Virus record (IMG/VR): IMGVR_UViG_3300031420_000005
Reading direction: 5' to 3' (one strand)
DNA: 64,000 nt
DNA from: an uncultured virus (IMG/VR IMGVR_UViG_3300031420_000005)
Taxonomy: Duplodnaviria; Heunggongvirae; Uroviricota; Caudoviricetes
Program-made: the position numbers and the translations under genes
Part shown: in pieces, positions 1 through 64,000 of the stretch
How the letters are laid out: every line of letters starts with the position of its first letter
Numbering within the stretch: position 1 is the first letter of the stretch
The notes under the pieces: model-generated
Told to the model about the DNA's origin: nothing
Seen by the model: the letters and a program-made list of their open reading frames with translations, nothing else
Database searches by the model: none

Positions 1-350
1 TTGGATCTTCCGTTCATGGCGAGGGCCTCCACCGCCGAACCCTGGGCAACACCCTTCTTGAGCCTTCGAAGGAAGAGCAGTTTCCGAGTGTTGAAGGCTA
101 CTCCAGCTGCAGCGGCGGTGATCAGGAAAGGAAGGCCGTGTGTGGCTGGGATGCAACCAAGAAGAGTCGCCGGCGCTGAGATCGCCGTGAGTGGCGCGTA
201 GAGCTTGGTCTCGAACATGGTGTAGGGGTAGGGGTCTGCATTCACATCTTCCTGAAGGGCCGCATTGATGGCTCGACTGCGAGCGCTACGCTGGAACTTC
301 GGCAGCTTCAGCCAGGATGCGGGCTTGGAGATTCGCTCAAGTGCTCCCAT
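1..350 (-). CDS. 2-TM membrane protein, family M1 (partial, runs off window start)
   Basis: Hand translation MGALERISKP...QEDVNADPYPY...LLFLRRLKKG; ATG overlaps the stop of the upstream gene (TGATG); similar to 1046-1818 ORFs. Confidence 0.75.
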   Translation of the reverse strand, partial: MGALERISKPASWLKLPKFQRSARSRAINAALQEDVNADPYPYTMFETKLYAPLTAISAPATLLGCIPATHGLPFLITAAAAGVAFNTRKLLFLRRLKKGVAQGSAVEALAMNGRS

Positions 351-688
351 CAGCGGAGCTCCTTTCGGGAACTGTCGAGGGGCTTGGGATGGCGCCTCAG
401 GTAGGTGAGCCTGAAGCTCTGGCTAGCGGCGGCGGTTGCGAGGGCTGCAGGCATGAGGAAGAGTCCCCAGAGATCGGGCGCCAAGCTGTGAGCACTCAGG
501 ATGCCAGCACCACCGAGCATGGCCGCCACGGTCACATGCCTTGCGGCGCTGTCGATGTAGGCAACGCTGTGGAGGTCTATGTCCTCCCGGATCGCAGCCT
601 TGAGCTTCCAGCGCTGGAGCTTGCGGTGCTCCCGGCCGAGCTGACGCACATCCCGGCTGAAGCGAAGCCACTCCATGGTGCCCATCAT
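350..688 (-). CDS. 2-TM membrane protein, family M1
   Basis: ORF track 350..706, probable ATG at 688 or 685 coupled to upstream stop; basic N-terminus, hydrophobic hairpin, RLTYLRR. Confidence 0.7.
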   Translation of the reverse strand: MMGTMEWLRFSRDVRQLGREHRKLQRWKLKAAIREDIDLHSVAYIDSAARHVTVAAMLGGAGILSAHSLAPDLWGLFLMPAALATAAASQSFRLTYLRRHPKPLDSSRKELR

Positions 689-1049
689 CTCTCGATTTCC
701 CTGCACTGCTGGCTCAGGAGTTCCAGTGTACCCTGGGGATCCTGCTGAAGCGCAGTGGCTCCATCCTCAACCCGGTAGAGGTAGACGAGCCGGTTGGCCT
801 GGGTACCTATGGTGAGATGCACGGCTAGAGGCGCCACTCCGAGCCAGATGAAGTCGGGACCGAGCGTAAGGAGAGGGATGGTGGAGCCTAGTGCGCCGAC
901 GAGGGGAGGGTGATGAGGAAGCGCTTCATCTGCGCCCTGTAGGGCTCAGGGTTCTCAGCCCTGTCGAACCTGAAGGCAGCTCGAGCGAGCTCACGGACCC
1001 GCTTTCTCTCCCTGTGGCGCTCTTTCAGTCGCTGGAGCGGGCCGGTCAT
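685..1049 (-). pseudogene. Frameshifted family M1 membrane protein (real lesion or sequencing error)
   Basis: ATG 1049 gives MTGPLQRL...RFDRAENPEPY...ITLP then stop; adding one base in the G4 run at ~903-906 continues LVGALG...NRLVYLYRV...EIER* ending at 685, coupled to the next ATG. Confidence 0.7.
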
Positions 1050-1420
1050 GCAAACTCATCCTCTGGGATCGGCTCTGCCCGGAGCTCTCCGAGGTCGGTC
1101 TGCTCCGTTGTTCGAGATGCTCGACCGAGCCTAAGTCGCCGAAGGAAGACCAACTTTTCACCTAAGAGTGCGGAGGCCGTTAGCGTCGTGACACCACTGA
1201 CGAACAGATAGTCGAGGTCGCCATTGAATGAACTGAGCAACTCAAGGCTCAGAAGTGCGGGCACTCCCAAAAGCATCAAGTACTTGTAACCTCTGTCGTA
1301 GCCTTCGGGGTTGGCGCTCTTGTCGAGTTCGAGCTGACGCTTGAGCTCCGCGCGGGCGCTCTGGCGCTTCGACTGCGGCTTCAGGGCCTGTCGCTCTCTC
1401 GGTCGTTCGAGAATGCTCAT
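1046..1420 (-). CDS. 2-TM membrane protein, family M1
   Basis: ELDKSANPEGY, two hydrophobic segments, KLVFLRRL, DLGELRAE. Confidence 0.8.
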   Translation of the reverse strand: MSILERPRERQALKPQSKRQSARAELKRQLELDKSANPEGYDRGYKYLMLLGVPALLSLELLSSFNGDLDYLFVSGVTTLTASALLGEKLVFLRRLRLGRASRTTEQTDLGELRAEPIPEDEFA

Positions 1421-1818
1421 GGGGTTGCCTCACTCTCTAGGGTCTCTACTCGAAGCTCTCCGAGGTCGGCGTACTCCTGGCTCCCGTTCTTCGAGACTGC
1501 TCCGATCCTACCCTTCTTGAGCCGGTGAAGGAAGATCAATCGAGGGCCCAGGATGCCTGAGATCATGGCCGCGATGGCGGGTGAGAAGGCAACCAGGAAT
1601 CCGTAGGGACCGGGATCGAAGCCCGGAATGAAGGGAGTACCGATGAGCGTGACCATTGTCAGTGGGAAGCCAAGGTACACCATAAGACTCGCCAGAATCC
1701 CGTAGGGTCGCCCGTTGAGCTCCTCGTCGGCCTTCATGGCTCGAAGAACCTTCACCCTCTCAGCCTTGTGGGCGGCCAGCTTAGGCTTGATCGATGAAAG
1801 CCGCTTCAGTGCTGCCAT
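1417..1818 (-). CDS. 2-TM membrane protein, family M1
   Basis: ADEELNGRPY, two TM segments, RLIFLHRLKKG, DLGELRVE. Confidence 0.8.
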   Translation of the reverse strand: MAALKRLSSIKPKLAAHKAERVKVLRAMKADEELNGRPYGILASLMVYLGFPLTMVTLIGTPFIPGFDPGPYGFLVAFSPAIAAMISGILGPRLIFLHRLKKGRIGAVSKNGSQEYADLGELRVETLESEATP

Positions 1819-2561
1819 CAGCTGTTCGCCAGGGCCACGATGCGAGTAGCCACAGCCTGGATCTGCGCCTCCGTGAGCGCACCGTTGGCCTCCTCGAAGA
1901 GCACCTGAACGACCGCCTCCGAGCTAAGCTTCGGCTCGGCCGCGAGCTTTGCATCCTTGGCGAGCTCCTTGCTCCAGCCATAGGCATCGTCGCCTCCAAC
2001 ACCGAATGCTCGCCAGTGACCGTGCGCGCTCTTGACGGCATCGGCCAGGGACGGCAGCTCCGGGCTGGTCTCATCCTCACCGTCGCCGATGATGACCAGG
2101 CGGAAGTAGCCGCTGGGAGTCTCCTGGATGAGGTAGCCGAAGCCGTTCTCGCTGTAGTTCCGGACGATGTTGTCCCGGCGCATGGCCTTCAGGTCCCGGT
2201 CGAGCTTCGTGGCCCAGCTCGCAACGCTGGGGACACCACCCTCATCGTAGAGGTTCTCCAGGGCGCTGGCCATGGCGTCTTCCAGGGTGGGGACCACGGG
2301 ACCGAACTCGTCGGGAGCCTCGAGCTGTCGATCCTTGCCGTCGGGACCCTGCTCAAACTCCGGGAGCTCCGTGTAGATGAAGCGGAAGCCCTCGCCGGGG
2401 ATGAGCTGGATGAGGTAGCCCTCCCGGATCTTCTCATCGCGGTAGGAGGCCACGATGTTGGGGTAGTCGGGAACCCGGAAGTCCAGCCCCGCGTAGTCGA
2501 AGGCTACGATCTTGGCCTCGCCACCGAGGTGGCCGGCGGTGTGGAAGTCTACTGTCGTCAT
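1818..2561 (-). CDS. hypothetical protein (probably leaderless transcript)
   Basis: 247-aa ORF with GC3 bias; TTGACA-17-TAGGAT promoter ends 7 nt before the ATG. Confidence 0.8.
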   Translation of the reverse strand: MTTVDFHTAGHLGGEAKIVAFDYAGLDFRVPDYPNIVASYRDEKIREGYLIQLIPGEGFRFIYTELPEFEQGPDGKDRQLEAPDEFGPVVPTLEDAMASALENLYDEGGVPSVASWATKLDRDLKAMRRDNIVRNYSENGFGYLIQETPSGYFRLVIIGDGEDETSPELPSLADAVKSAHGHWRAFGVGGDDAYGWSKELAKDAKLAAEPKLSSEAVVQVLFEEANGALTEAQIQAVATRIVALANS

Positions 2562-2568
2562 GGTTCCG

Positions 2569-2597
2569 ATCCTACGCGGGAGCTACTGTCCTGTCAA
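2569..2597 (-). promoter_or_regulatory. sigmaA-type promoter
   Basis: Minus strand TTGACA-N17-TAGGAT-cggaacc-ATG. Confidence 0.7.
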
Positions 2598-2934
2598 CGG
2601 GAAAGGTCCGGAATGGAGGACCTTGGCTTTCAGGCGGCTGCCTAGGATCAAGTCACTGTTGGGTCACTCTTCCCGCGGGCGGGAATAGGATCAGTGAGCT
2701 TCCGCGTTGTCCCTCCCCACGGCGCTCATCCAATCGCCGGATCCGGCAGCTCCATCCGCCGGAGGCAGTGAAAACAGACCGTAGAATGGAGTCCCTGAGC
2801 TCGAGCCACAATCTGCTCACACGATTCTCACACCTGAGAAAGCAAACCCGTGGGGCGAACTTCTACGAATGGATTGCTACACGGTGAAAGAGACCCCACC
2901 GCAAAGAGGCCCGTAATGAGAAGGAGCAGAGACT

Positions 2935-3639
2935 ATGAATAGAAGCACACTCACCAAGGGAATCGTCAGCACGATGGCAGTCGGAGCACTCGCGTTCTCC
3001 CTGGCAGCATGCTCTTCGAGTGACGACGGAGTCGGCACTGACAACAACAGCAAGAGCCCAAGCTCTTCGAGCTCCGCCATGGAGACTCCGGCACCAGCCG
3101 CAACCATCGACGAGCTCGGTGGCGTGGACACCCAGGTCACACTCGACCAGGGCTTCCTCGACGCTCTCGGCTCCCTGAAGCTCACTCCGGGCGTCCTCGG
3201 TGGAGCTAAGCTCGAGGGCGCAACCCTGAGCTTCCCGATCACGGGCGGCAATGTGAAGTACTGGGACCCCGACTCCGGCTACCGGCCCTATGTTCAGGGT
3301 GAGATCGACCACGACGGATCCGGCATCAGCCTCACCGGTGGCGGTAAGACCGTGGAGCTCTCGGACTTCGTCATCGATCCCGGTAGCAACTCCAAGCTCA
3401 CCGGTACCGTGAAGGTGGACGGCAAGGAGGTCGGCACGGATGTGAACATCTTCCGGCTCGACGGCACCACCCTCAACCCGCTCGCCAAGGACGCTGACGG
3501 CAACGCAGTGCTCGAGGGTACCACCGTCTACATCTCCAAGGATGCTGCCAAGCTCCTCAATGACACCTTCGGTACGGATGCCGTAACCGGCGACCTCAAG
3601 GTCGGCATCGCGAAGATCACCGCGGCTCCCGCAGAGTGA
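2935..3639 (+). CDS. secreted lipoprotein
   Basis: SD AAGGAG, signal peptide with lipobox LAAC, Ser/Pro linker, beta-rich domain. Confidence 0.8.
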   Translation: MNRSTLTKGIVSTMAVGALAFSLAACSSSDDGVGTDNNSKSPSSSSSAMETPAPAATIDELGGVDTQVTLDQGFLDALGSLKLTPGVLGGAKLEGATLSFPITGGNVKYWDPDSGYRPYVQGEIDHDGSGISLTGGGKTVELSDFVIDPGSNSKLTGTVKVDGKEVGTDVNIFRLDGTTLNPLAKDADGNAVLEGTTVYISKDAAKLLNDTFGTDAVTGDLKVGIAKITAAPAE

Positions 3640-3823
3640 TCCAACGGCCAACGGTCTCTGAGGATTGGGTCGTCTGATCCAGGCCGTTGAAGCCGAAGGC
3701 AACCGGGTAGGCCCGGATGGGACTGTAACAGTTTCCCATCCGGGCTTGCTCTCTGTCTAGGCGCTTGAAACGATCTCCAAAGAGATCGTTGTCAGATTCG
3801 ATCAGTCCGCGTATGATCGTCCC

Positions 3824-4384
3824 ATGGACACCACGCAGACCATCGAGAAGGAAGCTCCGATCAGCTCCTTCACCGTTGAGATCCTCGTACACCACGGGGA
3901 CTACAAGGCGACCTTTACCGGTACCGGCTCCAGCATCCTGGAGGCAGCTGAGGAGGCAGCCTCTCAGACCACCTACGCCGATGGCCTCTTCGACACGACG
4001 AGCAGCTACTACGGAGAGCGAGCAGTTCTCCGAACCGCCCTGGAGGCCGCTCTCAGGGATGGTCGCAGCTACACCGGCTACGGCTGGACCACCTTCAAGC
4101 TCATCGACTCGTCAGCCGATCAGGATTCGACCCCGGATCCGGTGGATGCGGCGGTGGAAGCTGGGGCCTATCCGAAGCTCGTTTCCGATGAGCTCCTCGA
4201 ACAGCTCATCGAGGCTCACGCTGCGGCCGTTCGGAAGGACTCGATCCGACTCTTCCCGCAGAGCTACAACGAGGCCACTGCCCTGGAGCCCTTCCTCATC
4301 GAGGCTCGCCGCACCCTGACCCAGGATCTGGAATCGTTGGAGTACGCCTATGCTGCGCTCCAGATGCAGAAGGAAGGCAGCTGA
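3824..4384 (+). CDS. hypothetical protein (probably leaderless)
   Basis: 186-aa ORF; TTGTCA-17-TATGAT ends 6 nt before the ATG. Confidence 0.75.
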   Translation: MDTTQTIEKEAPISSFTVEILVHHGDYKATFTGTGSSILEAAEEAASQTTYADGLFDTTSSYYGERAVLRTALEAALRDGRSYTGYGWTTFKLIDSSADQDSTPDPVDAAVEAGAYPKLVSDELLEQLIEAHAAAVRKDSIRLFPQSYNEATALEPFLIEARRTLTQDLESLEYAYAALQMQKEGS

Positions 4385-4395
4385 GATCAGCCCCT

Positions 4396-4446
4396 GAGTT
4401 AACCTCTACGGTTAACTACGGCCAGAGTTAATCTCCACGGTTAACT
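4396..4446. repeat. Two tandem 22-bp palindromes, candidate protein-binding sites
   Basis: GAGTTAACCTCTACGGTTAACT (4396-4417) and GAGTTAATCTCCACGGTTAACT (4425-4446). Confidence 0.75.
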
Positions 4447-4511
4447 TCTGGACGCTATTTCGTACAGATTCACTTGCACGATTTGCCGTACATTGCTTCC
4501 CCGACTCGCCA

Positions 4512-4554
4512 TTGCGCTGGTCGGGGAAGCCGTGTATGGTGGACCTCACACCAC
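4512..4554 (+). promoter_or_regulatory. TTGCGC-class promoter with CACACCAC element
   Basis: TTGCGC-N17-TATGGT-GGACCTCACACCAC. Confidence 0.7.
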
Positions 4555-4579
4555 ATCGCTTCGATCCCTGGAGGATCCA

Positions 4580-4984
4580 ATGTTCAGCAAGATCTTCGCC
4601 GCCCTGGAGGCCAAGCTCAACCTCTGGGCCGGAGTCGACGAGTTCGATGAGCCCTACCGCTTCACGGCCGATCAGGAACGAGCGCTCGCCGAGGTCTATG
4701 TCTCGCCCCGGGGCATGATTTCCCTGGCTGAAGTCGCAAAGAAGGTCTTCGACACTCGGAAGGGCGACTCAGCCTATTACTTCGGATTGCCCATCGACAA
4801 TCATCCAGAAATCCTCGATGGACTTGGCTATAAACTCTCCCGGGAGAGGCACGGCTACCTTCTCCGCCGAAGTGACCTCGCTACTCTCACGGGTCGAGTC
4901 AAAGCTGTGAGCGCAGCCGATGCGAAGGCTTTTCAGGCAGCCGAAGAAAAGCGCTACAAGGCCAGAGGCTATTACTACGCCTAA
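4580..4984 (+). CDS. hypothetical protein, paralog of 5092-5412
   Basis: SD GGAGG, start MFSK; shares DQ..ALAEV...GM..L.E....VF...YY. Confidence 0.75.
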   Translation: MFSKIFAALEAKLNLWAGVDEFDEPYRFTADQERALAEVYVSPRGMISLAEVAKKVFDTRKGDSAYYFGLPIDNHPEILDGLGYKLSRERHGYLLRRSDLATLTGRVKAVSAADAKAFQAAEEKRYKARGYYYA

Positions 4985-5015
4985 GTCCTCTTTTCTACGC
5001 AGTGCCCGGTGACCG

Positions 5016-5058
5016 TTGCGCTTCCAAGCATTCTCGTATACGGTGGACCTCACACCAC
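5016..5058 (+). promoter_or_regulatory. TTGCGC-class promoter with CACACCAC element
   Basis: TTGCGC-N17-TACGGT-GGACCTCACACCAC. Confidence 0.7.
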
Positions 5059-5091
5059 ACCGCAAGCTTTCACTCCCTTGGAGACTCCACC

Positions 5092-5412
5092 ATGTTCAAC
5101 AAGAAGCCGCAGACTTCGCAGGCACTTCCCGAGGTCGAGGTTCCCCTCACGGATGAGCAGCGTTCCGCCCTGGCAGAGGTCCTCGCGGAGGCAGACGGAC
5201 AGGGCATGGTGCGCCTCGGCGAGATCACCCGCCGGGTCTTCAACCAGCAGGTGCAGTACATCTCCTACTACTACGAGGGCGTGGGCAGCGCCATCGTCGC
5301 CACCGAGGGCCTTCGGGTTCAGGGTGGCATCAGCTACCACGAGTACACCATCCACAGGGACGATGTGCTCGCCTTCTTCGGGCGTATCCTTGCCCACCGC
5401 GGTCGGATCTGA
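5092..5412 (+). CDS. hypothetical protein, paralog of 4580-4984
   Basis: SD GGAGA, start MFNKK. Confidence 0.75.
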   Translation: MFNKKPQTSQALPEVEVPLTDEQRSALAEVLAEADGQGMVRLGEITRRVFNQQVQYISYYYEGVGSAIVATEGLRVQGGISYHEYTIHRDDVLAFFGRILAHRGRI

Positions 5413-5427
5413 GAGTCGAGCCTTACC

Positions 5428-5940
5428 ATGGCCATCATCCCCATTCTCCTCACACTCGCCTACTACATCCTGGAGACATTCTTCGTCATCCAGCTCACCA
5501 TCGCCACCATCAACTTCATCGGCAAGCACCAGGGCGGCTTCTTCGAAACGAGCAATCCCCTCGCCTGGATCGTGACCTTCGTGCTCCTGGCGATCATCGT
5601 CTCAGTGGCTCGGCCGATCTTCCGGCTCATCAACCGCATCATCGGCAGGGGCCTCGCGGGGATCATCACCGGGCTCTTCGCTCGAGGCCCGGGAGGCGCC
5701 TTCGCCATCCAGGCAACCATCGCAGCCCTCCTTGGCATCGGCTGGCTCATCGGAAGCGGGATCATCACCGCCCGAACCATGGACTACTTCGCAGCCCACC
5801 CCGGACTCAACGGCTGGCTTGCCCAGGGGAACTGGCTCGCCTACACCCTGGTCTATTGCGCGATCCTCGCCACGGTCTACTCAACTCCCAAGAGCAACTC
5901 CAAGAACTCGGAGGAGGAGAGCGCGGAGCTGCGCGCGTAG
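5428..5940 (+). CDS. multi-pass membrane protein
   Basis: About four hydrophobic segments, GC3 bias. Confidence 0.8.
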   Translation: MAIIPILLTLAYYILETFFVIQLTIATINFIGKHQGGFFETSNPLAWIVTFVLLAIIVSVARPIFRLINRIIGRGLAGIITGLFARGPGGAFAIQATIAALLGIGWLIGSGIITARTMDYFAAHPGLNGWLAQGNWLAYTLVYCAILATVYSTPKSNSKNSEEESAELRA

Positions 5941-6018
5941 CTCCAGACTTCAGCGGAAGTCCAAAGTCGAAGCCCGGCGGCCATTGTGCTGCCGGGCTCC
6001 GCCGTGTATCATGGACCT

Positions 6019-6210
6019 ATGACTGTCACGAAGCAGAAGTCCGTCTCGAAGCGTCCGACCTCCTCGGTGATGCGGACCAGCGACCCCTCGAAGTGCAACT
6101 ACCCCATGGGACTCAACAAGTCCTTCCAGGGCTCAATCTCGAAGCTGCGCTTCTGCCAGCGCGACCGGGCGACCTGCCAGTTCCACAAGGCCAAGACCCG
6201 GGCCAACTGA
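6019..6210 (+). CDS. small basic Cys/His protein (probably leaderless)
   Basis: TTGTGC-17-TATCAT-ggacct-ATG; C..C..C..H pattern. Confidence 0.6.
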   Translation: MTVTKQKSVSKRPTSSVMRTSDPSKCNYPMGLNKSFQGSISKLRFCQRDRATCQFHKAKTRAN

Positions 6211-6241
6211 CCCACCACGAGAAGTAGGAATCACAAGTCCC

Positions 6242-7324
6242 ATGAGTGAACTTCAGATCACCCCAGAGCAGGTCAACGCGATCTTCGGCGACAAGCCCGG
6301 GGAGGGGGCGGATGAGTCCTTCCTCAGAGGCTTCTACGCCGCACAGGCCATCGGCCGGGTCCGTATTGCCGCCCTCGCTGGCTGGGAGACCGCCGTCGGA
6401 CCGAGCCGCGATCTCGCAGCCATGGTCTCCGATGTGACCGGCCTCGACGAGGACGAGCTCGAGGAGCTCGGCGGCTTCCGAAACTCCCCGCGGAACAAGT
6501 CCTTCGATGAGCTTGCGGCCACCGCTAAGGCGAGCTGGTCAGAGGACGCCCGCGCGCTCTACGAGGCTGCGAGTGAGTCCTTCAGAGAGGAGACGAAGGC
6601 CGTCCAGCCCCTTCCCAGGGTTCCCGTGGATCAGTCCTTTCTCCACGCTGTAATCCAGTCACTCACCGAGGCCGGCGATGTCTCCCTGGTAGAGACCGCT
6701 CAGCACTTCCTCGACTCAGCACCTCGAGACGGATTCAGCACCATCGAGGAGGCAGTCGAGCACGGTCTCCGGGGGCGAAGCTCATCCTGGCAGTACGCCT
6801 GGCGTGCCTTCTTCCCTGAGATCGACGGCGAGGGCAAGCCCCTGCTGGGCACCTTCGGCGAGGAGTACGAGTGGCTCGACTTCGAGAGCTTCAAGGCTGC
6901 CCTGGAGGCAGCTCAGGAAGCCCAGGAAGAGGAAGACCGCAAGCCCCAGGAAGACGAGACCCATCGGCTTGGCTACAGTGTCTGGAAGCGCAGGCACCAC
7001 AAGCCCGGAACCTGGGAAGCCGTCAGCGCCGACGAGGATGAGATCACTGACGGCTCGGTCGAGTACGGCTGGCGATCCTTCATGCCCAACCACGATGAGG
7101 AGGGCAATCTCATCGAGGGTCTCGGCGAGGAGTACGAGTGGCTCGACGCTGACAGCCTGGAGGAAGCACGCTCGCAGGTTGCTCTCCTCCAGGTTGAGGA
7201 AGACGCGATCAGCAAGGCCCGCGGGCTCACTTCCCTGAGCTACAGCGTCTGGAAGCGCACTCCGGAGCACTTCGGCGACTGGATCCCCATGGCTCGCATC
7301 GACTCTCCGGAGGCCACTCGATGA
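6242..7324 (+). CDS. acidic hypothetical protein with two ~90-aa C-terminal repeats
   Basis: Y.WR.F.P..D.EG....GEEYEWLD...L.YSVWKR....G.W occurs twice. Confidence 0.8.
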   Translation: MSELQITPEQVNAIFGDKPGEGADESFLRGFYAAQAIGRVRIAALAGWETAVGPSRDLAAMVSDVTGLDEDELEELGGFRNSPRNKSFDELAATAKASWSEDARALYEAASESFREETKAVQPLPRVPVDQSFLHAVIQSLTEAGDVSLVETAQHFLDSAPRDGFSTIEEAVEHGLRGRSSSWQYAWRAFFPEIDGEGKPLLGTFGEEYEWLDFESFKAALEAAQEAQEEEDRKPQEDETHRLGYSVWKRRHHKPGTWEAVSADEDEITDGSVEYGWRSFMPNHDEEGNLIEGLGEEYEWLDADSLEEARSQVALLQVEEDAISKARGLTSLSYSVWKRTPEHFGDWIPMARIDSPEATR

Positions 7325-9660
7325 GCGAAGGTCCATTCAATCCCTACCGGGAACTCCGAGAGGCTGAGCTTCGCTCCGAGATCATCGGAGTGCTCAGCCG
7401 GGCAGCAGAGCTGGAGGGACTCAAGTCAGCTCCTGAGGCTCAATCCATGGTTCAGGACTACCTCTACAGCGCCTCTGAGCGGCGCTTCGCCCTGGAGCTC
7501 AACATCCTCGAGCTCCTCGACCGCATCGACGAGGAGCTCTTCCACAGAAGAGACACGGCTCCTGTCCAGTCCCTGAGGAGCGACGGGAGCCTCCTCGCGG
7601 GGCTCATCCGCGCCCAGCAGAAGCTCCGGGGCCGGGAGGACTACGAGCCTAGCGCCTCCGTCACCGTGAGCGTGCCCCGGGAGCTCATCGACAGGCTTCG
7701 CTCAGAGGCTGACTACATGGAGGAGAACTCCCTGGGCGTGGTCCCCGGTCCCCTGGCCGATGTGCTCAAGATCCTCGAGGGAGCGGTGAAGACTCAGACA
7801 GTCGATACCGTGAGGGAGTTCGGTGTCGACCGAGAAGACTCCATCTACAGCGCCGTCGCCCAGGAGCGCGGCCACAGCGAAAGGGCTCCCATGAGCGACC
7901 AGCACGAGGCTCCCGGCGGGGGCTCGAAGCCAGAGACCAGCGACAGATGGGAAGAGGAGGAGATCCCGGTGCTCGAGGGCATGCTCGTCCGCGGAACTCT
8001 TCCGGACTTCGGGCTGCCTGAGGACTTCCTCTGGGCCGTACACACGGTGGAGAAGGGCGTCGTCGAGCTCGACGGAGTCACCCACCCGGGTGTCGGCGTC
8101 ATGGTCAACCTCGAGGACTTCTGGAAGGACTTCCGCTTCGCGGTGGATGTGGTTCAGCCCGCCCCCGTGCTGGCTGTCATCCGGGAGCTCGCAATCGAGG
8201 AGCGCCGGGAGCGCAACGCCCAGCTTCGAGACGGAATCGCCGAGCAGCTGTCAACGGGTGCCTCCAGGGTGGTCGAGGGCGTCGAGAAGCTCAGTGAGCG
8301 CTACGCTCCGGTGGGTGAGCGATTCCTCAAGCGCGCCGTAAGCGCCGCCAAGAGCGCCGTAGAGTCGGTGAGCACCAAGGTAGAGGAGGCAGGTAGCTCT
8401 GAGCCCGAGCAGAAGGATACTTCGGCCGCCTCCGGCGACAAACCCCAGGCGAAGGGTGATCAGCCCCAGGGCGAGGACGAGCGAGTCCTCAGCGAAGCCT
8501 TTTCCCGGGAGGACTTCGAGGCGGGCAGCGACCGGGAGGTTGACCTCCAGGCCCTCCGGGAGAAACTCTCCTCCACTCCGAAGGCCCAGCCGAAGGAGCC
8601 CGAGAGCGCTGAGGAGCTCCGGGATCGCATCGCCGGGCTCGTCTACGCTGCTCAGCATCCCGATCAGGGTTCGAAGTGGCTCACGACCGTGGACGGTTCG
8701 CCCAATGTGGCATCCTACGCGGCCGCAGATGCCCTCCTGAGCGAGTTTTCCGGCTTCCTCGCATCGTCCAACGGTGAGAAGAACTCCGGGGCTCAGGCAG
8801 GCGCTGAGCGCAGCGCTGAGAACAGTGATTCGAAGGGGGACTCCGATGAGTTCGCCGTGGAGGACTTCCCGGTGCCCGTTCCTCCAGCCCAGAGCGACCT
8901 GGAGCGCCTAGAGTATCTCCAGCGTTCCCTGAGCCTCAACGACTTCGAGGACAGCTTCCGCAAGGAGGATGCCCTGGCTGAGCTCCTGGAGCTCCTTCCC
9001 AGCGCCCTGGAGGAGATCGACTACCTCAGGGACAACGAGGGCGAGGTCCAGAAGGGCTTCATGGACATCCTGGATAGGCTCCGGGGAGCTGTGAGCACCT
9101 CCAGCGTTCGTCGCGCCTGGGAGTCCTACGAGGAAGCCCGGGAGTCCCGGGACCTGATCTACGAGTCCCGGCAGGAGGAGCGCGCCAAGGTGCGCCGGCT
9201 CGAGGGTGAGATCGAGGAGCTCAAGGGGAAGCTCGAAAGCTCTGAGGAGGATAACCGTAGCGCCGCTGAGAAGCTCGCTGCCTGGACGGAGGAGGCCGAC
9301 CGGAAAGAACGAGAGGCCATCAACCAGTCCTCGGTGAACTCCTACAACCGCTGGGCGGACAGGCAGCAGGAGATCCCTCTCAGTGCTGGAAAGATCTCCT
9401 ACACCTCTGCTGAAGGTCAGCGGGAGCTCGGCCATGTGAGCAGCTTCATGGTGAGCGGCATTCCCATGGCCGTGAGGATCTCCGAGCAGGAGGGCACCAC
9501 CCTGAAGCTCCTGGAGCTCATCCCCCAGGGCTCCGAGAGCCCGCTCTTCAGGAAGGAGATCTGTGCCACAGGTTTCCTCACCGAGGAGAAGCTCCGGAGG
9601 ATCGTCACCGACTCGGACGGCTGGCTTGGCAACGATGCGGTGGAGGCAGGCGATGAGTAG
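7321..9660 (+). CDS. large acidic, coiled-coil-rich hypothetical protein
   Basis: 779-aa ORF, ATGA-coupled. Confidence 0.8.
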   Translation: MSEGPFNPYRELREAELRSEIIGVLSRAAELEGLKSAPEAQSMVQDYLYSASERRFALELNILELLDRIDEELFHRRDTAPVQSLRSDGSLLAGLIRAQQKLRGREDYEPSASVTVSVPRELIDRLRSEADYMEENSLGVVPGPLADVLKILEGAVKTQTVDTVREFGVDREDSIYSAVAQERGHSERAPMSDQHEAPGGGSKPETSDRWEEEEIPVLEGMLVRGTLPDFGLPEDFLWAVHTVEKGVVELDGVTHPGVGVMVNLEDFWKDFRFAVDVVQPAPVLAVIRELAIEERRERNAQLRDGIAEQLSTGASRVVEGVEKLSERYAPVGERFLKRAVSAAKSAVESVSTKVEEAGSSEPEQKDTSAASGDKPQAKGDQPQGEDERVLSEAFSREDFEAGSDREVDLQALREKLSSTPKAQPKEPESAEELRDRIAGLVYAAQHPDQGSKWLTTVDGSPNVASYAAADALLSEFSGFLASSNGEKNSGAQAGAERSAENSDSKGDSDEFAVEDFPVPVPPAQSDLERLEYLQRSLSLNDFEDSFRKEDALAELLELLPSALEEIDYLRDNEGEVQKGFMDILDRLRGAVSTSSVRRAWESYEEARESRDLIYESRQEERAKVRRLEGEIEELKGKLESSEEDNRSAAEKLAAWTEEADRKEREAINQSSVNSYNRWADRQQEIPLSAGKISYTSAEGQRELGHVSSFMVSGIPMAVRISEQEGTTLKLLELIPQGSESPLFRKEICATGFLTEEKLRRIVTDSDGWLGNDAVEAGDE

Positions 9661-10012
9661 CTACAGCACCATCCAGGACGGGGTCCTCGGCGATCCCGCT
9701 GAGCTCAGCGAAGAGTACCATCGGGCCATCGCTGAGGAGCAGGCGGACAGGGAGTTCATGGCTGGACTCATCTGTGGACAGCTCCTCGGCTGTGAGCTCT
9801 CCGATCTCGCCGGGAACTACCGGGAGGACTACCTGAGCCTCGCGGACGAGATCCTGAGCCTGTCTCTGGCTCCCGATGCAGAGCTGGTCGCCGACCTCAT
9901 CTCCCGGGTTCACTACGACAGCCCGCTCTCTGAGCTCCGCGGCTACATCTCCCCGCTGCGAGATCAGCTGATCTCCCTGGCCGAACTCATCCTCCAGAAG
10001 ACAGGAGACTGA
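9653..10012 (+). CDS. hypothetical protein
   Basis: SD GGAGG, start MSSYS. Confidence 0.65.
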   Translation: MSSYSTIQDGVLGDPAELSEEYHRAIAEEQADREFMAGLICGQLLGCELSDLAGNYREDYLSLADEILSLSLAPDAELVADLISRVHYDSPLSELRGYISPLRDQLISLAELILQKTGD

Positions 10013-10015
10013 CCC

Positions 10016-10297
10016 ATGCTCGACTTCAGCAAGGCGCTGGACACGCCAGAGGAAGACTCCGAGGGTTCGCTGCCCCGGAGGCCCGCCATCGAGGCCCTGA
10101 GCAAGGCCGAGAAGATCCAGGTCGCGGGAGAGCTCCTCTCGGGCTTCACGGGTAAGATCAGAAGAGCCCAGGAAGAGGGAGGGATCCCCGAGTTCAGCCG
10201 GGAGGACTTCCTCCGGGACAATGAGCTGGAGATCCTCGAGGTCATGGCCGAGGTGCTCCTCGAGGAGGCTCGGAAGCGCTACGCTCGAGAGCAGTAA
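10016..10297 (+). CDS. hypothetical protein
   Basis: SD AGGAG, codon bias. Confidence 0.7.
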   Translation: MLDFSKALDTPEEDSEGSLPRRPAIEALSKAEKIQVAGELLSGFTGKIRRAQEEGGIPEFSREDFLRDNELEILEVMAEVLLEEARKRYAREQ

Positions 10298-10383
10298 GGA
10301 TCAGGTGATTGACAACTGTCCTCATCCGTGTGAGGATGGCTGTTCACCACCTTTCGTCTTTGGATCTTCAGAAGGAGCATCCC

Positions 10384-10536
10384 ATGGCTAGCACCAACGG
10401 CCGCCTCCGCGGCGCCGTCGCCCTCAGCGACCACCGCAGCCGCAAGGAGCGCAGCGCCGGTCAGGCCCGTGGTCTCGACCGCCGTGAGGCCAAGGCCATC
10501 GTCGCCGCTGAGCGCGAGGTCGCTCGGGTTCGCTGA
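10384..10536 (+). CDS. small Arg-rich protein
   Basis: TTGACA promoter at 10309, SD AAGGAG, 50 aa. Confidence 0.65.
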   Translation: MASTNGRLRGAVALSDHRSRKERSAGQARGLDRREAKAIVAAEREVARVR

Positions 10537-10610
10537 AGCTCTAGTCGGATATCTGTCTGATCGCCACCGATCCACAACTCCACAGTTCTCATCTCAGAAG
10601 GAGAAGCACC

Positions 10611-10886
10611 ATGGGCACACCGAAGGCAACCATCGAGTTCTGGCTCAACCGGGGTAACACGGGCGAGCACAGCCACATGATCGTGGCCACGGACAGCTTC
10701 GACTACGAGGACTACCCGATCTATGTGGACCACGGCGTGGATCCGCAGACTCGGCGACCCACCAACGGTGATCGGGTCATGGAGTGCTACAGCTACGCAC
10801 TTCCCCTGGCCCCTCAGCTCGCCGAGTTCCGGGCCAACCACTGGGAGCTCCCCAAGAATCAGGGACCCCAGGGCGGCGACCTCTGA
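10611..10886 (+). CDS. hypothetical protein, phage-like
   Basis: SD AAGGAG; HMIV..DSFDYEDYPIYV motif recalled from small phage proteins (not searched). Confidence 0.7.
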   Translation: MGTPKATIEFWLNRGNTGEHSHMIVATDSFDYEDYPIYVDHGVDPQTRRPTNGDRVMECYSYALPLAPQLAEFRANHWELPKNQGPQGGDL

Positions 10887-11068
10887 TGGCCGACGGTGTT
10901 CCAGTTCCTGCCACAGATTCCAGCCAGGCTGAGCTCCAGTCCGAGCTCGCTGTGATCGTGGCCTACACGCAGGATGAGTACATCCGGAAGCACGGCACCG
11001 AGCACGGCGTGGCCCAGGAGGTCGCCAAGGCCATCCTGGCCGCCGGCTTCACCAAGAAGGAGAGCTGA
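10886..11068 (+). CDS. hypothetical protein
   Basis: TGATG coupling. Confidence 0.6.
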   Translation: MADGVPVPATDSSQAELQSELAVIVAYTQDEYIRKHGTEHGVAQEVAKAILAAGFTKKES

Positions 11069-11070
11069 CC

Positions 11071-11514
11071 ATGGGCCACAGTGAGCAGGAGACCTCGATC
11101 CCCTTCGATCTCCCTCGTCAGCGCATCGAGGACGACAGCTACATCCCCAGCGACGAGGAGATCCGAGAGATCCATGGGGATGAGAACCGCTGGGCGGAGC
11201 CGGATCTAGCTCTGGCCGCCTTCGAGCGCTGGCTCGACGCCCACGATGAGCGCATCCGCCGGGAAGTACTCGTGGAGCTCGGGGTCCTTCCCGAATCCCT
11301 TCCCGAGACGGTGATGATTCGAGGTCTGGAGCACAGCGTTCGCTACGGCTACGATCTCGAGGATGAAGCTGATCTCGTGAGCATCGAGGTCCTCGACAGC
11401 GCTGGAAACATGGTCTACAGGGCAGTTGAGCCGAGCTGGATCGTCTCCGCCATGTCCATCGCCGAGCACGCGATTCGCCATCCCTATGCCAGCAGGGGCA
11501 TCGATTACAGCTGA
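11071..11514 (+). CDS. hypothetical protein
   Basis: SD AAGGAG, codon bias. Confidence 0.7.
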   Translation: MGHSEQETSIPFDLPRQRIEDDSYIPSDEEIREIHGDENRWAEPDLALAAFERWLDAHDERIRREVLVELGVLPESLPETVMIRGLEHSVRYGYDLEDEADLVSIEVLDSAGNMVYRAVEPSWIVSAMSIAEHAIRHPYASRGIDYS

Positions 11515-11571
11515 ATGCCCTCCTCTGCGTTCGATAGGATAGGGACACAAGCCCAATCCTAGGAGAACAGC

Positions 11572-12207
11572 ATGGCTAGAGATCTCAGCACCCCCGAGGG
11601 ACGCCAGGAGCTCTTCGATGATCGCGGCAAGCCCCTGGTGAAGGTAGAGATCCTCGGGAAGCTCCATCAGCAGGCTGCCTGGGATGACTATGAGGCCGTC
11701 ACCCCCAACCTCCACAGGAGGGACATCCGGCGAGTCGAGCAGCACATCGGCTTCGACGCCGCCTGGGATCTCCTGGCCCCGCTCCTCAACGCTGAGACCG
11801 AGCGAGCCAACCGGGCCGAGGCGAAGCTCCGAGAGCTCGATCCCCCTCGAATCTACCGGGTAGATCTCAAGCCTGACACCACCATGTGGAACGAGGGCTT
11901 CGAGAAGGCCGATGAGCCCTGGCTCCGGATCTACACGGACAACACGGACTGGGTGAATCGTCTGGAAAAGGTCTACTCCGTGGTCGTCCCCGGCGGATCC
12001 CAGATTCCCCAGCTGTTCTTCGTGGAGGCCCTGGAGCTCGCCTCCGACAGGCCCACCCCCACTCAGGCAGAGCTCGACAGCGAGGACGAGGACGCTCAGT
12101 ACGATGGCCGTCAATCCACCCGCTTCTTCGCCCTGGCTCCCGGAACGCCGGCGCAGGACCTCGACCTGGTTCTCGGCCGCAGGCTCGCCGAGTGGGACGG
12201 TATCTGA
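11572..12207 (+). CDS. hypothetical protein
   Basis: SD AGGAG, 211 aa. Confidence 0.75.
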   Translation: MARDLSTPEGRQELFDDRGKPLVKVEILGKLHQQAAWDDYEAVTPNLHRRDIRRVEQHIGFDAAWDLLAPLLNAETERANRAEAKLRELDPPRIYRVDLKPDTTMWNEGFEKADEPWLRIYTDNTDWVNRLEKVYSVVVPGGSQIPQLFFVEALELASDRPTPTQAELDSEDEDAQYDGRQSTRFFALAPGTPAQDLDLVLGRRLAEWDGI

Positions 12208-12286
12208 GCTCAGCCCTTAGTGGTTGCGGTTTTGCCTCCTCCCATGTAGGATTGATCGAAGTTCAATCGTAGATAGGAAGCAAGCC

Positions 12287-12586
12287 ATGCCTCAGGAACC
12301 GTTGCCAGAGATCTTCACCGCGGTGGTCTTCGAGCCCTACTCGGAGGAGACTGCCGGCTACCTCATCGTGGACTTCGAGCTGGAGTCGCTGCGAGCAACC
12401 GTCGAGCAGGAGGTTCGAGCGCGGATCGGTGAGGATCTCATCGAGGATGAGGAGCTCGAACTCAGCTGGAGCAATGACTCCTCTTCCGGTTCCTACGGTG
12501 TCGCTGGAGGCAACGGCGAGTACCCCTGGGCCAACCTCTACTACGCGTTCCGCGGCTCGCCCGTGCGCTTCAGCGAGTACGACTGA
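12287..12586 (+). CDS. acidic hypothetical protein
   Basis: TTGCGG-17-TAGGAT promoter at 12224, start MPQEP. Confidence 0.7.
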   Translation: MPQEPLPEIFTAVVFEPYSEETAGYLIVDFELESLRATVEQEVRARIGEDLIEDEELELSWSNDSSSGSYGVAGGNGEYPWANLYYAFRGSPVRFSEYD

Positions 12587-12607
12587 ATCCCGAAGGACTG
12601 AGCGCAG

Positions 12608-12766
12608 ATGTCCCTCCTGAGAGCACAGCGAAGCTCGAGCCTCTATCCCGTCGCCAAGGTGCTGGCGGGCTCTGAGGTCATTCGCTTCGTCTGGGGCTTC
12701 ACCAAGAACCACGCATTCCGCCGGGCTCGCCACTGGGTGGCCCGGAAGCAGAAGAAGGAGAGCTGA
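12608..12766 (+). CDS. small basic protein
   Basis: Hand translation of 52 aa, SD AAGGA, fills the intergenic gap. Confidence 0.5.
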   Translation: MSLLRAQRSSSLYPVAKVLAGSEVIRFVWGFTKNHAFRRARHWVARKQKKES

Positions 12767-12770
12767 GCCC

Positions 12771-13886
12771 ATGGCCAAGAAGACCGTAGAGGAGCTCGCC
12801 CGAGGCCTCGTCAACATCCTTCAGGAAGAGGGTGGAGTCGCCTGGCGGGACAAGCTCATCTACCGGCTCCAGGACAGCGAGCAGGTGGTTCGCAACGAGG
12901 CCTTCTACGCGCTGACCTACGCGCGCTCCGAGGGACTCATCGAGCATGTCCACAACGAGCAGTGGTATCCCGCCACCATGCGACTGCCGGGCGAGGCTCG
13001 CTCCAAGCCCGAGGGCCCCCTGGAGGCCGAAGCTGAGGTCGAGGAGGAGCAAGAGCCCACGCCTTTCCAGCTGGGAGTCGCCGAGCTCGTGGCTGAGCGC
13101 CAGGCCGAGCAGGAGGAGATTCGCTCGACCTTCGCAGCTGCTGAGCGCTACCTGCAGTTCCGGGCAGAGCCCTTCCCGGTGCTCGAGCTCATGCGAGCAC
13201 TCCAGGGCACCCTGGGCGTGAACCGGTCCCTGGCCTCCAGCGCTGCGGTTCACCTCGTGGATGCTGGCTTCGCCACCAAGAGCTACACGGACGGGAAGCT
13301 CACTCCGGTGGGCTACATCGACCCCGAGGATGAGGTCTCCGGCTACGGCGAGTACACGGCCGAAGATGAGAACGGTGACAGTGACTCCGCAGTCCAGCGA
13401 GGAAACTCCCTGAGCTGGCTCATGGGCAGCGAAGGGGCTCAGGAACCTGTTTCGACTGCCGAAGAGAAGAACATCCTCAGCAGCTCGCAGGTCAGCTGGC
13501 ACACGCAGGAATGTCCTCAGGATCCCTGCTTCTGCAGCCAGAAGCCTCCGGCCGACGGACCGCCCTGGTGGGTCGAGCGTCCCGACCACATCTCTCAGGA
13601 TCTCCTTCCCGACGAGGACTTCCTCGTCCGGGGCTTCGTTGCCAGTGGCGGTGAGGCGAGCGCCGAACTTCACATCAACGGCACCGATTACATCGCCTCG
13701 CTGATTCCGGGAGACCAGTCGAAGCGTTTTCGCCTTGTGAGCGCGTCCCTGGGCTTCGATGAGCCCTTCTTCGACGAGATCTTCATCTTCACCGAGGATG
13801 AGCTCAACCCAGAGCTTGTTCGGGATTACTTCCGGGACTACAGGCTCGGACAGCTCACTGAGACCGAGCACGGCTGGAAGCGGTGA
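12771..13886 (+). CDS. hypothetical protein
   Basis: SD AAGGAG, 371 aa. Confidence 0.8.
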   Translation: MAKKTVEELARGLVNILQEEGGVAWRDKLIYRLQDSEQVVRNEAFYALTYARSEGLIEHVHNEQWYPATMRLPGEARSKPEGPLEAEAEVEEEQEPTPFQLGVAELVAERQAEQEEIRSTFAAAERYLQFRAEPFPVLELMRALQGTLGVNRSLASSAAVHLVDAGFATKSYTDGKLTPVGYIDPEDEVSGYGEYTAEDENGDSDSAVQRGNSLSWLMGSEGAQEPVSTAEEKNILSSSQVSWHTQECPQDPCFCSQKPPADGPPWWVERPDHISQDLLPDEDFLVRGFVASGGEASAELHINGTDYIASLIPGDQSKRFRLVSASLGFDEPFFDEIFIFTEDELNPELVRDYFRDYRLGQLTETEHGWKR

Positions 13887-14077
13887 GCACCGTGGCCAAC
13901 GGCAGCGAACGGGAGAAGGTGAGTGAGGCCATCGTGGCCTTCATCGAGTCCCTGCGGGCTGAGCGCAGGCTCTATCCGGAGCTCTATGCTGAGCGACTCG
14001 CTCAGTTCCTTGAGGAGGTCCGCGAGGAAGGACTTCCTGGTCCCCTGAAGCGTCTCCAGAAGGAGCTTCCCCGATGA
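13883..14077 (+). CDS. hypothetical protein
   Basis: GTGA coupling. Confidence 0.55.
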   Translation: MSTVANGSEREKVSEAIVAFIESLRAERRLYPELYAERLAQFLEEVREEGLPGPLKRLQKELPR

Positions 14078-14490
14078 GCGACGAACGATTGGAAGGTAGC
14101 ACCATGGCCACAGCTGAGAGCACGCTCGTCAGCCTGGGCGACCAGGCAGAGAGCTGCGATGTCTACGGCTGCACCCTGGCCGTCGAGGAGCACACTCCCC
14201 TGGAGGAAGGTGTCGAGGAGACCTGGCACTTCAACGAGGTCGACCGGGTCCACTGGCCCGTGCTCACCGAAGAGGCTGAGGCCAACCGGGTTGCCCTGGA
14301 GGAGTTCGAGCGCCTGGAGGCACAGCGCCTTGAGGCCACACGGCTGGAGCTGGAGCAGGTCAAGCACCGCATGACTCGACTTCAGCAGCACCGATCCCGC
14401 TGGAGCCTCAGCCTGGAGGATGCGATCTTCATCCATCGCATGATGGGGCAGGCAACTGCTTTCAGTGGTGACTTCAAGCCCGTCGACTGA
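14074..14490 (+). CDS. hypothetical protein
   Basis: ATGA coupling, SD AAGGAG. Confidence 0.7.
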   Translation: MSDERLEGSTMATAESTLVSLGDQAESCDVYGCTLAVEEHTPLEEGVEETWHFNEVDRVHWPVLTEEAEANRVALEEFERLEAQRLEATRLELEQVKHRMTRLQQHRSRWSLSLEDAIFIHRMMGQATAFSGDFKPVD

Positions 14491-14575
14491 AGCTCTAGCC
14501 TCGAGGGCCCGGTTGACAGCCGGACCTCGAGAAGGTAGCATCGGCCTAAATACCAACTAACTCTGGGAGAACCCC

Positions 14576-15484
14576 TTGTCTCGATCCACCCTTGGCCGCG
14601 CCTTCGCGGTCACCATCAGCGCGGCGGCCGCCATGGCCCTCCTCGCTGGATGCACTACCGGTACTGACGGGGGATCCGGAAATCCCGGCATCAAGTCGAA
14701 GCCCAGCGCTTCCGCGAGTGCCACTCCCGACACTCAGAAGGTCACCGGTGACCTGGAGCTCCAGGACTCCAAGATCGAGGACAGCCTCGGCGAGTACACT
14801 CCGGTGAAGCTTCGGGAGGACTCGGACGCACTCAAGATCCCGGAGTCCCTGGTGGACTTCTCCAGCGGCAGCTCCTACTCGAAGGCCAAGGCGGTGGAGG
14901 CAGGCCAGTGGGTTGCTCGCTTCGCCGGCTCTGATCTCATCGATGGCCTGGCCCTCGACACGGGTGAGCCCGGCTGGAACGAGTGGAAGCAGAAGCGAGC
15001 AGATCTCTTCATCAGCGGCTACGGCAAGGAAGCCGTGCTCGGTCCGATCACCGAGGGAGCTGTAGTCGGACAGCGTTCGTTGGTGGTGCTCGCAACCCCG
15101 CTCAACGGGCGATTCCCGCAGATGGTCCGGGACGGTGGACCCCGGGTCATCGGTGGTACGGTGAAGGTCAGCGGGATCAAGAGCTCCGGGGACGGTGGCA
15201 TCGTGGTCACCGGCAAGACCACCGCTTCCTACCGGGTGCTCTCCTCGAAGGCCAAGGAGCTCATGAAGAGCATCTCGCCGAAGAACACCGACGAGATCAT
15301 GGAGCCCTACTACCCGGAGATGTACTCGAAGAAGATCGTTCCCTTCGAGCTCACGGATGACTGGACCTACTCGGTCTACATGGAGGCCGGCGAGTGGAAG
15401 ATCTACCACTACTACACCGACTGGGATGGCGACTTCAAGCACGACCCGAAGGCAAGCAGCACGGCTAAGCCCAAGAGCGAGTAA
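14576..15484 (+). CDS. lipoprotein
   Basis: TTGACA-17-TAGCAT promoter at 14514; lipobox LAGC. Confidence 0.8.
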   Translation: MSRSTLGRAFAVTISAAAAMALLAGCTTGTDGGSGNPGIKSKPSASASATPDTQKVTGDLELQDSKIEDSLGEYTPVKLREDSDALKIPESLVDFSSGSSYSKAKAVEAGQWVARFAGSDLIDGLALDTGEPGWNEWKQKRADLFISGYGKEAVLGPITEGAVVGQRSLVVLATPLNGRFPQMVRDGGPRVIGGTVKVSGIKSSGDGGIVVTGKTTASYRVLSSKAKELMKSISPKNTDEIMEPYYPEMYSKKIVPFELTDDWTYSVYMEAGEWKIYHYYTDWDGDFKHDPKASSTAKPKSE

Positions 15485-15563
15485 GTCTCTCAGCTCAAGT
15501 CCTTCTGAGCCCCATCAACAATTCTATTCCAACCCGCAAAACCCAGAACCCAGAGGAATCCCT

Positions 15564-16052
15564 ATGGCTGACTTCGTACTCATCACGGCAGACTTCTACA
15601 ACGCGCTCGAGGAGATCACCGATCCCCTCGTGGACGCCATCGACTCTCAGCTCGGTGAGGAAGCGGCCATCGAGGAGCCCCGCGACGAGCTCGTGGCCTA
15701 CATCGGATCCCTCTGGCAGGCCATCGAGGCAGTGGGCCACGAGGAGGCAGCTGAGATCCTGGAGCGAGCCTTCCGCTGGGCCATCGATGAGGGGCCCGTG
15801 GAGATCTTCGAGGAGCCCGATGACTTCGAGGACCAGATCCTCGCCCCCGTGGAGCAGGCCACTCAGCTCATGGGTGACTTCCTTGTGCCCGCAGATGAGG
15901 AGGGCTACCTCGACAGCATCGACCTCGGCCGAGTGCAGTCGGAGCAGATCCCGCCCTTCAGCGGCGAGTACCCCTCGGTGGTCTTCCGGGACAGGCGCTA
16001 TGTGTTCGTGGACGAGTTCAGGGATGCCTACGAACCTCAGCTGTCGCTCTGA
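15564..16052 (+). CDS. highly acidic hypothetical protein
   Basis: SD GAGG, start MADFV. Confidence 0.7.
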   Translation: MADFVLITADFYNALEEITDPLVDAIDSQLGEEAAIEEPRDELVAYIGSLWQAIEAVGHEEAAEILERAFRWAIDEGPVEIFEEPDDFEDQILAPVEQATQLMGDFLVPADEEGYLDSIDLGRVQSEQIPPFSGEYPSVVFRDRRYVFVDEFRDAYEPQLSL

Positions 16053-16241
16053 GCACCTCTACGGCGTAGAAACGCCCTAGATCGACCGTAGACTGTTCGC
16101 TCAGGCGCCTAAAGCGTTCCTTCGCACATCCCGACGGCTCTGAGCTCCCAGGCCTTCCTGAGGGCAGCTAGCGAAAAATTGCCGTCAGCCTTCGGCACCA
16201 TGGCTTCAGCACCGCAACTGCACTCAGAGAAGGACACCACC

Positions 16242-16442
16242 ATGGGTAGAGACAACATCGACAACAACTGGCAGGAGACTGCAGGCATGTCCCGGAAGGA
16301 GAAGACCCTCTACGAGGACACCGAGAAGTGGATCGAATACCTCGAGAACGAGGCCCACTGGGCTCGCAGTCTAGAGGAGCGCAAGGCGGTTCTCGAACGG
16401 GCTGAGATTCTCCGAGATCTTCTCAAGGCAGCGAGAAGATAG
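16242..16442 (+). CDS. hypothetical protein
   Basis: SD AAGGA, start MGRDN. Confidence 0.65.
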   Translation: MGRDNIDNNWQETAGMSRKEKTLYEDTEKWIEYLENEAHWARSLEERKAVLERAEILRDLLKAARR

Positions 16443-16444
16443 CC

Positions 16445-16627
16445 ATGTCCGAACAGAAGCCGCGAGGCAGGGCGGGTCGCATCGTCCTAAGCACTCTCCG
16501 AGGGCTGGGTTCGGCTCTACTCTACATCGCTCGAGTCATCGGGACCATGGGTGGAGCCCACAACCACACCGCAGACAGCGACCGGGTGCTCTACGGAAAG
16601 TCAAAGCGAGAGGACTACAGACCATGA
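16445..16627 (+). CDS. hypothetical protein
   Basis: Operonic spacing. Confidence 0.55.
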   Translation: MSEQKPRGRAGRIVLSTLRGLGSALLYIARVIGTMGGAHNHTADSDRVLYGKSKREDYRP

Positions 16628-17079
16628 CCGAGATCCAGGCCATCGAGCTCGTAGGCACCACACAGAAGGAACTCGAGCGCTTCTACGGTGAGCTTCCCGA
16701 AGACTTCGCAGTTGCCTTCAGCTTCAAGTACGATGGAGCTGATTTCTTCGGCGACGAGTCCATCAGTGACATACTCCTCAGAGCATCCTGGGATAATCAG
16801 GGCTTCGAGCAGAGTCTCACCATGGATTTCCAGGAGCTCACGGCAGATCGACTCGGCGACTTCCTTCGAGCTGTTCCCTATCGGGATGTGAGCTTCGAGC
16901 CCCTGGTGCTCATAGACTTCGCTGAGGGAGAGCTTCGAGTTCACCTTCAGTCGGCCCTACTCCGAGTAGGTACCCAGGAACAGATCGACGAGCTCTGGGA
17001 GAGCGGCGGACGAATCGATCCGGATTCCACGCATAGCACAGCTGATAGCATCGATGAGCAGGAAGAGACCCAGCCATGA
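16624..17079 (+). CDS. hypothetical protein, family P2
   Basis: L.A.W....S...D...LT...L..FL..VP motif shared with 17076 and 17932. Confidence 0.7.
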   Translation: MTEIQAIELVGTTQKELERFYGELPEDFAVAFSFKYDGADFFGDESISDILLRASWDNQGFEQSLTMDFQELTADRLGDFLRAVPYRDVSFEPLVLIDFAEGELRVHLQSALLRVGTQEQIDELWESGGRIDPDSTHSTADSIDEQEETQP

Positions 17080-17645
17080 CCAATAGGATCAGCCTTCAAC
17101 TCATGGGCGTTGCTCGATACCAGCTCGAAGAGCTCCTTGAGACACTGCCGGACAAGGCCATCTCCGTGAGCTTCGAGAGCCTCTTCCTCGACTCGGAGGC
17201 CCTGAATAGGTTCCCAGGGGCCACCGGTCACAGCGTTGTCCTCGCGTCCCATTGGACGAATAGCCTGGATCACACACTCTCCTTCGACCTCCACGGGCTC
17301 ACTGCCTCCAAGCTCCGCTACTTCCTGGAGGAAGTTCCCGGAACTGCTGAGATCTACCCGCAGCTCATCCTGCAGACAGCAGACGAGCTCTTGGATCTGC
17401 CTCTGAGCTCGGCGAAGCTCATCATCGAGTGGGAAGATCAAGTCGACATCGACGGACCCATCGAGACTCTGGATCTCGAGGAGGAAGAGAACTGGGATGA
17501 GGAGGTCCACCACTGGGTACAGGAGCTCGAAGCTGAGGCCTCTCGCAGCGAGGATCCAGAGCTGCGTGCCTCCCTGAGAAGACAGGTGGGGCTTCTCCTC
17601 GGTCTTTCCGAGTACGCCGCACGCTACGAAGACCTCGACCACTGA
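17076..17645 (+). CDS. hypothetical protein, family P2
   Basis: Coupled paralog of 16624. Confidence 0.7.
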   Translation: MTNRISLQLMGVARYQLEELLETLPDKAISVSFESLFLDSEALNRFPGATGHSVVLASHWTNSLDHTLSFDLHGLTASKLRYFLEEVPGTAEIYPQLILQTADELLDLPLSSAKLIIEWEDQVDIDGPIETLDLEEEENWDEEVHHWVQELEAEASRSEDPELRASLRRQVGLLLGLSEYAARYEDLDH

Positions 17646-17677
17646 GCTAAGTCTACGCACGACTACTAGGGAGACAG

Positions 17678-17878
17678 ATGTTCGTCAAGCAGTGCCCTAA
17701 AACAGCAGCCCACAATTCCCACGAGCATGTTCACCACTGGCCGAAGCTCAAGGAAGAGCCTCTGGGCTGGTTCCCTCCCGGAAGCTACATGGAGACCATC
17801 CCAGAGGAGGGCCACGACGGGACCTACAGATGTCGTGGCATCGAGGCTGAAGACGCCGAGGCCGGCCTAGAGCGGTAG
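17678..17878 (+). CDS. small His/Cys protein
   Basis: SD GGGAG. Confidence 0.55.
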   Translation: MFVKQCPKTAAHNSHEHVHHWPKLKEEPLGWFPPGSYMETIPEEGHDGTYRCRGIEAEDAEAGLER

Positions 17879-17931
17879 GGCTCGTCCCAACACCCCCTCA
17901 ACAGTTCATTGTCAGAACAGGAAACCCAACC

Positions 17932-18339
17932 ATGCAGGTTCAAGTCGTTCTCGATCTCATCGAAGTGCCCCAGGGTGAGCTCTGGGAGTTCGCTCAGGTC
18001 GTACCCAAGAGCTCTCGAATCGAGCTCCACTACGCCTTCGAAGAGGGCTACCGCTGGAACTCCGACTGGGAAGTTCAGGAGATCGAGCTCCTTGCCCAGT
18101 GGAGCGAGGCCCCCAACCTCGTGAGCAAGAGCGCCACCATCGATCTCCTCGACGGCGACAGGCTCATCGAGGCCATCCGCGCCCTGGTGGATGATACGCC
18201 CGAGAACGCGAGCTTCGAGCCCATCGTTGCTGCCTATGATCCGGAGAACGAGCTACCCCTGGAGAGGCTCAGTCCCCGCCACTGCCTGCTGAAGGCATCC
18301 TGGGAGCAGGATCCCACAGTGCCTCTCCTCGAGCTCTAG
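17932..18339 (+). CDS. hypothetical protein, family P2 (divergent)
   Basis: LLAQW...D.L...P..ASFEPIV resembles 16624. Confidence 0.65.
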   Translation: MQVQVVLDLIEVPQGELWEFAQVVPKSSRIELHYAFEEGYRWNSDWEVQEIELLAQWSEAPNLVSKSATIDLLDGDRLIEAIRALVDDTPENASFEPIVAAYDPENELPLERLSPRHCLLKASWEQDPTVPLLEL

Positions 18340-18508
18340 GCCTAGGCGGCTCCAGAGTCCCTCGCTCCAGCGGTCCTCCGTTCCTCCCCTCTCCGGGCTG
18401 GGCGGAGGACCGTTCGACTTTGGAGCATCCGTGGTGTACGATTGCAATGAGCAGACCTGTGCGGAACCACCCCGCAGGCTAAGAGACATGAGGAGAGGGA
18501 GCGAGTAG

Positions 18509-19525
18509 ATGATCCTCCTCGACGAACAGCGCCGGGCTGACGCTCTCGAGGGCTCAGGGCTCAGGCTCAACAGCTACAGCACCTCTGCGAGCATCGACTA
18601 CCTCGTCAAGTCCCTCCAGGACATCGCAGTTGGAGACATCCTCTGGGACCAGCAGATCTCCGACCACCTCGTGGTGCAGGAAAGGATCGAGACTCGGGAT
18701 CCCGAGGGTTCCGAGCTCCTCTCCCTGGAGGTCAAGGAGGGCAGCAAGAGCTGGACCTTCCTCGGAGATGAGCGTCGAGTGCTCGAGATCAGCGAAGAGC
18801 TCCGACGCTTCGGGAGCATCGTTGTGCTCAAGGACTCCGACGCACTCCTTCAGCGCCGGCTCGTGGAGCTCCGCCGGGATCACGCTCGGACCTACGACCA
18901 GAACTCCACTGACTCTCACCCTGATTCCCGGGTCCTCGACTTCCTGGCAGACGGGGAGCTCAAGACCGACAGGACCGACTGGGTCTTCAGCTGGAAGAAT
19001 CCTCTGGATCTCAAGCTCGGAGAGCTCGTGCTCACCAACTTTGGCTGGAGACCCGTCAACCGAGTTCCCGGCAAGACGACCATCTTCCCCAGCGACGGTG
19101 CAACCGATGGCTGGTACATGCGTAAGCGAGTGCTCTATAACTTGGAAGCTCATTTCACGGTAGACGGAGCAGCCCGAGTGCCGGTCTGGGGATCTCCCTC
19201 CACCGCCGGCGACAGAGATCCCGAAAAACTCTTCTCTCAGCGCTGGGTCCCGCTCGCAGAGCTGACTCCAGGTGTCCACATCCGCTCCAGCGATGGAAGG
19301 TGGCGAAAGGTGGCCACGGTTTGGCATCCTCAGGTCCGTCGAGGACTCAAGAAGTATCCGGGCCACATGGCCACCGTGAAGTACCCGGGGATCTACGATC
19401 TCCCCATCGACCTAACCCTGAACCCCAACCTCCGAGGCGAGCTCGACAGGGACCCCGAGATCCTCGTCCGCGAAGAGCTCACAGCAGTAGCAGCCCAGGA
19501 GCTGCAGAAGGGAACGAACCCATGA
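18509..19525 (+). CDS. family S1 protein with repeated SH3/KOW-like modules
   Basis: N-terminus MILLDE; three L..GD/E.v...GW..V units. Confidence 0.75.
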   Translation: MILLDEQRRADALEGSGLRLNSYSTSASIDYLVKSLQDIAVGDILWDQQISDHLVVQERIETRDPEGSELLSLEVKEGSKSWTFLGDERRVLEISEELRRFGSIVVLKDSDALLQRRLVELRRDHARTYDQNSTDSHPDSRVLDFLADGELKTDRTDWVFSWKNPLDLKLGELVLTNFGWRPVNRVPGKTTIFPSDGATDGWYMRKRVLYNLEAHFTVDGAARVPVWGSPSTAGDRDPEKLFSQRWVPLAELTPGVHIRSSDGRWRKVATVWHPQVRRGLKKYPGHMATVKYPGIYDLPIDLTLNPNLRGELDRDPEILVREELTAVAAQELQKGTNP

Positions 19526-20520
19526 TCCTCCTCGACGGCGAGATCAGCGAAGACGAGCTCTCGGAGGGCCTCGAATCCGACGGGAACAGCGACAGCTCTC
19601 AGTTCTCTGTCAACCGCTACTCCTCCGACTACGCCCGGCAGGCCTTCGTGGCCATCGACCAGCTCAAGGTAGGTGACATCATCTGGGACGAGCTCGGCCG
19701 GGAGGGCGCGGTCATCGAGGAGATCTCTGTGGGCGGGGTTGAGGGAAGCCGCTACTACGGGCTCAAGAGCGGCAAGGTCACTCGCAACTTCCGGGAAGAT
19801 GAGGACAGCTACGGGGTGCGGATCACTCGACTCCGAGACATCGAGGCCCTTCGGGATCTGGAGCTGGCCGAGGTCGAGCGTCGCTACAGAAAGCTCCTCG
19901 CTCAAGAGCGCCGTCAGGATCGGCCGTCGCCCACTCAGCAAGCGGCCCAGAAGAAGCTCTCTGGCCGGCGCAAGGGTAGAGCTCTCGACCGGCTCGTCGA
20001 GGAGATCCGGGTCGGGGACACCGTCCATGTGCACAACAAGGGCTGGCGTAGGGTCGACCGCATCGACGAGGTTGGAGGCTTCCTCAAGCTGCGACTCAAT
20101 GGAGGCGAGATCGTCAAGCGTCGGCCTCACAGTGGTGCCAAGCTTCGGGCACTCGAGTGGTATGACGAGACCGATAAGCTCCGGGAGGCTCAGGCGCCTC
20201 GAACGGAGATCGAAAGGGTCATCGAGGACTACGCCATGAGTGGAGCCCGCCGGGGGAAGGTGGTCGCGCGATCCTTCGACGCCATTCAGAAGGGCAATCT
20301 CGTCGAGTGGCCGGATCTAGGCTGGCAGACCGTCGCCTCTGTGGTGGCCACTCCTGCCAACAGCTACAGGGAGCGTGAGGTCAAGATCCTTGCCCTGGAG
20401 TCGGGAGAGCGGTTCACCAGGGCTCCTGCGGACTCAGAAGGTGCTCTGAAGGTTTTCGTACCCGATGACGGTGCGTCCATCGATGACCTCTTCTCGAAGA
20501 TTGACATGGAGGCGCTGTGA
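19522..20520 (+). CDS. family S1 protein
   Basis: Start MILLDG, ATGA-coupled; LKVGDII, IRVGDTV...KGW, IQKGNLV...LGW. Confidence 0.75.
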   Translation: MILLDGEISEDELSEGLESDGNSDSSQFSVNRYSSDYARQAFVAIDQLKVGDIIWDELGREGAVIEEISVGGVEGSRYYGLKSGKVTRNFREDEDSYGVRITRLRDIEALRDLELAEVERRYRKLLAQERRQDRPSPTQQAAQKKLSGRRKGRALDRLVEEIRVGDTVHVHNKGWRRVDRIDEVGGFLKLRLNGGEIVKRRPHSGAKLRALEWYDETDKLREAQAPRTEIERVIEDYAMSGARRGKVVARSFDAIQKGNLVEWPDLGWQTVASVVATPANSYREREVKILALESGERFTRAPADSEGALKVFVPDDGASIDDLFSKIDMEAL

Positions 20521-21173
20521 TTCTCTTCGATGGGAGTGCTGCGGCACCATCCAAGGAGCTTGAGAAGCTCTCCGTGAGTCCCTCGAATGAGCTCGCCTCC
20601 ACCGATAGGCTCATCTGGAAGGATCCAGCTGATGTGCGTCGAGGAGAGGAGGTGCTCACTGAGGAGGGCTGGCAGCAGGCTGCAGAGTCTGCGAGGCAGC
20701 TCTACAGAGAGTTCGATGAGCCCTACGCTCTCCGCGTGAAGGGCTCAGGCACACGCGATGTTGACCTCCCCCGGTTCTACTGGCCGGACGGCCGACCTGC
20801 TGTCCGAGTTCGCAATCCCCTGGATGACTTCTACAGCCTCGGCGCTCCCGAGGAGCTCTACGGCTTCACGACGGTTCGCTTGGAAGATCTCCAGCCCGCT
20901 CTCGATCAACTCGGAGTACTCACCGTTCGAGGAGACGACGGAGAATGGAAGTTCCTCCATAGGCTCATGGCACCCACCACTCGAAGGGGGAAGCTCAAGG
21001 TCGGCCGCCTACGGGGCGTCAGCCATAGTGCCGGAGGTGAGGAGATCTACAAGTTTTGGATCTACGACTACGGTGGAAACAATCACTACGCTGTGGACAT
21101 GCGCTGGACTCTCTTTGCGAGGTACTTAGATGCACTCGCCGAGAAGGCCCTTAGCCCCCGAGAGGGCTTCTGA
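20517..21173 (+). CDS. family S1 protein
   Basis: MILFDG; WKDPADVRRGEEVLTEEGW. Confidence 0.75.
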   Translation: MILFDGSAAAPSKELEKLSVSPSNELASTDRLIWKDPADVRRGEEVLTEEGWQQAAESARQLYREFDEPYALRVKGSGTRDVDLPRFYWPDGRPAVRVRNPLDDFYSLGAPEELYGFTTVRLEDLQPALDQLGVLTVRGDDGEWKFLHRLMAPTTRRGKLKVGRLRGVSHSAGGEEIYKFWIYDYGGNNHYAVDMRWTLFARYLDALAEKALSPREGF

Positions 21174-21826
21174 TGATCTTCTTCGAGGGTGCCGAAGACC
21201 CGGCCCTTCGTAGCACGGTTCATCCTCTGAGCGGATCGATTTCCGATCTGCGCTGGAAGGACCCCGAGCATGTGGAGGCAGGCGATTTCGTGCTCACGGA
21301 GCGAGGATGGCTGCGCAGCTACAGCCATCTCTACGCCTCCATGAAGGCCCTAGGATCGTTCCATCTTCAGCTCAAGGGTGGCGGCCTTATTGAGCTTCCC
21401 CGGCTCTACTGGAACCATGGGAGCAATCCGGTCATCTGCGTGGGCTACACCGACCACAGCCTGGCCCTGGACGCTGAGCTCAGTGAGATCCACAGGATCA
21501 GCAAGGTGCCCCTGGAGGAACTCCGGCCGGGAGATGCCGTACAGCTCGGCTACAGCTGGCAGGTAGTGGATCGCTTCAGGATCCCGGACAATCCGAGCCA
21601 GGTCAACCTCAAGCGCCGCAAGAATCGACCCATGGGGGAGCTCTTCGGCCGGGACGGCACCATCGATCAGTTCGAGCTCCAGCTCATCTCTCAGAGCTAT
21701 GGAGCGCCCCTGGTGGAGGTCCGCCGGGATCTCGCCCCTGAGGATCTGGGGTTCGAATCGTCCAGAGTGAAGCTCGCCATGGGCGAGTACAGTTACAACA
21801 GCCCCAAAGAAGGAGTGCAGCGATGA
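21173..21826 (+). CDS. family S1 protein
   Basis: MIFFEG; WKDPEHVEAGDFVLTERGW; LPRLYW matches LPRFYW in 20517. Confidence 0.75.
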   Translation: MIFFEGAEDPALRSTVHPLSGSISDLRWKDPEHVEAGDFVLTERGWLRSYSHLYASMKALGSFHLQLKGGGLIELPRLYWNHGSNPVICVGYTDHSLALDAELSEIHRISKVPLEELRPGDAVQLGYSWQVVDRFRIPDNPSQVNLKRRKNRPMGELFGRDGTIDQFELQLISQSYGAPLVEVRRDLAPEDLGFESSRVKLAMGEYSYNSPKEGVQR

Positions 21827-22164
21827 CAGTAGAGGATCTCAGGCCTCTGGAGGCAATCCAGTGGGCACCATCGGGCCACGGTCTCGACGGAGTACCGGGT
21901 GAGGTGATGGCCTTCCTGGCTACAGACGATGGCAGGACCCACGGCTACGGCTACGGACCCGGCTGGGCCATGGACTTTGACTCAGAGCAAGGTCAGATCC
22001 GGGTACTTCCCACTCAGTGGATTGTTCGGCTCTCCAACGGCGCTCTGGTGGTTGAGGAGGAGCGTCCCGAGGGTGTTCACATCTTCGATGTTGAACAGCG
22101 CATCGAAGAGCTCAAGATCATGCGAGAGCTCCGGGAGCGCTCCAGAAGAGAGGGTTGCTGGTGA
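21823..22164 (+). CDS. hypothetical protein
   Basis: SD AAGGAG, coupled. Confidence 0.65.
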   Translation: MTVEDLRPLEAIQWAPSGHGLDGVPGEVMAFLATDDGRTHGYGYGPGWAMDFDSEQGQIRVLPTQWIVRLSNGALVVEEERPEGVHIFDVEQRIEELKIMRELRERSRREGCW

Positions 22165-22745
22165 GCAAGCACAGTACACTGAGAAGAACTTCTGCCGTCC
22201 TGGGGCTCCTCGCACTGGGTACAGTAGCGCTCACGGGCTGCGCTGATACCTCAGACCAGTCCAAGGTTCAATGGAAGCAGATCGAAAGTAGGAAGATCGT
22301 AGCCCTCGACTCGACCCAGAGCCTCTTCATCTCCGGAGGTCGCCACTCCATCGACGGCAAGAGCCAGGTCGACTACCGCTTCGCACAGAAGACCCGGGAT
22401 GGTGCAATCCGAGAGGATCTCGTCAGTAGTCTCATGGAGCGTGTCCCGGGCTACTCCGAGGGCATCACTGACTATGTGGTGGATGTCTACGAGGACGCTG
22501 AACCCAAGAGTGCGAAGCTCGGTGTCTACGACTGTGAACCTGCAAAGCCCAAGGGCGAAGACAAGGATCTCAGCCCGGCGAAGCTCTTTGGCTTCAGCTA
22601 CAATGCCTGTGCCACGGATGACGGTGAGGAGATCGACTACCTCGTGCGGATCCATGTGCCCAAGGGCACCGTTGATCGAAGCTTCGGCCCCGAAACTAGC
22701 GATGACAGCGAAGAGGGATCAGGAGATGGCTCTAGCTCGCGCTAG
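22161..22745 (+). CDS. lipoprotein
   Basis: Lipobox LTGC. Confidence 0.75.
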   Translation: MSKHSTLRRTSAVLGLLALGTVALTGCADTSDQSKVQWKQIESRKIVALDSTQSLFISGGRHSIDGKSQVDYRFAQKTRDGAIREDLVSSLMERVPGYSEGITDYVVDVYEDAEPKSAKLGVYDCEPAKPKGEDKDLSPAKLFGFSYNACATDDGEEIDYLVRIHVPKGTVDRSFGPETSDDSEEGSGDGSSSR

Positions 22746-22858
22746 GAGCGATTCTCAGGCACTCTGAGCGCTTCTGCCCACATGCTTACGACATCTGATG
22801 ATCGAGGGCTTAGAGGGCAGCTCAGCACTCCCAGAGGAAACTGACTAGAGGAGAGACC

Positions 22859-23443
22859 ATGGACAGCAACTGGAAGCTCATCGCCGACTCCTGCCTCGGC
22901 GGCGAGGATCCCGAGCATGTGGAGCTCAAGAACGGTGACATCGTGGGCTACCGCTGGATCACCACCTCTCCAGGTCGCGGTCGGGGTCGGATCCACTTCA
23001 TCTTCCGAGAAGTGAAGACTCCGGATGTTCGACTCAGCCGGTTCCCCGAGGGTCCCCACGATTCTCGCTACGAGCTCGTAGTCGACCAGCTGCCCACCGA
23101 AGATCCGATCCGCAGCTTCCAGCAAAAGGATGGCGACATCCTGATCTACCGTCACTGGAGGAACCACTTCGAGAAGAGTCGCCTCCTTCGAGTGGAACGG
23201 CTTCGAGAGGGAGAGGTCGAGCTCTTCGGCAAGGAAGCTCGAGAGCGAACTAGGCTTGAGCGCGATGGTGTATCGTTGCCTGATCTTGACATCCTCAAGC
23301 AGATCACGGATCGACAGGATGACCGCAGGCAGCAGACCGCTGACCTGCGAAGCTACGCGAAGAGCTACAGACGCACCGGAGAGCTCCCGGAGGGGCTCGG
23401 AGATCGGCTCGACCACTGGGCCGACCTCCTCGAAGAACGCTAG
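22859..23443 (+). CDS. hypothetical protein
   Basis: SD AGGAG, 194 aa. Confidence 0.7.
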   Translation: MDSNWKLIADSCLGGEDPEHVELKNGDIVGYRWITTSPGRGRGRIHFIFREVKTPDVRLSRFPEGPHDSRYELVVDQLPTEDPIRSFQQKDGDILIYRHWRNHFEKSRLLRVERLREGEVELFGKEARERTRLERDGVSLPDLDILKQITDRQDDRRQQTADLRSYAKSYRRTGELPEGLGDRLDHWADLLEER

Positions 23444-23459
23444 ACGAAAGAGATTCACC

Positions 23460-23831
23460 ATGAAGAAGATCCTCGCCATCGCTGCCCTGGGCTGCGGAGT
23501 GGCCGCAATGCTCACGGGTTGCTCCAGCGCCAGTGACGCTGTGGTCGGAGATCCTGACAACTCCCTGCAGGTCGTGTCCGTGGAGCTTCCTGGAGATCGC
23601 GCCGTGGACTGCGTCGGTTCCAAGTTCCATACCAGCGTGGTAGAGCCCGACTGCAACTGGGACCGGGTCCGGGATGGCGCCCCTTCCTCGAAGGAGAAGG
23701 AGCACAGTGGCCTTCAGAGCTATACTGTGAGCCTCGATGGGAACAGGGAGCTGCTCTGCGTAGGTTCGATCTACGGCTCCAGTGTGATCGATCCCGACTG
23801 CGACTGGGACTCCATCAACCGAGATAGGTAG
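23460..23831 (+). CDS. lipoprotein with duplicated Cys-containing domain
   Basis: MKK signal peptide, LTGC; LQ...V.L.G.R...CVGS....SV..PDC.WD twice. Confidence 0.8.
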   Translation: MKKILAIAALGCGVAAMLTGCSSASDAVVGDPDNSLQVVSVELPGDRAVDCVGSKFHTSVVEPDCNWDRVRDGAPSSKEKEHSGLQSYTVSLDGNRELLCVGSIYGSSVIDPDCDWDSINRDR

Positions 23832-23895
23832 GAGACTTCGGTAGGATAGCTCCAGCACTTCCTTCCTCGAACCTCCAGACAGAAGGGCCAAACCC

Positions 23896-24195
23896 ATGGC
23901 TACAGGACGCAAGAAGATCTCAGACAGCGCGGTTGACGAGTTCCATCGGGCGGGCGAGTACGCCGACGGGCTCGAGGGCTTCACCTTCGTGGACGAAGTC
24001 GAAACCGGCGAGTCAGACAACCACGGTGGGGATCTCCTCATGCTCGTGCTCAAGGACTCCAAGGGTACGCTCTACGGGGGCGAATTCGCGCTGCACATGG
24101 GCGAGGGGGAGATCTACGAGTTCCCGGGCTATCTGGTTCCCGTAGAGCGCGTCGAGAAGACCGTCACTGTCGTGAGCTACAAGCCAGTAGGCTGA
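23896..24195 (+). CDS. hypothetical protein
   Basis: 99 aa, codon bias. Confidence 0.65.
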   Translation: MATGRKKISDSAVDEFHRAGEYADGLEGFTFVDEVETGESDNHGGDLLMLVLKDSKGTLYGGEFALHMGEGEIYEFPGYLVPVERVEKTVTVVSYKPVG

Positions 24196-24231
24196 GGATA
24201 CCGGCTAGTAGCTTTCGTGATAGGATCATCC

Positions 24232-24411
24232 ATGAGTCCGCGGTTCGGGCTCCTGGTTTCGATCTCCCTGCGCGGGATCGGATGAGTCCAGACAGCTACC
24301 CGGTAGGCGGCCGCTTCTCCATTCAGATTGTTCTCAGATCTCGCCATCGAGCGTGTAGGCAACGGGTGGATCAGTAGGCGCAGGGTGGTGGTCCACAGAT
24401 TGGCTTACCCC
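24232..24411 (+). ncRNA. Structured kissing-loop leader RNA, copy A
   Basis: After TGaTAGGAT (24218-26); hairpin GAGTCCG/CGGGCTC; loop CCCTGCGC 24266-73 complementary to GCGCAGGG 24378-85 inside a GTGGA/TCCAC stem. Confidence 0.75.
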
Positions 24412-25578
24412 ATGGCACAGAACAACAAGCTCAAGCGTCGGGCTCAGGCCTTCATGGCCGACCACGAGGGTGTGACCTACCTCAACGCCCTCAAGGCGGT
24501 CGATGAACCACTCCACGAGCTCCGGGATCTCGTCTTCGGAGTAGGGTCAGAATACAACTACGGCGGCGCTAGAGGGTTCCGGATCGTCCCTCGTCAGGGC
24601 AGCTACGGCTATGCATTCGGCGATCTCCCGTCTCACAGGGCAGTCGATGAGCTCGAGCTGACGCGATTCGCTTATCCTATGGTTTTCCTTGAGGAGCTCG
24701 TAGACCGCAAGCGGCTCATTCAGAATGCTGGAGTGAGTCACATCTGGGCGTACCGGGAGCTCTACCGTGCTGGGCTGTTGGACAGTGGAGCAAGAGCCCT
24801 TGAGCCCCTCTTCCATCACTTCGATTCGATGATCGGGGAGAGCTATGGTCCTCTGAACAGCTTTGAGTCACACCTGGTGGGGATCTACTCAGTCAATGTT
24901 TCTGACTTCCTCGGTATCTTTGATCGCGGCAACAGCATTCCCGCTACGAAGCTTCAGCTCGAACAGCTCCTGGCGGGGAAGCCAGCAGGAGAGTTCGAAA
25001 CCCTCCCTCAGATCACTGCCGATGGTATTCCAGCCCGTGACTGGACAGACAGCTACGATCTTCTTGCAGTGTCTGGGCAGGCCGATTCCTACGAAAAACC
25101 CAAGCTTTCGATCTTCTTCAAGGGCACTGAGGAGGAGCTGCACAGGGAGCTCGAAGCTAGAGATCTAGACTCCTCCAGGTTCAGAGTCAGGGACATCTCG
25201 ATGCAGGAAGTAGATTTCCACGGGTTTGCCACCTGGATTCAGGCAAAGCTTGCTGACAATACTCTGGTCCATGGCACCACCGAAGAGGTTCTTCTCTGGG
25301 GCACGCAGTCGCCCGCTAAACCCACCATCCTGGAGGTAGCCGAGGGCATCGGCCTGAAGTTCGAGCGCAACGGGGACGGGAGCTTCGTCCTCGACTCGGA
25401 GGGCAAGATCTCCACGGCCTGTCCCTTCCACGAGGATACGGACAGCTTCATCCTGCTCCCCGATCAGGGTGAGCACGGTTTCTTCATGTGCTACAGCTGT
25501 GGCCGCAACGGTAGCCCCGAAAGACTGAGATTGAACTGGGAGAACCCCAACATCCTCGATGAAATAGCTGCAAGCTAG
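24412..25578 (+). CDS. N-terminal basic-tag protein with C-terminal CHC2 (primase-type) zinc finger
   Basis: Start MAQNNKLKRRAQ; CPFHED...FMCYSCG. Confidence 0.8.
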   Translation: MAQNNKLKRRAQAFMADHEGVTYLNALKAVDEPLHELRDLVFGVGSEYNYGGARGFRIVPRQGSYGYAFGDLPSHRAVDELELTRFAYPMVFLEELVDRKRLIQNAGVSHIWAYRELYRAGLLDSGARALEPLFHHFDSMIGESYGPLNSFESHLVGIYSVNVSDFLGIFDRGNSIPATKLQLEQLLAGKPAGEFETLPQITADGIPARDWTDSYDLLAVSGQADSYEKPKLSIFFKGTEEELHRELEARDLDSSRFRVRDISMQEVDFHGFATWIQAKLADNTLVHGTTEEVLLWGTQSPAKPTILEVAEGIGLKFERNGDGSFVLDSEGKISTACPFHEDTDSFILLPDQGEHGFFMCYSCGRNGSPERLRLNWENPNILDEIAAS

Positions 25579-25640
25579 GATCTCAACTAATCTGACCTCA
25601 AGCCCGGTTGTGGAACTGTCTCCACTGTGATAGCATTGCC

Positions 25641-25836
25641 ATGAGCCCAGCGGATTGGGCTCCTGGATCGGACTCCCTGCGCGGGTTCCCCCACAGTCCA
25701 GACAGCTATTCGATGGCGGCCGCTTCTTCACCGTAGGACCCTCTGAACACAGTTCTGCCCACCATGGGCTACAATCGATCAACAGTGGACTCCGGTAGGC
25801 GCAGGCTAGTGGACTCCACGAGATTGGTCTATTCCC
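25641..25836 (+). ncRNA. Structured kissing-loop leader RNA, copy B
   Basis: After TGaTAGCAT; GAGCCCA/TGGGCTC hairpin; CCTGCGC 25676-82 complementary to GCGCAGG 25799-805 inside a GTGGA/TCCAC stem. Confidence 0.75.
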
Positions 25837-27222
25837 ATGGCAACAGTCAACAAGGCACTGAAGAAGCGAGCACAGGCCTTCGCCGAGGAGCACGAGCTCC
25901 CCTATCTCAAGGCGCTCAAGGCCGTCGATGAGCCCCTCCACCAGCTCCGAGATCTCACGGATCCTGAGGAGCTCAAGCGACTGGGCTACCACCCTCACTT
26001 CCGGCTCATCGATGAGAAGGAGAGAGAGCGCGCCGATCCGAAGTCCGCCTACGCCGAGCTCATCGCAGCGAAGTTCCCTGCGGTGAATGCCCATGAGCAA
26101 GTCATCGTGGAGAAGGGACTTCCCCACTTCGCCACACTGGACAATCTCTACGGTGAATGTGGGACTAGGCTCGCCAGGCTTCACCGGGAGGGACTCACAG
26201 ACATCTGGAGCTACAGAGAGCTTCATAGGGCCGGGCTCCTCGGTCCGGAGGCTCAGCCCATGGAGCCGGTTTTCCACTACTTCGGCTGGCATCTCAATCA
26301 GAGCGGAGACTCCGCACTTCCCGGAGAGGGGAAGCTCGGGATCTTCTGTGTGAGCATCGCGGAGGGTCGCTTTCGGGGGACCGGGGGCCTCATCCCTGTT
26401 ACAGAGACTCAGCTCGGGGCACTGAAGTCAGGTGAGTCTATGGAGCGTATCGAGCTGACTCCGCTATCCGAGGCTGGAGCCTTCTACAGGCTGCAGGAAG
26501 CCCATGAGGCACAGACAGCGAAAGAGGAGAAGCAAACCGCTGACCGGGAAAGGGTCAACTACTTCGTAGATCTCATCGACAACTTCCTCGAAGGAATGGA
26601 TCGAAGTGAGCGATCCTCCCTTCGCTCTGTGATTCAAGATCTAGTTTCCCAGGGTGAAGTCACCATAGAGGCCATCGTGACTGAACTTCGAAGTGCTCAG
26701 AGCTCCACCGCTCGGAAACTGGGCACTCGAATCATCCGTGCCACGGGAATCTCAGTAACTGGTACGACCGCTCGGGAAACAGCCGGGCGAGGATCAGCTG
26801 TGGACATTCTGAACGCTCTGGGACTAGATGATGATGAGCTTCGCAGTGCGCGGGAGGAGGTGGCGCTTGAGAAAGCGCGAGAGTCCATGGTGCAATCCAT
26901 GAACTCCCTGTGCTCGACGCTGATATCCAACTTCGACATGCGCTTCGAGGAGAACCGCAAGCTCATTCGGGACTTCGCACTGGGAGAGCTCGACGAGAAC
27001 GGTGGCGCTAACTTCCTCGCGGGGGTCATTCGTACTCTGAGGAGCAGTGACTCTCCCGACGCTAGGTGCATCGGCGCAAGGCTCATCGACGGCCTTGCAA
27101 CTCTGGACGATGCAGACGAAGAGACTTCAGATGAAGTCCACACGCTCATCTCGTCCATGCAGAAAACGGCTACTCGCATCGATGAGATGAGTGGAACTAT
27201 CTCTGTCGTGTACCCCTACTAG
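25837..27222 (+). CDS. N-terminal basic-tag protein, paralog of 24412 and 28771, with helical C-terminal repeats
   Basis: MATVNKALKKRAQ...ALKAVDEPLH; IWSYRELHRAGLL...EPVFHYF. Confidence 0.8.
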   Translation: MATVNKALKKRAQAFAEEHELPYLKALKAVDEPLHQLRDLTDPEELKRLGYHPHFRLIDEKERERADPKSAYAELIAAKFPAVNAHEQVIVEKGLPHFATLDNLYGECGTRLARLHREGLTDIWSYRELHRAGLLGPEAQPMEPVFHYFGWHLNQSGDSALPGEGKLGIFCVSIAEGRFRGTGGLIPVTETQLGALKSGESMERIELTPLSEAGAFYRLQEAHEAQTAKEEKQTADRERVNYFVDLIDNFLEGMDRSERSSLRSVIQDLVSQGEVTIEAIVTELRSAQSSTARKLGTRIIRATGISVTGTTARETAGRGSAVDILNALGLDDDELRSAREEVALEKARESMVQSMNSLCSTLISNFDMRFEENRKLIRDFALGELDENGGANFLAGVIRTLRSSDSPDARCIGARLIDGLATLDDADEETSDEVHTLISSMQKTATRIDEMSGTISVVYPY

Positions 27223-27231
27223 AACAGCGTT

Positions 27232-27278
27232 GATCTCTGGCCGGACAATGCCTCCACGGTACTGTCCGGCCAGAGATC
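27232..27278. repeat. 16-bp perfect inverted repeat (terminator-like or binding site)
   Basis: GATCTCTGGCCGGACA-N15-TGTCCGGCCAGAGATC. Confidence 0.75.
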
Positions 27279-27341
27279 TGTGGTTGGCAGCGAGCTTCCC
27301 GCGGCCTCGCCTCCGTTAGAGATCTGGAGGAAGGAGATCCC

Positions 27342-28427
27342 ATGGCGAAGTTCCACATCAACAAGGCAGGTAACCCCGGTTCCTGTCAAGCCAAGCCTGG
27401 GAACTGTCCCTACGGCAGCGAGCGCGACCACTACAGCAGCAAGGAAGATGCCCGGGAGATCTACGAGGCTCAACAAGAGCTCCTTGCGCAGATCGGCGTC
27501 GGTGGAAAGCATCCTCTGAGCTCCGCCACCGAGACTGCCCTCACTGCGGATCTTCAGCCCCTGGATCAGCAGCCTGCATGGATCTGGGAACACTCATCCA
27601 GGCTCCAGCAGGAGCTCTTCGGTGTGACTCCCCAGGTCATCGCCACCGTGGACAGTCCCCTGGGGCCACTGGCCGTGGTCTGGGAGGAGGCCACCGTGGA
27701 GCCCAACGATCTCGTCTCTGAGGTCGAGGATGGCTACCTGATCTCCCGGATCTCCTACCGGACCATGGCCACCGGTGAGCTCGTGGGTTACCTAAAGACT
27801 ACCTCCATGTCTGAGGAGTCAGTGGCCAAGAGCTTCGGGAACGACGAGTGGCGAGGGCTGCGCTACTCTCGAACCCGGGAGTCCTTCTATCCCATGGATC
27901 GGGAACATGTGCAGGGTCAGCGGGACTACGATCCCCACCAGAGCGCAGAGGACTTCGAGCGTTCCCGGGTAGAGCCTCCGAAGCTTGATAGCAAGGAGAA
28001 GCTCGTAGAGTTCGTGGGCAAGGCCCAGAGTCACTTCCGATCCTACAGCGATACCACTCCTCACTTCATGGATGAGCCGGAGCTCCGCAGTGAGCTCAGC
28101 AGGCTTCAGGAACTCGCCAATGAGAACCTCGATCACTACCGGGAGAGCTTCGAGGAGCCCTTCATCGATTACATCAAGCTCGACCGGGAAGAGCTTCGCG
28201 GCCAGGGACTGGGAGCCTCCCTCTATGTGTTCATGGCGAGGAAGCAGGCTGAGCGTGGACTGCCTCTGCGCGCATCGGGTCTACAGACTCCCGAGGCTGA
28301 GACGAGCTGGCGTACCATGGCTGCTGACACTCGCTTCCCGATTCGGGTAGCCAACAGCCTCTACCGGGATCGGAACAACCGGAAGGTCAGCGCGAGCTTC
28401 TTCCTCGACTTCCGGAACCAAGACTGA
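27342..28427 (+). CDS. N-terminal His/Cys knuckle with C-terminal GNAT-like acetyltransferase
   Basis: FHIN..G.PG.C.A..GNCPYG...HY; LRGQGLGASLY acetyl-CoA motif A. Confidence 0.65.
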   Translation: MAKFHINKAGNPGSCQAKPGNCPYGSERDHYSSKEDAREIYEAQQELLAQIGVGGKHPLSSATETALTADLQPLDQQPAWIWEHSSRLQQELFGVTPQVIATVDSPLGPLAVVWEEATVEPNDLVSEVEDGYLISRISYRTMATGELVGYLKTTSMSEESVAKSFGNDEWRGLRYSRTRESFYPMDREHVQGQRDYDPHQSAEDFERSRVEPPKLDSKEKLVEFVGKAQSHFRSYSDTTPHFMDEPELRSELSRLQELANENLDHYRESFEEPFIDYIKLDREELRGQGLGASLYVFMARKQAERGLPLRASGLQTPEAETSWRTMAADTRFPIRVANSLYRDRNNRKVSASFFLDFRNQD

Positions 28428-28592
28428 CGAGGCTAGGATCGGCCGACAGCTATTCGCAGCTGCCCGGCTAAGGCGCTGACTCCCTGGAACCGATCAACCC
28501 GACGAGCCCGGCGGCTTCGGCGCTCAGAGCGCAGCCTACTGTTGCTGGAGTGGTGTCTGTTGTGCATCCGGAGAATCCGTGATAGGATCTAG

Positions 28593-28770
28593 GTGAGCTC
28601 GCGGTTCGGGCTCCCGGTTTCAGGCTCCCTGCGCGGGTCTGGATGGATCCGGATAGCCCATTGGATGGGCGGCCGACTTGCTCACATTCAGCACTGCCTC
28701 CTTCCCGGGAGGGCTTAGAAGCTAGTGGAGTGGCCAGCGCAGGTCGTCGTTCCACGGAAGTAGCTCAGCC
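28593..28770 (+). ncRNA. Structured kissing-loop leader RNA, copy C
   Basis: After TGaTAGGAT; GAGCTCG/CGGGCTC; CCTGCGC 28628-34 complementary to GCGCAGG 28737-43 inside a GTGGA/TCCAC stem. Confidence 0.75.
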
Positions 28771-30186
28771 ATGGGAAAGATCAGCACCAACACCAACCTC
28801 AAGCGCCGGATCCGCGAGTTCCAGGCTCAGCACGGCGTCTCTCACTCCACCGCCCTCAGGGCCGTGGATGAACCCCTCCACATGCTCCGGGATCTCAGCC
28901 GGCTTCCTCAGTCGATGGCTACTCCGGATCTCAATGAGGCTCGCTTCCGGCTCGTCGGCGACCAGAGTCGCTTCGCTCGATTCCATCAGGAATACTCTGA
29001 GTCCGGAGCTCGCTACATCCGAGACATCTTCGCTCGGTATCAGAGCATGAACTCTCCCAAAGGGCTCCTTCGACTCATCTCCCGGCGCTTTGAGCTCATC
29101 GAGCTCGTAGGAGCGACCGACTTCTGGGGGCTTAGAGAGATTATCCGCGGTGGGGTTGTACTCGTTCCCGAACTCAACGGGGAACCATCCTTCTTCAGCC
29201 CGCCCTTTGCAGCTGAGGATAGGAAGAGACTTCTTGAGCCAGTCTTCTACTTCCACGAGGGGCCACTCGATTCCCGAGTAGCTCATTACCTCAGCGAAGG
29301 CGAGGGGGCTCGACTCGGTATCTTCCCCCTCAACATGCAGGGCATCCTCGAGCTCAACGACCCGGGGGAAGCTGCGGCTATCCCCGTCACTTTCGAAGAA
29401 TCCGGTGGTCTTCTCGACGGGTCGCTCAGGCACAGGCCTCGCTTCCTTCAGCGCTTCAGCCAGAAGCCGGGGTGGACGGTCGAGCAGCGAAGCTACTCGG
29501 TGTTGGCTGAGATCAAAAAGAACTGGGGCGAATCTCAGGTCCGCGTGTTCTTCGGAAACCCCGCTGAGACCATCGAGTCGGCTAAGCTTCGGCTTCAGTC
29601 CATGGGTCTAGATCCCCTGGGCTTCGAACTTCGAGACATTCGCAGAGAACAGCTCACGCTCAACTACGCTGCAGACAGGTTGGAGATTTCTGGCTGGCAG
29701 GACGGTCACTCGATCTCCATGCGGACTGAGCGCACCATCGAACTCGACGGAGAGCTTGCTGCACGGGCCTATCAGGACAACCACCGCGAAGTCGAGGCCC
29801 GACAGGCAGCTGGTTTGAGAGCCCTCGAGGAGCTCGCGGGAATCGCCCACGGCTCTTCAGATGCTAAGGTGCTGCAGTCAATCAGGGAGACCGTCAATCT
29901 CAGGAGCTACTTTGACTTCGTGGGGATCACCACCTACGAGGAGAGGGAAGAGAATGAGTTCACCGTGAGTGCTGACTGTCCCTTCGAGGGCGCCTCCCGT
30001 AGGCTCATCATCAGCCCTGACGGCGGGCACTTCAAGTGCTTCGGCTGTGGAGCGGCCGGAGACCTAGTGAGCCTCGTACAGAGACTCAAGAGGCTCAACT
30101 ACCGAGACGCTGTGAACTACCTCGCGGGTTTTGAGATCACCGAGGGAAGACTCACGAGGCGCAGCTCTCGGGCGCCCAGGATCTGA
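28771..30186 (+). CDS. N-terminal basic-tag protein with C-terminal DnaG-type zinc-binding domain
   Basis: NTNLKRRIRE...ALRAVDEPLH; CPFEG...FKCFGCGAAGDLVSLV...NYRDAV. Confidence 0.8.
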   Translation: MGKISTNTNLKRRIREFQAQHGVSHSTALRAVDEPLHMLRDLSRLPQSMATPDLNEARFRLVGDQSRFARFHQEYSESGARYIRDIFARYQSMNSPKGLLRLISRRFELIELVGATDFWGLREIIRGGVVLVPELNGEPSFFSPPFAAEDRKRLLEPVFYFHEGPLDSRVAHYLSEGEGARLGIFPLNMQGILELNDPGEAAAIPVTFEESGGLLDGSLRHRPRFLQRFSQKPGWTVEQRSYSVLAEIKKNWGESQVRVFFGNPAETIESAKLRLQSMGLDPLGFELRDIRREQLTLNYAADRLEISGWQDGHSISMRTERTIELDGELAARAYQDNHREVEARQAAGLRALEELAGIAHGSSDAKVLQSIRETVNLRSYFDFVGITTYEEREENEFTVSADCPFEGASRRLIISPDGGHFKCFGCGAAGDLVSLVQRLKRLNYRDAVNYLAGFEITEGRLTRRSSRAPRI

Positions 30187-30309
30187 GCTCGATCAACCCG
30201 ACGGATCCGGGGTTCTCGGCGCTTAGGCTGGCAGCTACAGCCGCTAGAGTGGCCATTTCTTCGCCACTCTCGGCAGCCTGCGATAGTTCGTCCTCCAACG
30301 AAAAGGAAA

Positions 30310-30603
30310 ATGAGCATGGCTGAAATGCTTGCCCACCTGTCCGTAGTTGAGAACCCCGGATACCACCTCCGGCACATCCCCAAAGGGGAGCTCGGCGAGC
30401 TCTCCAAGGTCTACGAGGAGATCCTCGAGGCCCTGGATGCAGACGCCCAAGGCGCGTCAGTGATGACCCTCGTAGAGCTCTCCGATCTGCTCGGTGCGCT
30501 AAAGGCCTTCCTGGCCAAGCACCATCCCTCCATCGGTCTCTCCGACCTCGAGGCCTTCTCCTCGATCACCAAGAGAGCCTTCGCTTCCGGAAGGAGGGGC
30601 TGA
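30310..30603 (+). CDS. small all-alpha NTP pyrophosphohydrolase (MazG-like)
   Basis: KVYEEILE...VELSDLLGA fits the EExxE...ExxD pattern. Confidence 0.55.
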   Translation: MSMAEMLAHLSVVENPGYHLRHIPKGELGELSKVYEEILEALDADAQGASVMTLVELSDLLGALKAFLAKHHPSIGLSDLEAFSSITKRAFASGRRG

Positions 30604-30605
30604 CC

Positions 30606-31343
30606 ATGGAGACACCACTGAACTCAGAGCTGTCTCCAGGGCTGCAGACGGATCCTCCCGCGGTGGAGGCCTTCAACGGTGGCCGAAGCCGGGAGCGGGA
30701 GCTCACTCCGGGACTCTCGGACGAGCTCCTCGCTCCGCCGGGCCGAGGAGAGGCCGGACCTCGAGACTACAGGCGGAGGCTGAGCTTCGACTTCTCCATC
30801 ATCGCCCATGCCCAGCAGCACTACGCCGAGCGAGGCTACGAGGACATCCCCGTGCCCTGGGTGATCTCCCGGCAGGCCATGGACTCCACGCTCCCTGCTG
30901 ACAAGGTGCCCTACGAGACCTTCGGAGGCTACCTCGTGGGATCGGCCGAGCAGTCTTTCATCGAGCTCCTCCTCTCGGGTGAGATCCTGGGCCGGGTGCA
31001 GGCCACCACGCCCTGCTTCCGGGATGAGACCCACGATGGGCTCCACAGCCCCTACTTCCTGAAGACCGAGCTCTTTGACAGCACCCTTCCCATGACAGAG
31101 GAGAGTGTGCTCGCGGTCGCAGATGATGCGGGCAGATTCTTCGAGCACTATGTGCCCGTGGAGCTCGAGCGCCAGGGGCCGCTGGCCTGGGATCTAGTCC
31201 ACGCTGAGACCGGAGTGGAGGTCGGATCCTACGGAGTTCGAGAGGTTGCGGGTCACTCCTGGATCTACGGCACGGGAGTCGCCCTGCCGAGGCTCCAGCA
31301 GACCATGGACTCCACCCACGGGCGCTGGAGCGCCACGGACTGA
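30606..31343 (+). CDS. stand-alone class II aminoacyl-tRNA synthetase-like catalytic domain
   Basis: Motif 1 GYEDIPVP, GSAEQ, motif 2 TPCFRDE..YFLKTEL, EVGSYG, motif 3 GTGVALPRL; no tRNA-binding domain. Confidence 0.75.
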   Translation: METPLNSELSPGLQTDPPAVEAFNGGRSRERELTPGLSDELLAPPGRGEAGPRDYRRRLSFDFSIIAHAQQHYAERGYEDIPVPWVISRQAMDSTLPADKVPYETFGGYLVGSAEQSFIELLLSGEILGRVQATTPCFRDETHDGLHSPYFLKTELFDSTLPMTEESVLAVADDAGRFFEHYVPVELERQGPLAWDLVHAETGVEVGSYGVREVAGHSWIYGTGVALPRLQQTMDSTHGRWSATD

Positions 31344-31784
31344 TTCTGAAGTTGCAATGCGAGCGTATGGCTTGATAAGAGGTCAAATGCGCTACTTGCG
31401 CTAATTACCTAAGGAGTCAATATGTCACTACTCTACATCCACAGAGGAAACGACGATCTTACCCTGCTGAATAGAGAAGCTATTTTCTCTATGGAAGTTA
31501 CCTCTGATAAGAACAGGCCGAAGAAGCCGAACAATCGCGGTAAAAATGATCCTTATACAGTCTTGCTTAAATGTAATGGAAGTGAGTTTCGTTTTTCGAT
31601 TAGACCAAATAAGAAGGTTGTTGAGAACTCTAAAGGTAAGCTAGGAGGTGTTGAGGTGATGGGAGTAGAAGCAGTGGAGGCTGTTATTCGATCACTGTAC
31701 CTCTGGTTTGAAGTCGATACAGAAGTGAATGTCTATATGAACAACGAAGGCACTGTCTCAAGTGTCTCATACGCCACGGACTGA
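31331..31784. mobile_element. AT-rich single-gene insertion bounded by a 13-bp direct repeat
   Basis: CGCCACGGACTGA at 31331-43 and 31772-84; two sampled 60-nt lines are 33% and 40% GC. Confidence 0.65.
31422..31784 (+). CDS. hypothetical protein with foreign AT-rich codon usage
   Basis: SD AAGGAG, 120 aa. Confidence 0.7.
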   Translation: MSLLYIHRGNDDLTLLNREAIFSMEVTSDKNRPKKPNNRGKNDPYTVLLKCNGSEFRFSIRPNKKVVENSKGKLGGVEVMGVEAVEAVIRSLYLWFEVDTEVNVYMNNEGTVSSVSYATD

Positions 31785-31959
31785 CCAGGAGCAGGCGCCT
31801 GGAGGACTGTTAGCACAGCTGCCTCCATCCCGATGGGTACAGGATCTTCGGGCGCCTAGAGGGCGTAGGCCGAAAGGAAGGCCCAGTGGCGATTGCGTGC
31901 CACTGGGCCTTCCTGCTGTCACTCCGGAGCTCTGCCCGAAGGGTGATCCTACGAAGGAC

Positions 31960-32271
31960 CTAGAAGAGCGTGGGTTCCGGGTTCTCTCCGAGATCGATGC
32001 CGTGCACATCGGCCACGAGGGCCACCGTGTCCCGGACTTCCTTGAAGGCCGCGCGCTGCTCATCGCCCCGGCCGGAGCCCTCCGCTGCGAGCCCCGAGAA
32101 GATCATGAGCCCGTAGGCGAGGATGCTGGTCCGGTGGTCCGAGGCCATGTAGTCCCGGAGGATGTCCTGGGACTCCCGGTAGACCTGGGAGGCTGCGAAG
32201 CGCTCAGCCCGATCTGCCCGGTTGGCCATGCGGTCGAGCTCATCGAGGAGCTCCTGGATGGGAGATGCCAT
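31960..32271 (-). CDS. hypothetical protein
   Basis: SD AAGGA on minus strand, codon bias. Confidence 0.7.
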   Translation of the reverse strand: MASPIQELLDELDRMANRADRAERFAASQVYRESQDILRDYMASDHRTSILAYGLMIFSGLAAEGSGRGDEQRAAFKEVRDTVALVADVHGIDLGENPEPTLF

Positions 32272-32483
32272 GGTCTGTGGTGTCCTTCGGAGGTGGCTTG
32301 AGAGACTTGCTATCGCTCATGGCCATCCTATACCCACTAGTCGACCTTTGCAACGGCTGATCTGAGCGCACTCCTGTTGACATCCTGCTGAGTTCGGCGT
32401 AGGATCTAATGGACCTCTGGCTATCTTCGAAGAGCTAGAGCTCTAGTTCCCCCTTCCGAGAAACTCAAGCCCAGGAGTAGCCA

Positions 32484-33107
32484 GTGAGCTTCAACTTCCC
32501 CACCGTCGGCGAGCTCGTACAGAGCTATGTGGCCAACGGCCAGGGCGCGATTCCGCCTCGAGGCAAGGGTAGAAGAACCAGCACCATCGGCAGGGACTGG
32601 CTCGGAGCAGAGCTCAAGCCCGGCGACACCGTGCTCAGCTCTGCGGGCGCCCAGTCGAACTTCTTCCGGGTCAGCAATATCTTCCTCGACGACTCCGTTG
32701 GGCCGATCCGCGCGGACCTGGGAAACTACTTCTTCATTCCCGAAGGTAGCGACGAGCTCTATGCTTACAAGCCTGGCCACTGGGTAAAGGACGACAAGCA
32801 CTACCTACAGCAAGTCAACCCCGACTGGAGGCCCGGCTACCTCGGCCTCATCGACGGCGAGGGAGCCTTCAGGAGAGACTACCCGCAGCTTCAGCCAGTG
32901 AGCTTCCAGGGCATGGCGATCCAGGTCAAGCCCCTGGACGGAGTCGGAAAGGCTCGATCCCTGAAGCAGGAGCAGATCACGGTCATGGGCGCCCATGTGC
33001 TCGATCCCCAGTCGATCCTCGAGCTCCGGGCTGCTCAGACCATCGAGCTCACAGACAGGGTCCTCGTGCTCAAGCAAGCCTCCAACGGAAAGGCCTACAT
33101 CCTATGA
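32484..33107 (+). CDS. hypothetical protein, family S2
   Basis: FPT...RRTSTIGRDWLG...GD; VNPDWR..YLGLI; PVSFQG; TTGACA promoter at 32377. Confidence 0.75.
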   Translation: MSFNFPTVGELVQSYVANGQGAIPPRGKGRRTSTIGRDWLGAELKPGDTVLSSAGAQSNFFRVSNIFLDDSVGPIRADLGNYFFIPEGSDELYAYKPGHWVKDDKHYLQQVNPDWRPGYLGLIDGEGAFRRDYPQLQPVSFQGMAIQVKPLDGVGKARSLKQEQITVMGAHVLDPQSILELRAAQTIELTDRVLVLKQASNGKAYIL

Positions 33108-33778
33108 ACACTCGTGGCATCTTTGGGCAGCCGACGATCTCCTGGCGAGATCTCCCCAATCCTCTGAACATCCCCACCATCCGGGAACAGCTTCAGCACA
33201 TCGCGCCTCCGCTCTCTGGTAAGCGCCCCGGCGGAGGCGGCAAGAACCGGCTCACCGTTCCCGTGGGTCGAGACGGACTCGGCGTGGGCTTCGAGGTCGG
33301 AGACACCGTGCTCCTCGGTCAGCGCTACCGGCCGATCATCGCTGAGGTCGAGGGGATCTACGCTGAGGACTCTTCGGGCAACCGCTACTACGAGCCCCAG
33401 GATCTTCTCTACAGTGACGCCAAGGGAAACGATCTCTTCACCTACCGCTATGTCTACGGAGCTCCCAACAACCGGATCTTTAGCCGAGTCGATCCCGAGT
33501 GGAGGGGCGTTCGAGTCGGCCTCATCACCGAGGATCTTCAGCGCTACCTTCCGGCGCCTGGCTTCAGGCGCTCCGCCTCCTCCATCGCCCTCAAGGCCAT
33601 CGATGACGGATTCCTCCCCGTCGCCTTCCAGGGGATCAAGGTCAAGATCAAGCTCCTCCAGGACAGCCGCAGTAAGTTCGTGGGCCAGGATCAGCTCACC
33701 GTACTCGGAGATCATCTCACCGACGGGAGCCTCCTCCAGGCCTACCAGGAAGCTCTGCAGCCGCCCCTGGCCCCATAG
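33104..33778 (+). CDS. hypothetical protein, family S2
   Basis: VGRDGLG..FEVGD; VDPEWRG..VGLI; PVAFQG. Confidence 0.75.
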   Translation: MNTRGIFGQPTISWRDLPNPLNIPTIREQLQHIAPPLSGKRPGGGGKNRLTVPVGRDGLGVGFEVGDTVLLGQRYRPIIAEVEGIYAEDSSGNRYYEPQDLLYSDAKGNDLFTYRYVYGAPNNRIFSRVDPEWRGVRVGLITEDLQRYLPAPGFRRSASSIALKAIDDGFLPVAFQGIKVKIKLLQDSRSKFVGQDQLTVLGDHLTDGSLLQAYQEALQPPLAP

Positions 33779-33835
33779 ACCCTAGCTCCAGCAGCATTTT
33801 AGCAGCAACTTCAGCTTCGAGAAAGCGACAGCACC

Positions 33836-34492
33836 ATGAACAGCACAGGATCCGGCATTCAGCAGCCCTGGCAGGAGCTCCCGAAGCTCCTCCAGTTCCC
33901 CTCCCTGAGCGAACTCACGAGTCAGCCCATCTACCAGGCTCCTCAGCGAGGTTCGGGTGGTCAGCGAGCTAGGAGGAGGACATCCTCCATCGGCCGGGAT
34001 CGGCTCGGCCGGGCATTCCGCCAGGGCGATCAGCTCCAGGGCATCGTCGGAGGGAGCCTGGAGTTCGTGGAGGTGGACGAGATCTTCCTCGACGACACCG
34101 AGGGTCAGCCCTATGGCTCAGTTGGCTACTGGCACTGGCTCTTCCTCCTCCACCGGGCGAGCGGTGAGCTCTTCAAGGAGAGCCGCGGCCCCAACAACCA
34201 GTCGGTACTCGTGCCCCTGGACATGGACTGGCGGGGAACCCACCTGGGCCTCATCGAGGCAGTTAGCCTTCCCTCCTATGTAACCGTCCCCAACGGTTTC
34301 ACTCCCGTCAAGTTCCAGGATTTCAAGGTGCGCTGCGTTCCCCTGGAGTCGGGCAACGCTCGGAAGCTCACCCTGGACCCTGACAATCTCTCGGTGCTCG
34401 AAGCTCCCCTCCCCATCAGGGATCTGCAGCTCTACCGGGAGGCTCGCCAGCTGCCCCTGGATCAGGGTCGAGCCTTTCCCACTCCCAAGTGA
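33836..34492 (+). CDS. hypothetical protein, family S2
   Basis: RRTSSIGRDRLG; LDMDWRGTHLGLI; PVKFQ. Confidence 0.75.
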   Translation: MNSTGSGIQQPWQELPKLLQFPSLSELTSQPIYQAPQRGSGGQRARRRTSSIGRDRLGRAFRQGDQLQGIVGGSLEFVEVDEIFLDDTEGQPYGSVGYWHWLFLLHRASGELFKESRGPNNQSVLVPLDMDWRGTHLGLIEAVSLPSYVTVPNGFTPVKFQDFKVRCVPLESGNARKLTLDPDNLSVLEAPLPIRDLQLYREARQLPLDQGRAFPTPK

Positions 34493-34543
34493 GCTCGGTC
34501 GATCGTTAGTACCGTCCGAATTCCGCAAATCCAAGTAGGTTTC

Positions 34544-35632
34544 ATGCCCAGCAGCACCGAGCATCCCCTCCGCATCTGGTTCAACCGGCCCTTCGCCACG
34601 AGCTACTGGCTCTTCGACATGCTCCGGGACAATCCAGACGGCTACCCCGTCAAGATCTATGTGACTCAGACCGATCCCACCTCTCCGGTGTTCCAGGGAG
34701 CCGACTACGGAGAGCTCGAGCCCGACCTTCAGGGCGAGGCCTATGTGGACTGGGCCCTGGACTTCTGTGAGCGCCACGGCATCGAGCTCTTCTTCCCTCG
34801 CAAGTGGATCGAGATCCTCGTGGAGGCAGAGGAGCGCTTCGCAGCCCTCGGCGTGAGGCTCATCGCCTCTTCCCCGGAGGCTATTCGACTCTTCGAAGAC
34901 AAGAACCTGACCTACCGGGCAGCTACTGAGACTGGAGTCGCTGTGCCGCCCTGGTGCGTGGCCTCGGATGGGGAGAGCTTCGAGCGAGAGCTTCAGTCCC
35001 TGCGAGCAGAGCTCGAGGCTCAGGACCGCATCGTGGTGAAGCCCACCGTGGGCGTGGGCGCCCAGGGCTTCCGGATCCTCGACGAGAAGCCTCGCACCAT
35101 CAACGGGATCCTCGAGGGTGGGCTGCGAGTGAGCCCAGAGGAGCTCCTTCGTGGCTACGAGCGAGCGGAGGCCGCCGATGAGGCCCTCCCCGAGCTCATG
35201 CTCCTTCCCTACCTGGATGAACCTGAGCTCAGCGTGGACTGCCTCAGTAGCCCTCAGGGCGAGCTCCTGAAGACCATTCCCCGAGCCAAGCTCTCGGGTC
35301 GTCAGCGGCTCTTCACCGACGAGTACCCGGAGGCGGTGGAGCTCGTGGAGAGGCTCTACGCTGGCAGGGATCTGCGCTACATCACCAACACGCAGCTCCG
35401 CTGGTGGCGCGGTAGGCTCGTCCTCCTCGAGACCAACACTCGACCTGCCGGTGGGCTCTACGCTACTTCTCTCACGGGCGTCAACCTGATCTGGGATGCG
35501 GTCGCTCTAGCGCTCCGCGGAGAGGCCACGCCGAAGCAGCCTCGCCTCGGTGACTCCTATGTGGCGCTTGAGTCCTTCACGGAGCTCAAGGCCACTCCTC
35601 AGCCCGCCCAATACCCTGGAGCCATCCGATGA
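34544..35632 (+). CDS. ATP-grasp ligase (resembles the Ter-associated type)
   Basis: IWFNR N-terminus, EDK, VVKPTVGVGAQGF, ELSVD, LLETNTRPAGG. Confidence 0.8.
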   Translation: MPSSTEHPLRIWFNRPFATSYWLFDMLRDNPDGYPVKIYVTQTDPTSPVFQGADYGELEPDLQGEAYVDWALDFCERHGIELFFPRKWIEILVEAEERFAALGVRLIASSPEAIRLFEDKNLTYRAATETGVAVPPWCVASDGESFERELQSLRAELEAQDRIVVKPTVGVGAQGFRILDEKPRTINGILEGGLRVSPEELLRGYERAEAADEALPELMLLPYLDEPELSVDCLSSPQGELLKTIPRAKLSGRQRLFTDEYPEAVELVERLYAGRDLRYITNTQLRWWRGRLVLLETNTRPAGGLYATSLTGVNLIWDAVALALRGEATPKQPRLGDSYVALESFTELKATPQPAQYPGAIR

Positions 35633-36303
35633 GCAAGCTGTCATCAGCCCACCCTCGGCCCTGGGAGCTCCTCCCCAATCCCTACGGCTTCCCCTCCCTG
35701 GCGGATCAGGTACAGCAGGTTACGCCGATCCGGGGCTCTAGGCTCGCCGGGGCGCCGAAGCTCCCTCGCCGGAGCTCTCCTGTGGGCCGGGACAGCCTCG
35801 GCATCGGCTTCTCGGTCGGCGACCTCGTGCTTACTTCCCTGGGCGGGGTAGGCCGAGTGGCTGAAGTCCTCGAGGTCCCCCTGGATGGCTCCAACGGGAA
35901 GCCCCACCTCTCGGGCACTCCCCTCCTCCTCGACCGACGCTCTCAGCAGCTCTTCCAGTTTCAGCAGAAGGTGACTCGAGTCAACAGCTCTCGCTTCGAC
36001 ACTCAGCTCTACCTCTATCCCGTTGACATGGGCTGGCAGGGCATTCACCTGGGGCTCATGGAGTTCGATCTGAACAGCTACTTCCACAGCGCTAAGCTGC
36101 CTTCCTCCTTCACGGGAGTGCGGCTCCAGAGCTTCAAGGTCAAGGCTCGGATCCTCGAGCCTGGCGGGAAGACCGCAACCTTCCCTCAGTACCAGATCAC
36201 GGCCTATGGCGGCCTGCCTCAGGACGCCGCTCTGCTCCAGGCCTACTACGATGCGCTGGAGCTTCCGGTGCTTCGAGATCAGACCATCGTCATCGATCTC
36301 TAG
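35629..36303 (+). CDS. hypothetical protein, family S2
   Basis: RRSSPVGRDSLG..FSVGD; VDMGWQGIHLGL. Confidence 0.75.
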   Translation: MSKLSSAHPRPWELLPNPYGFPSLADQVQQVTPIRGSRLAGAPKLPRRSSPVGRDSLGIGFSVGDLVLTSLGGVGRVAEVLEVPLDGSNGKPHLSGTPLLLDRRSQQLFQFQQKVTRVNSSRFDTQLYLYPVDMGWQGIHLGLMEFDLNSYFHSAKLPSSFTGVRLQSFKVKARILEPGGKTATFPQYQITAYGGLPQDAALLQAYYDALELPVLRDQTIVIDL

Positions 36304-36390
36304 GCATAGTAGCCCCAGAGCAATCCGATCCACTCCGACCAGTTTCACCACCAGCGACAGATCACAGAATTCCATCTCGAAGGAGACACC

Positions 36391-37158
36391 ATGGCCAAGA
36401 GGAAGTTCACCAGCCGAGAGCTCAATGAGCATCTCGAGAACATCGACATCTACTGGCACAAGCACGGAGGCGAGGAGCGCGAGGAACTCCAGGAGTTCCT
36501 CACCGCGATCTTCGAGGCGCTTCCGGCGGATCGAACCCTGGGGGATGTGGCTCCCACCACGGGCACCATCGAGATCAAGCTCGACGGGCTCACAGCGGCG
36601 CTCAACGGCGCCCTGGAGGGCCTCTACGATGAGGATGAGGTCTCCGGGGAGGTTGACAGCATCGCCGACCGCTGCATCGAGCTCGGCGGAGAGCGCTGGT
36701 TCGAGAACCTGATCACAGATGAGAACTCCTTCAGCAGGGCCTTCGAGGAGCACTTCAGCGAAGACATCCTCAGCGACGAGGCCTACGCTCGAGTCGACGC
36801 CGTCCGAAAGGCCGCACTGGCAGGCGCAGCTCCCGTGGACTTCAACCGACCGCAGTCCGGCGGGGATGCTGCTGAGACCCTGGAGATCAACCTGCAGACG
36901 CTCCTCTCGGGGCTCTTCAGCGTCTACGAGGAGGATGAGGAAGAGGAGAAGATCCGGGCAACCGTGGATGAGTTCCTCGCCGAGCTCCAGGGCCGAGGCG
37001 GCCATGTGAACGGGGTCCGGCTCACCGCCAGCCGGGATCTCTTCCAGTACCTCTTCCCGCGCTACTTCAGCTCCTCCGATGAGTCCATCAACGGTCAGCT
37101 CCAGGTGCTCTCGGAGTCGCTCTTCGGGGACCGCTCCGCCGCCAACAACGGCTGGTAG
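36391..37158 (+). CDS. acidic hypothetical protein
   Basis: SD AAGGAG, 255 aa. Confidence 0.75.
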   Translation: MAKRKFTSRELNEHLENIDIYWHKHGGEEREELQEFLTAIFEALPADRTLGDVAPTTGTIEIKLDGLTAALNGALEGLYDEDEVSGEVDSIADRCIELGGERWFENLITDENSFSRAFEEHFSEDILSDEAYARVDAVRKAALAGAAPVDFNRPQSGGDAAETLEINLQTLLSGLFSVYEEDEEEEKIRATVDEFLAELQGRGGHVNGVRLTASRDLFQYLFPRYFSSSDESINGQLQVLSESLFGDRSAANNGW

Positions 37159-37167
37159 GACGGAGCC

Positions 37168-37710
37168 TTGACGATGACTGATCACAGCCTGCAGGATCAG
37201 GGCTCCGCTCTCCTCGAGGATCTGGCTCTCTACGCGATCCAGTCGAGCCAGGATCGACGGACCTTCGGCCGGGAAGAGCTCGACGGCGTACTTGAATCGG
37301 TGGAGCGCAGCTGGAACTTCACTCGCTCGGGGGAGCTCTCTGAGCTCCAGCGCGTGCTGAGCTACATCCGGGAGCTCCACGACTCGCTTCCCCTGGAGCT
37401 CCGTCCTGAGCCGCCGGACACGCTCACCATAGGCGTCAACGAGCTCGGTCTGTTCTTCAGCGCAGCACTCCGGGGCGTTCGAGACGCCGACGAGGCCCGC
37501 ACCCTGGCGGGAAGGCTCCTGGAGATCAGCCTGGACCACGGCGGCCACCTGCGCACCGACGGGGTGCTCAAGATCGAGCGCCGGAGCCTCCTCGTGGCCT
37601 TCGATCTCCTTCTGAGCCACGACTGTAGCGAGGAAGAGACACTGAGATCGGCGCTGCTTCCTCTCCGGGAGCGCTTCTCGGGAGTTCCTCGCGCAGCCGC
37701 TGGGGACTGA
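37168..37710 (+). CDS. hypothetical protein
   Basis: 180 aa, operonic. Confidence 0.65.
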   Translation: MTMTDHSLQDQGSALLEDLALYAIQSSQDRRTFGREELDGVLESVERSWNFTRSGELSELQRVLSYIRELHDSLPLELRPEPPDTLTIGVNELGLFFSAALRGVRDADEARTLAGRLLEISLDHGGHLRTDGVLKIERRSLLVAFDLLLSHDCSEEETLRSALLPLRERFSGVPRAAAGD

Positions 37711-37854
37711 TGGCGCTGATCCACCGCGGAGCGACAGTAGCTGCCCGCCTGAGCAGCCGGAAGGCAATCCTGCGGTCATCGTGTGGGCAGCTCTTCAGCG
37801 GGGCTCAGGCGGACACTGAGCGAAGTTCGGAGCTGCGCTTTGATAGAGTGGTTC

Positions 37855-37999
37855 CACGCCAGCTTCCCGTGGCTCACCTGAGACTCCCGTCCCCGCGCGA
37901 TTGGAGACCCTCTAGGAAGGTGCTTAGCATCCGGGATCTTTCAGCTAGAGCGTGTCTCACTCTCTTTCGACCGGCGCGGGTAGTCTAAGGAGATTCCTC
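37855..37999 (+). ncRNA. Structured kissing-loop leader RNA, copy D (divergent)
   Basis: After TGaTAGAGT; loop CCCGCGC 37892-98 in a CTCC/GGAG stem complementary to GCGCGGG 37974-80 in a TCTCTTT/AAGGAGA stem that covers the SD. Confidence 0.6.
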
Positions 38000-38704
38000 A
38001 TGGTATCAGACCATGCACTCAAGCTCGCTATCCGGGAGCGCCTCGAGCGCTACAATCGCAACGCTGTTCGAGCTGATCTACCTCCCATGAGCTACACGCA
38101 GATGCGAGCTCGCGTCCTTTCCGGTATGCACCTCTCCCTGGAAGAGATGACTCCTCTTCGCCAAGAGCAAGTCGCAGCAGGAGCGGCGGCCCTGGAATCC
38201 GGCCGTGATCTCATCATCTGTGGATCGACGGGGTCCGGCAAGACGACAATTGCACAGGCTGTGAACAACCGCACAAAGGGTGGACTCTACATCGCAGGCT
38301 CCTACCTGGAGTATGGCAAAGAGCTCCAGGGTTCAAACCACCTAGAGTGGGGAGAAGAGCTCAGTGGCTCAACCTATCTAGAATGGGATAGCGAGGAACC
38401 TAAGGTGAGAAGAGTTCGAGAGGCCAGTGCTCTCTGCATAGATGAAGTCATGGGTCACAAGGAGCTGGGGATCTCTCTACTGGCAGCTGATAAGCCGCTA
38501 GCGGTTGTGGTTCACGCCATGAAGCCCAGCGATGCAAGGCTCCGGCTAGAATACATCGGACTCGAGAGGGACTGGAATGATCCGGTGATCCTCTTCTGCC
38601 GCTATGAGGATCGACTCAATGACGAGCAGAGACAGGAACTCTGGGATCGAGAGGATCGAGAACTCCTCGAAAAAAGGAGCATTCCCGCGATAGTCAATGG
38701 GTAG
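38000..38704 (+). CDS. N-terminal basic-tag P-loop ATPase (PilT/VirB11-like fragment)
   Basis: Start MVSDHALKLAIRER; Walker A GSTGSGKTT, Walker B LCIDEV, VVH. Confidence 0.7.
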   Translation: MVSDHALKLAIRERLERYNRNAVRADLPPMSYTQMRARVLSGMHLSLEEMTPLRQEQVAAGAAALESGRDLIICGSTGSGKTTIAQAVNNRTKGGLYIAGSYLEYGKELQGSNHLEWGEELSGSTYLEWDSEEPKVRRVREASALCIDEVMGHKELGISLLAADKPLAVVVHAMKPSDARLRLEYIGLERDWNDPVILFCRYEDRLNDEQRQELWDREDRELLEKRSIPAIVNG

Positions 38705-38746
38705 CCGAAGCATGGAGCTTCGGGCGTAGCTATCAAGGAGTGCACC

Positions 38747-39118
38747 ATGTTCGCCAGCGAAGAAGACATCAGAGAAGCGGCCCTGCAGCGGCCCTATCGG
38801 GAGCTCCCAGCCGAGAAGTTAGCCAACCTACTGGAGGCCTTCGAGGAGTTCCTTCCCGCACTGGCGAACTACAGCCACTCCAGTGAGAACCTCATCGCCG
38901 AGTTCCCCGAGGAGCATCGCACGGACAGCCTTCGATCAGCCCTGGAGACAGATGAGCCCGAGGTGAGCTTCACGATCTACGAGATCCTCCTCGAGGCCTC
39001 GATCCGGATCCGCAACACGGGCACATCGCTCTGGCCGAGCTACCAGGACTGGAGTGAGCGAGGACTGTTCTTCGGCTTCGATGGAGAGGATCTCGACCAC
39101 GGCCTTTCGGTGGGCTAG
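38747..39118 (+). CDS. hypothetical protein
   Basis: SD AAGGAG. Confidence 0.7.
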   Translation: MFASEEDIREAALQRPYRELPAEKLANLLEAFEEFLPALANYSHSSENLIAEFPEEHRTDSLRSALETDEPEVSFTIYEILLEASIRIRNTGTSLWPSYQDWSERGLFFGFDGEDLDHGLSVG

Positions 39119-39213
39119 CACTCACCCCGAAACTCAGGCCGACAGCAAGGGCCCGGAAGGGAGCATCATCGCTTCGAACCGGGCCCTCTTTGCTGTGCGA
39201 GCGCCGGCTGCGC

Positions 39214-39795
39214 CTAGACGAGCTCGCCGAGCTGAAGAATCTCTCCCGGAGCATCGTAGGCGTCAAGGACTCGATCCCGAAGCACCAGTGCGTAGCTCGT
39301 CTCCTCAGCATCGATGCCGAGCTCTCTCAGGCTGAACTCACCGTTCCGATAGGCTTCGGTGAGCTCTCGAGCCTCTTCGCTGAGGGGCGACTGGTAGTAG
39401 TGGGTGGCCTCGGCCAGGGCCTGCGGGCTCACGAGGAGCGCCGCGGAGTCGAGCTCGATGCGGCCTCCGATGAGCCCGTGGCGCTGAAGGAAGTCCAGAT
39501 CCTGCTCTCCGAGCTCCTCATCGGTGCGCAGTGCGACACCGTGGTGGAATCCGTGGGAGTAGCCCTGGAGCTGTGCGCTGTCCAGGAGCTCGCTGTAGCG
39601 ATTGTAGCTGGGAAGGTCGATGATCTCTCCGTTGGGAAGAGCGATGCGACCCTCTTCCTCGAGCTCCGGCTCGAACTGAGATGGCCAGAGGCCGTTCTCG
39701 ACGGCGTTGTCTGCGGTGTAGATCAGGTTGTAGGTTCCTGGCTCCAGGTTCACAGCGAAGCCAGCTTGGATGAGTCGTTCTCGTAGATTGGTCAT
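39214..39795 (-). CDS. hypothetical protein (probably leaderless)
   Basis: TAGCAT-agctcc-ATG on minus strand, codon bias. Confidence 0.7.
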   Translation of the reverse strand: MTNLRERLIQAGFAVNLEPGTYNLIYTADNAVENGLWPSQFEPELEEEGRIALPNGEIIDLPSYNRYSELLDSAQLQGYSHGFHHGVALRTDEELGEQDLDFLQRHGLIGGRIELDSAALLVSPQALAEATHYYQSPLSEEARELTEAYRNGEFSLRELGIDAEETSYALVLRDRVLDAYDAPGEILQLGELV

Positions 39796-39970
39796 GGAGC
39801 TATGCTACCGAGGGTGGTCCCGAATCAGCGGTTCGATCGGCAGAAAGTTCGAAGGCTTCGACGCTCTAGCCTGTCGACCGTTGCAAGGAGAGCGAAGTTC
39901 ATGTACAGTGGTGCTGACAGTTCTCAACAGCAGATCGGCGTCCATTAGCGCCGGGGCGAAGGATTCCACC

Positions 39971-40630
39971 GTGAGCGGAGCACTCGTGCTAACCCACGGC
40001 CTTCCTGGAGCCGGAAAGTCCTCCCTGGCGGACTTCCTCCAGGCGCGCTACGGCACCATCGTGAGCATCGCCGAACGGGACGAGATTCGCCTCGAGCTAT
40101 TCGGCACCGAGTACTTCATCCTCGACCAGTACCTTCCGGTCAACGAGGATCGAGTCACCGAGATCCAGCACGCCCGCATCCGGGAAGAGCTCGCTCGAGG
40201 GCAGCTCGTCGTGGCGTCCGATACCAACCTCAATCCGCGCCGCATCCGGGAGCTCGTCTCCATCGCCCGAGAGTTCGACGCTCCAGTCTTCGATCTCCAC
40301 CTGGACATCTCTCAGGCGGAAGCCAAGGCCCGCAACGAGCATCGGGCTGAGGGCGGTGGAAGGCTGGTGCCTCAGGATGTGATCGATGACATGGCTGTCT
40401 ACGGCTACTCGGGTGAGCGCATTCGTCACTTCTCGGTGCGCTTCGACACCACGCTTCCCGAGGGCTTCGAGGTGCTCATCCGGGATCGCCGGGAAGATGA
40501 CCTGGAGCTCCTCCAGGAGATCGCCGTCCTCGACCGCTTCCTCGAGTCCTACGACCGGCCGACTCCAGGGCTGTCTTCAGGGCCGAACGCCTCCACCACG
40601 ACCTCTCCCGAAAGTATCAGGATCCAGTGA
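39971..40630 (+). CDS. P-loop kinase, polynucleotide-kinase-like (AAA_33 type)
   Basis: GLPGAGKS, RDEIR, DTNLN, RNEHR...VPQDVI. Confidence 0.8.
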   Translation: MSGALVLTHGLPGAGKSSLADFLQARYGTIVSIAERDEIRLELFGTEYFILDQYLPVNEDRVTEIQHARIREELARGQLVVASDTNLNPRRIRELVSIAREFDAPVFDLHLDISQAEAKARNEHRAEGGGRLVPQDVIDDMAVYGYSGERIRHFSVRFDTTLPEGFEVLIRDRREDDLELLQEIAVLDRFLESYDRPTPGLSSGPNASTTTSPESIRIQ

Positions 40631-41112
40631 ACTTCATTCCTCAGACCTCGCCGAGCCTGCCACTCATGTGGGTGGCCATCGTCGTCTTCGTTCTAGCCGC
40701 AGCCGGGAGTGTCGCTGTCAATCTCGTGGCTGAGAAGCGTAGGTCTCGAAGCGCTCTGCCCGATGTGATCAGCGCACTGGGCGCCGTGCTCACCGGTTTC
40801 TCTGTAATCTTCGCCATCGCCATGGGTGCTCCCTCGCACTCCACTCAACTACCACCCTTCAGGGAGCAGGTGCAGGAGCGATACGGCTTAGAGCTCACCC
40901 CTGAGCAGTTCAATGTGCTCGAGTACCCGGCGAACTCTCCGAAGAAGGGGTTGCAAACCTACGGCGCCACCGTCGTCGAGGAGAAGGTCGAGGGCAACCT
41001 CTACCGGAAGCAGAAGGTGCAGCTCATCTCCGAAGATGGCAAGCTGAAGCTCGCTCACTACGAGGAGGGGAAGGGCTTCGAGGAGCTCCCCAGGAAGGGT
41101 ACAAACCGATGA
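40627..41112 (+). CDS. 2-TM protein, family M2 (1 of 6)
   Basis: MNFI, two TM segments, YGL.L...LEYP...YG...GK..LA...F.EL. Confidence 0.8.
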   Translation: MNFIPQTSPSLPLMWVAIVVFVLAAAGSVAVNLVAEKRRSRSALPDVISALGAVLTGFSVIFAIAMGAPSHSTQLPPFREQVQERYGLELTPEQFNVLEYPANSPKKGLQTYGATVVEEKVEGNLYRKQKVQLISEDGKLKLAHYEEGKGFEELPRKGTNR

Positions 41113-41624
41113 ACTACATCCCCGTTCGGAGCTTTGACTTCGAGAATCCAGTTGTCACAGTAGCCGGAGTCGTTCTCCTGTTCGCCCTGGGCCTGCTGGT
41201 GCTCTTTCTCTGGCTGTTCGCTCGAGCTGATGGCAGGAAGCGAGAGCGAACCACGGTGATCTTCTCCCGCCTGGCTACTGGATCTGGAGCTGTCGCTGCC
41301 CTAGCATTAGTCGTGGCTTCGGCCGTCATGGGCTACGATTTCCTGGGTTTCAACAGGTTCAGCGAGCGCAGCCATGCCGTGCAGGCGCAGATCGAGAAGG
41401 ACTACGATCTCAAGCTCAGCCGCATGGAGTTCCACGACCTGAGCTACCCGGATTTCAGGCCTCAGGAGGACTTCGCGGTCTACGGCTCGATCCAGAAGAA
41501 CCTACCCCTCGCTCAGGGTGCCTACAGGAGCGCGAAGCTCTCCCTGGTCTGGTCGGAGGGCAAGTTCTACCTCTCCGAGTCCACCAACGGCGAGGACTTC
41601 ACTCCCCTGAAGCCCAAGGGTTGA
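41109..41624 (+). CDS. 2-TM protein, family M2 (2 of 6)
   Basis: LSYP, LVWSEGK, STNGEDFTPL. Confidence 0.8.
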   Translation: MNYIPVRSFDFENPVVTVAGVVLLFALGLLVLFLWLFARADGRKRERTTVIFSRLATGSGAVAALALVVASAVMGYDFLGFNRFSERSHAVQAQIEKDYDLKLSRMEFHDLSYPDFRPQEDFAVYGSIQKNLPLAQGAYRSAKLSLVWSEGKFYLSESTNGEDFTPLKPKG

Positions 41625-41674
41625 CAGCGACTCACTGAAACATTTATACAGCATTCTAGAATTGGACATATGAA

Positions 41675-42169
41675 ATGAACTACATCGAACGAGTCGGCGT
41701 CAATGTTCCCCTGGGCCTAGGCTTCTTCGGCCTGGCGGCCGTCGCACTGATCGCCCTAGTGGTGGTCTTTCTGGTCGAGAACAGGCGAACCAAGGGTGAC
41801 TGGTCTGGCAAGAGCTTCGCTGTGTTCTGTGTGCTCCTCGGCGTCACTGCGTGCAGCGTTGTGACCGGGTCCATCCTCACTGCCTCGACCACCAACATTG
41901 CCCGTGACAGTCAGAAGGAAGCCCTCAAGGAGCAGGTGAAGGAAACCTATGGACTTACGCTGCGAGATGATCAGCTCGCGAAGCTCAAGTACCCCGGAGA
42001 TCGGCCCCAGGGCGGCACTCAGTCCTTCGGTGCCTTCGAGCAGACCTCGATGGTGGGCGACGGCAAGTTCCTCAAGCGCGAGATCACCCTGGTTTGGGTG
42101 GACGGTAAGATGGTGCTCGCCGAATCCACCAACGGCGAGGACTTCACTCCTCTGGAGTCTAGGAGCTAA
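41675..42169 (+). CDS. 2-TM protein, family M2 (3 of 6)
   Basis: LKYP, LVWVDGK, STNGEDFTPL. Confidence 0.8.
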   Translation: MNYIERVGVNVPLGLGFFGLAAVALIALVVVFLVENRRTKGDWSGKSFAVFCVLLGVTACSVVTGSILTASTTNIARDSQKEALKEQVKETYGLTLRDDQLAKLKYPGDRPQGGTQSFGAFEQTSMVGDGKFLKREITLVWVDGKMVLAESTNGEDFTPLESRS

Positions 42170-42171
42170 GC

Positions 42172-42657
42172 ATGAACTTCATTCACCTGGAAACAGCCCC
42201 AGAGCCGACGAGCTTCGTCATCTTCTGGATCATCGCAGCCCTGATTGGCCTGGCAGCTATCGGCCTCATCGTCTACGCACTCTGGAGGGACGCTACTCTA
42301 CTCATCATGCTCGTCCCGGCCTTCTTCGTGGGATTGGGTCTCTTGATCGTAGTCGATTCTCTTCAGGACAGCGCCAACGATGATCTTCGTCGGGATCAGC
42401 TCAAGGCTGTCCATGCTCAGATCGAGGATCACTATGGAATCGATCTGGAGAAGGGCGAGCTCGCAGCGCTGCACTACCCCAAGTCGAAGCCCAGGGGCAA
42501 CTTCAAGGGCTACGGCTCCTTCGAGCAGACTGTTGCAGCTGAATCCGGCGAGGGCTTCGTCCAGCGGAAGATTGTCCTCGCCTGGCAGAACGGGAAGATG
42601 GTGCTCGGCCAGTCCACCAACGGCGAGAACTTCGCTCCCCTGAAGGCCAAGAGCTAA
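42172..42657 (+). CDS. 2-TM protein, family M2 (4 of 6)
   Basis: LHYP, LAWQNGK, STNGENFAPL. Confidence 0.8.
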   Translation: MNFIHLETAPEPTSFVIFWIIAALIGLAAIGLIVYALWRDATLLIMLVPAFFVGLGLLIVVDSLQDSANDDLRRDQLKAVHAQIEDHYGIDLEKGELAALHYPKSKPRGNFKGYGSFEQTVAAESGEGFVQRKIVLAWQNGKMVLGQSTNGENFAPLKAKS

Positions 42658-42659
42658 CC

Positions 42660-42860
42660 ATGATTGCACCTCTCTACTGGTCGCTAGTCGCCATTCTGCT
42701 CCTGGTATCAATCGTGCTGATCTCAATGCTCGCCGACAATGCCTTCAATCAGCGTCGAACTCCGTGGATACCCTACCCTCTCAGGGTGCTGTTCACGGTG
42801 ACCTTCTACCTGATGATCGCTACTGTCTTCATCTTGCTTTTGGCCGTTGATCCGACCTAA
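42660..42860 (+). CDS. small membrane protein
   Basis: Two hydrophobic segments. Confidence 0.6.
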   Translation: MIAPLYWSLVAILLLVSIVLISMLADNAFNQRRTPWIPYPLRVLFTVTFYLMIATVFILLLAVDPT

Positions 42861-42891
42861 CAAAACTAGAACACGAAATGAGAAATCTGAA

Positions 42892-43455
42892 ATGAAGTTC
42901 ATCGAACTGACCTACGGAGACAGCACGCTCTCCACCGTGCTCTTCGTGATTGCAGGAATCGCTTTCCTCACATTGATGGTGATGATCTTCCTCGCAGGCT
43001 CTAAGATCATTGACTTCTCACCCCTGACCAACACGCTCTTCGTAGTTCTCATGGTCGTTGCCATCTCATCGGCCACTTGGGCTACCCTGAGCATGCCATC
43101 GGGCTACGAGGCGCGTAGGGAGCAGCTCAATGAAGTCAAGGGCGAGATCCAGGACCGCTATGGAATCGGCCTGTCGAAGGATGAGGTCAGGGAGCTCGAC
43201 TACCCGATGGCTGAGCCCGAGAAGGACTTCGAGGTCTTCGGCACGGTGACCCGGAATGTGGCGCTCAAGGATGGCTTTGAGCGCCAGGAGATCTCGCTGC
43301 TCTGGCGGGATGGACGCTTCGAGCTCGCTCAGTCCAACGACGGCCAGGGCTTCACCGCTCTGAAGCCCCGGGGCGATGAAGAGCACGGTTCGGTGAGCGA
43401 TGAGCCCTTCTTCGCTCCAGGCTCCGCTGCCGCCGAGAAGACCAGCGACGACTGA
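42892..43455 (+). CDS. 2-TM protein, family M2 (5 of 6)
   Basis: Start MKFI; LDYP, LLWRDGR, SNDGQGFTAL. Confidence 0.8.
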   Translation: MKFIELTYGDSTLSTVLFVIAGIAFLTLMVMIFLAGSKIIDFSPLTNTLFVVLMVVAISSATWATLSMPSGYEARREQLNEVKGEIQDRYGIGLSKDEVRELDYPMAEPEKDFEVFGTVTRNVALKDGFERQEISLLWRDGRFELAQSNDGQGFTALKPRGDEEHGSVSDEPFFAPGSAAAEKTSDD

Positions 43456-43493
43456 TCCATGACGGATTCCCGGGAATGATGTAGGATAGCACC

Positions 43494-43778
43494 ATGAGCA
43501 TGGACAGACTGACTGCAGCTGCAGCCGAGCTGGATGGACAGGCACCCCTGACGCCCCTCGGGAGCTATCTCGTGGTCACCCTGGGGATCCTCACGATCAC
43601 CGCCGTGCTCGTGGTGCTCATGGGCGCCGGGAAGCGTCCCACCAGCGGCAGGAAGTTCCTCGCTGCTGGACTCTTCGCCCTGGGGATCCTCCTCGTCTTC
43701 GGAGGGCTCATCGCGGGTAGCCCCAACTCGATCTTCGCCCGGGATCCTGCGGTGGCGGCCATCGCCATGATCCTCTAG
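43494..43778 (+). CDS. small membrane protein (probably leaderless)
   Basis: TAGGAT-agcacc-ATG; hydrophobic. Confidence 0.65.
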   Translation: MSMDRLTAAAAELDGQAPLTPLGSYLVVTLGILTITAVLVVLMGAGKRPTSGRKFLAAGLFALGILLVFGGLIAGSPNSIFARDPAVAAIAMIL

Positions 43779-43824
43779 CCCCAGCACTCCTTCAGCTTAG
43801 CTCAACTCCACAGAAAGTAGCACC

Positions 43825-44274
43825 ATGGACTTCGTTGGCTACGATCTCAACCCCATCTTCTACATCGCCCTGGCAGGACTCATCATCGGCTTTGTGCTTT
43901 TCATGGGCACCCTGTTCATCGATGGTCCCGGTCCTCTAGCCATCGGGGGCTTCTTGCTCATCATCGCTTCGCTCATCGGTGGATTCCTCCTTCCGGACGG
44001 CACTGAGAACTGGTCTAAGGATGCGAGAGCCGAGATCAAGGATCACTACGGGCTGACGCTCTCCGAGAAGCAGTTCGACAGGCTCAAGTATCCGAAGCAG
44101 AAGGAAGAGCCCGAGGGGGACTTCGAGCAGTACGGATCTGTCACCGTGGTGAAGCCAGATGGAGACAGGAGCTTCGAGAAGACCGAGGTCTACCTCCTCT
44201 GGAGCGACGGCGAGATGGTGCTCGCCGCACCCGACGAGCAGAGGAAGCTTCAGCCCCTGAAGGCTCGAGACTGA
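43825..44274 (+). CDS. 2-TM protein, family M2 (6 of 6)
   Basis: MDFV; HYGLTL, LKYP, LLWSDGE, PLKAR. Confidence 0.8.
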   Translation: MDFVGYDLNPIFYIALAGLIIGFVLFMGTLFIDGPGPLAIGGFLLIIASLIGGFLLPDGTENWSKDARAEIKDHYGLTLSEKQFDRLKYPKQKEEPEGDFEQYGSVTVVKPDGDRSFEKTEVYLLWSDGEMVLAAPDEQRKLQPLKARD

Positions 44275-44276
44275 CC

Positions 44277-44468
44277 GTGGAGCGGGATGATCGGCTCCAG
44301 GGTGGTATGAACCTGACGAGCCACTGGGATCGAGGCGACGGGAAACCCGCCTGTGGCGCTGAGATCTACGATGTCCGACCCCATTACTTTCCAGACAATG
44401 TGACCTGTCCAGACTGCAGGAAGATCGCCGAAGAGGAGCGAGAGCGCCATGAGCAAGAACGCGGCTAA
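44277..44468 (+). CDS. small putative Zn-binding protein
   Basis: H..C...TCPDC. Confidence 0.5.
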   Translation: MERDDRLQGGMNLTSHWDRGDGKPACGAEIYDVRPHYFPDNVTCPDCRKIAEEERERHEQERG

Positions 44469-44628
44469 CCGAGGACCTCAGTTCCGAGGTGAGCCCGATC
44501 TGGAGACCCTCCGGGAGGTCATTCGCTACATCGACAAGACCACTGCGGTCACATGGACTGGCCCCGGAGGCGTCAAGGAGCGCCTCGAGGCCGTGATTCG
44601 GGAACATGACACGGACGAAAAGTCCTAG
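44449..44628 (+). CDS. small hypothetical protein
   Basis: Hand translation MSKNAANRG... 59 aa, SD AGGAG. Confidence 0.5.
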   Translation: MSKNAANRGPQFRGEPDLETLREVIRYIDKTTAVTWTGPGGVKERLEAVIREHDTDEKS

Positions 44629-44652
44629 GGGCTTAGGAAGGCAGGTAGCATC

Positions 44653-45012
44653 GTGACGGCACTCATGTTTCTGGTGATCGCTGGTATAGGCGGTGCGGCT
44701 CTAGCAAACATCATCGTCAAGAGCACCCTCGGCGGGGACTCGTCCTCCACTGCTCGCTTCAAAGGCTACCTCAGACAGGTCGAAGAGGAACAGCTGCGGA
44801 GGCTAGAGTTCGGATCTCACCCTGAGGAAGAGCGCTCCAGCGAGGATGCGCCAAAGCAGCCTAGGGCTGGAGAGAGCTCCGGGCTCAGGTCGAGACTCCA
44901 GGGCGCACTGGAGTCCCTGGATCGGCCAGAGCCCGAAGCCGGGACGAGCGATTCGGTACCAGAGCCGAAGGAAACCACTGACCCCACCACCGAGGACAGG
45001 ACAGACAGATGA
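44653..45012 (+). CDS. membrane-anchored hypothetical protein
   Basis: N-terminal TM segment. Confidence 0.6.
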   Translation: MTALMFLVIAGIGGAALANIIVKSTLGGDSSSTARFKGYLRQVEEEQLRRLEFGSHPEEERSSEDAPKQPRAGESSGLRSRLQGALESLDRPEPEAGTSDSVPEPKETTDPTTEDRTDR

Positions 45013-45611
45013 TCGTAGTCGACGAGAAGAGCACCGAGCTCCTCCACGGCGAAAGAGCCTCCACAGATCTCGAGCGAAGCGCCGGTGGCGCATTGGCAGT
45101 AAGTTCCGGCTCAGGATCTGCAGTGGCAAAGCCTCCGAAGCCCACTGGAGGAAGGCTCTCGAATCTAGGCTATTCCCTGGGTAAGAACCTCTTCGGCATC
45201 ATCCTAGGGGTCGCTGTGATCAGCGGAGTAGCTGCCGTGGGAGCCATGGCTCTTGCTGCTATGCAGGCGAGCCAGAACAGCTCGCTGATGAGGATCTACG
45301 CTCAGAACATCTCCTCTGCGGTGGACTTCAACGGTGCTGAGCTTCCGGGATCCACTGAGGTTTCTGGAGAGTTCAGCGACCTCACGGGTGGCACCGTCGA
45401 GCTCAAGGACCCCGAGACTGGGAAGATCGTCGGTAGCGCATCGGTGGCCGGAGAGCCGACCTACGGAGACGCTGCTCGAAGCTTCGAGATCCACGGCACA
45501 CTGGATGACTACCAGGTGGACTTCGAGATCAGCAAGAGCTCGCCGGTGACCTACCACTTCGATCCCGACACTCTGGCCGTGACCAAGACCACCGAGAGCG
45601 AAGGTCTGTGA
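45009..45611 (+). CDS. single-TM protein
   Basis: Central hydrophobic helix, coupled. Confidence 0.7.
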   Translation: MIVVDEKSTELLHGERASTDLERSAGGALAVSSGSGSAVAKPPKPTGGRLSNLGYSLGKNLFGIILGVAVISGVAAVGAMALAAMQASQNSSLMRIYAQNISSAVDFNGAELPGSTEVSGEFSDLTGGTVELKDPETGKIVGSASVAGEPTYGDAARSFEIHGTLDDYQVDFEISKSSPVTYHFDPDTLAVTKTTESEGL

Positions 45612-45612
45612 G

Positions 45613-45900
45613 ATGATCCTATTCGGCGGGAAGCAGGAGCCTTCAGCCACTGCTGAGGTGAGCACAGAGCCCGTTCAGGCCGCTGATTTCTCTCGGGTAG
45701 CACCCTACTCTGAGCTCTCAGTGCAGTCAGACTTCGGTAGGGAGCTGAAGCAGGCACAGACCGAAGATCGCTCCGAGCTGAAGCCAGCTCCAGGGCCCAA
45801 GAAGTCTCGCCTAGCTCCGGAGGTAGTTGCTGAGCTGGTCCTCTTGATCGGAGTCCTCGCGGCACCGCCCGCCCTGTTTCTCATCTCCCTATTCTTTTAG
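45613..45900 (+). CDS. C-terminally anchored membrane protein
   Basis: MILFGG start, C-terminal TM segment. Confidence 0.6.
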   Translation: MILFGGKQEPSATAEVSTEPVQAADFSRVAPYSELSVQSDFGRELKQAQTEDRSELKPAPGPKKSRLAPEVVAELVLLIGVLAAPPALFLISLFF

Positions 45901-45929
45901 CCCTATCCGACAGACAGAGAGTCCACACC

Positions 45930-46295
45930 ATGAGAACAGTCTATCCCATCGACAGCGCTGAGCTTCGTGCTGAGATGATCGACAGCATCCGTGCGCTGCC
46001 CGATCACCTCACAGCGCTTTTCACCAGGGACACCCGGAATCGGATCGCAGAGAGGCAGGATCCCCAGAGGCTCCTCGACCGGACCGCCGAAACCAACTAC
46101 TTCGACGGGGCTCACCTCACAGATGACCAGGGCACCGTCTACGAGACCCTGAACTTCAACATCCAGAGCGTCTACACCATCGATGGAGACACCTGGGTCT
46201 CGGGCAACGAGTTCCGGATCAACCACACTGCCTACGCCAACTACCTCGTGGAGATCCTCGAGGAAGCAGTCGGCTCTCTGGAAGCTAGGGACTGA
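45930..46295 (+). CDS. hypothetical protein
   Basis: Codon bias. Confidence 0.7.
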   Translation: MRTVYPIDSAELRAEMIDSIRALPDHLTALFTRDTRNRIAERQDPQRLLDRTAETNYFDGAHLTDDQGTVYETLNFNIQSVYTIDGDTWVSGNEFRINHTAYANYLVEILEEAVGSLEARD

Positions 46296-46297
46296 CC

Positions 46298-46540
46298 ATG
46301 CTATCGGCGTTGGGTGCAGCGCTAGCAGTCGTCGCAGAAGAAGGTCCAAGCAAGGGCTACCTAGAGTACCAGGATCAAATGGGCCACCTTGCAGTGCTCT
46401 TCTGGGTGGCAGTAGGATCGATCTTACTGGTAATCGTGGCTGTCTTTGTCCTAGTAGTCTGGCTCGTCACCCGAAAACTGGACACAGAAGACTCCGGAAG
46501 AACTGAACCTCTCAAATCCACAGAGGGAGAACAGCCATGA
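46298..46540 (+). CDS. small membrane protein
   Basis: One TM segment. Confidence 0.55.
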   Translation: MLSALGAALAVVAEEGPSKGYLEYQDQMGHLAVLFWVAVGSILLVIVAVFVLVVWLVTRKLDTEDSGRTEPLKSTEGEQP

Positions 46541-46986
46541 TTCTCGGACCTGCAGGTGGAATAGCGGTATTGCTGTGGTTTGTGCTCATGGGCATCTGGC
46601 TTGTCGGATCCATCCTCGGGATGAACTGGGCTACGATGTCGGGGAACCGTAACCCCGAGCTCAACAGGAAGATCCGTGCCAACCGTAAGGTCCTCCGAGC
46701 TCGAGAGCGCTGCCTCGCTGAGAATCTGGGAGGGATGAGCTACGGTCCCTACCGGGGAGAGCTCCTCAACAGCCTGAGGGCAGTATTGCTCACAGAGGGT
46801 GCCTGGAATGCGCTCAGTGGAGGGAGTACCGGTCGCCTCATCGACCGGAAGATCGAGAACGAGCTCTGGGATCTTCGGGTAGATCGGGTCGAGCTCATCT
46901 CAGCCGTCTGCGAGGTAGGCCGGGATTGGAAGGCCGCGGTGGGATCACTGAAGCTGGAGCCCGTCTCCGGCTCGATCCGCCAGTAG
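46537..46986 (+). CDS. membrane-anchored hypothetical protein
   Basis: N-terminal TM segment, coupled. Confidence 0.65.
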   Translation: MILGPAGGIAVLLWFVLMGIWLVGSILGMNWATMSGNRNPELNRKIRANRKVLRARERCLAENLGGMSYGPYRGELLNSLRAVLLTEGAWNALSGGSTGRLIDRKIENELWDLRVDRVELISAVCEVGRDWKAAVGSLKLEPVSGSIRQ

Positions 46987-47077
46987 CCCAAGGGTCTAAG
47001 CCGATCAGCCCGTCGAATCGGGCCGACTGCGATGGTACTGTGAAACTCAGTGCACACCAACCGAAGGAGTAAGCGGA

Positions 47078-47656
47078 ATGCTTGACTACAACATGCATGA
47101 GCGTGTGCTCATCCTCGAGGGAGAGCACGCTGGTCGCTACGGCCTCGTGGAGGGTCCTCACCTCACCGACCCCTACGCTCTCTACATCCTGCCGGACGGC
47201 TCAGAGGATGTGGTGCTCCTCTCCTCCCTGCACTTCCTCTCGGTTGATCCTCGGGGCAAGCGTCCCTATGTGGCCGAGCAGAAGCGCCGGGACTTTGCGG
47301 CCACCGGAAGGTACGAGGACATCCTCCAGCGTGATCCCTACGATGAGGCCGTAGTCAAGGTGCCCCGGGCCTTCCTGGAGCGAATCCTCGAAGAGGGCTA
47401 CACCGAGCAGGACGAGCTCGAGGTCATGGCGCTCCTGGCCAAGGGTGCTCGCAGGGACGACCTCAAGGAGGGCACCATCAACCTCGCGCTGGCGGACACG
47501 ATTCGAGGCACGCTGCAGACAGCTCCTCAGTCCTATGTGCGGGACTACTGCATCGAGGAGCTCGACGCTCTCCTTGCGCCCATCGACGAGGAAGTGGCCG
47601 CTCAGGCTGGTCCCGGCCGGGGAGACCGGCCTCAGCCTAAGGATCGAGGAGAGTAA
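47078..47656 (+). CDS. hypothetical protein
   Basis: SD AAGGAG. Confidence 0.75.
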   Translation: MLDYNMHERVLILEGEHAGRYGLVEGPHLTDPYALYILPDGSEDVVLLSSLHFLSVDPRGKRPYVAEQKRRDFAATGRYEDILQRDPYDEAVVKVPRAFLERILEEGYTEQDELEVMALLAKGARRDDLKEGTINLALADTIRGTLQTAPQSYVRDYCIEELDALLAPIDEEVAAQAGPGRGDRPQPKDRGE

Positions 47657-47658
47657 CC

Positions 47659-48042
47659 ATGGAGAAGGGTTACAGCGCCTACCTCAATGCCCTGGAGACC
47701 AGCGCTCTCAATCGCTCTGACATGCAGGTCTTCGGGATCTTCGAGGCCGCCACCAAGAAGGAGCTCCAGGCCCTGGTGGAGCCTCTGGGACTCAAGGTGC
47801 GGGGCTTCAAGAACAGCTCTCAGGTCACGCTCGCGAGCAGGGAGCTCCGAGGGCTTCCCGACGCTCCAGCCTACCTAAGGCTCGCTCGAAGCAACCGTAG
47901 CCCTCAGAGCTGGAGGCTCTACCTCCTCTGGGCAGGCAAGCGCTTCGAAATCGACGGGGAGCTCGACGGGAAGATCCGCAGCATCCTGGCTCGAGACGGC
48001 TCCGAGCTCATCTATTCCAACCCGGCACCCAGCGTAGGTTGA
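47659..48042 (+). CDS. hypothetical protein
   Basis: SD AGGAG. Confidence 0.7.
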   Translation: MEKGYSAYLNALETSALNRSDMQVFGIFEAATKKELQALVEPLGLKVRGFKNSSQVTLASRELRGLPDAPAYLRLARSNRSPQSWRLYLLWAGKRFEIDGELDGKIRSILARDGSELIYSNPAPSVG

Positions 48043-48113
48043 AGTTCTTCCTCGATCCGTGTAGCATGGATCTGATCGCAGTCTTTCCACAGCCCTAGAG
48101 AGGGAGTCCATCC

Positions 48114-48713
48114 ATGGCAGTCAACGAAGAGTCCGCAGTCGAGATCCCCCGGGCCATCCTCGAAGAGCTCATCGACGGGATCCGGAACTTCCCCACGGAT
48201 GACACCCGGGCTGCAGCCGATGCTGCCGAGTTCATCCTCCAGGCCACTCCCGCTCCGAAGGTCTGCGAGTCAACCCTGGAGATCGGAAGCTACATCCTCG
48301 CCTGTGGCAGGGAGAATGACCACGCCGGTCGCCACCAGGACCCCTCTCAGATCGCCATCACCTGGACGGATGAGCAGGCCCGGAAGGATCTCGCCTCGCA
48401 GCAGGACCCCGCTCCCCAGAGCCTCGGTCAGCGCATCCTCGAGGAAGTCGAGCCCTCGCTTCCAGTGACCCTGGACCAGCTCCGAGCCTGGCGGGATGGG
48501 GCCGAGCGCAAGCGTAGAGCTGCCAGCAAGACGATCTCGACCTTCGTGGCCTTCGCTCGCTTCTACGATGAGCACCGGGCCATCCTGGAGCCCGCACTCA
48601 AGCTCATGGGTCCCTCGAAGACCACTCCCCCGAAGCAGCTCCAGGACTGGGTTGAGCGCCTCGAGCGCGGCTCCTCGCTCAAGGGGCTCGTGGGCAAGTA
48701 CATCAGGGGCTGA
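48114..48713 (+). CDS. hypothetical protein
   Basis: SD GGGAG; C...C....H.G.H motif. Confidence 0.7.
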   Translation: MAVNEESAVEIPRAILEELIDGIRNFPTDDTRAAADAAEFILQATPAPKVCESTLEIGSYILACGRENDHAGRHQDPSQIAITWTDEQARKDLASQQDPAPQSLGQRILEEVEPSLPVTLDQLRAWRDGAERKRRAASKTISTFVAFARFYDEHRAILEPALKLMGPSKTTPPKQLQDWVERLERGSSLKGLVGKYIRG

Positions 48714-48827
48714 CTTCAGCTCAGTCCCCGGGGCAGCTTCGACGGATCGCCGTTGACAGCTGCCCCTCCTTCGTTGTAGGATGGTGCCATAGACCACCGC
48801 AGTCCAAGCTTCGAGAGGTTCCGCACC

Positions 48828-49277
48828 GTGTCCTACCGTGAAATCCAGCTCATCGACGGAGTCCAGTGCTCCGAGCTCGGCATCCCACTGGCCATGGGCA
48901 TTCGCTGTCCTCACCTCGTCGTGGATGGGGACAAGCCCCTGGACCCGATCAGCGGTCCTCGCTGCGGCGAGTGCCGGAAGCGCTGGGAACCCTTCACCGG
49001 AGAGCGGGGCTACAGCTGCCCGCAGTGCCACGCGCCGCTCCACACCACCCACGCCTACCGGGAGGATGTGGACGGCTACCCCGCCATCTGCTGGAGCCAC
49101 AATGCGCCCAACGGCTGGTGCCGGCTCCTGACCTACCCCGTGGAGGGCAACGAGCGCTACTACCTCGGAGCTCATGGCTGGGGTCGCTGGGAGGAGTACG
49201 CTGAGGATCTTCGCCGTCGGAACACCGAGAGCATCGAGTTCGAGGCTCACCTCCAGAGCTACCGTACCGCGGCCTGA
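48828..49277 (+). CDS. Cys-rich zinc-finger protein
   Basis: CGEC, CPQC and further Cys/His; TTGACA promoter at 48754. Confidence 0.7.
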   Translation: MSYREIQLIDGVQCSELGIPLAMGIRCPHLVVDGDKPLDPISGPRCGECRKRWEPFTGERGYSCPQCHAPLHTTHAYREDVDGYPAICWSHNAPNGWCRLLTYPVEGNERYYLGAHGWGRWEEYAEDLRRRNTESIEFEAHLQSYRTAA

Positions 49278-49293
49278 GAGGAGCGCCTAGATC

Positions 49294-49968
49294 ATGCACG
49301 GCTGGGTCATCGAGCACCTCTGGTTGCTCTCCATCCTATTCCCCATCGCAGTCGTTGCTGTGCTCGTGATCCACGAGTTCGGTGAGAACATCATCGACTT
49401 CTTCAGGGAGCTCTTCGGCCTCGAAGGCGCCTCAACACAGCGGAAGTCCTCGGAGCCCCTGGGCTACAAGTACGCCAACATCTCCCGGAAGCCGGGCAAG
49501 TTCGTGGGGCTAGCCAACGGAAAGCCCTACGGAATTAAAGCCGCTACGAAGCGAGAGTCCATGGGCTTCCACAGCTACGGAAGCCTTCGGAAGCTCCAGC
49601 AGAACATCAAGCCCTGGAGTCGAGGCTCGCTTCTTCTCGAAGTGCTCCACCATGGAGAGGTCACCGAGTATGAGGACGGCTGGGTGTCCACAGGGCAACG
49701 CGTGCTTCAGATCGCTCCAGCCGATGTCTCTTGCTGGGGTGGAAAGAGCTCCTGTAGATCTGAGGTAGAGTTCCAGGTAATCTTCGGCAAGCGGTTCTCC
49801 ATGCACTTCTGCCGGCCCCACCGGGCAGCCATGAGACCCATCCTGTTCTTCCTCCCCTGGACCAAGGTCGTCAACATCGGCCAGTGGATCGAGGACTTCG
49901 CGGCTTCGGCTGAGGCCGAGGGTGTGGCGGTCCGGAGGACCCGCCGGGAGCTCAAGGCTACACGCTGA
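49294..49968 (+). CDS. membrane-anchored hypothetical protein
   Basis: N-terminal TM; GFHSY...LLEV...G.V.EYEDGW. Confidence 0.7.
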   Translation: MHGWVIEHLWLLSILFPIAVVAVLVIHEFGENIIDFFRELFGLEGASTQRKSSEPLGYKYANISRKPGKFVGLANGKPYGIKAATKRESMGFHSYGSLRKLQQNIKPWSRGSLLLEVLHHGEVTEYEDGWVSTGQRVLQIAPADVSCWGGKSSCRSEVEFQVIFGKRFSMHFCRPHRAAMRPILFFLPWTKVVNIGQWIEDFAASAEAEGVAVRRTRRELKATR

Positions 49969-50017
49969 GCGCTGAGGCATCCCTCGCGCTGTCAGAGTCT
50001 TCAGAAAGGATGCTCCC

Positions 50018-50530
50018 ATGGAGCTCAACCACCAGGGCTACCTGATCCACTACCTCTCAAACCGAGCTGAGGCCTCCGGAGAGAGTCAGATCAGCGATCT
50101 CCACATCACTGTCCTCGGAGACATCGATGATGCTGCGGGCATCGGCCTCGCCGCGCTGAAGCCCCTGGTGCTCGACGCACCCCGAGGCGCCATCGAGCTC
50201 ATCCCAGAGACCGTAGAGGACTTCGGCCTCGATGGCCAGCACCGGGCGCTGACCTTCGGGGATCCCACGGGGCGGCTCCGGGAGCTCCACGAGTACTTCC
50301 TCGAGGGTGTTCGAGCCCAGGGCTTTCGGATCTCCCGGCCGCAGTGGACGGGCGCCAGCTTCCGGCCTCACCTCACCCTGGTGGGCGGCGAGCCGAACTC
50401 TCCGGAGACTTTCCTGCAGTCCCAGGGCGGAGGCTTCGAGCTCGACTCGGTGACCCTGGTGGACTCGATCTTCGACCGGGACTGGAACTTCCTCCGGGGC
50501 GAGCCCCTGGCCACCGTCCGGCTCGGCTGA
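50018..50530 (+). CDS. 2H phosphoesterase (2'-5' RNA ligase/LigT-like superfamily)
   Basis: Two HxT motifs: LHITV and FRPHLTL. Confidence 0.8.
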   Translation: MELNHQGYLIHYLSNRAEASGESQISDLHITVLGDIDDAAGIGLAALKPLVLDAPRGAIELIPETVEDFGLDGQHRALTFGDPTGRLRELHEYFLEGVRAQGFRISRPQWTGASFRPHLTLVGGEPNSPETFLQSQGGGFELDSVTLVDSIFDRDWNFLRGEPLATVRLG

Positions 50531-50745
50531 GAGGCGGAGCTTCAGCCCTCGAAATCGGCGCTTCTCCGATGCTCTCAGCCTGCGAAAAGACAGTCCTGAG
50601 CGCGCAGGCTAGAGCAGCGGCTACGGTGTGGCTCTAGGCTGCCTCTTCGGGGGCTACAGGCTACTTTTCTCCAGGATCGCGCTTTCCGATCACGATGGGA
50701 GACCGAGGGATTCTGACCAGAACATGGCCAATGGCGGCCCGGTGG

Positions 50746-50787
50746 TTGCGCAGCTTCAGCTGCGGTCATATGATGGTCTCACACCAC
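50746..50787 (+). promoter_or_regulatory. TTGCGC-class promoter with CACACCAC element
   Basis: TTGCGC-N17-TATGAT-GGTCTCACACCAC. Confidence 0.7.
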
Positions 50788-50822
50788 GCTCCACCACACC
50801 ACAGACTTCCAGGAGGTTCCCC

Positions 50823-51098
50823 TTGGTTACCACCACCGCTCAGATCGCCCACACCGTCACCATCGGCGCCGACTGGGAAGACCCCGGCAGCAGCTCGGCC
50901 GACTTCGAGAACGCCATCGTCGAGCTCGAGTACCGGCTCATCGACGCTCCCAATGTGAAGGAGAGCTACAGCGTCTGCACGACCTACGGTGAGACCATCA
51001 TCGGCTTCGCTCTGGAGTTCACCGACGGCACCCGGACCTTCGTGCTCAACGACGGCGAGCAGGTCCACTTCGACAGCGAGGGCAACCTCGTCCGCTAG
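50823..51098 (+). CDS. small acidic hypothetical protein
   Basis: SD AGGAGG, TTG start. Confidence 0.65.
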   Translation: MVTTTAQIAHTVTIGADWEDPGSSSADFENAIVELEYRLIDAPNVKESYSVCTTYGETIIGFALEFTDGTRTFVLNDGEQVHFDSEGNLVR

Positions 51099-51111
51099 GA
51101 CCTTCTTCAAG

Positions 51112-51363
51112 ATGACAGCAGCCTTCCAGATCAGCGACTCCTACGGGGTAGTGCTCACCGATACCGGTCGAGTGCTACCCTACGGTCCGTCGGGGGAGCT
51201 CATCGACTCTTCCGACAGCGAGGGGCTCCTCCAGCTCGTGCTCGCGGCGGCGGTGGAGCTCCGCGTGCTCCGAGGAGAGCTCGAGGGTTGCAAAGGCGCC
51301 TCCCATAGCGTAGCATCGAATCACACCACCGAATCGACCCCAGAGAGCGAAGATCTCCCATGA
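51112..51363 (+). CDS. hypothetical protein
   Basis: Operonic. Confidence 0.55.
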   Translation: MTAAFQISDSYGVVLTDTGRVLPYGPSGELIDSSDSEGLLQLVLAAAVELRVLRGELEGCKGASHSVASNHTTESTPESEDLP

Positions 51364-51716
51364 AGACCCTGACCACAGATTTCAGCTCCGAGGCCCTGGC
51401 AGCCGTTCGACAGAAGTTCGAGAATCCGGAGGTTGCTCTCGATGAGCTCCTCGAGCTGACCTGGTCGCTTCGCCGGCTCATGCTCACCACCGACATCTTC
51501 ACTCAGCAGGGTGCTCCCTTCACGGCCAACAACCTCGTTGACGAGGACGGAGTTCGCTACCCCTCGGTCGTCATCGAGAACTTCGAGCTCCAGGAGCGAG
51601 GCATCTACCTCTGGGTTGTCGGCGAGGAGTTCGAGCTCAACTTCACTGCCATCATGGGAGACGCTCAGGCCATCCTCGAGCAGTACATCCGGGAGCACCC
51701 GGAGCGCATGGGCTGA
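51360..51716 (+). CDS. hypothetical protein
   Basis: ATGA coupling. Confidence 0.65.
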   Translation: MKTLTTDFSSEALAAVRQKFENPEVALDELLELTWSLRRLMLTTDIFTQQGAPFTANNLVDEDGVRYPSVVIENFELQERGIYLWVVGEEFELNFTAIMGDAQAILEQYIREHPERMG

Positions 51717-51769
51717 TCGCGCTGCAGTCGGTATGGTGAGCTCATAGACCAAATCCCAAGGAGCTCACC

Positions 51770-52222
51770 ATGTCGCAGCACTTTTCCATCGGCCCGGACA
51801 GTCCAGCGCCGAAGTCCAACCAGATCTGGGGTCTAGGCTCAATCATCGGGGAACGCCAGAAGATCATCGGTGACCCCTCGGACTACGACGACATGGATGA
51901 GGTGGCTGAGGCCGTTCGAGCCTCCTTCGAGGAAGAGTCCGAAGAGGCTCAGTTCGGCCCAAGGTCCACCGCTAGCAAGCATGTCTTCGTCGGCCTGAGC
52001 AACGAGCCCGACAGGGACATGTACTACACGAGCTACATCCACATCGAGTTCGAGCCCAGCCAGGAGCAGGCTGTGTTCAGCTACCTCTCAGCGCAGGCAG
52101 AGCTCGTGGGCAACGATCTCTACGAGCTCGCAGAGGCGCTGGAGCCCCTCCTCGAGGACCTTCGACAGCAGCCCGGCGTGATCTCCGCTGGTCCCATTGC
52201 CTTTGCCCACCCCTGGAAGTGA
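51770..52222 (+). CDS. hypothetical protein, paralog of 52219
   Basis: HVFVGLSNE..DMYYT...IE..P.Q. Confidence 0.7.
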   Translation: MSQHFSIGPDSPAPKSNQIWGLGSIIGERQKIIGDPSDYDDMDEVAEAVRASFEEESEEAQFGPRSTASKHVFVGLSNEPDRDMYYTSYIHIEFEPSQEQAVFSYLSAQAELVGNDLYELAEALEPLLEDLRQQPGVISAGPIAFAHPWK

Positions 52223-52527
52223 CGACCATGACCAACCGAACCGAGCACATCCTCATCGGAGTCAGCGATGAGGGTAGCTACGACATGCGCTACACGGGCC
52301 TACTCTGCATCGAGCTCGACCCCGAGCAGCGAGTCACCGTGGAGGACTTCGTAGAGGGCTACCGAGGAGAAGCTCTAGCGAGCGGACTCTGGGGAGATGA
52401 GTACGATGAGGAGAACGGAGCTTCCTGGGGCACAGAGAAGTTTTGCCGGCAGTTCCTTGAGGATCTCCTCATGCACTCCGGTGTCGTTCGAGCCCACTTC
52501 CTTGAGTTCGCGGGAAGCTTCGAGTGA
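52219..52527 (+). CDS. hypothetical protein, paralog of 51770
   Basis: HILIGVSDE..DMRYT...IE..P.Q. Confidence 0.7.
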   Translation: MTTMTNRTEHILIGVSDEGSYDMRYTGLLCIELDPEQRVTVEDFVEGYRGEALASGLWGDEYDEENGASWGTEKFCRQFLEDLLMHSGVVRAHFLEFAGSFE

Positions 52528-52554
52528 CCGTTCGCCATCAGCGATAGGAAGGCC

Positions 52555-53397
52555 ATGACTACTTCAGCCTACGGCGCCCATCTCTCGGGCGGCAAGGATC
52601 TTCGACCATCGGCCGTCACCGCAGCCCGCATGGGCTTCGAGGCCTTCCAGGTCTTCCTCCACGGTCCCACGAGCAGTAGGATGCCCACGGGCACAGAAGA
52701 GTTCGACGGGCTCTTCAGGGATGCGGTGGAGCTCCTCAATGCCCGGGTCTTCGTCCACGGACCCTATCTCATGAACTTCGGCTCTGCCCGGGAAGAGGTG
52801 CGCTCGAGCTCGGTGGAGATGCTTCGCCGCAACCTCGACCGGGCCGCCACCATCGGCGCCGAGGGCGTGGTGTTCCACGGAGGATCGAGCACGGGTGCCT
52901 CCCGGCTCGAGGGCCTACGGAGGCTCCACAACAGCCTCATGCCCCTCCTCGACTCCCTTCCCGAAGATGGCCCTCAGGTCATCCTGGAGCCCACGGCCGG
53001 CCAGGGCGACAGCCTGGCCTCATCTGTGGACAGCATCAGCGACTATCTCCTCTCGACGCTCAACGGCCATCCCAAGCTCTCCCTGTGCCTTGACACCTGC
53101 CACCTTCTGGCTGCCGGAGAGCCCCTGGACGAGGAAGACGGCGTGGATCAGCTCCTGGAGAAGTTGAAGTCCCACGGGCTCTGGGATAGGGTGCTCCTGT
53201 TCCATGCCAACGACTCAGCCTTCGAGCGCGGATCCCACCGGGATCGCCACGCCAACCTGGGCTACGGCCACGCCCACCCCGAGACCTGGAATCGGCTCAT
53301 GGACACCGGTGTTCCACTGATCCTAGAGACTCCGGGAGAGCACTTCCAGTCTGACATCAGCATCCTGCAGGGGCTGCACGAGAGCAAGGAGAACTAA
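52555..53397 (+). CDS. nfo: endonuclease IV (AP endonuclease family 2)
   Basis: GAH, VHGPYLMN, VFHGGS, LEPTAG, LDTCH, HANDS, DRHANLG, LETP. Confidence 0.92.
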   Translation: MTTSAYGAHLSGGKDLRPSAVTAARMGFEAFQVFLHGPTSSRMPTGTEEFDGLFRDAVELLNARVFVHGPYLMNFGSAREEVRSSSVEMLRRNLDRAATIGAEGVVFHGGSSTGASRLEGLRRLHNSLMPLLDSLPEDGPQVILEPTAGQGDSLASSVDSISDYLLSTLNGHPKLSLCLDTCHLLAAGEPLDEEDGVDQLLEKLKSHGLWDRVLLFHANDSAFERGSHRDRHANLGYGHAHPETWNRLMDTGVPLILETPGEHFQSDISILQGLHESKEN

Positions 53398-53399
53398 CC

Positions 53400-53558
53400 A
53401 TGGAGAATCCAGCAAGCTGGGGACCAGCAGAGCGCACCATCAAGCGAGCCATGGACCGCTACGAGGAAGATCGAGCCAAGGGCGTCATCGGTCTCTCCCC
53501 CTACGCGGTGATCGCCAACGAGCTCCGGGCAGCCGGGCTCCTCGTGGCCCACGACTGA
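53400..53558 (+). CDS. small hypothetical protein
   Basis: Hand translation of 52 aa, SD AAGGAG. Confidence 0.6.
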   Translation: MENPASWGPAERTIKRAMDRYEEDRAKGVIGLSPYAVIANELRAAGLLVAHD

Positions 53559-53728
53559 TGGGCCTGAGACAGCGGCTCACACGCTCCACCGAGCGCCTCG
53601 AGGACCGCATCGAGCGGCTCCGAGCCAAGGGTGGAAGCCGCCGGGAGCTCAAGGCGGCGAAGCTCGACCTCAAGGCTGAGCTCAACCGCACCGTCCTTCG
53701 GGACTGGGACGACGAGCGCTGGGGCTGA
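53558..53728 (+). CDS. small basic helical protein
   Basis: TGATG coupling, 56 aa. Confidence 0.55.
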   Translation: MGLRQRLTRSTERLEDRIERLRAKGGSRRELKAAKLDLKAELNRTVLRDWDDERWG

Positions 53729-53730
53729 TC

Positions 53731-53865
53731 GTGGGAAAGAGCATCGAGGAGCTCCTCCAGAGTCGCCCAGTAAACCGAACCAAGATCGACGCTGAGAAGG
53801 CTCGGCTACTCGCACTCGTCGAAGAGCACCAGCAAGCACAGACAGAATCTAAGGAGAACGACTGA
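53731..53865 (+). CDS. small hypothetical protein
   Basis: 44 aa, stop coupled to ATG 53865. Confidence 0.45.
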   Translation: MGKSIEELLQSRPVNRTKIDAEKARLLALVEEHQQAQTESKEND

Positions 53866-54089
53866 TGGGACGCATCGACCTCAAGCAACTTCGAGCTGCC
53901 GTCGGGCGCGGGTTCAAGAAGTACGGTGAGAGTGAGCAGCTCAAGCTCATCCGCATCAACATCAAGCACTTCGAGAAGCTCGCCACTCGAGCCTACCGGA
54001 GTAGAGACATCGTGGGCTTCAACGCCCTGAGGGCCAAGGCCGAGCTCTGGAGGCAGGCCGAGGCCAAGCACCTGGCGGGGGCCGCCTGA
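53865..54089 (+). CDS. small basic protein
   Basis: SD AAGGAG. Confidence 0.65.
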   Translation: MGRIDLKQLRAAVGRGFKKYGESEQLKLIRINIKHFEKLATRAYRSRDIVGFNALRAKAELWRQAEAKHLAGAA

Positions 54090-54307
54090 TGGGGATCTGG
54101 GACCGGCTCGGCTCCGCTCAGAATCGGCTGTTCAACAGGCGGGCCAATCGAGCAGCCAACAGGCGTGCAACGCTCATCGCCAAGGCTGAGCTCTACGAGA
54201 AGATGGCCGAGCTCAGCGCCCTGGATGGCACCGCCCAGGGTGAGGGCACCAGTGAATGGGCCCGGGCCGAGGCGAAGAGGCTCCGCATCGAGGCAGAGCT
54301 CATCTAG
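54089..54307 (+). CDS. small basic helical protein
   Basis: TGATG coupling. Confidence 0.6.
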   Translation: MGIWDRLGSAQNRLFNRRANRAANRRATLIAKAELYEKMAELSALDGTAQGEGTSEWARAEAKRLRIEAELI

Positions 54308-54361
54308 GCTAACCGTTCGATAGGGTAACCACAGAACTCCAGCCCAGCGGAAAGGATCAGC

Positions 54362-54736
54362 ATGCTCGGCTTCAGCCTCACGATCAGTGAGCTCAAGGCA
54401 CAGCCCACTCGAAGGCTCCATCGCATCATCGAGGACGCAGCTGACCACAGGGAGATTCCTGGGATCATCCGCTACGAGCTCCAGGGTCAGCAGGTCAGCT
54501 ACATCGAGAAGATCACGCCCTGGTGGTGCGCTGGCAAGCTCATAGAGCTCGTGGAGGACCACCGGATCAACGGAGCCATCATGCTCTACCGGGGAGGATA
54601 CCCCTTCCTCTTCACAGTGCGAGGTCGAGACATCATCGACTCCATTGTCAATGTGGAGGGTAGCCGCCACACTGACCTGGTCCATGTGCTCCAGCCCGAG
54701 ACCATGTACCTTCTCGAAGCCTGGGATCAGAGCTGA
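54362..54736 (+). CDS. hypothetical protein
   Basis: SD AAGGA. Confidence 0.7.
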   Translation: MLGFSLTISELKAQPTRRLHRIIEDAADHREIPGIIRYELQGQQVSYIEKITPWWCAGKLIELVEDHRINGAIMLYRGGYPFLFTVRGRDIIDSIVNVEGSRHTDLVHVLQPETMYLLEAWDQS

Positions 54737-54794
54737 TCGCAGCCTTCCACCATTCATAGCCAACCAGCCTCCGAGGCTGAGAACGGAGCCTCCC

Positions 54795-55781
54795 ATGGCC
54801 TTCTCCATCGACCCAGCACTGCGCTTCTCCCCCGTGGTGGCCTTCGATGTGGACGGTGTGCTCCGAGTGCGAAAGATTCCGGAGCGCCGAGGATCCGCAA
54901 TCATCGAGCAGGGTGGGCTCATCGATCTGGAGATCACCCTGGAGCAGGAGGAGTATCCCTCCATCTACCACGGGCAGCCCAAGTGGGACGAGCGCGGCAA
55001 GAGCACCCGCATCGAGAGCTTCTCTCAGGCGGCAGTGGAGCTCATCCGCAGCCTGGCTGAAGATCCTCGCGCTGAGCCCGTCTACGCCACCACCTGGCAG
55101 CGCTGGGCCAACTACTACTTCAACTCGGCCCTGGATCTTCCGGAGCTCCCCGTGGCCGTCGAGACCCTGGATCCGCCGGAGCTCAACTACGCCCACTGCT
55201 CTCCCGCCTGGAAGACCGCCCAGCTCGCTCGACAGTTCGACGGTAGGCCTCTGCTCTGGATCGATGACAACATGCCGGACCGGGACAGCGAGGATCTCGC
55301 GAGCCTGAGAAGGCCCATCGACCGGGGAATCACCCGGAGCTTCCAGGTCAGCCCCTGGACTGGGATAACCCCAGAGGACATCGGGAAGATCATGGACTGG
55401 GTGGAGCTTGCGAGCACCCCAGAGGGCCAGAAGAAGCTCCGAGCACAGCGCCAGGCTCAGGTCAGCTACGAGCGCCAGCAGCTGGCCAAGTTCCTACGAC
55501 AGCGAGATCGAGAGCGTCAGGCCTTTGAGACCGTTCGGGATCGCACCCTGGAGCTCTACCCGGAGTACGGCAAGCGCTTCGCCACGGCCATCGGGAGTAT
55601 CGGCCAGAGCAAGCGTGGGCTCTCGGTGACCAATGTGACTCGGCTCCTTCAGCGCCATCCCTATGTGCCGATGGATCCAGCTGAGCTCGCCGCCAGCCTG
55701 CGGATTCCTCGCTACCACCTCCGGGATCTCAACGAGGCGGAAGATCGGGATGCTGGCTTCGACGAGCGCTACGACTTCTAG
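54795..55781 (+). CDS. HAD-family phosphatase (resembles the RNA-repair HAD_SAK type)
   Basis: AFDVDGVL, ATTW, WK, LLWIDD. Confidence 0.75.
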   Translation: MAFSIDPALRFSPVVAFDVDGVLRVRKIPERRGSAIIEQGGLIDLEITLEQEEYPSIYHGQPKWDERGKSTRIESFSQAAVELIRSLAEDPRAEPVYATTWQRWANYYFNSALDLPELPVAVETLDPPELNYAHCSPAWKTAQLARQFDGRPLLWIDDNMPDRDSEDLASLRRPIDRGITRSFQVSPWTGITPEDIGKIMDWVELASTPEGQKKLRAQRQAQVSYERQQLAKFLRQRDRERQAFETVRDRTLELYPEYGKRFATAIGSIGQSKRGLSVTNVTRLLQRHPYVPMDPAELAASLRIPRYHLRDLNEAEDRDAGFDERYDF

Positions 55782-55964
55782 GCCCCTAGGAGCCTTCCTG
55801 AGCGACTTCTAGGGTTCCCGTGCGTCATCGCTCGCCGGAGATCACAGTGCGCCTTAGATGGGCAGCTACTGTCGACTGACTTCAGCTGACGATAGGTGGT
55901 GCCGACGGTCTTCCTGGATCGTCTCTGAACTGGCGAGAACCAGACCACTGAAAGGACGGCCACC

Positions 55965-56993
55965 ATGGCCAAGAAGCCAAAGCGCGGAAGCTACCTCAAT
56001 CTCGAGGATGTGCGGGTCTTCTACGACGCGAAGTCGGACACAGTATCGCTCACTTCCGGCGGCAGGGATCTACCCGAAGCCGGTGGGCTGAAGATCGATC
56101 TCAGCCCCGGCACTCAGCCAGAGCGTCAGCTCCGAGAGCTCCTCAAGGTCAAGGGTGTGATTCGTGAGGATCTCTGGCCTCGAGTGACGCGAGGAGACAC
56201 CTTCGAGAGCATCGTGAGCTCACAGGAAGATCAGCTCCATCTCGGCACCAACATCAACGGTGAGTCCGTGGAGTGGAACCTCAACTCTTACCGAAACCTC
56301 TGGGTCCACGGGGCAACCGGTGGCGGCGCTTCTCTTCTCTCTCGAGCGGCTATTCAGCACGGATTCGTCCATGGCTGGGAGATCTTCGGCATCGATCCCC
56401 GTCGAGTAGAGCTCGAAGAGATCAGCAAGTACCCCGTGGGCAGAACAGTAGCCAAAGACACCCAGGAAGCACTGAACCTCCTCGACAGCATCAGCAGGCT
56501 TGCCGAGGAGCGCATCAGCTTCCTGGAGGGTCAGAATGTGTTGAGCACTCGAGACCTTCCCGGAGACCTGCAGCCACGCAAAGTGCTCCTCATCATCGAC
56601 TCAGTCGAGCTCCTCCTTGAGTCTGCCAGCCCCGATGATCAGGCAAAGCTTCTCGCGAGCCTCGAAAGGCTTAGCTGGCTAGGTAGGCCAGTGGGAGTTC
56701 ATGTGCTCCTGAGCTCCAAGTCTCAGCCTCGAGACCTCCAGCGCACTGACGCTGACGAGCTCAAGAAGATTCAGGCCTCCTGTGCCCACATCGTCTGCGG
56801 TAACTACTACCAGGATCGGCTTCCCGAAGGCCTGCGAGAGCGCTACAGGCCCAATCGAGGTCGAGGCATGGGTAGAGCTCAGTTCATTCTCGGTGGTCCA
56901 TCGATGGCTACGCTAGAGTTCCAGCTCGGTCTGGCTCTCGATGCGCCCAGAGAATTCATCGAGGCGCTGCGAGCCCACCGACGAGGCTACTGA
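55965..56993 (+). CDS. FtsK/HerA-like P-loop protein with degenerate Walker motifs
   Basis: LHLG, GATGGGAS (no Lys), IDPRRVEL, LIIDS, LGRPVGVH, GRGMGRA. Confidence 0.7.
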   Translation: MAKKPKRGSYLNLEDVRVFYDAKSDTVSLTSGGRDLPEAGGLKIDLSPGTQPERQLRELLKVKGVIREDLWPRVTRGDTFESIVSSQEDQLHLGTNINGESVEWNLNSYRNLWVHGATGGGASLLSRAAIQHGFVHGWEIFGIDPRRVELEEISKYPVGRTVAKDTQEALNLLDSISRLAEERISFLEGQNVLSTRDLPGDLQPRKVLLIIDSVELLLESASPDDQAKLLASLERLSWLGRPVGVHVLLSSKSQPRDLQRTDADELKKIQASCAHIVCGNYYQDRLPEGLRERYRPNRGRGMGRAQFILGGPSMATLEFQLGLALDAPREFIEALRAHRRGY

Positions 56994-57002
56994 CTCTTCC
57001 TA

Positions 57003-57050
57003 TTGACCTTCCTGGAGTCTTCGTGTATGGTCAACCGAAGACTCCAGGAA
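57003..57050 (+). promoter_or_regulatory. Promoter embedded in a 15-bp perfect inverted repeat
   Basis: TTGACC-TTCCTGGAGTCTTCG-tgTATGGTcaac-CGAAGACTCCAGGAA. Confidence 0.6.
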
Positions 57051-57065
57051 AGGGAGATCCACCTC

Positions 57066-57467
57066 GTGAAGAGAATCCTCGCGGCAACCGCTGTTGCCCT
57101 CGGCGCTCTGGCAGTGCTCGCAGGCTGCGCTCCGGCCATCACCGCCGGTACCATCGCCACCAAGCAGTACACCGCTGCCTACGACAAGATGGTCAACGAG
57201 TGCACTGCCCACGGCTATGTGCAGGAGTACGGCTACCACCTCGATCCCGCTACTGGCCAGTACAAGAACGGCTACCGGTCAGTCTACAAGTGCGTTCGCT
57301 ACGAGGATGTGAAGCACCACATCCCGGCGAGCTACAAGTTCGTGCTCACCGACACCGAGGGCGACAAGGAAGTGACCGCCACCTTTGAGGTTCCCAAGGA
57401 CATCTTCGAGAAGGCCCACGAGGGCTACTTCTACGACAGCGAGACCAAGGAGCTCTCGGCGCGCTGA
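57066..57467 (+). CDS. lipoprotein
   Basis: GTG start, lipobox LAGC. Confidence 0.75.
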   Translation: MKRILAATAVALGALAVLAGCAPAITAGTIATKQYTAAYDKMVNECTAHGYVQEYGYHLDPATGQYKNGYRSVYKCVRYEDVKHHIPASYKFVLTDTEGDKEVTATFEVPKDIFEKAHEGYFYDSETKELSAR

Positions 57468-57509
57468 TCCTGCGGGCTCGGAGATGCTGAGAAGCTCTGG
57501 GAAGTGTGG

Positions 57510-57556
57510 TTGCGAGGCTGGCTCCGTCGTGCAATGATGGTTCCACACCACACCAC
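57510..57556 (+). promoter_or_regulatory. TTGCG-class promoter with CACACCAC element
   Basis: TTGCGA-N17-AATGAT-GGTTCCACACCACACCAC. Confidence 0.6.
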
Positions 57557-57584
57557 CGAATCTTCTCCTCGAAGGAGCATTCCC

Positions 57585-57887
57585 ATGGACATCAGCGGCA
57601 TCTACAACGAGACCCCGATCATCGAGACCACCGACCCCGCCACCACGGCTCAGACCGGCTGGGGTCTCATGTGGGTCGAGGCGAAGCTCGAGGACCTCAA
57701 GCCCGGCATGACCGTGCGCTTCGAGGACGAGATGACCACCGGCGAGACCATCGTGAGCACCCTGCGGATCGAGAACTTCAGCAGCGTGGAGGAGGCACTG
57801 GTTGCCGATGCGATCTACCCCAACGCTCAGGTCGGCCATGTCTTCAACGACTTCCGGAAGGTGAGCTACCTGCGCCTCGCCTACTGA
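57585..57887 (+). CDS. hypothetical protein
   Basis: SD AAGGAG, start MDISG. Confidence 0.7.
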   Translation: MDISGIYNETPIIETTDPATTAQTGWGLMWVEAKLEDLKPGMTVRFEDEMTTGETIVSTLRIENFSSVEEALVADAIYPNAQVGHVFNDFRKVSYLRLAY

Positions 57888-57920
57888 CCATCGAACAACT
57901 CTTGCTGAGCTCTCGGCACA

Positions 57921-57954
57921 ATGGCCCGGAGGGATTCCCTTCCTTCCGGGCCAT
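57921..57954 (+). terminator. GC-rich hairpin, possible terminator
   Basis: ATGGCCCGGA...TCCGGGCCAT; no U-tract. Confidence 0.45.
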
Positions 57955-57974
57955 CGAAGTGTGAGGAGTAGTCC

Positions 57975-58193
57975 ATGGGTAAGCGTGGAAGCATGGAGAT
58001 CGAGCTCTCTGAGGAGATAGTAGCAGTCCTCGGTGAGATGGCGATGAAATCGGGCTCAAAGAGCATCTTCGAGAAGCTCAAGCGCTCCGTCGAGCTCCGG
58101 CGGTTCCTTCTAGCCAAGATCGATGAGGGCAACGCCATCAAGCTCATCGATCCTGAGCGTCCGAGCGATGTGACTGTGGTCGTCTACTCCTGA
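57975..58193 (+). CDS. small protein, possible ribbon-helix-helix DNA binder
   Basis: MEIELSEE....L.EMA...G.KS pattern. Confidence 0.5.
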   Translation: MGKRGSMEIELSEEIVAVLGEMAMKSGSKSIFEKLKRSVELRRFLLAKIDEGNAIKLIDPERPSDVTVVVYS

Positions 58194-58204
58194 ACCTTTG
58201 GCCA

Positions 58205-58245
58205 TTGCGCTGAGCTCGATGGCCGTGTACAGTGAGTCTCACCAC
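58205..58245 (+). promoter_or_regulatory. TTGCGC-class promoter with CACCAC element
   Basis: TTGCGC-N17-TACAGT-GAGTCTCACCACA. Confidence 0.65.
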
Positions 58246-58272
58246 ATCCACTGTACTCACCTGGAGAACACC

Positions 58273-58539
58273 ATGGCAACCGCCGTCGCAGAGCTGAGCT
58301 TCGCCGAAGAGGTCCTCGCTCGAGCCAAAGAGTCGGACTTCACCAAGCGCGAGCTCACGAGCCTCAAGCGTGTGCTGGCCAAGAAGAGCAACGGTGACAT
58401 CCTTGAGGCGGTTCGCCGGCTCAGCAACATCAGCAGTGGGGTGGATGCAGATGCCTTCGTGGGGCTTCTCTACAGCCTCACTGACACGCAGCTCTCAGAT
58501 TTCGAGCGCACCCTGAAGGTCATCGACGGCTGGGACTGA
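58273..58539 (+). CDS. hypothetical protein
   Basis: SD GGAG, start MATAV. Confidence 0.7.
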   Translation: MATAVAELSFAEEVLARAKESDFTKRELTSLKRVLAKKSNGDILEAVRRLSNISSGVDADAFVGLLYSLTDTQLSDFERTLKVIDGWD

Positions 58540-58647
58540 GTTCCTGCTATCAGCTGATACCCATCTGCTCGGAGGCGTCCCTCGTTCGACTCTAAGCGGC
58601 CTGCGAGGGGCGCCTTTCTCACGGCTGACAAGTCCTGAAACTGATGG

Positions 58648-58694
58648 TTGCGGTCCTGGGCTAGAGGTGTAATGTGGTTTTCACACCACACCAC
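58648..58694 (+). promoter_or_regulatory. TTGCG-class promoter with CACACCAC element
   Basis: TTGCGG-N16-TAATGT-GGTTTTCACACCACACCAC. Confidence 0.6.
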
Positions 58695-58717
58695 AGATCG
58701 AAACGGGAAACCAGCTC

Positions 58718-58981
58718 ATGGACATCAACATCACCGACTCCGACCGCATGGAGATGCACCGCCTCGGCAAGGAGGCCATGGACCAGGAGGGCGTCATCGG
58801 CGGGAAGCCCGTCGCTGCAGCTGCGGAGCTCATGCTCACGGCTAACTACGCGGAGCAGAAGGAGCTCAAGGGTGAGTTCATGACTGGCCTGACCCTGGGC
58901 GCCTACTACACCGAGAACCGCGCCATGAAGACCCTCCTCGTCCTCGGCAACAACATCAGTCGCCGAAGCTCTGCCGCCTAG
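58718..58981 (+). CDS. hypothetical protein
   Basis: Codon bias, 87 aa. Confidence 0.65.
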   Translation: MDINITDSDRMEMHRLGKEAMDQEGVIGGKPVAAAAELMLTANYAEQKELKGEFMTGLTLGAYYTENRAMKTLLVLGNNISRRSSAA

Positions 58982-59021
58982 GACGCAGCTACTCCACTCT
59001 CAACCACCGAAAGGATCACCC

Positions 59022-59333
59022 ATGGTTTCCAAGAAGCTCCTCATGCTCAGTGCTCTCGCACTCACTCTTTCCCTCGGCCTCGTGGGCTGCAGCGAGACCA
59101 CCGGCGACCGGGATGGAGGCGCAGGCAACAAGGCGGACAGCTACGCCGACGCCACCAATGTGAAGGTCTTCAAGAACGCGGACAGCGTGCCCAATGTGGC
59201 CTTCTTCTGCCTCGGTGACACGGGTTGGGCATCCACGCTCTCAGGTTCCGATGCGGGCGAGAACAAGGCGGCTACTCTGGTCCGCAACCCGGACTACGAC
59301 TCGACCTGCACGGGCGTTTCAGAGCCCAAGTAA
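59022..59333 (+). CDS. lipoprotein
   Basis: Lipobox LVGC. Confidence 0.8.
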   Translation: MVSKKLLMLSALALTLSLGLVGCSETTGDRDGGAGNKADSYADATNVKVFKNADSVPNVAFFCLGDTGWASTLSGSDAGENKAATLVRNPDYDSTCTGVSEPK

Positions 59334-59514
59334 CCGCGGGAGCACTGCTGTAGCCTAGCTCAAAATCTTCGGGCAAAGTTGCAGTAGGCATCGTCATGAG
59401 TTTTTAGATACCATCGCCGAATACACCCGCTATCCTGACCGGGAAGGCGCGCTCAAGGGAGAGACGCTCGAAGGTCGCCTAGCCAACCGCGGGTGGGGGA
59501 AACGGATCAGAACC

Positions 59515-59847
59515 ATGAGCAACGAGGTTGTAGCCTTCAGAGGGAAGCTCGCACCGGTAGATCTCCAGGGCAAGACAGTCGACAGCTGGATTCAGGAGAG
59601 GCTCGGCACGAGCTACCTCGACGGCTCCTACCGGAACTGGGCAGAGGCACTCGAGGATGAGTGCTACGGCCAGTACCTCTTCCACGAGGAGACCGGCAGA
59701 CTCTACGAGGTGCAGCGAGAGAAGCTGCAGCCCGAGGGCTTCGTGCAGTCCACCACCAATCCCGACGGCACCATCGACTTCGTGATGAGCTACTACGGCG
59801 ACAGTGCTCGGTTCCGGGACTTCGCTGGGGGTATCCTCGCCCACTGA
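59515..59847 (+). CDS. hypothetical protein, paralog of 63723-64000
   Basis: W.EAL....YG.Y......LYE.QRE.L.P.GFV....N.DG..DF..SYY. Confidence 0.75.
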   Translation: MSNEVVAFRGKLAPVDLQGKTVDSWIQERLGTSYLDGSYRNWAEALEDECYGQYLFHEETGRLYEVQREKLQPEGFVQSTTNPDGTIDFVMSYYGDSARFRDFAGGILAH

Positions 59848-59948
59848 GGCCAGAGGGATCATTGCGGATTCCGTCGAATCCGTGTAGGATTGGCGACGGA
59901 GTGTGATCAGATGCTCCATCGCCATTCTGCTACCCAGAGGAGTCTTTC

Positions 59949-60431
59949 TTGGCCGAATCAGCTGAAGTAGCCCAGCCCGTAGTCGGAATCTGGCAGTTCG
60001 TCGAGACCAACGAATGGGAGGGCGAGAGGTGGACGAGCTTCTTCGAGGTCACCGATCCCGAGGTTCAGGCAGCCCTTGAGGAGCTTCGACCGATGGTCAA
60101 CTCCGAGGACATGAGCTCCTACAAGCTCCTCCCCATCGACAGGATGCCCGCAGAGGATGAGCTCGACGACGGCATGCCCACCGAGTGCGACTTCGACATG
60201 GAGGATGGCGAAAGCTGTGGAGACTGCGGCTACTGCTGTGGCTACGAGCCTTACTTCCCTCCTGAGTCGATCTACGGCCCTCCCAACCTCTACCGGGTTC
60301 GCAAGGCCGTCGACTTCTGGAGCGACCCCAAGGAGGCCGAGAGCAGGAGGCTCTCTGATCCGCTCTACAAGTTCGGTCTCTACGACGACGAGCCTAAGCC
60401 TCAGTTCGTCAACGGTCGCTACACCTACTGA
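59949..60431 (+). CDS. acidic protein with Cys insert, paralog of 60550
   Basis: NEWEGERW..FF...DPEV; CGDCGYCC; DPLYKFGL. Confidence 0.7.
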   Translation: MAESAEVAQPVVGIWQFVETNEWEGERWTSFFEVTDPEVQAALEELRPMVNSEDMSSYKLLPIDRMPAEDELDDGMPTECDFDMEDGESCGDCGYCCGYEPYFPPESIYGPPNLYRVRKAVDFWSDPKEAESRRLSDPLYKFGLYDDEPKPQFVNGRYTY

Positions 60432-60549
60432 GTAGATCACAGCTCCGGGAACTGAATTCGGGGAGCTCCGCGTTGGAGCCTGAGCCGTCGGTACCGTGGC
60501 TCGGAGGCGGCAGGAGCCTTTCCACAGACTGAGCGCAGGAGGATTCACC

Positions 60550-61011
60550 ATGGCAACTCCAGAGAACACCGACAGCGACATCGAGCGCTGGGGCGACGAG
60601 GGCGGCTCGAGTGCAGTCGAGCTCGATGCTTCCAGCGACGGCACCTCCGGCTCGCCGAGCCGAGCTTGGACCTTCATCGAGGACAACGAGTGGGAGGGCG
60701 AGGAGTGGACCGTGTTCTTCTCCAGCAGCGATCCCGAGGTCAACGAGAAGATCGAGCAGCTCGAGGAGTACATGGAGGCAGACTCGGACGAGTCCCCCTA
60801 CGACCTCTACGAGATCGAGGATCTTCCCGATGAGGATGAGCTCGAGGATGACGAGGACGGATCTGGCTACTACGCCCCCGAGGCTATCCGAGAGCTCGTG
60901 GTGCGGAAGCTCGATGTGGCGCTGGAGTTCTTCGCCCAGGGCGGTCCTGAGAACACTGAGCTCACCGATCCTCTCTACAAGCTCGGACTCTTCGACGAGA
61001 ACGACCGTTAG
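60550..61011 (+). CDS. extremely acidic protein, paralog of 59949
   Basis: SD AGGAGG; NEWEGEEW..FF...DPEV; DPLYKLGL. Confidence 0.75.
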   Translation: MATPENTDSDIERWGDEGGSSAVELDASSDGTSGSPSRAWTFIEDNEWEGEEWTVFFSSSDPEVNEKIEQLEEYMEADSDESPYDLYEIEDLPDEDELEDDEDGSGYYAPEAIRELVVRKLDVALEFFAQGGPENTELTDPLYKLGLFDENDR

Positions 61012-61166
61012 GCTTCCCTAGGACGCCACCCGAAGGCTGTAGCTTCGATGCTCACGGCCTTCGGGCGGCCTCTTGTATCGATGCACGGTTGAGCTCATTC
61101 GAGGGCTTAGAACAGACTCTAGCGCCGGATCGATAGTGGGCCCCACGGTTCGGCCGACAGTGTACG

Positions 61167-61565
61167 ATGAGCTCCGAACCCAATGAGGAGAACCCCTTGG
61201 CAGATAGCCAGAACCCCGACGGCAAGGACCGGAAGGACAAGGACAGCGACCGGACCCTGGATGGAAAGCTCGTCCAGTACCGGAGTCCCCGCCAGTACCG
61301 AGCCTCCCACCGGATCGCTGTGCTCAACCTGCTGACCATCCTCCTGGCCTTCCTCTCGCTCTTCCAGGTGGGCAAGGCTCCTCAGTTCGTGCTCTTCTTC
61401 TCCATGCTCTCCCTGGTGCTCTTCCTCATCCAGGCACTGATCCCCCGCACCATCGATGGGGAGAATCGCTGGCTCAAGTGGAGCCCCAAGAACATGATCC
61501 TCTCGGTGGGCGCGCCCGTGATCTTCTCAGCCTACGCTGTGATCGTGACGGTGCTCGCTCGCTAG
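61167..61565 (+). CDS. 3-TM membrane protein
   Basis: Hydrophobic segments. Confidence 0.7.
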   Translation: MSSEPNEENPLADSQNPDGKDRKDKDSDRTLDGKLVQYRSPRQYRASHRIAVLNLLTILLAFLSLFQVGKAPQFVLFFSMLSLVLFLIQALIPRTIDGENRWLKWSPKNMILSVGAPVIFSAYAVIVTVLAR

Positions 61566-61603
61566 CGGTTGCAGCCTGTATCCAGTCGGTGTACAGTTGA
61601 TCC

Positions 61604-61963
61604 ATGCTCACCATCAGCGATCTCATCTTCGACTACCGAGTCGGCTTCCACATCAAGGAGGCCTTCCTGGAGCTCATGGAGCGTGAGGGTGTCCACTCGG
61701 ATCTTCCGGTGCTGAAGCCCACCGCCAGCAACGATGATGTGAATGGCTCACAGCATGTGTCCAACGGTGGCACCGACTTCGGCTACGATGACGCCACCGT
61801 GGACGATGTGGTGGATGGCTCTACCCTGGGCTACTACGAGTACTTCGCGGAGAGCTACGGAAGCAGCGGGAGCTACACGGGCCACTCCTACGAGGGCTCC
61901 GGCTCGCGCTTCGCCGCAGTCGTGGTGGACCCGCCGGCCTACGCCGCCACCGTGAGCTACTGA
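61604..61963 (+). CDS. hypothetical protein (probably leaderless)
   Basis: TTGCAG-17-TACAGT-tgatcc-ATG. Confidence 0.7.
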   Translation: MLTISDLIFDYRVGFHIKEAFLELMEREGVHSDLPVLKPTASNDDVNGSQHVSNGGTDFGYDDATVDDVVDGSTLGYYEYFAESYGSSGSYTGHSYEGSGSRFAAVVVDPPAYAATVSY

Positions 61964-61984
61964 GTAGCACCCCTACCCAGAGAC

Positions 61985-62031
61985 GGGGCTAGGAGCCGGA
62001 ATCTTCAGCGTTCCGACTCCTAGCCCCTTTT
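61985..62031 (+). terminator. Intrinsic terminator between convergent genes
   Basis: GGGGCTAGGAGCCGGAA...TTCCGACTCCTAGCCCC-TTTT. Confidence 0.75.
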
Positions 62032-62042
62032 AGCAGCTGTGC

Positions 62043-63530
62043 TCAGCCTCCAGCGTGGATACCCCTGAAGAGCTGCTCTCCGTTCCAGCGATGCTCGTCC
62101 CGGGACTTCCAGCAGAGCTCCATGTCCTCGTTGGGATGAGCGGGGTTGAGATCCCTCCAGAACCAGTCGTCCCGGGCAGTGAAGCTGTTGCGGAGATCCT
62201 CGGGGAAGCTCTCAAAGCGCTCGGTGACTTCGGGTTCGACCTCCTCGATCCAGAGTGCGAGGGCCTTCAGGCCCAGGTCCCCGTCCGTGGTTCCCTCGAT
62301 GAGCCAATTCTCTCCATCCTCGCCGAGGTCCCAGACCACGACCTCATCCAGGGTCTCGCGCTCCGGGAGGGTCACACCATCGGTCCAGCCCTTGAGCACG
62401 GCTGCAAGCTTCGGCTCCGTGGGCTCAGGAGCTCCAGTGCTGCTCCACCAGATGCGCCTGAAGATGCGCTCCAGCCGGTAGGCTTCCTGGGCAGCCTCAG
62501 CCACGAGCTCGGGGGTGACCAGGTGATCGTAGGTCACGGTCTGCCAGTAGGTCGGGTAGAGCTCGAAGAGCTCGGAGAGCTGAAGCTGACCGGCCCTGAT
62601 GGAGTTGGCCCAAATTCGGAGGATGGGATTACCCCAAGTGGGGTGCTCGACGAAGCGCATCCGAGAGAAACTCACGCCGATCTCATCCCTCTGGCCACTG
62701 GGACCTCTCCGGTGCTTTGCGAGGTTCAGGGAGAGGATGTCCTCATCTGACCTCTCGGTGGAGCGCCGGTGGAGGAGAAGCACCTGGTCGGCGTCCTGCT
62801 CAAGGGCACCGGTCCACCGGATGTCGCTGAGCTTCGGCGGATACTCTTCGCCGATGAATCGATTGAGCTGAACAGTCACCAGAACGGCCACACCGAGCTC
62901 CAGGGCCAGGAGCTTGAGATCCCGGGAAACGGCGGCGAACTTCTCCTGTCTAGACGCACCTGTGGCTTCGAGGGATGGCATGATGAGCTCGAAGTAGTCC
63001 ACGACGATGAGATCGAGGCCTCTCTCGCTACCGATGAGCTCCAGGGCACGGGCTCGGATGTGCGCTACGGTCTGGCGAGGATCGTCGTCCAGGGTGAGCG
63101 CGAGCTGGCTCAACGCCCAGCGCGCATCTCGAATGAGCCGGCCTGTGTAGGGATTGGTCTCTCTGGCTTCTTGCTTGACCTCGGGAATCGTCAGGGAGGT
63201 CTTCGAGGCGATCATCCGCGCAAGGAGCTCATCCGCACTCATTTCAAGGCTGGAGAAGAGCACGGACTTGCCAGCCTGGAGGGCGCCGAGGGTGCTCTGG
63301 ATAGCGAAGGCTGACTTGCCGTCTCCGGGGCGAGCGGCGATCAGGGACAGGCCACTGGGCGTCCACCCTCCGGTCCACTCGTCGAGCATGGAGAACCCGG
63401 TGGGGACACCGATGGGCTTTCGAACGAAGGCGGATCCCTCTGAGACCTCTCGGAGTGCGCGAGTGTAGCTTCCAGCTCCGGCTTCCTTGCGGCGCCGGGC
63501 TTCCAGCTTCTGTCGTCTGTTCTTGGTCAT
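62043..63530 (-). CDS. dnaB: DnaB-like SF4 helicase domain with N-terminal basic tag and extra C-terminal domain
   Basis: GVPTGF..LD, ARPGDGKS, SLEM, VDY, QLNR, SDIR..GALEQDAD; normal DnaB N-terminal domain absent. Confidence 0.85.
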   Translation of the reverse strand: MTKNRRQKLEARRRKEAGAGSYTRALREVSEGSAFVRKPIGVPTGFSMLDEWTGGWTPSGLSLIAARPGDGKSAFAIQSTLGALQAGKSVLFSSLEMSADELLARMIASKTSLTIPEVKQEARETNPYTGRLIRDARWALSQLALTLDDDPRQTVAHIRARALELIGSERGLDLIVVDYFELIMPSLEATGASRQEKFAAVSRDLKLLALELGVAVLVTVQLNRFIGEEYPPKLSDIRWTGALEQDADQVLLLHRRSTERSDEDILSLNLAKHRRGPSGQRDEIGVSFSRMRFVEHPTWGNPILRIWANSIRAGQLQLSELFELYPTYWQTVTYDHLVTPELVAEAAQEAYRLERIFRRIWWSSTGAPEPTEPKLAAVLKGWTDGVTLPERETLDEVVVWDLGEDGENWLIEGTTDGDLGLKALALWIEEVEPEVTERFESFPEDLRNSFTARDDWFWRDLNPAHPNEDMELCWKSRDEHRWNGEQLFRGIHAGG

Positions 63531-63676
63531 GGGACTACTCAACTCTCTACAGCTCTACCCACGCCTGGCTGCTTGAAGGAGCAGATACCAGAGACCCATA
63601 GGATTCAGGGAACCTTGTTCTTGGGGGCTCACCGCGTGGGAGTGAAGCTGCGAAGACAGGCCGCTATGGGCAGCCA
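63531..63676 (-). ncRNA. Structured kissing-loop leader RNA, copy E
   Basis: After TGtTAGCAT (minus strand, 63691-83); GGCTGC/GCGGCC hairpin; loop CCCACGC (63640-34) in a TTCAC/GTGAG stem complementary to GCGTGGG (63564-58). Confidence 0.65.
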
Positions 63677-63722
63677 GGTCCCATGCTAACACACTGGCTG
63701 CAGTCTGTGCACTCCTCGAAGC

Positions 63723-64000
63723 TCAGAGAGTAGGCAGATTCAGCTCTCCCTGGCCGACAACCTCGTCCATGACCTCGCCGAAGCTCGCGCCACCGTTGTA
63801 GTAGCTCACGAGGAAGTCGAAGCTCCCGTCGAGATTGCGCTTCGAGTGGACGAAGCCGTTGGGATCGAGTCGCTCTCGCTGGATCTCGTAGAGAGTCTCG
63901 CTGCTCCGGTCGTAGTAGTAGGAGCCGTAGAGATCCTCCTGGAGGGCTTCCAGCCAGCTGGACTCGTAGTCCTCGAGCTCGCTGCGGCCGATGCGCTTCT
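63723..64000 (-). CDS. hypothetical protein (partial), paralog of 59515
   Basis: Hand translation ...WLEALQEDLYGSYYY...LYEIQRERLDPNGFV...NLDGSFDFLVSYYNGG...*. Confidence 0.75.
   Translation of the reverse strand, partial: KRIGRSELEDYESSWLEALQEDLYGSYYYDRSSETLYEIQRERLDPNGFVHSKRNLDGSFDFLVSYYNGGASFGEVMDEVVGQGELNLPTL

Follow-up and report, generated by a model that had tools for sequence, protein, structure and literature searches.

A candidate cis-acting leader RNA with two complementary loops in a portable cassette of very large phage-like elements

Ribosomal protein S15 (rpsO) and gp32 of phage T4 (gene 32) repress translation via the leaders of their own mRNAs. The put RNAs of phage HK022, which consist of two stem-loops and are about 70 nt long, act on RNA polymerase and lead to terminator read-through. 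Kissing complexes with 7-nt loops are formed by RNA I and RNA II of ColE1, and purine riboswitches have a contact between loops L2 and L3. The PeSL mobile regulatory cassettes of T4-type phages are reportedly also the subject of Comeau et al. 2014.

The leader described here resembles those of rpsO and gene 32 in being structured, in running up to the ribosome-binding site and in a conservation that exceeds that of much of the coding sequence; however, the proteins in this case have no known or predicted RNA-binding activity, and one leader type serves many diverged paralogs. Like the put RNAs, it would be a cis-acting structured RNA encoded directly downstream of phage promoters, but it exceeds these RNAs in size, extends up to the start codon and is placed before single genes. 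With ColE1 and the purine riboswitches it shares two hairpins having fully complementary 7-nt loops, whereas here both loops would reside in one mRNA leader, their pairing is predicted, and neither a ligand nor an antisense partner is known. PeSLs of T4-type phages were described as promoter-plus-stem-loop cassettes that mediate module shuffling (Arbiol et al. 2010, PMC2839356). As outlined in that paper, they resemble the present locus in having a repeated cassette with a promoter, here a predicted one, before non-essential ORFan-type genes in the hyperplastic region of a large phage, and in the shuffling of gene modules by recombination between cassette copies. However, the PeSL outlined there is a small unit of a promoter and a terminator stem-loop, whereas here we find a multi-helix leader of about 180 nt with compensatory evolution and two complementary loops; unlike the PeSL, the cassette also reaches into the first ~40 codons, and no terminator function is evident.

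The window, that is, the whole analysed stretch of 64,000 nucleotides of an uncultured virus (IMG/VR record IMGVR_UViG_3300031420_000005), contains three copies of the leader, all on the plus strand. Each follows a predicted extended -10 promoter with the consensus TGnTAnnnT, GTGATAGGAT at 24217..24226 (unit A), GTGATAGCAT at 25627..25636 (unit B) and GTGATAGGAT at 28579..28588 (unit C), as had been proposed in the first-pass annotation of this DNA. The leaders occupy positions 24231..24411 (copy A; 196.3 bits, E 9.5e-52), 25640..25836 (copy B; 143.8 bits, E 2e-37) and 28592..28770 (copy C; 178.4 bits, E 7.1e-47) according to covariance model R1, which was built from these three sequences. They do end, as annotated, at start codons (ATG at 24412, 25837 and 28771). 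The pattern TGnTAnnnT is present in all 32 listed copies, ending 3-4 nt upstream of the model start; a strict sigma-70 scan for two hexamers found no promoter at the leaders. The number of copies had been given as five, but the model with all filters off yields three in the window (E 3e-52 to 6e-38), the next matches being fragments at E 0.045 and 0.048. The 12-mer CTCCCTGCGCGG occurs in the window exactly three times, at 24264, 25673 and 28625.

The fold starts with P1 at or near the 5' end, followed by P2 enclosing P3, the 4-bp hairpin P4, a variable middle and the long hairpin P6, and stops 15-17 nt upstream of the AUG, at a weak Shine-Dalgarno (SD) box. The alignment with the model maps these elements in copy A as follows: hairpin P1 (GAGUCC/GGGCUC) at 24234..24252, beginning about 7 nt after the -10 box; P2 (CUGG/CCAG) around P3 (UUCGAUCUC/GGGAUCGGA) at 24253..24291 with the 7-nt P3 loop CCUGCGC at 24267..24273; the mini-hairpin P4 (CUAC/GUAG), then GCGGCCGC, at 24296..24314; and hairpin P6 with a 12-bp stem at 24366..24396 and the 7-nt loop GCGCAGG at 24378-24384. 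A single-stranded tail without a good SD box (24397..24411) leads to the start codon. In copy B, the same map places P1 at 25643-25662, P2/P3 at 25663-25701 with the loop CCTGCGC at 25676-25682, P4 at 25706-25715, and P6 at 25785-25819 with the loop GCGCAGG at 25799-25805; in copy C, P1 is at 28595-28613, P2/P3 at 28614-28652 with the loop CCTGCGC at 28628-28634, P4 at 28658-28668, and P6 at 28725-28755 with the loop GCGCAGG at 28737-28743. All these elements are on the plus strand.

The pairs of P1 and P2, annotated as shared helices with changing sequences, could be mapped in all three copies: P1 is GAGTCC/GGGCTC, GAGCCC/GGGCTC and GAGCTC/GGGCTC, and P2 is CTGG/CCAG, CTGG/CCAG and CCGG/CCGG in A, B and C, respectively. 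The P3 loop is as invariant as had been claimed, but not 11 nt long: only the 7 nt CCUGCGC are unpaired, and the flanking U/C-C and G-G/A are covarying closing pairs (columns 36-38 with 46-48). P4 is also present; as to the motif GCGGCCG that was said to follow it, of the three copies A and B have GCGGCCGC there and copy C has GCGGCCGA. The terminal GTGGA/TCCAC hairpin exists, but its stem had been delimited too narrowly, as P6 has 12-14 bp. The supposed lack of a clear SD box is about right for A and B (AGAUUGG), whereas copy C has a weak SD GGAAG at 28756-28760 (+), most relatives have a similarly weak GGAAG or GGAAC 9-10 nt upstream of the ATG, and the divergent subfamily has a good SD, GAAGGAG, at that position.

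Two alignments served to evaluate the fold: A5, fitted to the structure, with 30 distinct rows, and A6, made with MAFFT and blind to the structure, with 25. In A5, 93.0% of 1141 cells are paired, compared to 82.3% in shuffles, and 23 of the 42 proposed pairs changed on both sides, a number matched by none of 500 shuffles. In A6, pairing is 89.9% against 84.2% in shuffles, and 18 pairs changed on both sides, again matched by 0/500. With the partners slid, pairing falls to 22-43% in A5 and is 29-45% in A6. At the level of individual helices, P1 has 97.8% of cells paired and two pairs changed on both sides in A5; such changes are seen in three of the four pairs of P2, all nine pairs of P3 and seven of the twelve pairs of P6 in the same alignment, and in two pairs of P4 (UA/CG) in both alignments. 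The compensatory changes support helices P1, P2, P3, P4 and P6 on both alignments, and the two early claims, that stems change in a compensatory way around conserved loops and that the RNA structure is under selection, are upheld on the deeper alignment A5 and on A6 alike. In four divergent copies P1 is rewritten to GCGCC/GGCGC, P2 to CCGU/ACGG or CCAC/GUGG, and P3 is rewritten too; one of these copies also has a rewritten P4 (CCAC/GUGG). P6 is rewritten in three of the four (e.g. CGCAGU/ACUGCG), and in the fourth, L012:9812-10000, inspection by eye revealed no clean P6 pairing.

The folding energies of the three leaders are no better than those of dinucleotide shuffles (z +0.66, +0.12, -0.09), and thus the support comes from the comparative data, not from stability. 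RNAalifold applied to the MAFFT alignment produced another consensus, with the two 7-mers as a nested helix and with P2, P3 and P6 missed. The family is divided into subfamilies, which is why isolated column pairs outside the helices have covariation scores similar to those of true pairs. G-U pairs are frequent on the plus strand (e.g. UG in 14 of 30 rows at columns 37-47), which, together with the position of the element on the sense strand right after the -10 box, is as expected for a transcript. Strain indels fall in the variable middle and the tail of the leader, and the initiation region is modestly more open than the rest (0.53 versus 0.39 unpaired). Taken as a whole, we are quite confident that this is a selected, structured leader RNA.

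The P3 loop CCUGCGC and the P6 loop GCGCAGG, separated by about 105-120 nt, are exact Watson-Crick complements, as was noticed at the outset. Neither of them varies among the 25 distinct rows that are aligned over the two loops (A5, A6), and both 7-mers, as read by eye, are kept by the four divergent copies despite the rewritten stems. They sit as loops closed by covarying stems in 25/25 rows and in three of the four divergent copies. The loop-loop duplex has an energy of -12.6 kcal/mol, and in the pseudoknot-free ensemble the loops are paired with P of at least 0.95 in 10 of 27 copies. Invariant, exactly complementary loops with stems rewritten around them strongly suggest loop-loop pairing. 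However, as all seven pairs never vary, covariation cannot prove it. On balance, these sequence patterns make a kissing contact between the P3 and P6 loops rather probable.

The first-pass annotation proposed building a covariance model and comparing the leader with Rfam. Model R1 has 35 matches in 208 kb, of which three are the window's own contig again. The other 32 are non-duplicate copies in 12 related metagenome contigs, with E <= 5.5e-21 for 29 copies, and one further divergent copy was recognised by eye. Related DNA outside the window (39-42 kb) accounts for 29 more matches, which is beyond chance; E is 9e-50 to 4.9e-19 for 26 of these. All full-length matches end at an ATG, and the distance from the element to the ATG is fixed. 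No copies of the leader were found in searches of phages, plasmids, IMG/VR and GTDB species genomes. Rfam 15 has no matches at the gathering score over the whole window, and at E <= 10 it has four weak matches in the region 24150-28850, none of which overlaps any leader. This agrees with the initial impression that the RNA matches no known family, and the leader appears to be a previously undescribed RNA, outside every Rfam 15 family. The carriers form a lineage of phage-like elements of very large size, with contigs 178, 193 and 674 kb long, and the host is probably a Microbacteriaceae-type actinobacterium.

The leaders precede paralogous genes, and successive units follow each other head to tail along the same strand. 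Paralog A (24412..25578, +; 388 aa) has conserved N-terminal helices, a degenerate FtsK/EccC-like core and a CHC2 Zn ribbon; paralog B (25837..27222, +; 461 aa) is without the Zn ribbon; paralog C (28771..30186, +; 471 aa) has a C-terminal CHC2 Zn ribbon (PF01807, E 5.6e-10). The protein identity of paralogs having identical loops and architecture is only 25-29%. In the N-terminus, the major-allele frequency is lower at third codon positions (0.62) than at first (0.78) and second (0.79) ones, and thus this segment is conserved as protein. Averaged over 300 pairs, identity decreases from 0.74 in the leader to 0.63 in the N-terminus and 0.41 in the gene body; in 14 pairs leaders at least 0.9 identical are combined with bodies less than 0.5 identical, and the converse (bodies at least 0.95, leaders at most 0.75) is seen in three pairs. 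Strain contigs have insertions and deletions beginning at 24217, with joints at 24217 and 24264, and some variants are without unit B. Judging by these comparisons, the first ~40 codons form a single module with the leader and the promoter, and recombination places this module before different gene bodies. Since the module is joined to different bodies in related genomes, it would work as a portable expression cassette. The first-pass annotation did not mention the modular nature of the leader.

Our proposal is that this is a new cis-acting 5'-leader RNA of about 180 nt, carried in a portable cassette and governing the translation or mRNA stability of the paralog set. We give the whole statement an even chance, and control of translation or mRNA stability as such at best the same. 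The extended -10 promoter would transcribe the leader, which would be the untranslated part of the three-piece module. Kissing of the P3 and P6 loops would close the leader into one compact body and bring the 5' domain beside the ribosome-binding region, and the closed leader would act in cis, after transcription, setting translation initiation or mRNA half-life alike for all paralogs. As the loops and the architecture are identical despite the protein identity of 25-29%, a common reader seems likelier than gene-specific control; candidates are a phage factor, a host factor or the ribosome itself. A more far-reaching reading, to which we give an outside chance, is that of a self-expanding family whose members share the leader as their operator: one reader of the fold closed by the kissing loops would co-regulate every paralog, and recombination at the conserved module would plug new bodies into the circuit. 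A phage factor could then be this reader, or else the conserved N-terminal helices of the family proteins themselves. In a bolder variant, the invariant loops might pair across different paralog mRNAs, producing one co-regulated RNA assembly.

One alternative is an autoregulatory operator, with the family proteins binding the leader by the N-terminal three-helix segment or the core and repressing their own and each other's translation. Leader and N-terminus are indeed always co-inherited, but this is explained by adjacency. In the AF2 model the N-terminus forms three short helices (pLDDT 86-93), and the family profile weakly matches the helices of S15 (E 0.06-0.5). However, the latter match is not significant, Pfam finds no S15 in any of the 30 family members, the same stretch matches FtsK/EccC ATPase domains instead, and no RNA-binding domain was identified in the family proteins. 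We consider such autoregulation unlikely. It is also conceivable that the block is kept merely as homology for shuffling or gene conversion and the fold is functionless. The mosaic combinations of leaders and bodies, the strain indels bounded at 24217 and 24264 and the loss of unit B fit this idea, as does the outline of PeSLs as promoter-plus-stem-loop shuffling cassettes (PMC2839356). However, conservation driven by homology predicts neither compensatory changes that keep helices, nor the rewriting of stems, seen in the divergent copies, around two complementary loops that stay untouched, nor a variable middle inside the block, which makes this explanation quite doubtful. Rather improbable, too, is a role in transcription, by analogy with put of HK022, where the nascent RNA would bind the transcribing polymerase in cis and cause terminator read-through. 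The structure does begin at the predicted 5' end or a few nucleotides from it, right after the promoter, in every unit, and the units lie head to tail on one strand; but with a predicted promoter of its own for each gene read-through is not obviously needed, the element reaches exactly to the ribosome-binding region, and a simple scan found no terminator-like sites in or beside the leaders or between the units. T runs are also missing after P3 and P6; but such runs may be absent from terminators in high-GC hosts, which makes this a weak result.

By analogy with known riboswitches, a multi-helix leader with a loop-loop contact might contain a junction pocket for a small molecule, the kissing loops stabilising the bound state, and the unpaired AGACAG and GGCGGCCGC are conserved in the main subfamily. 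This is very unlikely, as the divergent subfamily has GGGAAUCUAC...GUAGAAGCUCACUGCA in place of these junction sequences, the downstream genes are paralogs of a non-metabolic type, and an alternative helix or terminator that could serve as an expression platform is not clearly supported. When the 5' strand of P6 is paired with a CUCCAC-like motif upstream of it, the pairing does not exceed that of shuffles in any of the 25 main-subfamily copies (p 0.16-0.96), and it looks better in the four divergent ones. A trans-acting or intermolecular role, with the leader cut off as a small RNA or a part of an RNP, or with loops pairing between paralog mRNAs, would exploit the fact that, with both loops invariant, P3 and P6 loops from any two copies are able to pair, and the palindromic GCGGCCGC is kept in most main-subfamily copies. 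However, there is no evidence of processing, the element always adjoins the ATG at a fixed distance, and several lineages, as well as the divergent subfamily, have lost the palindrome; we find this role highly improbable. Finally, the primase-type CHC2 Zn ribbon in nine of the 30 family members could point to a structure in single-stranded DNA, e.g. a priming or replication signal for these proteins. This can hardly be right, as G-U pairs, on which the helices rely in many places, would be weak in the form of G-T, the element is specific to the sense strand and lies between the promoter and the start codon, and the other 21 members are without the Zn ribbon yet have the leader.

Huge phages have many genes of no known function or regulation; here one well-supported RNA fold marks, and probably controls, an expanding family, and a new family is added to the short list of structured RNAs from large phages. 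Loop-loop contacts of 7 bp that form within one molecule beside a ribosome-binding site could be studied here in a clean natural setting, and the locus suggests that a regulatory cassette far more elaborate than the T4-type PeSL can be the unit of gene shuffling. With the covariance model, further elements and their hyperplastic regions can be found in plant-surface metagenomes and, if the leader is portable, it is a possible expression module for actinobacteria.

Outside every leader, at 28445..28456 (+), the window contains the 12-mer GACAGCTATTCG, which matches the J2/4-P4 segment of leader B letter for letter. It is possibly a relic of a lost unit.

Three units of similar construction lie on the + strand between positions 24217 and 28773 of the window. 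Each starts with an extended -10 motif: GTGATAGGAT at 24217 in unit A, GTGATAGCAT at 25627 in unit B, and again GTGATAGGAT at 28579 in unit C. The motif is followed by a leader of approximately 180-200 nt (copies A, B and C at 24231-24411, 25640-25836 and 28592-28770) and then by the ATG codon of a long ORF. The encoded paralogs A, B and C consist of 388, 461 and 471 amino acids (24412-25578, 25837-27222 and 28771-30186, all on the + strand). The mean column identity among the three leaders is 73%, and each of them has a single copy of the 12-mer CTCCCTGCGCGG, which is found nowhere else in the window. Outside the conserved start NLKRR...F...H...AL.AVDEPLH.LRDL, the paralogs have just 25-29% protein identity. 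The first-pass annotation spoke of five copies. This was not confirmed for the window, as a covariance model built from the three copies (R1 below) and run unfiltered yields these three in 64 kb, followed by fragments with E-values 0.045 and 0.048. No tRNA or tmRNA genes were found in the window.

A scan of JGI metagenome records produced 14 loci, including the 178-kb contig from which the window comes (L004) and a second place on it (L012). In the window and these loci (208 kb) R1 has 35 matches. Three of them are the window copies again, leaving 32 non-duplicate copies, 29 with E-values of at most 5.5e-21 and three divergent ones with E-values from 9e-5 to 0.08. A fourth divergent copy, L012:9812-10000, was identified by eye. 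On several contigs R1 finds head-to-tail arrays of three to five units, with five in L002 and four each in L005 and L007. At the protein level, seven true relatives of paralog C were found in a large protein database, and about 42 full-length relatives of the family among 1.84 billion cluster representatives.

Other collections yielded no relatives. Megablast of the region 24200-28800 against 50,697 phage records gave no match, and in a tblastn search of phages and plasmids with paralog C the C-terminal Zn ribbon alone matched, to primases. In IMG/VR there were no matches to the exact leader pattern, no relatives among the 109 stretches from the protein-pattern scan, and no R1 matches among the five loci with a looser two-loop pattern. 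The protein scan of GTDB species genomes gave 200 stretches with no relatives, and the DNA pattern scan gave at least 120 loci with no full R1 match. When R1 was applied to all 125 GTDB and IMG/VR pattern loci, the best results were short fragments with E-values 0.074-0.88; the pattern matches in these loci are due to chance. A literature search for conserved stem-loop leaders or intergenic repeats of paralogous phage genes found no matching description. A real and previously undescribed family of structured RNAs is well supported by the comparison of the copies, and would be of interest to RNA and phage specialists.

RNAalifold applied to the three window copies predicts helix P1, helix P2 around P3, a small P4 and two further hairpins, one in the middle and one on the 3' side (P6). 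The structure was refined, and the pairs counted, on the 35-row alignment fitted to R1. Standard pairs occupy 93.0% of 1141 cells, compared to 82.3% in shuffles, and pairing drops to 22-43% when the partners are slid by 1-3 columns. Two-sided changes occur in 23 of 42 pairs, a number reached by none of 500 shuffles, although this count does not take phylogeny into account. They are distributed over P1 (2 of 6 pairs), P2 (3 of 4), P3 (9 of 9), P4 (2 of 4) and P6 (7 of 12). Since this alignment is fitted to the model, the count was repeated on a plain, structure-blind MAFFT alignment of 27 full-length copies of the main subfamily. There 89.9% of cells are paired, compared to 84.2% in shuffles and 29-45% after sliding, and two-sided changes occur in 18 pairs, again reached by 0 of 500 shuffles in a count that is not phylogeny-aware. 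This agrees with the earlier reading of the region as a conserved structured RNA with compensatory stems. The alignments show a multi-helix fold between the conserved -10 motif and the ATG codon.

Several properties of the sequences limit such analysis. The single-sequence folding energies of the window copies are ordinary (z +0.66, +0.12, -0.09). Isolated column pairs outside the helices can have scores equal to those of true pairs, because the copies are split into subfamilies. On the structure-blind alignment RNAalifold favoured another consensus, with both conserved 7-mers in one nested helix.

These 7-mers form the loops of P3 and P6. The P3 loop consists of exactly seven unpaired bases, CCUGCGC, and the P6 stem of 12-14 bp carries the seven-base loop GCGCAGG, its perfect complement. 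In both alignments neither loop varies in any of the 25 distinct rows with letters at these positions. The four divergent copies are the most telling case, as both loops are unchanged in all of them while the stems are rewritten. P1 is GAGCCC/GGGCUC in the main subfamily and GCGCC/GGCGC in the divergent copies, and P2 changes from CUGG/CCAG to CCGU/ACGG or CCAC/GUGG. P3, which depends on the copy in the main subfamily (e.g., UUCGAUCUC/GGGAUCGGA in copy A), has new stems. P4 is CUAC/GUAG in the main subfamily and CCAC/GUGG in one divergent copy. P6 changes from GUGGA/UCCAC to CGCAGU/ACUGCG in three of the four, and in the fourth, L012:9812-10000, clean P6 pairing was not found.

In a scan for stacked complementary columns, no more than three stacks reached six columns: the loop-loop pairing, P6 and P1. 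The energy of the loop-loop duplex is -12.6 kcal/mol. In the pseudoknot-free ensemble this duplex has a probability of at least 0.95 in 10 of 27 copies; elsewhere both loops are mostly open. The loops are complementary rather than identical, which favours RNA-RNA pairing over a single protein reading both. Since they do not vary, the proposed kissing interaction cannot be proved by covariation.

Three other pairings were considered and rejected. The 5' strand of P6 with an upstream CUCCAC motif performs no better than shuffles in the main-subfamily copies. Pairing of GCGG in the P1 loop with CCGC of GCGGCCGC has A-C mismatches in four lineages. The 5' strand of P4 with AGUGG gives five stacked columns, 98% paired; it has C-A mismatches in the L005:9829 type, and AGUGG was taken for a look-alike of the 3' strand of P4. 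The sequence GCGGCCGC itself, palindromic and self-complementary, follows P4 at 24307-24314, 25716-25723 and 28669-28676. It is kept in most copies of the main subfamily and absent from some lineages and from the divergent subfamily.

The motif TGnTAnnnT is present in all 32 listed copies and ends 3-4 nt before the start of the R1 model. P1 would therefore lie at most a few nucleotides from the 5' end of the transcript if, as we infer, the extended -10 acts as a promoter. Upstream of it the paralogs are unrelated except for a weak -35-like TTG, and a strict two-hexamer scan of the units found neither promoters nor terminators. On the other side, a tail of 15-17 nt separates P6 from the ATG codon. 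Most copies have GGAAG or GGAAC in this tail; copies A and B have AGAUUGG, and the divergent subfamily has a good GAAGGAG. The unpaired fraction is 0.53 in the initiation region, somewhat higher than the 0.39 found for the remainder of the leader. In the first 33 aligned codons the major-allele frequency is 0.78 and 0.79 at the first and second positions and 0.62 at the third. Thus the start of the gene is conserved as protein, and the idea of an RNA element reaching into the coding region was rejected.

The first bases of the leader are NTG (ATG, GTG, TTG or CTG in columns 2-4) and open a short frame, e.g., 24232-24285 in the window; of 30 distinct rows, 10 have a frame of 17 codons. If transcription started at NTG, this would be a leaderless upstream ORF. 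This candidate was rejected: many rows start with CTG or TTG, several lineages read through the loop in another frame, and the peptide sequence simply tracks that of the stems. Neither frame nor peptide is conserved across lineages.

Crude global identities were computed for 300 pairs of 25 complete units. The mean identity falls from 0.74 in the leader to 0.63 in the first 42 residues and 0.41 in residues 61-260. In 14 pairs leaders at least 0.9 identical precede bodies less than 0.5 identical, and in three pairs bodies at least 0.95 identical follow leaders at most 0.75 identical. The switch point is directly after AVDEPLHELRD. These values show the leader to be conserved more strongly than the protein, and the units to recombine in a modular manner. 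Contigs from other runs differ from the window by an insertion of approximately 6.5 kb between 24185 and 24217, just before the -10 motif of unit A, by a second partial unit with bounds 24217 and 24264, and by the loss of unit B, with 25523 joined to 27310. The variants at 24185/24217 and 25523/27310 are strain-level gain or loss of whole units. The small indels listed for the leaders are confined to the variable middle (24336, 25740-25748, 28679) and to positions directly preceding the ATG codon (25829, 25831). The RNA family is embedded in a putative mobile expression cassette. Modular shuffling has been described for the PeSL cassettes of T4-type phages (PMC2839356), and the pattern seen here matches it, whereas the cassette considered here is far more elaborate.

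The function of the leader is probably cis-regulatory. The RNA would act as a leader closed by contact of the P3 and P6 loops and would govern either translation initiation or the stability of the mRNA for every paralog, an effect probably mediated by a common reader. Autoregulation, with the family's own protein binding the leader, is unlikely: a match of the family to ribosomal protein S15 was considered and is not significant. Still less probable, and about equally so, are put-like antitermination and a recombination cassette in which the RNA has no function. We give little credit to a riboswitch, and slightly less to an RNA acting in trans or between molecules. Hardly credible is a single-stranded DNA signal, as the many G-U pairs on the + strand make the structure strand-specific and fit RNA better than DNA.

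With 30 family members as input, AF2 modelled paralog A at pLDDT 78 and pTM 0.70. Foldseek found nothing in PDB at E <= 0.001. The top VIA-align results for residues 31-203 are the ATPase domains of EccC, FtsK, TcpA and EccCb1 (Z 6.3, 5.6, 5.5 and 5.5; rmsd 4.6-6.7 over 131-151 residues). Z values for FtsK/EccC/TcpA domains are 5.2-6.3, under the tool's bar of about 8. Independently, positions 99-125 of the family profile have three matches to one triple FtsK_SpoIIIE ATPase. The core (approximately residues 31-203) looks like a degenerate FtsK/EccC-type domain, apparently ATPase-dead, as no Walker A motif is visible at the matching place in the family sequences. A C-terminal primase-type CHC2 Zn ribbon is present in 9 of 30 members, and a protein atlas search returned Zn-ribbon clusters only, with scores below 0.8. 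The N-terminal motif LKR..R.Y..EH.V.Y..A..AV is shared by the unrelated small proteins P0120 (two tandem copies), P0131 and P0133, which suggests an independent small helical domain.

The window and related loci contain dense ORF arrays, mostly on one strand. Few of the ORFs match Pfam or PHROG; these encode a DnaB-type helicase, polynucleotide kinase, FtsK/SpoIIIE-like protein, ATP-grasp protein, AP endonuclease, class-II tRNA-synthetase-like protein and NAD synthase. Assignment to huge phages is likely but unproven, as no capsid or terminase genes were seen in the available parts. In relatives, NAD synthase genes lie just 5' of the unit array (L002:1284-2117, L005:12415-13254, L011:6041-6868). 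Their products are 68-72% identical to Leucobacter enzymes (NadE) and probably represent a host-derived metabolic gene. The three best DNA-matching runs are labelled as phyllosphere metagenomes, and together with the Leucobacter-like NAD synthase this points to a Microbacteriaceae-like host.

Between units B and C there is a 361-aa ORF (27342-28427) with a good Shine-Dalgarno box (GGAGGAAGGAG) and no leader. It has no match in Pfam or PHROG and occupies the same position in relatives (L002:8526-9656, L001:729-1859). The spacer between this gene and the unit C promoter contains GACAGCTATTCG (28445-28456), adjoining CGGCCG. The J2/4-P4 segment of leader B has exactly this sequence, and a deleted unit may have left it here as a scar. 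The region 3' of unit C (30310-31343) encodes two proteins. One, of 97 aa, matches phrog_6408 (E 7e-32); the other, of 245 aa, resembles class-II tRNA synthetases (phrog_4806 'histidyl tRNA synthetase', E 1e-30; PF00152 below the cut-off). This gene pair is syntenic in L001, L002 and L005.

Follow-up and report, generated by a model that had tools for sequence, protein, structure and literature searches.

Five leader-linked genes and their products

The window (the whole 64,000-nt stretch of DNA analyzed here) contains five loci at which a promoter, a leader RNA and a short N-terminal domain, hereafter the tag, succeed one another at the 5' end of a gene, all three parts being conserved (Table 1). 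The five N-terminal peptides quoted in the initial annotation were recovered exactly, at 24412, 25837, 28771 and 38000 on the plus strand and at 63530 on the minus strand. The layout common to the five genes comprises a TGnTAnnnT box, a hairpin presenting a C-rich heptamer and another hairpin presenting its exact complement. The -10 box and the 5' heptamer are separated by 39-42 nt at all five loci, and the end of the 3' loop lies 19-31 nt from the ATG, again at 5/5.

Table 1. Coordinates of the five candidate cassettes and their parts in the window.
Feature	Position	Strand	Remarks
Cassette 1 extended -10 box	24218..24226	+	TGATAGGAT; TGnTAnnnT pattern search
Cassette 1 leader RNA	24232..24411	+	CM R1 165 bits; stems covary; hairpin context; 5' heptaloop CCTGCGC 24267-24273; 3' loop GCGCAGG 24378-24384
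Tagged gene 1	24412..25578	+	388 aa; tag residues 1-42, alpha/beta domain, C-terminal primase-type CHC2 zinc ribbon
Cassette 2 extended -10 box	25628..25636	+	TGATAGCAT
Cassette 2 leader RNA	25642..25836	+	CM R1 112.5 bits; loops 25676-25682 and 25799-25805
Tagged gene 2	25837..27222	+	461 aa; tag, shared N-terminal domain, helical C-terminus without zinc ribbon
Cassette 3 extended -10 box	28580..28588	+	TGATAGGAT
Cassette 3 leader RNA	28594..28770	+	CM R1 149.7 bits; loops 28628-28634 and 28737-28743
Tagged gene 3	28771..30186	+	471 aa; tag, domain common to genes 1-3, CHC2 zinc ribbon
Cassette 4 extended -10 box	37841..37849	+	TGATAGAGT
Cassette 4 leader RNA	37855..37999	+	5' loop CCCGCGC 37892-37898; 3' loop GCGCGGG 37974-37980
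Tagged gene 4	38000..38704	+	234 aa; DH-type tag, longer inter-helix loop, then small P-loop NTPase
Cassette 5 extended -10 box	63683..63691	-	TGTTAGCAT
Cassette 5 leader RNA	63531..63677	-	5' loop CCCACGC 63634-63640; 3' loop GCGTGGG 63558-63564
Tagged gene 5	62043..63530	-	495 aa; tag, then DnaB_C helicase core, C-terminal region of no assigned family

The TGnTAnnnT box, which had been claimed for every locus, was indeed present at all five. Its T, G, T, A and T were unchanged in the 37 aligned leaders of the 24412 family, all of which (37/37) retained the -10 box together with CCTGCGCG and GCGCAGG. In the leader alignment, inspected by eye, the first base of the sole candidate start at the 5' end varied. 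The bare TGnTAnnnT pattern was not enriched in the window (23 matches vs. 28 expected), and a sixth copy of TGATAGCAT, at 17043, lies ahead of an untagged ORF that has no two-loop leader.

Genes 1, 2 and 3 (24412, 25837 and 28771) are paralogs over ~230 aa, as the initial annotation noted in part, so that the independent classes of cargo behind the tag in the window number three, not five. A CHC2 zinc ribbon (PF01807) was detected in gene 3 (E 5.6e-10) and, just under the cut-off, in gene 1 (E 3.8e-5). The zinc-ribbon fold of the predicted model matched 1d0q_B (Z 8.5, rmsd 5.6, 74 aligned), and Foldseek on the whole model returned the zinc ribbon alone (E 0.039), while residues 31-200 were weakly similar to FtsK/EccC/HerA-type folds (Z 5.4-4.9, rmsd 4.3-7.1, 125-141 aligned). 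No Toprim or primase catalytic family was found beyond the zinc ribbon in genes 1 and 3 with Pfam, PHROGs or NCBIfam.

The product of gene 5 contains a DnaB_C core (PF03796, E 7.4e-54, residues 41-280) and scored 186.8 bits against TIGR00665, below the cut-off of 385. The DnaB N-terminal domain PF00772 was absent, by Pfam, from gene 5 and its six close relatives, and was carried by more distant matches; in gene 5 the tag takes the place of this usual domain. Gene 4 gave weak TrbB/VirB11-like Walker-A matches, and the cargo of a tag gene from a Mycobacterium plasmid was assigned to FtsK_SpoIIIE (Pfam, E 3.3e-22). Over the window and the plasmids described below, the cargo comprised a DnaB core, a small P-loop protein, FtsK/SpoIIIE, the zinc-ribbon family and uncharacterised proteins.

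Paired loops in the leader RNA

The loop pairs of the window are CCUGCGC:GCGCAGG at three loci, and CCCGCGC:GCGCGGG and CCCACGC:GCGUGGG at one locus each. When both strands of the 64 kb were searched for a CCYRCGY heptamer followed 40-170 nt later by its exact reverse complement, six loci were obtained vs. ~0.6 expected; dinucleotide shuffles gave a mean of 1.2 counts over both strands, and the observed count was reached in none of 200. Five of these six loci are the five leaders, and the sixth (2488/2574) has no start codon directly behind it. Eight exactly complementary pairs occur among the diverged leaders of the window and the plasmids: the three already named, CCCACGU:ACGUGGG, CCCCCGC:GCGGGGG, CUCACGC:GCGUGAG, CCCACAU:AUGUGGG and the 6-nt pair CCCCAC:GUGGGG.

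Both heptamer elements were apical in a hairpin in the local folds of 12/12 leaders, and the stems change in compensation as the loop pairs do. Based on 27 of the 37 family leaders, RNAalifold gave 28 pairs, with double compensatory changes in 12, and the stems contained numerous G-U pairs, which can form on one strand only. The 3' hairpin adjoins the ribosome site, as the structured RNA of an autogenous translational operator does. In leader 4 its lower stem consists of UCUCUUU paired with the AAGGAGA ribosome site, and local folds in which this lower stem paired the ribosome site were obtained for 38000 and for four further loci (L023, L024, L029 and L030). The minimum-energy fold of leader 5 pairs the two loop elements with each other. 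The fold energies of single leaders were unremarkable (z of -0.69 for leader 4, -1.93 for leader 5 and +1.04 for one more).

Leaders 4 and 5 were not found by CM R1, which was built from family leaders only (4.3 bits each), and nhmmer and CM R1, both restricted to family leaders, recovered three leaders in the window, not five; on the plasmid loci the best CM R1 score was 9.6 bits. The kinship of leaders 4 and 5 with the others therefore rests on architecture, not on alignable sequence. Rfam 15 (including C4, RF01695, and 6C) gave no match at gathering score over the whole window, leaders 4 and 5 included, and at E up to 1 it gave just unrelated sub-threshold rows in 24100-28800 and in ten plasmid loci.

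A conserved N-terminal domain beside the RNA

The tag follows the consensus M-T-x-N-x-x-L-K-K-a-a-R-x-y-x-x-x-H-G-v-s-Y-T-x-A-L-R-A-V. An independent profile, built from 16 N-termini, none of them taken from the window or from the 24412 family, ranked the five tagged genes as the top five of 1241 six-frame window pieces, with E-values of 1.8e-11 (28771), 2.7e-8 (25837), 1.8e-7 (24412), 4.1e-5 (63530) and 2.1 (38000); the next piece followed at E 3.9. With hhalign the five tags, set against 55 other predicted N-termini, were again the top five of 60, and profile-profile comparison gave P 1.2e-21 for the tag family, P 3.8e-9 (96%) for the DnaB N-terminus and P 6.9e-6 (84.5%) for the 38000 family, the last with a 10-residue loop insertion. 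The expectation that the N-termini would form a significant profile was borne out for four of the five. The weakest case is 38000, which is non-significant as a single sequence, attains the latter P value only as a family profile and is a marginal member. A profile of 44 family members placed DnaB at E 0.8, with the P-loop gene not among the top rows; profile comparison of the family tag with the P-loop N-terminus gave a probability of 5.9%, and shuffle tests gave 3/5000 for DnaB and 152/5000 for the P-loop gene.

In one model the tag folds with high confidence as a helical unit, with helices predicted at residues 2-17, 23-30 and 35-41. Synonymous differences were present in 42% of the same-residue codon pairs within the tag core, which places the tag under selection at the protein level. 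Among the relatives of the DnaB protein (6) and of the P-loop protein (8), the N-terminus is nearly invariant and the rest diverges. Other proteins (P0194-P0200) carry internal copies of the tag, arranged in tandem, and since such copies cannot adjoin a leader, the domain has an existence apart from the RNA.

The loose likeness to a Glyoxalase_8-type hairpin proposed in the initial annotation was not recovered, the five tags (45-48 aa) having no Pfam match even at E 10. Likewise, Pfam matched the tag region in none of 34 wider hits and none of four plasmid proteins, and NCBIfam in none of 12 proteins; the best hit of the tag profile among PDB sequences (E 0.068) was spurious, and ESM Atlas gave no usable match to residues 1-45. 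The viral contigs searched contained no locus for the family or the wider tag and one incomplete locus for the plasmid-type tag, the species genomes none for the family and four weak loci for the wider tag, and in the phage collection neither the DNA of the window nor a small tag protein had a match. In the portions of the literature open to full-text search, including PMC5737381, no description of the leader RNA or of the tag was found.

On plasmids of cultured Actinomycetota (Streptomyces, Amycolatopsis, Nonomuraea, Nocardiopsis, Curtobacterium, Mycobacterium and Mycolicibacterium), a two-loop leader, with further compensating variants, was present at 8 of 11 tag-bearing genes, and a ninth had a 6-nt pair. 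The other two (L028 and L031), with DH-type tags like that of 38000, showed no exact 6- or 7-nt loop pair inside the plausible transcript. The 3' element of the plasmid leaders starts 27-49 nt ahead of the start codon. Each of five whole plasmids (1.13 Mb) has a tag gene, found by profile search in four and by tblastn in the one from Nocardiopsis, with a loop pair directly upstream. A blind scan of two 50-kb plasmid stretches returned three RNA-descriptor sites and two tag matches, both at descriptor sites, and in the window the five tag matches coincide with the five leader matches. RNA and tag thus co-occur, and most tag homologs have the RNA; the proposed joint movement of promoter, RNA and tag in a single cassette was supported by three unrelated families in the window and by 8 of the 11 plasmid tag genes.

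As a background, 7-nt loops with a matching partner and a closing stem of at least 3 bp lay upstream of 3/43 and 4/45 plasmid ORFs and of 7/77 window ORFs, three of the last being true sites. In the five whole plasmids, five further exactly complementary pairs, as read from the list of matches, lay away from tag genes, and the degenerate pattern without enforced complementarity was not enriched there (21 places vs. 21 in the control). A loose descriptor accepting any GC-rich 7-nt loop was rejected, with 31 rows in the window of which 25 lay away from the five leaders. A test requiring any upstream 7-mer with its complement in the last 60 nt, was dropped as powerless, because without the hairpin and loop-pattern conditions such pairs precede about half of all genes.

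A candidate cassette among known regulatory devices

The best explanation as a whole, which we would put close to an even call and slightly on the doubtful side, is that one 5' cassette made up of promoter, leader RNA and tag is present in five copies on this uncultured large element and recurs on plasmids of cultured Actinomycetota. Its first part would be an extended -10 promoter. The second would be a leader RNA of ~150-200 nt, in which a first hairpin is followed by a second presenting a C-rich heptamer (CCYRCGY or close variants) and by a third, ending 19-31 nt ahead of the start codon; the two loops can kiss because the loop of the third hairpin exactly complements the heptamer of the second. 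Pairing between the ribosome-binding site and the lower stem of this third hairpin is predicted for several members. The third part, the first 30-40 codons, would encode a basic helical domain (a three-helix unit in one model), behind which the cargo differs and consists mostly of ring-translocase P-loop ATPases (DnaB core, FtsK/SpoIIIE and the small Walker-A protein).

The leader most likely controls the initiation of translation through the loop-loop contact beside the ribosome site; we infer both this control and its direction. The N-terminal domain most likely reads this RNA, which would leave any cargo supplied with the cassette self-limiting or active chiefly on its own message and element, and the tag may bind its own leader for feedback, neutralisation or RNP targeting. 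As a tentative extension, the cassette might be a portable RNA-peptide module, in which the ~30-aa domain, nascent or finished and possibly with the message still on its template, would bind its own leader, the protein fused behind it, in this case ring ATPases that serve mobile-element replication and transfer, would become self-limiting and act preferentially in cis, and the heptamers would constitute orthogonal specificities inside a single element.

It is also possible, if rather doubtful, that the RNA alone exerts the control, the 5' hairpin being a built-in antisense that pairs with the loop beside the ribosome site and gates translation, in cis or, after processing as in P1 c4 RNA, in trans. 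The different heptamers would then be non-cross-reacting specificities within one element, and the tag would bind nucleic acid or a ring-ATPase partner and stand beside the RNA by common descent only. Compensating loop-loop complementarity requires no protein, and the use of a different heptamer by each of the three gene families in the window, the internal tag repeats away from any leader and the predominance of P-loop ATPases (DnaB_C, FtsK_SpoIIIE and the 38000 protein) among the identifiable cargo are all in keeping with such control; yet it leaves unexplained why the RNA has so far been found only before tag genes, across very different cargo and hosts, and why, wherever a gene is linked to a leader, its tag begins at residue 1.

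A signal at the DNA level, with the inverted heptamers as an operator for the tag domain at its own promoter or a cis-acting site at which the motor proteins load and the hairpins as incidental palindromes, is improbable. The stems vary freely yet keep pairing, their G-U pairs would be A-C mismatches on the other strand, and the elements keep one position on the sense strand, behind the -10 box and ahead of the ribosome site. In its favour, two inverted copies of a 7-bp word ~80-120 bp apart would also suit a dimeric DNA binder, a co-evolving protein specificity would change both copies together, as observed, and the identifiable cargo belongs to DNA-motor families. A sorting function of the tag (in transfer, secretion or particle loading, for example), with a leader that just times or stabilises the message, is very unlikely: a short, strictly N-terminal and highly conserved peptide on unrelated cargo would fit that role, but the tag is a helical unit in one model and recurs as internal repeats, the three window families have no cleavage motif in common, and no transporter or capsid genes were found nearby with Pfam or PHROGs. 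Paralogy plus chance, by which tag and leader are common to the three paralogs only and the P-loop and DnaB cases are coincidental, is scarcely credible: a three-paralog profile does miss the other two genes (DnaB E 37; P-loop not listed), and nhmmer and CM R1 find just three leaders, but it is contradicted by the independent broad profile (DnaB E 4.1e-5, P-loop gene fifth of 1241), by hhalign (P 3.8e-9 and 6.9e-6), by a loop-pair motif that singles out exactly these loci and by the same coupling on plasmids of six other genera.

Translation-gating structured leaders and proteins that repress their own message are both known already. In the repZ/repA leader of IncI-alpha, IncB and IncL/M plasmids, whose hosts are enterobacteria, a pseudoknot between a hairpin loop and the ribosome-site region is opposed by the Inc antisense RNA, so that a long-range RNA contact decides translation, and the device includes a leader peptide and an antisense RNA gene. 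The likeness to the proposed cassette lies in a plasmid replication-protein gene with a 5' hairpin loop that complements a G/C-rich word upstream of the ribosome site; at 5/5 window and 8/11 plasmid loci, as in the IncB/IncI-alpha type, a hairpin loop has its complement just ahead of the ribosome site. Unlike in the cassette, the distal partner in repZ/repA is not known to be a hairpin loop, nor the unit to include a conserved N-terminal domain of the product. The immI c4-icd-ant region of P1/P7 resembles the cassette in that a 5' RNA element (C4 antisense RNA) pairs with downstream words at a ribosome site, but no Rfam family, C4 (RF01695) included, reached its gathering score in the window, and P1 is not known to have a tag-like coupling.

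Autogenous translational operators, such as those of T4 gene 32, gene 43 and regA and the ribosomal-protein leaders, likewise have a structured leader beside the ribosome site with the gene's own product as binder, a role proposed here for the tag, and the T4 proteins are replication proteins. In those systems the whole protein binds and the operator belongs to one gene, whereas in the cassette the RNA and an N-terminal domain of ~30 aa apparently pass as a unit from one gene to another, unrelated one. The PeSL (promoter-early stem-loop) cassettes of T4-type phages, described as a header for recombination and shuffling, also place a repeated promoter and hairpin before different genes; we know of no loop-loop pair or shared protein domain in them, and the present cassette, unlike PeSL, spans distant genera. 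The tag itself, in which ~30 residues comprise a basic helix, a turn containing Gly and another short helix, recalls small helix-loop-helix modules that bind nucleic acids or partners, such as the N-terminal UBA-like domain of EF-Ts and HeH/SAP/Rho_N, from which it differs in having no Pfam or NCBIfam match in its region.

What is new is the joint inheritance, before unrelated genes, of a leader RNA that Rfam 15 lacks and a domain that neither Pfam nor NCBIfam contains. If the domain reads the RNA, the cassette would be a compact, transferable device for autoregulation, with the heptamer pair as a sequence-programmable specificity and as a useful part for actinomycete engineering. Even if it does not, the two-loop leader is a new and well-supported RNA motif with natural compensatory variants, and the tag is a marker for a group of uncharacterised proteins of plasmid replication and transfer.

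Tagged genes and their cargo

The N-termini quoted in the initial annotation for five genes, here named by their start coordinates, were identical to our translations (5/5), and the observation of five tagged, leader-preceded genes was confirmed. Three of them (24412, 25837 and 28771) were paralogous over ~230 residues and, together with 42 homologs, all metagenomic, are referred to as the 24412 family. As to the proposed cargo, Pfam placed a CHC2 zinc ribbon, corresponding to the primase zinc finger of that annotation, C-terminally in 24412 and 28771, the DnaB core was found in 63530 (DnaB_C, E 7.4e-54), from which the usual DnaB N-terminal domain was absent (Pfam), and the P-loop matches at 38000 reached Walker-A level only. 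For the tag, a basic stretch of ~30 residues at the N-terminus, AlphaFold modelling of 24412 predicted three helices (2-17, 23-30 and 35-41; pLDDT of the whole model 89.4). Residues 31-200 of the model weakly resembled FtsK/EccC/TcpA/HerA folds (Z 5.4-4.9, rmsd 4.3-7.1, 125-141 aligned) and residues 298-388 matched the zinc-binding domain of primase (1d0q_B: Z 8.5, rmsd 5.6, 74 aligned), the zinc ribbon being the single match obtained with Foldseek (E 0.039). A Mycobacterium plasmid protein combined the tag with FtsK_SpoIIIE (Pfam E 3.3e-22) and overlapped with the 24412 family in the tag only. The nameable cargo belonged to P-loop ATPase families.

The window has a G+C content of ~60%, no tRNA and few Pfam/PHROG matches, and its DNA matched nothing in the phage collection. 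It looks like a large, largely uncharacterised mobile element. Four of its ORFs (AAA_33, AP-endonuclease-2, HAD and FtsK/SpoIIIE) possibly represent a nucleic-acid repair/transfer set of the element, and the 120-aa ORF of low GC3 may be a recent insertion (see table).

Coordinates of the tagged genes and of other features in the window, in related metagenome contigs and in one plasmid
Position (strand)	Feature	Observation
2488-2580	Sixth heptamer-motif locus	CCCGCGT with exact complement at 2574, 79 nt apart; straddles the start, at 2561, of a minus-strand gene (247 aa)
17043 (+)	TGATAGCAT box, sixth in window	24 nt before ORF 17076-17645
17076-17645	Acidic 189-aa ORF, plus strand	No two-loop leader, no tag
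24412, 25837, 28771 (+)	24412-family paralogs	Tag and leader
30310-31343 (+)	Small ORF, then 245-aa protein	phrog_6408 (E 7e-32); 245-aa protein similar to class II tRNA-synthetase fragment (phrog_4806 'histidyl tRNA synthetase' E 1e-30; PF00152 E 3e-5)
31422-31784 (+)	120-aa ORF	GC3 0.44 vs 0.7-0.8 in neighbours
32484-34492 (+)	Three adjoining ORFs, 207-224 aa	No family match; directly before ATP-grasp gene; ORFs 33104 and 33836 with alike N-terminal segment, paralogs by look
34544-35632	ATP-grasp gene	Ter-operon type (PF15632 E 1.5e-25)
38000 (+)	P-loop gene	Tag and leader
39770-40630 (+)	AAA_33	Polynucleotide-kinase-like
40627-42657 (+)	Four tandem paralogs, ~160-170 aa	MNYI/MNFI start, predicted membrane helix each; Pfam/PHROG blank for the two of four tested
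52555-53397 (+)	AP-endonuclease-2	TIM barrel
54645-55781 (+)	HAD	'Swiss Army Knife' RNA-repair type
55965-56993 (+)	FtsK/SpoIIIE	
63530 (-)	DnaB gene	Tag and leader
L005 4802-12927; L002 1939-6818; L006 4757-9485	Metagenome arrays	Runs of four/five tagged family genes, every one headed by its own promoter and leader; include short forms (~300 aa) without zinc ribbon
NZ_CP126255.1 315697-315780	Curtobacterium plasmid repeats	Several spaced ACCCACG copies in 84 bp, iteron-like

Architecture of the leader RNA

The kissing-loop leader claimed for the five loci was recovered with a motif in which CCYRCGY is followed 40-170 nt later by its perfect reverse complement and which occurred at six window loci, five of them the leaders (shuffled background: mean of 1.2 counts on both strands, the observed count being reached in 0/200 shufflings). 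The sixth locus, the sole non-leader pair in the window, was taken as chance. At all five leaders the extended -10 box TGnTAnnnT, also given in the initial annotation, lay 39-42 nt 5' of the first heptamer, and the 3' heptamer was 19-31 nt from the ATG. The same type of box preceded an untagged ORF (17076-17645), showing that such promoters are not confined to the cassette.

Genes of the 24412 family were arranged in tandem arrays across 18 metagenome loci. The TGnTAnnnT box, CCTGCGCG and GCGCAGG were kept in 37/37 aligned family leaders, and RNAalifold, applied to 27 of the 37, gave 28 pairs, 12 of them with double compensatory changes, as well as many G-U pairs; the family leader is a real structured RNA. 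Regarding the plasmid genes, the DNA upstream of two of them contained a C-rich heptamer in a hairpin loop and its exact complement in a second hairpin before the ribosome site, following the plan of the window with other heptamer letters. The leaders are thus alike in architecture, not in sequence. An exact 7-nt pair was found for eight of the 11 plasmid tag genes (CCCACGU, CCCACGC in four, CCCCCGC, CUCACGC and CCCACAU) and a 6-nt pair (CCCCAC) for one, while no convincing loop pair was detected for the other two, which carry the tag variant of 38000 (DH-type). In 12/12 leaders folded locally, each of the two heptamers occupied the apical portion of a hairpin, and in five of these the 3' hairpin paired with the ribosome site through its lower stem. 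No Rfam family was matched by the leaders, either at ten plasmid loci or anywhere in the window at gathering score (0 matches), and the leader is a member of no catalogued RNA family tested.

The tag beyond the 24412 family

Within the family, the first 40 residues were conserved far above the remainder of the protein, with 12 invariant tag positions across 35 distinct tags and whole proteins 25-50% identical. Among same-residue codon pairs in the tag core, 42% differed synonymously, indicating constraint on the peptide rather than on the RNA, and excluding recent gene conversion as the cause. A search of 1.84 billion representative proteins with the tag profile yielded 74 matches, 38 of them at E <=1e-10 (24412 family) and ~30 others on positions 1-29 only. 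The latter were proteins of diverse lengths, many matching from residue 1 and some carrying the tag internally, in two or three tandem copies, and none of the 34 non-family proteins tested had a Pfam domain over the matched stretch. No covering match to the tag was found in Pfam, NCBIfam or PDB sequences. Relatives detected by tblastn were located on plasmids of Amycolatopsis, Streptomyces, Nonomuraea, Mycolicibacterium, Curtobacterium, Nocardiopsis and Mycobacterium; the match lay at the annotated CDS start or <=2 codons off in seven of the 11 loci and four codons into the CDS in Amycolatopsis, the other three having no annotated CDS. Where neighbours were annotated, 200-400 nt of non-coding DNA preceded these genes.

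That only the three paralogs share tag and leader, the remainder being chance, was suggested by profiles of their three tags, or of 44 family members, which found the three paralogs only (DnaB gene at E 37 to 0.8 in family-only profiles; P-loop gene not among the matches listed), and by the family-leader nhmmer profile and covariance model, which found three leaders only, the covariance model giving 4.3 bits for the DNA 5' of both 38000 and 63530. This reading was overturned by the architecture, since those two regions have the same two-hairpin, complementary-heptamer plan, and by an independent profile built from 16 sequences from outside the window and the family, which placed all five genes first of 1241 six-frame pieces (E 1.8e-11, 2.7e-8, 1.8e-7, 4.1e-5 and 2.1 for 28771, 25837, 24412, 63530 and 38000, respectively), in agreement with the shared tag originally claimed. 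With hhalign, the same profile matched the family tag (P 1.2e-21), the DnaB N-terminus (P 3.8e-9, 96%) and the P-loop family N-terminus (P 6.9e-6, 84.5%), the last alignment beginning at residue 1 and containing a 10-residue insertion between the helices. In single-sequence comparison the five N-termini were the top five of 60 in the window. Taken by itself, 38000 is a marginal member. Its start (M-x-x-D-H-x-x-K-x-A-I-R-x-R) was common to two Streptomyces plasmid genes. In six DnaB and eight P-loop relatives the N-terminus was nearly unchanged within each set and the remainder had diverged.

Co-occurrence of tag and RNA, as proposed, was observed in two 50-kb plasmid stretches, where a hairpin descriptor (loop C-Y-Y-N-C-R-Y, >=3 bp closing, exact partner 45-135 nt on) gave three sites and both tag matches fell at descriptor sites. 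Of five complete plasmids, 1.13 Mb in all, four yielded a single gene each with the tag profile, and the gene of the fifth (Nocardiopsis) was found via tblastn. A degenerate two-heptamer pattern occurred at 21 places vs 21 in the control, and was thus not enriched by itself. By our reading of the listing, ten of the 21 were exactly complementary, five of these directly 5' of the five tag genes; two of the remaining five lay in the Mycobacterium 50-kb stretch, where they had failed the descriptor. The background for a partner-matched 7-nt loop 5' of a gene was 7-9%. An upstream test accepting any 7-mer fired for about half of genes and was dropped as worthless. The repeats in NZ_CP126255.1 (see table) turned up only because the ACCCACG copies contain the heptamer.

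Interpretation of the cassette

Promoter, leader and tag form a conserved unit, and the idea that they travel as one cassette is supported, with the pair present at 8/11 plasmid tag genes and 5/5 in whole plasmids. The leader consists of RNA hairpins with covarying stems and strictly adjoins the ribosome site, its loop pair changes in a compensating way (eight variants), and the tag is under protein-level selection. The contact between the two loops would hold the 3' hairpin on top of or next to the ribosome site and thereby set translation, much as loop-to-ribosome-site contacts act in the IncB/IncI-alpha rep leaders and in P1 c4. We know of no counterpart to the linkage of a leader RNA with a portable N-terminal domain, and none was found in the portions of the literature covered by our search.

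The N-terminal domain may be the factor recognising the leader RNA, a putative binding that we favour tentatively, at a little short of an even chance. The main rival, somewhat less probable, is that the leader works alone as in Inc/c4 devices, with the tag serving the ATPases otherwise and linked to the RNA by descent only. The G-U pairs, and stems whose sequence varies freely, weaken the reading of the element as a DNA site, which shares the remaining probability with a sorting signal, chance and something not considered. Recognition of the leader by the tag would provide feedback, or would make the cargo act preferentially in cis, and the cassette would then work like the autogenous operators of T4 replication genes.

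Follow-up and report, generated by a model that had tools for sequence, protein, structure and literature searches.

The leader RNA that precedes the DnaB-like gene of the window (the whole stretch of 64,000 nucleotides that was analysed, IMG/VR record IMGVR_UViG_3300031420_000005) is linked to a short basic peptide at the N-terminus of the encoded protein, and not to the DnaB-like gene as such, upstream of which the initial annotation had placed it. The RNA accompanies this tag near-obligately whatever the passenger, and the passengers fall into 25 unrelated clusters. A folded RNA of this kind upstream of tagged genes is apparently both widespread and uncatalogued. As read from sequence comparison, the pair is rather likely to be a portable cassette for translational autorepression, with the tag binding the leader of its own message.

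The leader of copy E (63531-63691, minus strand) contains every element that had been named in it, each at its place, and both its hairpins and its CCCACGC/GCGTGGG loop-loop pair are real. All of the following coordinates are on the minus strand. P1 (GGCTGC/GCGGCC, 63659-63675) closes the loop CCATA and covaries in the family; P2 (63653-63658 with 63616-63622, the whole arm spanning 63616-63658) encloses P3 (TTCAC/GTGAG, 63642-63646 with 63628-63632), both helices covary in relatives, and P3 is capped by the 7-nt kissing loop CCCACGC (63634-63640). The P4 hairpin occupies 63602-63614, with a conserved purine linker (RACAAGG) just 5' of it. Overlooked at first, as were P2, P4 and the lower stem, was a second pseudoknot, PK1, in which CCCATAG in the P1 loop (63664-63670) meets CTATGGG (63595-63601) in seven Watson-Crick pairs, a duplex of -9.1 kcal/mol. 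The 3' hairpin domain (63535-63584) carries an upper stem together with a lower stem that joins an anti-RBS (ribosome-binding site) strand, CTGCTC (63579-63584), to the RBS-like GAGTAG (63535-63540); the kissing partner GCGTGGG (63558-63564) sits in the distal hairpin CAGC/GCTG, 27 nt before the ATG at 63530 and so inside the 15-45 nt that defines the family. In the lowest-energy fold the first bases of the leader (63682-63531) can pair with those just before the ATG. The three substitutions listed for related strains within the leader all fall in unpaired positions, strain variants at 63607 and 63609 lie in the P4 loop, and a deletion at 63645, among the variants listed, removes a bulged base of P3. 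The folding energy of the copy E leader is unremarkable against shuffles (z = -1.62), and the case therefore rests on topology and comparison.

The one element whose role had to be revised is TGTTAGCAT, which is indeed present at 63691-63683 on the minus strand but is probably a promoter. The reading of this word as an RNA component was dropped, as TGnTAnnnT recurs at the same place and distance in 35 of 35 A/B/C-type leaders. Given its resemblance to the extended -10 promoter consensus, and judging from its conserved position, it is most likely an extended -10 element (TGnTAnnnT, 63683-63691), from which the RNA would start some 6-7 nt downstream. Among genome leaders, a TAnnnT word lies 164-210 nt upstream in 32 of 36.

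The other copies in the window lie on the plus strand, each with a putative promoter, a leader and an ORF. Copy A (24218-25578; leader 24227-24411) has a tagged ORF of 388 aa from 24412 with a weak CHC2 zinc finger at its end, copy B (25628-27222) one of 461 aa from 25837, and copy C (28580-30186) one of 471 aa from 28771 with a CHC2 zinc finger; copy D (37841-38704), whose kissing pair is CCCGCGC/GCGCGGG, has an ORF from 38000 in which a divergent tag with an insertion precedes a P-loop domain. That copies A to E keep one topology, as had been proposed, was borne out by a descriptor that passes all five. It comprises P1, the P2/P3 arm ending in a loop of 7 nt, P4, the PK1 strand and the distal hairpin. 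PK1 joins the strand right after P4 to the P1 loop, and the P3 loop has its partner in the loop of the distal hairpin. In its complete form, with P1, PK1, 7-nt kissing loop, P4 and distal hairpin, the topology arose once in 1000 dinucleotide shuffles of E and in none of 1000 of D. The loose descriptor passes 12 of 468 TAnnnT sites in the window, among them the five of copies A to E; in unrelated viral loci it passes 18 of 2088.

Covariation establishes the core pairings and the kissing pair. In a core alignment of 26 sequences 95.1% of cells are paired against 80.0% after shuffling, and 18 of the 27 core pairs, including all six PK1 pairs, change on both sides, values that none of 500 shuffles attains; slid partners give 38-53% paired. 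Likewise, 4 of the 7 pairs of the kissing helix change on both sides (31 sequences, with three misaligned rows kept). These controls consist of shuffles and slid partners and leave kinship uncorrected. In the A/B/C type, all 33 leaders share one and the same kissing helix, and changes in PK1 are confined to one of its sides; RNAalifold on such leaders recovers PK1, P3, P4 and the distal stem unaided.

The initial annotation had concluded that it is the pairing, rather than recent common ancestry, that is conserved between E and copies A-C. The pairing is indeed conserved, as judged by covariation, but E is a distant homologue by descent with loop sequences typical of the family. A covariance model built from 11 leaders outside the window, which were picked for resembling E, places E at the top of the window with 34 bits (E 2.1e-5), the next match scoring 14.9 bits. 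Similarly, the contention that both loop partners had changed in E relative to A-C holds insofar as copies A to E contain three distinct matched kissing pairs, but it is the CCTGCGC/GCGCAGG of A-C that is a local variant. The main-subfamily model, R1, finds D in the window (24.4 bits, E 0.007) and neither E nor A-C; copies A-C are thus missed by both covariance models, and they are assigned to the family by topology, loop consensus and peptide. Orthogonality between the individual copies A-C is doubtful, since the kissing loops are identical in 33 of 33 A/B/C-type leaders. Cassettes of this type occur in tandem arrays (24218-30186 in the window, and loci L002, L003, L005 and L006, with up to five in L005) in which the leader and the first 40 residues are nearly fixed and the bodies are variable, a pattern that suggests cassette recombination by which passengers are swapped.

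The second component, a basic peptide of about 33 residues predicted to form two helices and marked by K8, R12, Y22 and A25, is encoded at 63432-63530 (minus strand) and is proposed to be an RNA-binding tag. It opens the 495-aa ORF of copy E (62043-63530, minus strand), where it is followed by a DnaB C-terminal helicase core (aa 41-280) and an unmatched C-terminal region; no DnaB N-terminal domain was matched in this ORF. The ORFs of copies A to E all start with the basic peptide, that of copy A lacking R12, and their bodies (DnaB core, P-loop domain, zinc finger) are unrelated or distantly related. A pattern fitted to the five tags after the fact matched no other ORF in the window. Among 1.84 billion representative proteins the peptide profile found 74, many of them short or joined to other domains. 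In 77 genome hits R12 and Y22 are present in all, K8 in 74 and A25 in 76. Against Pfam the tag gave no match and against NCBIfam nothing better than E 0.019. In the AlphaFold model of a relative, P0088, the tag forms two helices (residues 2-33) with block pLDDT of 91-98 over residues 1-30, and a fold search with this model returned nothing at E <= 0.001.

What the tag is attached to varies widely. The 85 tagged proteins examined separate into 25 unrelated C-terminal passenger clusters, whose families include BtrH_N+DUF4872, DUF4287, BFN nuclease, CN hydrolase, DUF6292, YozE-like, FtsK and DnaB_C, and no shared pathway or metabolic theme was found among them. The DnaB core accounts for one cluster of the 25. 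In six DnaB orthologues of E (P0049-P0054) the first 30 residues are nearly fixed while the core drifts to as little as 47% identity, and, as judged by eye, a catalytic motif is lost in three of the six; P0051 and P0054 are matched by the peptide profile. Because the tags of these orthologues stay fixed while cores drift and motifs are lost, and because no DnaB N-terminal domain is matched in the ORF of E, the link is to the peptide and not to replication. A regulator specific to DnaB or to replication was accordingly rejected, and the DnaB core of copy E is probably not the replicative helicase. Among P0051, P0052 and P0054, two different C-terminal regions occur. Elsewhere, in P0086, P0090, P0114 and locus L192, a similar helix hairpin is repeated two or three times inside the protein, away from the N-terminus; L192 has no leader, and its repeats may represent a related domain in a different use.

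The breadth of the association became apparent from sampled genomes. The tag peptide was matched in 51 of 401 sampled Actinomycetota genomes (the phylum of an Amycolatopsis record), about one in eight, and in 17 of 401 genomes from the family of a Leifsonia record at E <= 0.01, a threshold that admits some spurious matches; no match came from 251 sampled genomes of the phylum of a Clostridiales record, a search run without a positive control. The fetched loci, drawn from the best-scoring hits and thereby favouring typical members, gave 83 distinct peptide hits, of which 77 were kept. Six were dropped, none of which has the leader RNA: three lack a start codon, two apparently lie inside a longer viral ORF and one is a VapB-like ORF. 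Of the 77 hits with a start codon, about 73 have the kissing pair: in 61 leaders a single pattern detects the loop-loop pair with 6 or 7 of its 7 positions in Watson-Crick pairs, a further 12 are of the CCCCAGC/CCTCAGC type, and the remaining four were unparsed. The pair of copy E, CCCACGC/GCGTGGG, is the commonest (21 of 77), followed by the matched variants CTCACGC/GCGTGAG (13), CCCGCGC/GCGCGGG (6) and CTCGCGC/GCGCGAG (3); CTCGCAC/GTGCGAG, CCCGCAC/GTGCGGG and CCCACAC/GTGTGGG also occur in genome leaders. All 35 A/B/C-type starts have a kissing pair. Seven genomes among the rows are marked unpublished (G003, G020, G050, G084, G122, G176 and G241; loci L130, L137, L149, L151, L160, L166, L167, L171 and L187), so that publication of these needs permission; they enter the 51/401 count, the covariation, the 77-leader parses, the RBS test, the passenger clustering, model R1 and the reverse test.

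In that reverse test, which starts from the RNA, the 25 hits of model R1 are spread over 18 of 151 genomes, and 24 of them lie just upstream of a peptide match; outside the training set of R1, 13 of 14 hits precede a peptide match. The sole hit without a peptide (L177:1200-1640) is a 5' remnant with no kissing partner and no tagged ORF behind it. Its upstream context is that of the intact cassettes L132 and L135, and it is apparently a deleted cassette. On plasmids, the hits inspected were those of Sinorhizobium meliloti pSmeSM11a, Phyllobacterium zundukense, Streptomyces sp. NBC_00989 and Curtobacterium pusillum pCPAA3, and the leader is present in all four by eye (one with a G-U pair) and in three by model R1. 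The pSmeSM11a hit (L226:1501) is an unannotated, tagged CN-hydrolase-like ORF that has no ATG at the expected start and is cut at 161 aa, with the G-U in its kissing pair; it is possibly decaying.

Other routes to relatives yielded little. A DNA pattern scan of viral contigs returned 101 stretches, of which 80 were fetched; no A/B/C-type leader among these passed the descriptor, and the matches were treated as chance. Scans of the viral and genome collections with A-type proteins found no relative, phage and plasmid searches likewise, and a viral scan with the DnaB protein of E gave no match. Degenerate peptide patterns produced only two viral and four genome matches; in the two viral ones, which showed no leader, the peptide apparently lies inside a longer ORF, and one genome match (L121) was set aside as chance. 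With the tag peptide, tblastn against phages gave only matches at E >= 6, and the Atlas searches gave no usable match. Rfam 15 had no match at gathering score in the window and 20 genome loci, and E-value scans of the window and eight loci placed nothing over any leader; a weak guanidine-II-like match at L181:896-948, below gathering score, lies outside the leader. Readings as a T-box, cobalamin, SAM-IV, raiA or HDV-like ribozyme RNA were set aside, there being no Rfam match. The full-text literature searched, which excludes subscription journals and the supplements of PMC11109978 and PMC5737381 (these may include the motif), yielded no paper on this RNA-tag element, and the available portions of PMC11109978 and PMC8632094 do not describe it.

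How the pair may work is suggested by the position of the 3' hairpin. Folding, with the kissing loop held open, places the RBS window (5-14 nt before the start codon) in pairs with a mean probability of 0.70 against 0.42 in shuffled controls, and 73 of 77 genome leaders exceed their control. Leaders of the A/B/C type show it only weakly (0.48 against 0.43, above control in 20 of 30), and the value falls below control in copy E in the family-wide run (0.49 against 0.61); pairing in copy E reaches about 0.99 only with the PK1 strand left out and the kissing loop held open. Across unrelated passengers, similarity of the RNA core correlates with that of the peptide (mean Spearman 0.48), which is also expected from physical linkage alone. 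In the proposed mechanism, transcription would start just behind the putative extended -10 promoter, and the leader folds into a 5' domain (P1, P2/P3 and P4, locked by PK1) and a 3' hairpin that, as folding predicts, base-pairs with the ribosome-binding region. The 7-bp kissing pair docks this hairpin onto the 5' domain, and the first 30 or so residues of the protein, as a basic helix hairpin, may bind the docked RNA and keep the RBS closed, such that the tagged protein would limit its own synthesis. Given that promoter, RNA and tag lie within about 300 contiguous bases, the cassette could be fused in frame to almost any passenger, which in copy E is the DnaB core. A bolder version, which we hold possible but would not yet back, is that bacteria and giant plasmids graft this shuffleable "expression clamp" of some 300 bases onto arbitrary domains, which would thereby gain negative feedback at once, and that orthogonal RNA-tag subtypes (D, E, A-C) co-evolve.

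Several other readings accommodate part of this evidence. The leader might be a riboswitch, or a switch bound by a host factor, that responds to a small molecule or to stress, with the peptide serving a separate job such as targeting, degradation or partner binding and being merely adjacent. A conserved pseudoknotted 5' domain joined to an RBS-hiding 3' domain has the appearance of such a switch, the unpaired purine linker before P4 is conserved, and the A/B/C leaders offer, by eye, a possible alternative pairing to the distal stem. Against this, 25 unrelated passenger clusters with no common pathway and no ligand theme argue against a metabolite sensor, the RNA occurs without the peptide in only one of 25 hits, a remnant, and the best-conserved features are pairings of freely varying sequence, as in PK1. 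A switch of this kind is unlikely. We consider it less likely again that the RNA is released or serves as a stable partner which, bound to the tag, holds the passenger back or localises it in the manner of a type III antitoxin, with translation left uncontrolled. The compact double-pseudoknot fold and the tight one-to-one linkage of RNA and tag would suit such a partner, as would passengers that are potentially harmful when unrestrained (BFN nuclease, helicase core, BtrH/DUF4872); yet there is one RNA copy per gene without a repeat array, the 3' domain overlaps the gene's own RBS, and many tagged proteins are short and contain no recognisable enzyme.

An activating role, in which kissing opens the RBS as in the IncI repZ pseudoknot and the tag or nascent chain tunes this coupled switch in cis, is improbable to a slightly greater degree. 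As in plasmid rep activators, the loop pairing spans a long range and lies 15-40 nt ahead of the start codon, and the A/B/C type hides its RBS only weakly, but in most members the kissing loop caps the RBS-hiding hairpin, so that docking should stabilise the closed state. Least credible, and to our minds barely so, is promoter repression by the tag, acting as an RHH-like DNA-binding domain without the ribbon, while the RNA forms an independent second layer. A weak profile match to VapB30 (E 1.2), in the helices of that DNA-binding antitoxin, and a match to an Rv0623-like family in one member (E 0.005) point in this direction; the VapB-like ORF caught by the profile (L221), however, has no leader RNA, the predicted domain consists of two helices only and contains no beta-ribbon, and the near-obligate link to the RNA is left unexplained. 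Autorepression by a tag that binds its own leader remains the reading preferred here.

The element that carries these copies is less easily placed. The window lies within a 178-kb metagenomic contig (L011), has relatives on a 674-kb contig and is present in phyllosphere runs of two further studies; no RNA datasets are listed among the runs that contain it. None of its 65 ORFs matched phage structural families. Similar cassettes, found three times on a Leifsonia contig of 701 kb and also on pCPAA3 (567 kb), are the basis for guessing that it is a giant plasmid-like element of Microbacteriaceae; a direct test for a plasmid relative found none. Other features of the window include four tandem paralogous small ORFs at 41523-43383 with a common 108-nt segment (family D2), a 42-nt repeat family (D12) near small-ORF starts at 4508, 5012, 5980 and 58201, and, at 30606-40630 and 52555-56993, a histidyl-tRNA-synthetase-like fragment with ATP-grasp, polynucleotide-kinase-like AAA, TIM-barrel, HAD (of RNA-repair type) and FtsK-like genes, whose neighbours are mostly unmatched ORFs.

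The pair matters in that neither part is catalogued, the RNA being absent from Rfam 15 and the peptide having no Pfam or NCBIfam family, and in that it has also reached plasmids of alphaproteobacteria. Should the tag bind the leader, a small RNA-binding domain would be added to those known, one whose target is already identified, and autoregulation would here evolve through fusion of domains and not through mimicry. Further, a 30-residue tag and a 150-nt operator with several natural variants may provide Streptomyces and other high-GC hosts with a simple feedback part; were the expression-clamp reading true, the family would amount to a natural parts library of small peptide-RNA switches.

Several known systems share features with this pair. 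In the cobalamin and guanidine-IV riboswitches a kissing loop likewise links a 5' domain to a regulatory hairpin, whereas here there is neither an Rfam match nor a ligand-related theme among the genes. Type III toxin-antitoxin and AbiF RNAs are similarly pseudoknotted and encoded directly upstream of a protein partner (here presumed), but the present RNA lacks repeats, overlaps the translation start region and precedes varying passengers; in place of a tandem pseudoknot array with a toxin RNase there is a single leader per gene and no such RNase among the families found. The ColE1 RNA I/RNA II complex and Rop also combine a fully complementary 7-nt loop-loop pair with a small helix-turn-helix protein; here the kiss is intramolecular, within an mRNA leader, and no sequence link to Rop exists. 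The translational pseudoknot of IncI, IncB and IncL/M plasmid rep genes, as in ColIb-P9 repZ, resembles copy E in that a distant loop pairs shortly before the RBS, the gene being of replication type and carried by a mobile element, but the present leaders have two pseudoknots, mostly precede genes without a role in replication and likely repress rather than activate. No leader peptide or antisense RNA was noticed with them. In the antiterminators BglG, SacY and LicT a small N-terminal RNA-binding domain (CAT) recognises a cognate leader structure (RAT), much as proposed for the tag; here there is no 3' terminator, the 3' domain hides the RBS, the tag has no Pfam family and the passengers are not PRD regulators. 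Comparable, too, are the autogenous translational operators of ribosomal proteins such as S15, S4 (alpha operon) and L20, in which a pseudoknotted 5' leader beside the RBS is bound by the gene's own product, as is proposed here. The Rfam families of those leaders have no match to this RNA; further, what a ribosomal protein binds in its leader mimics its site on the rRNA, whereas here a dedicated tag of about 30 residues stands in front of 25 unrelated passenger clusters.
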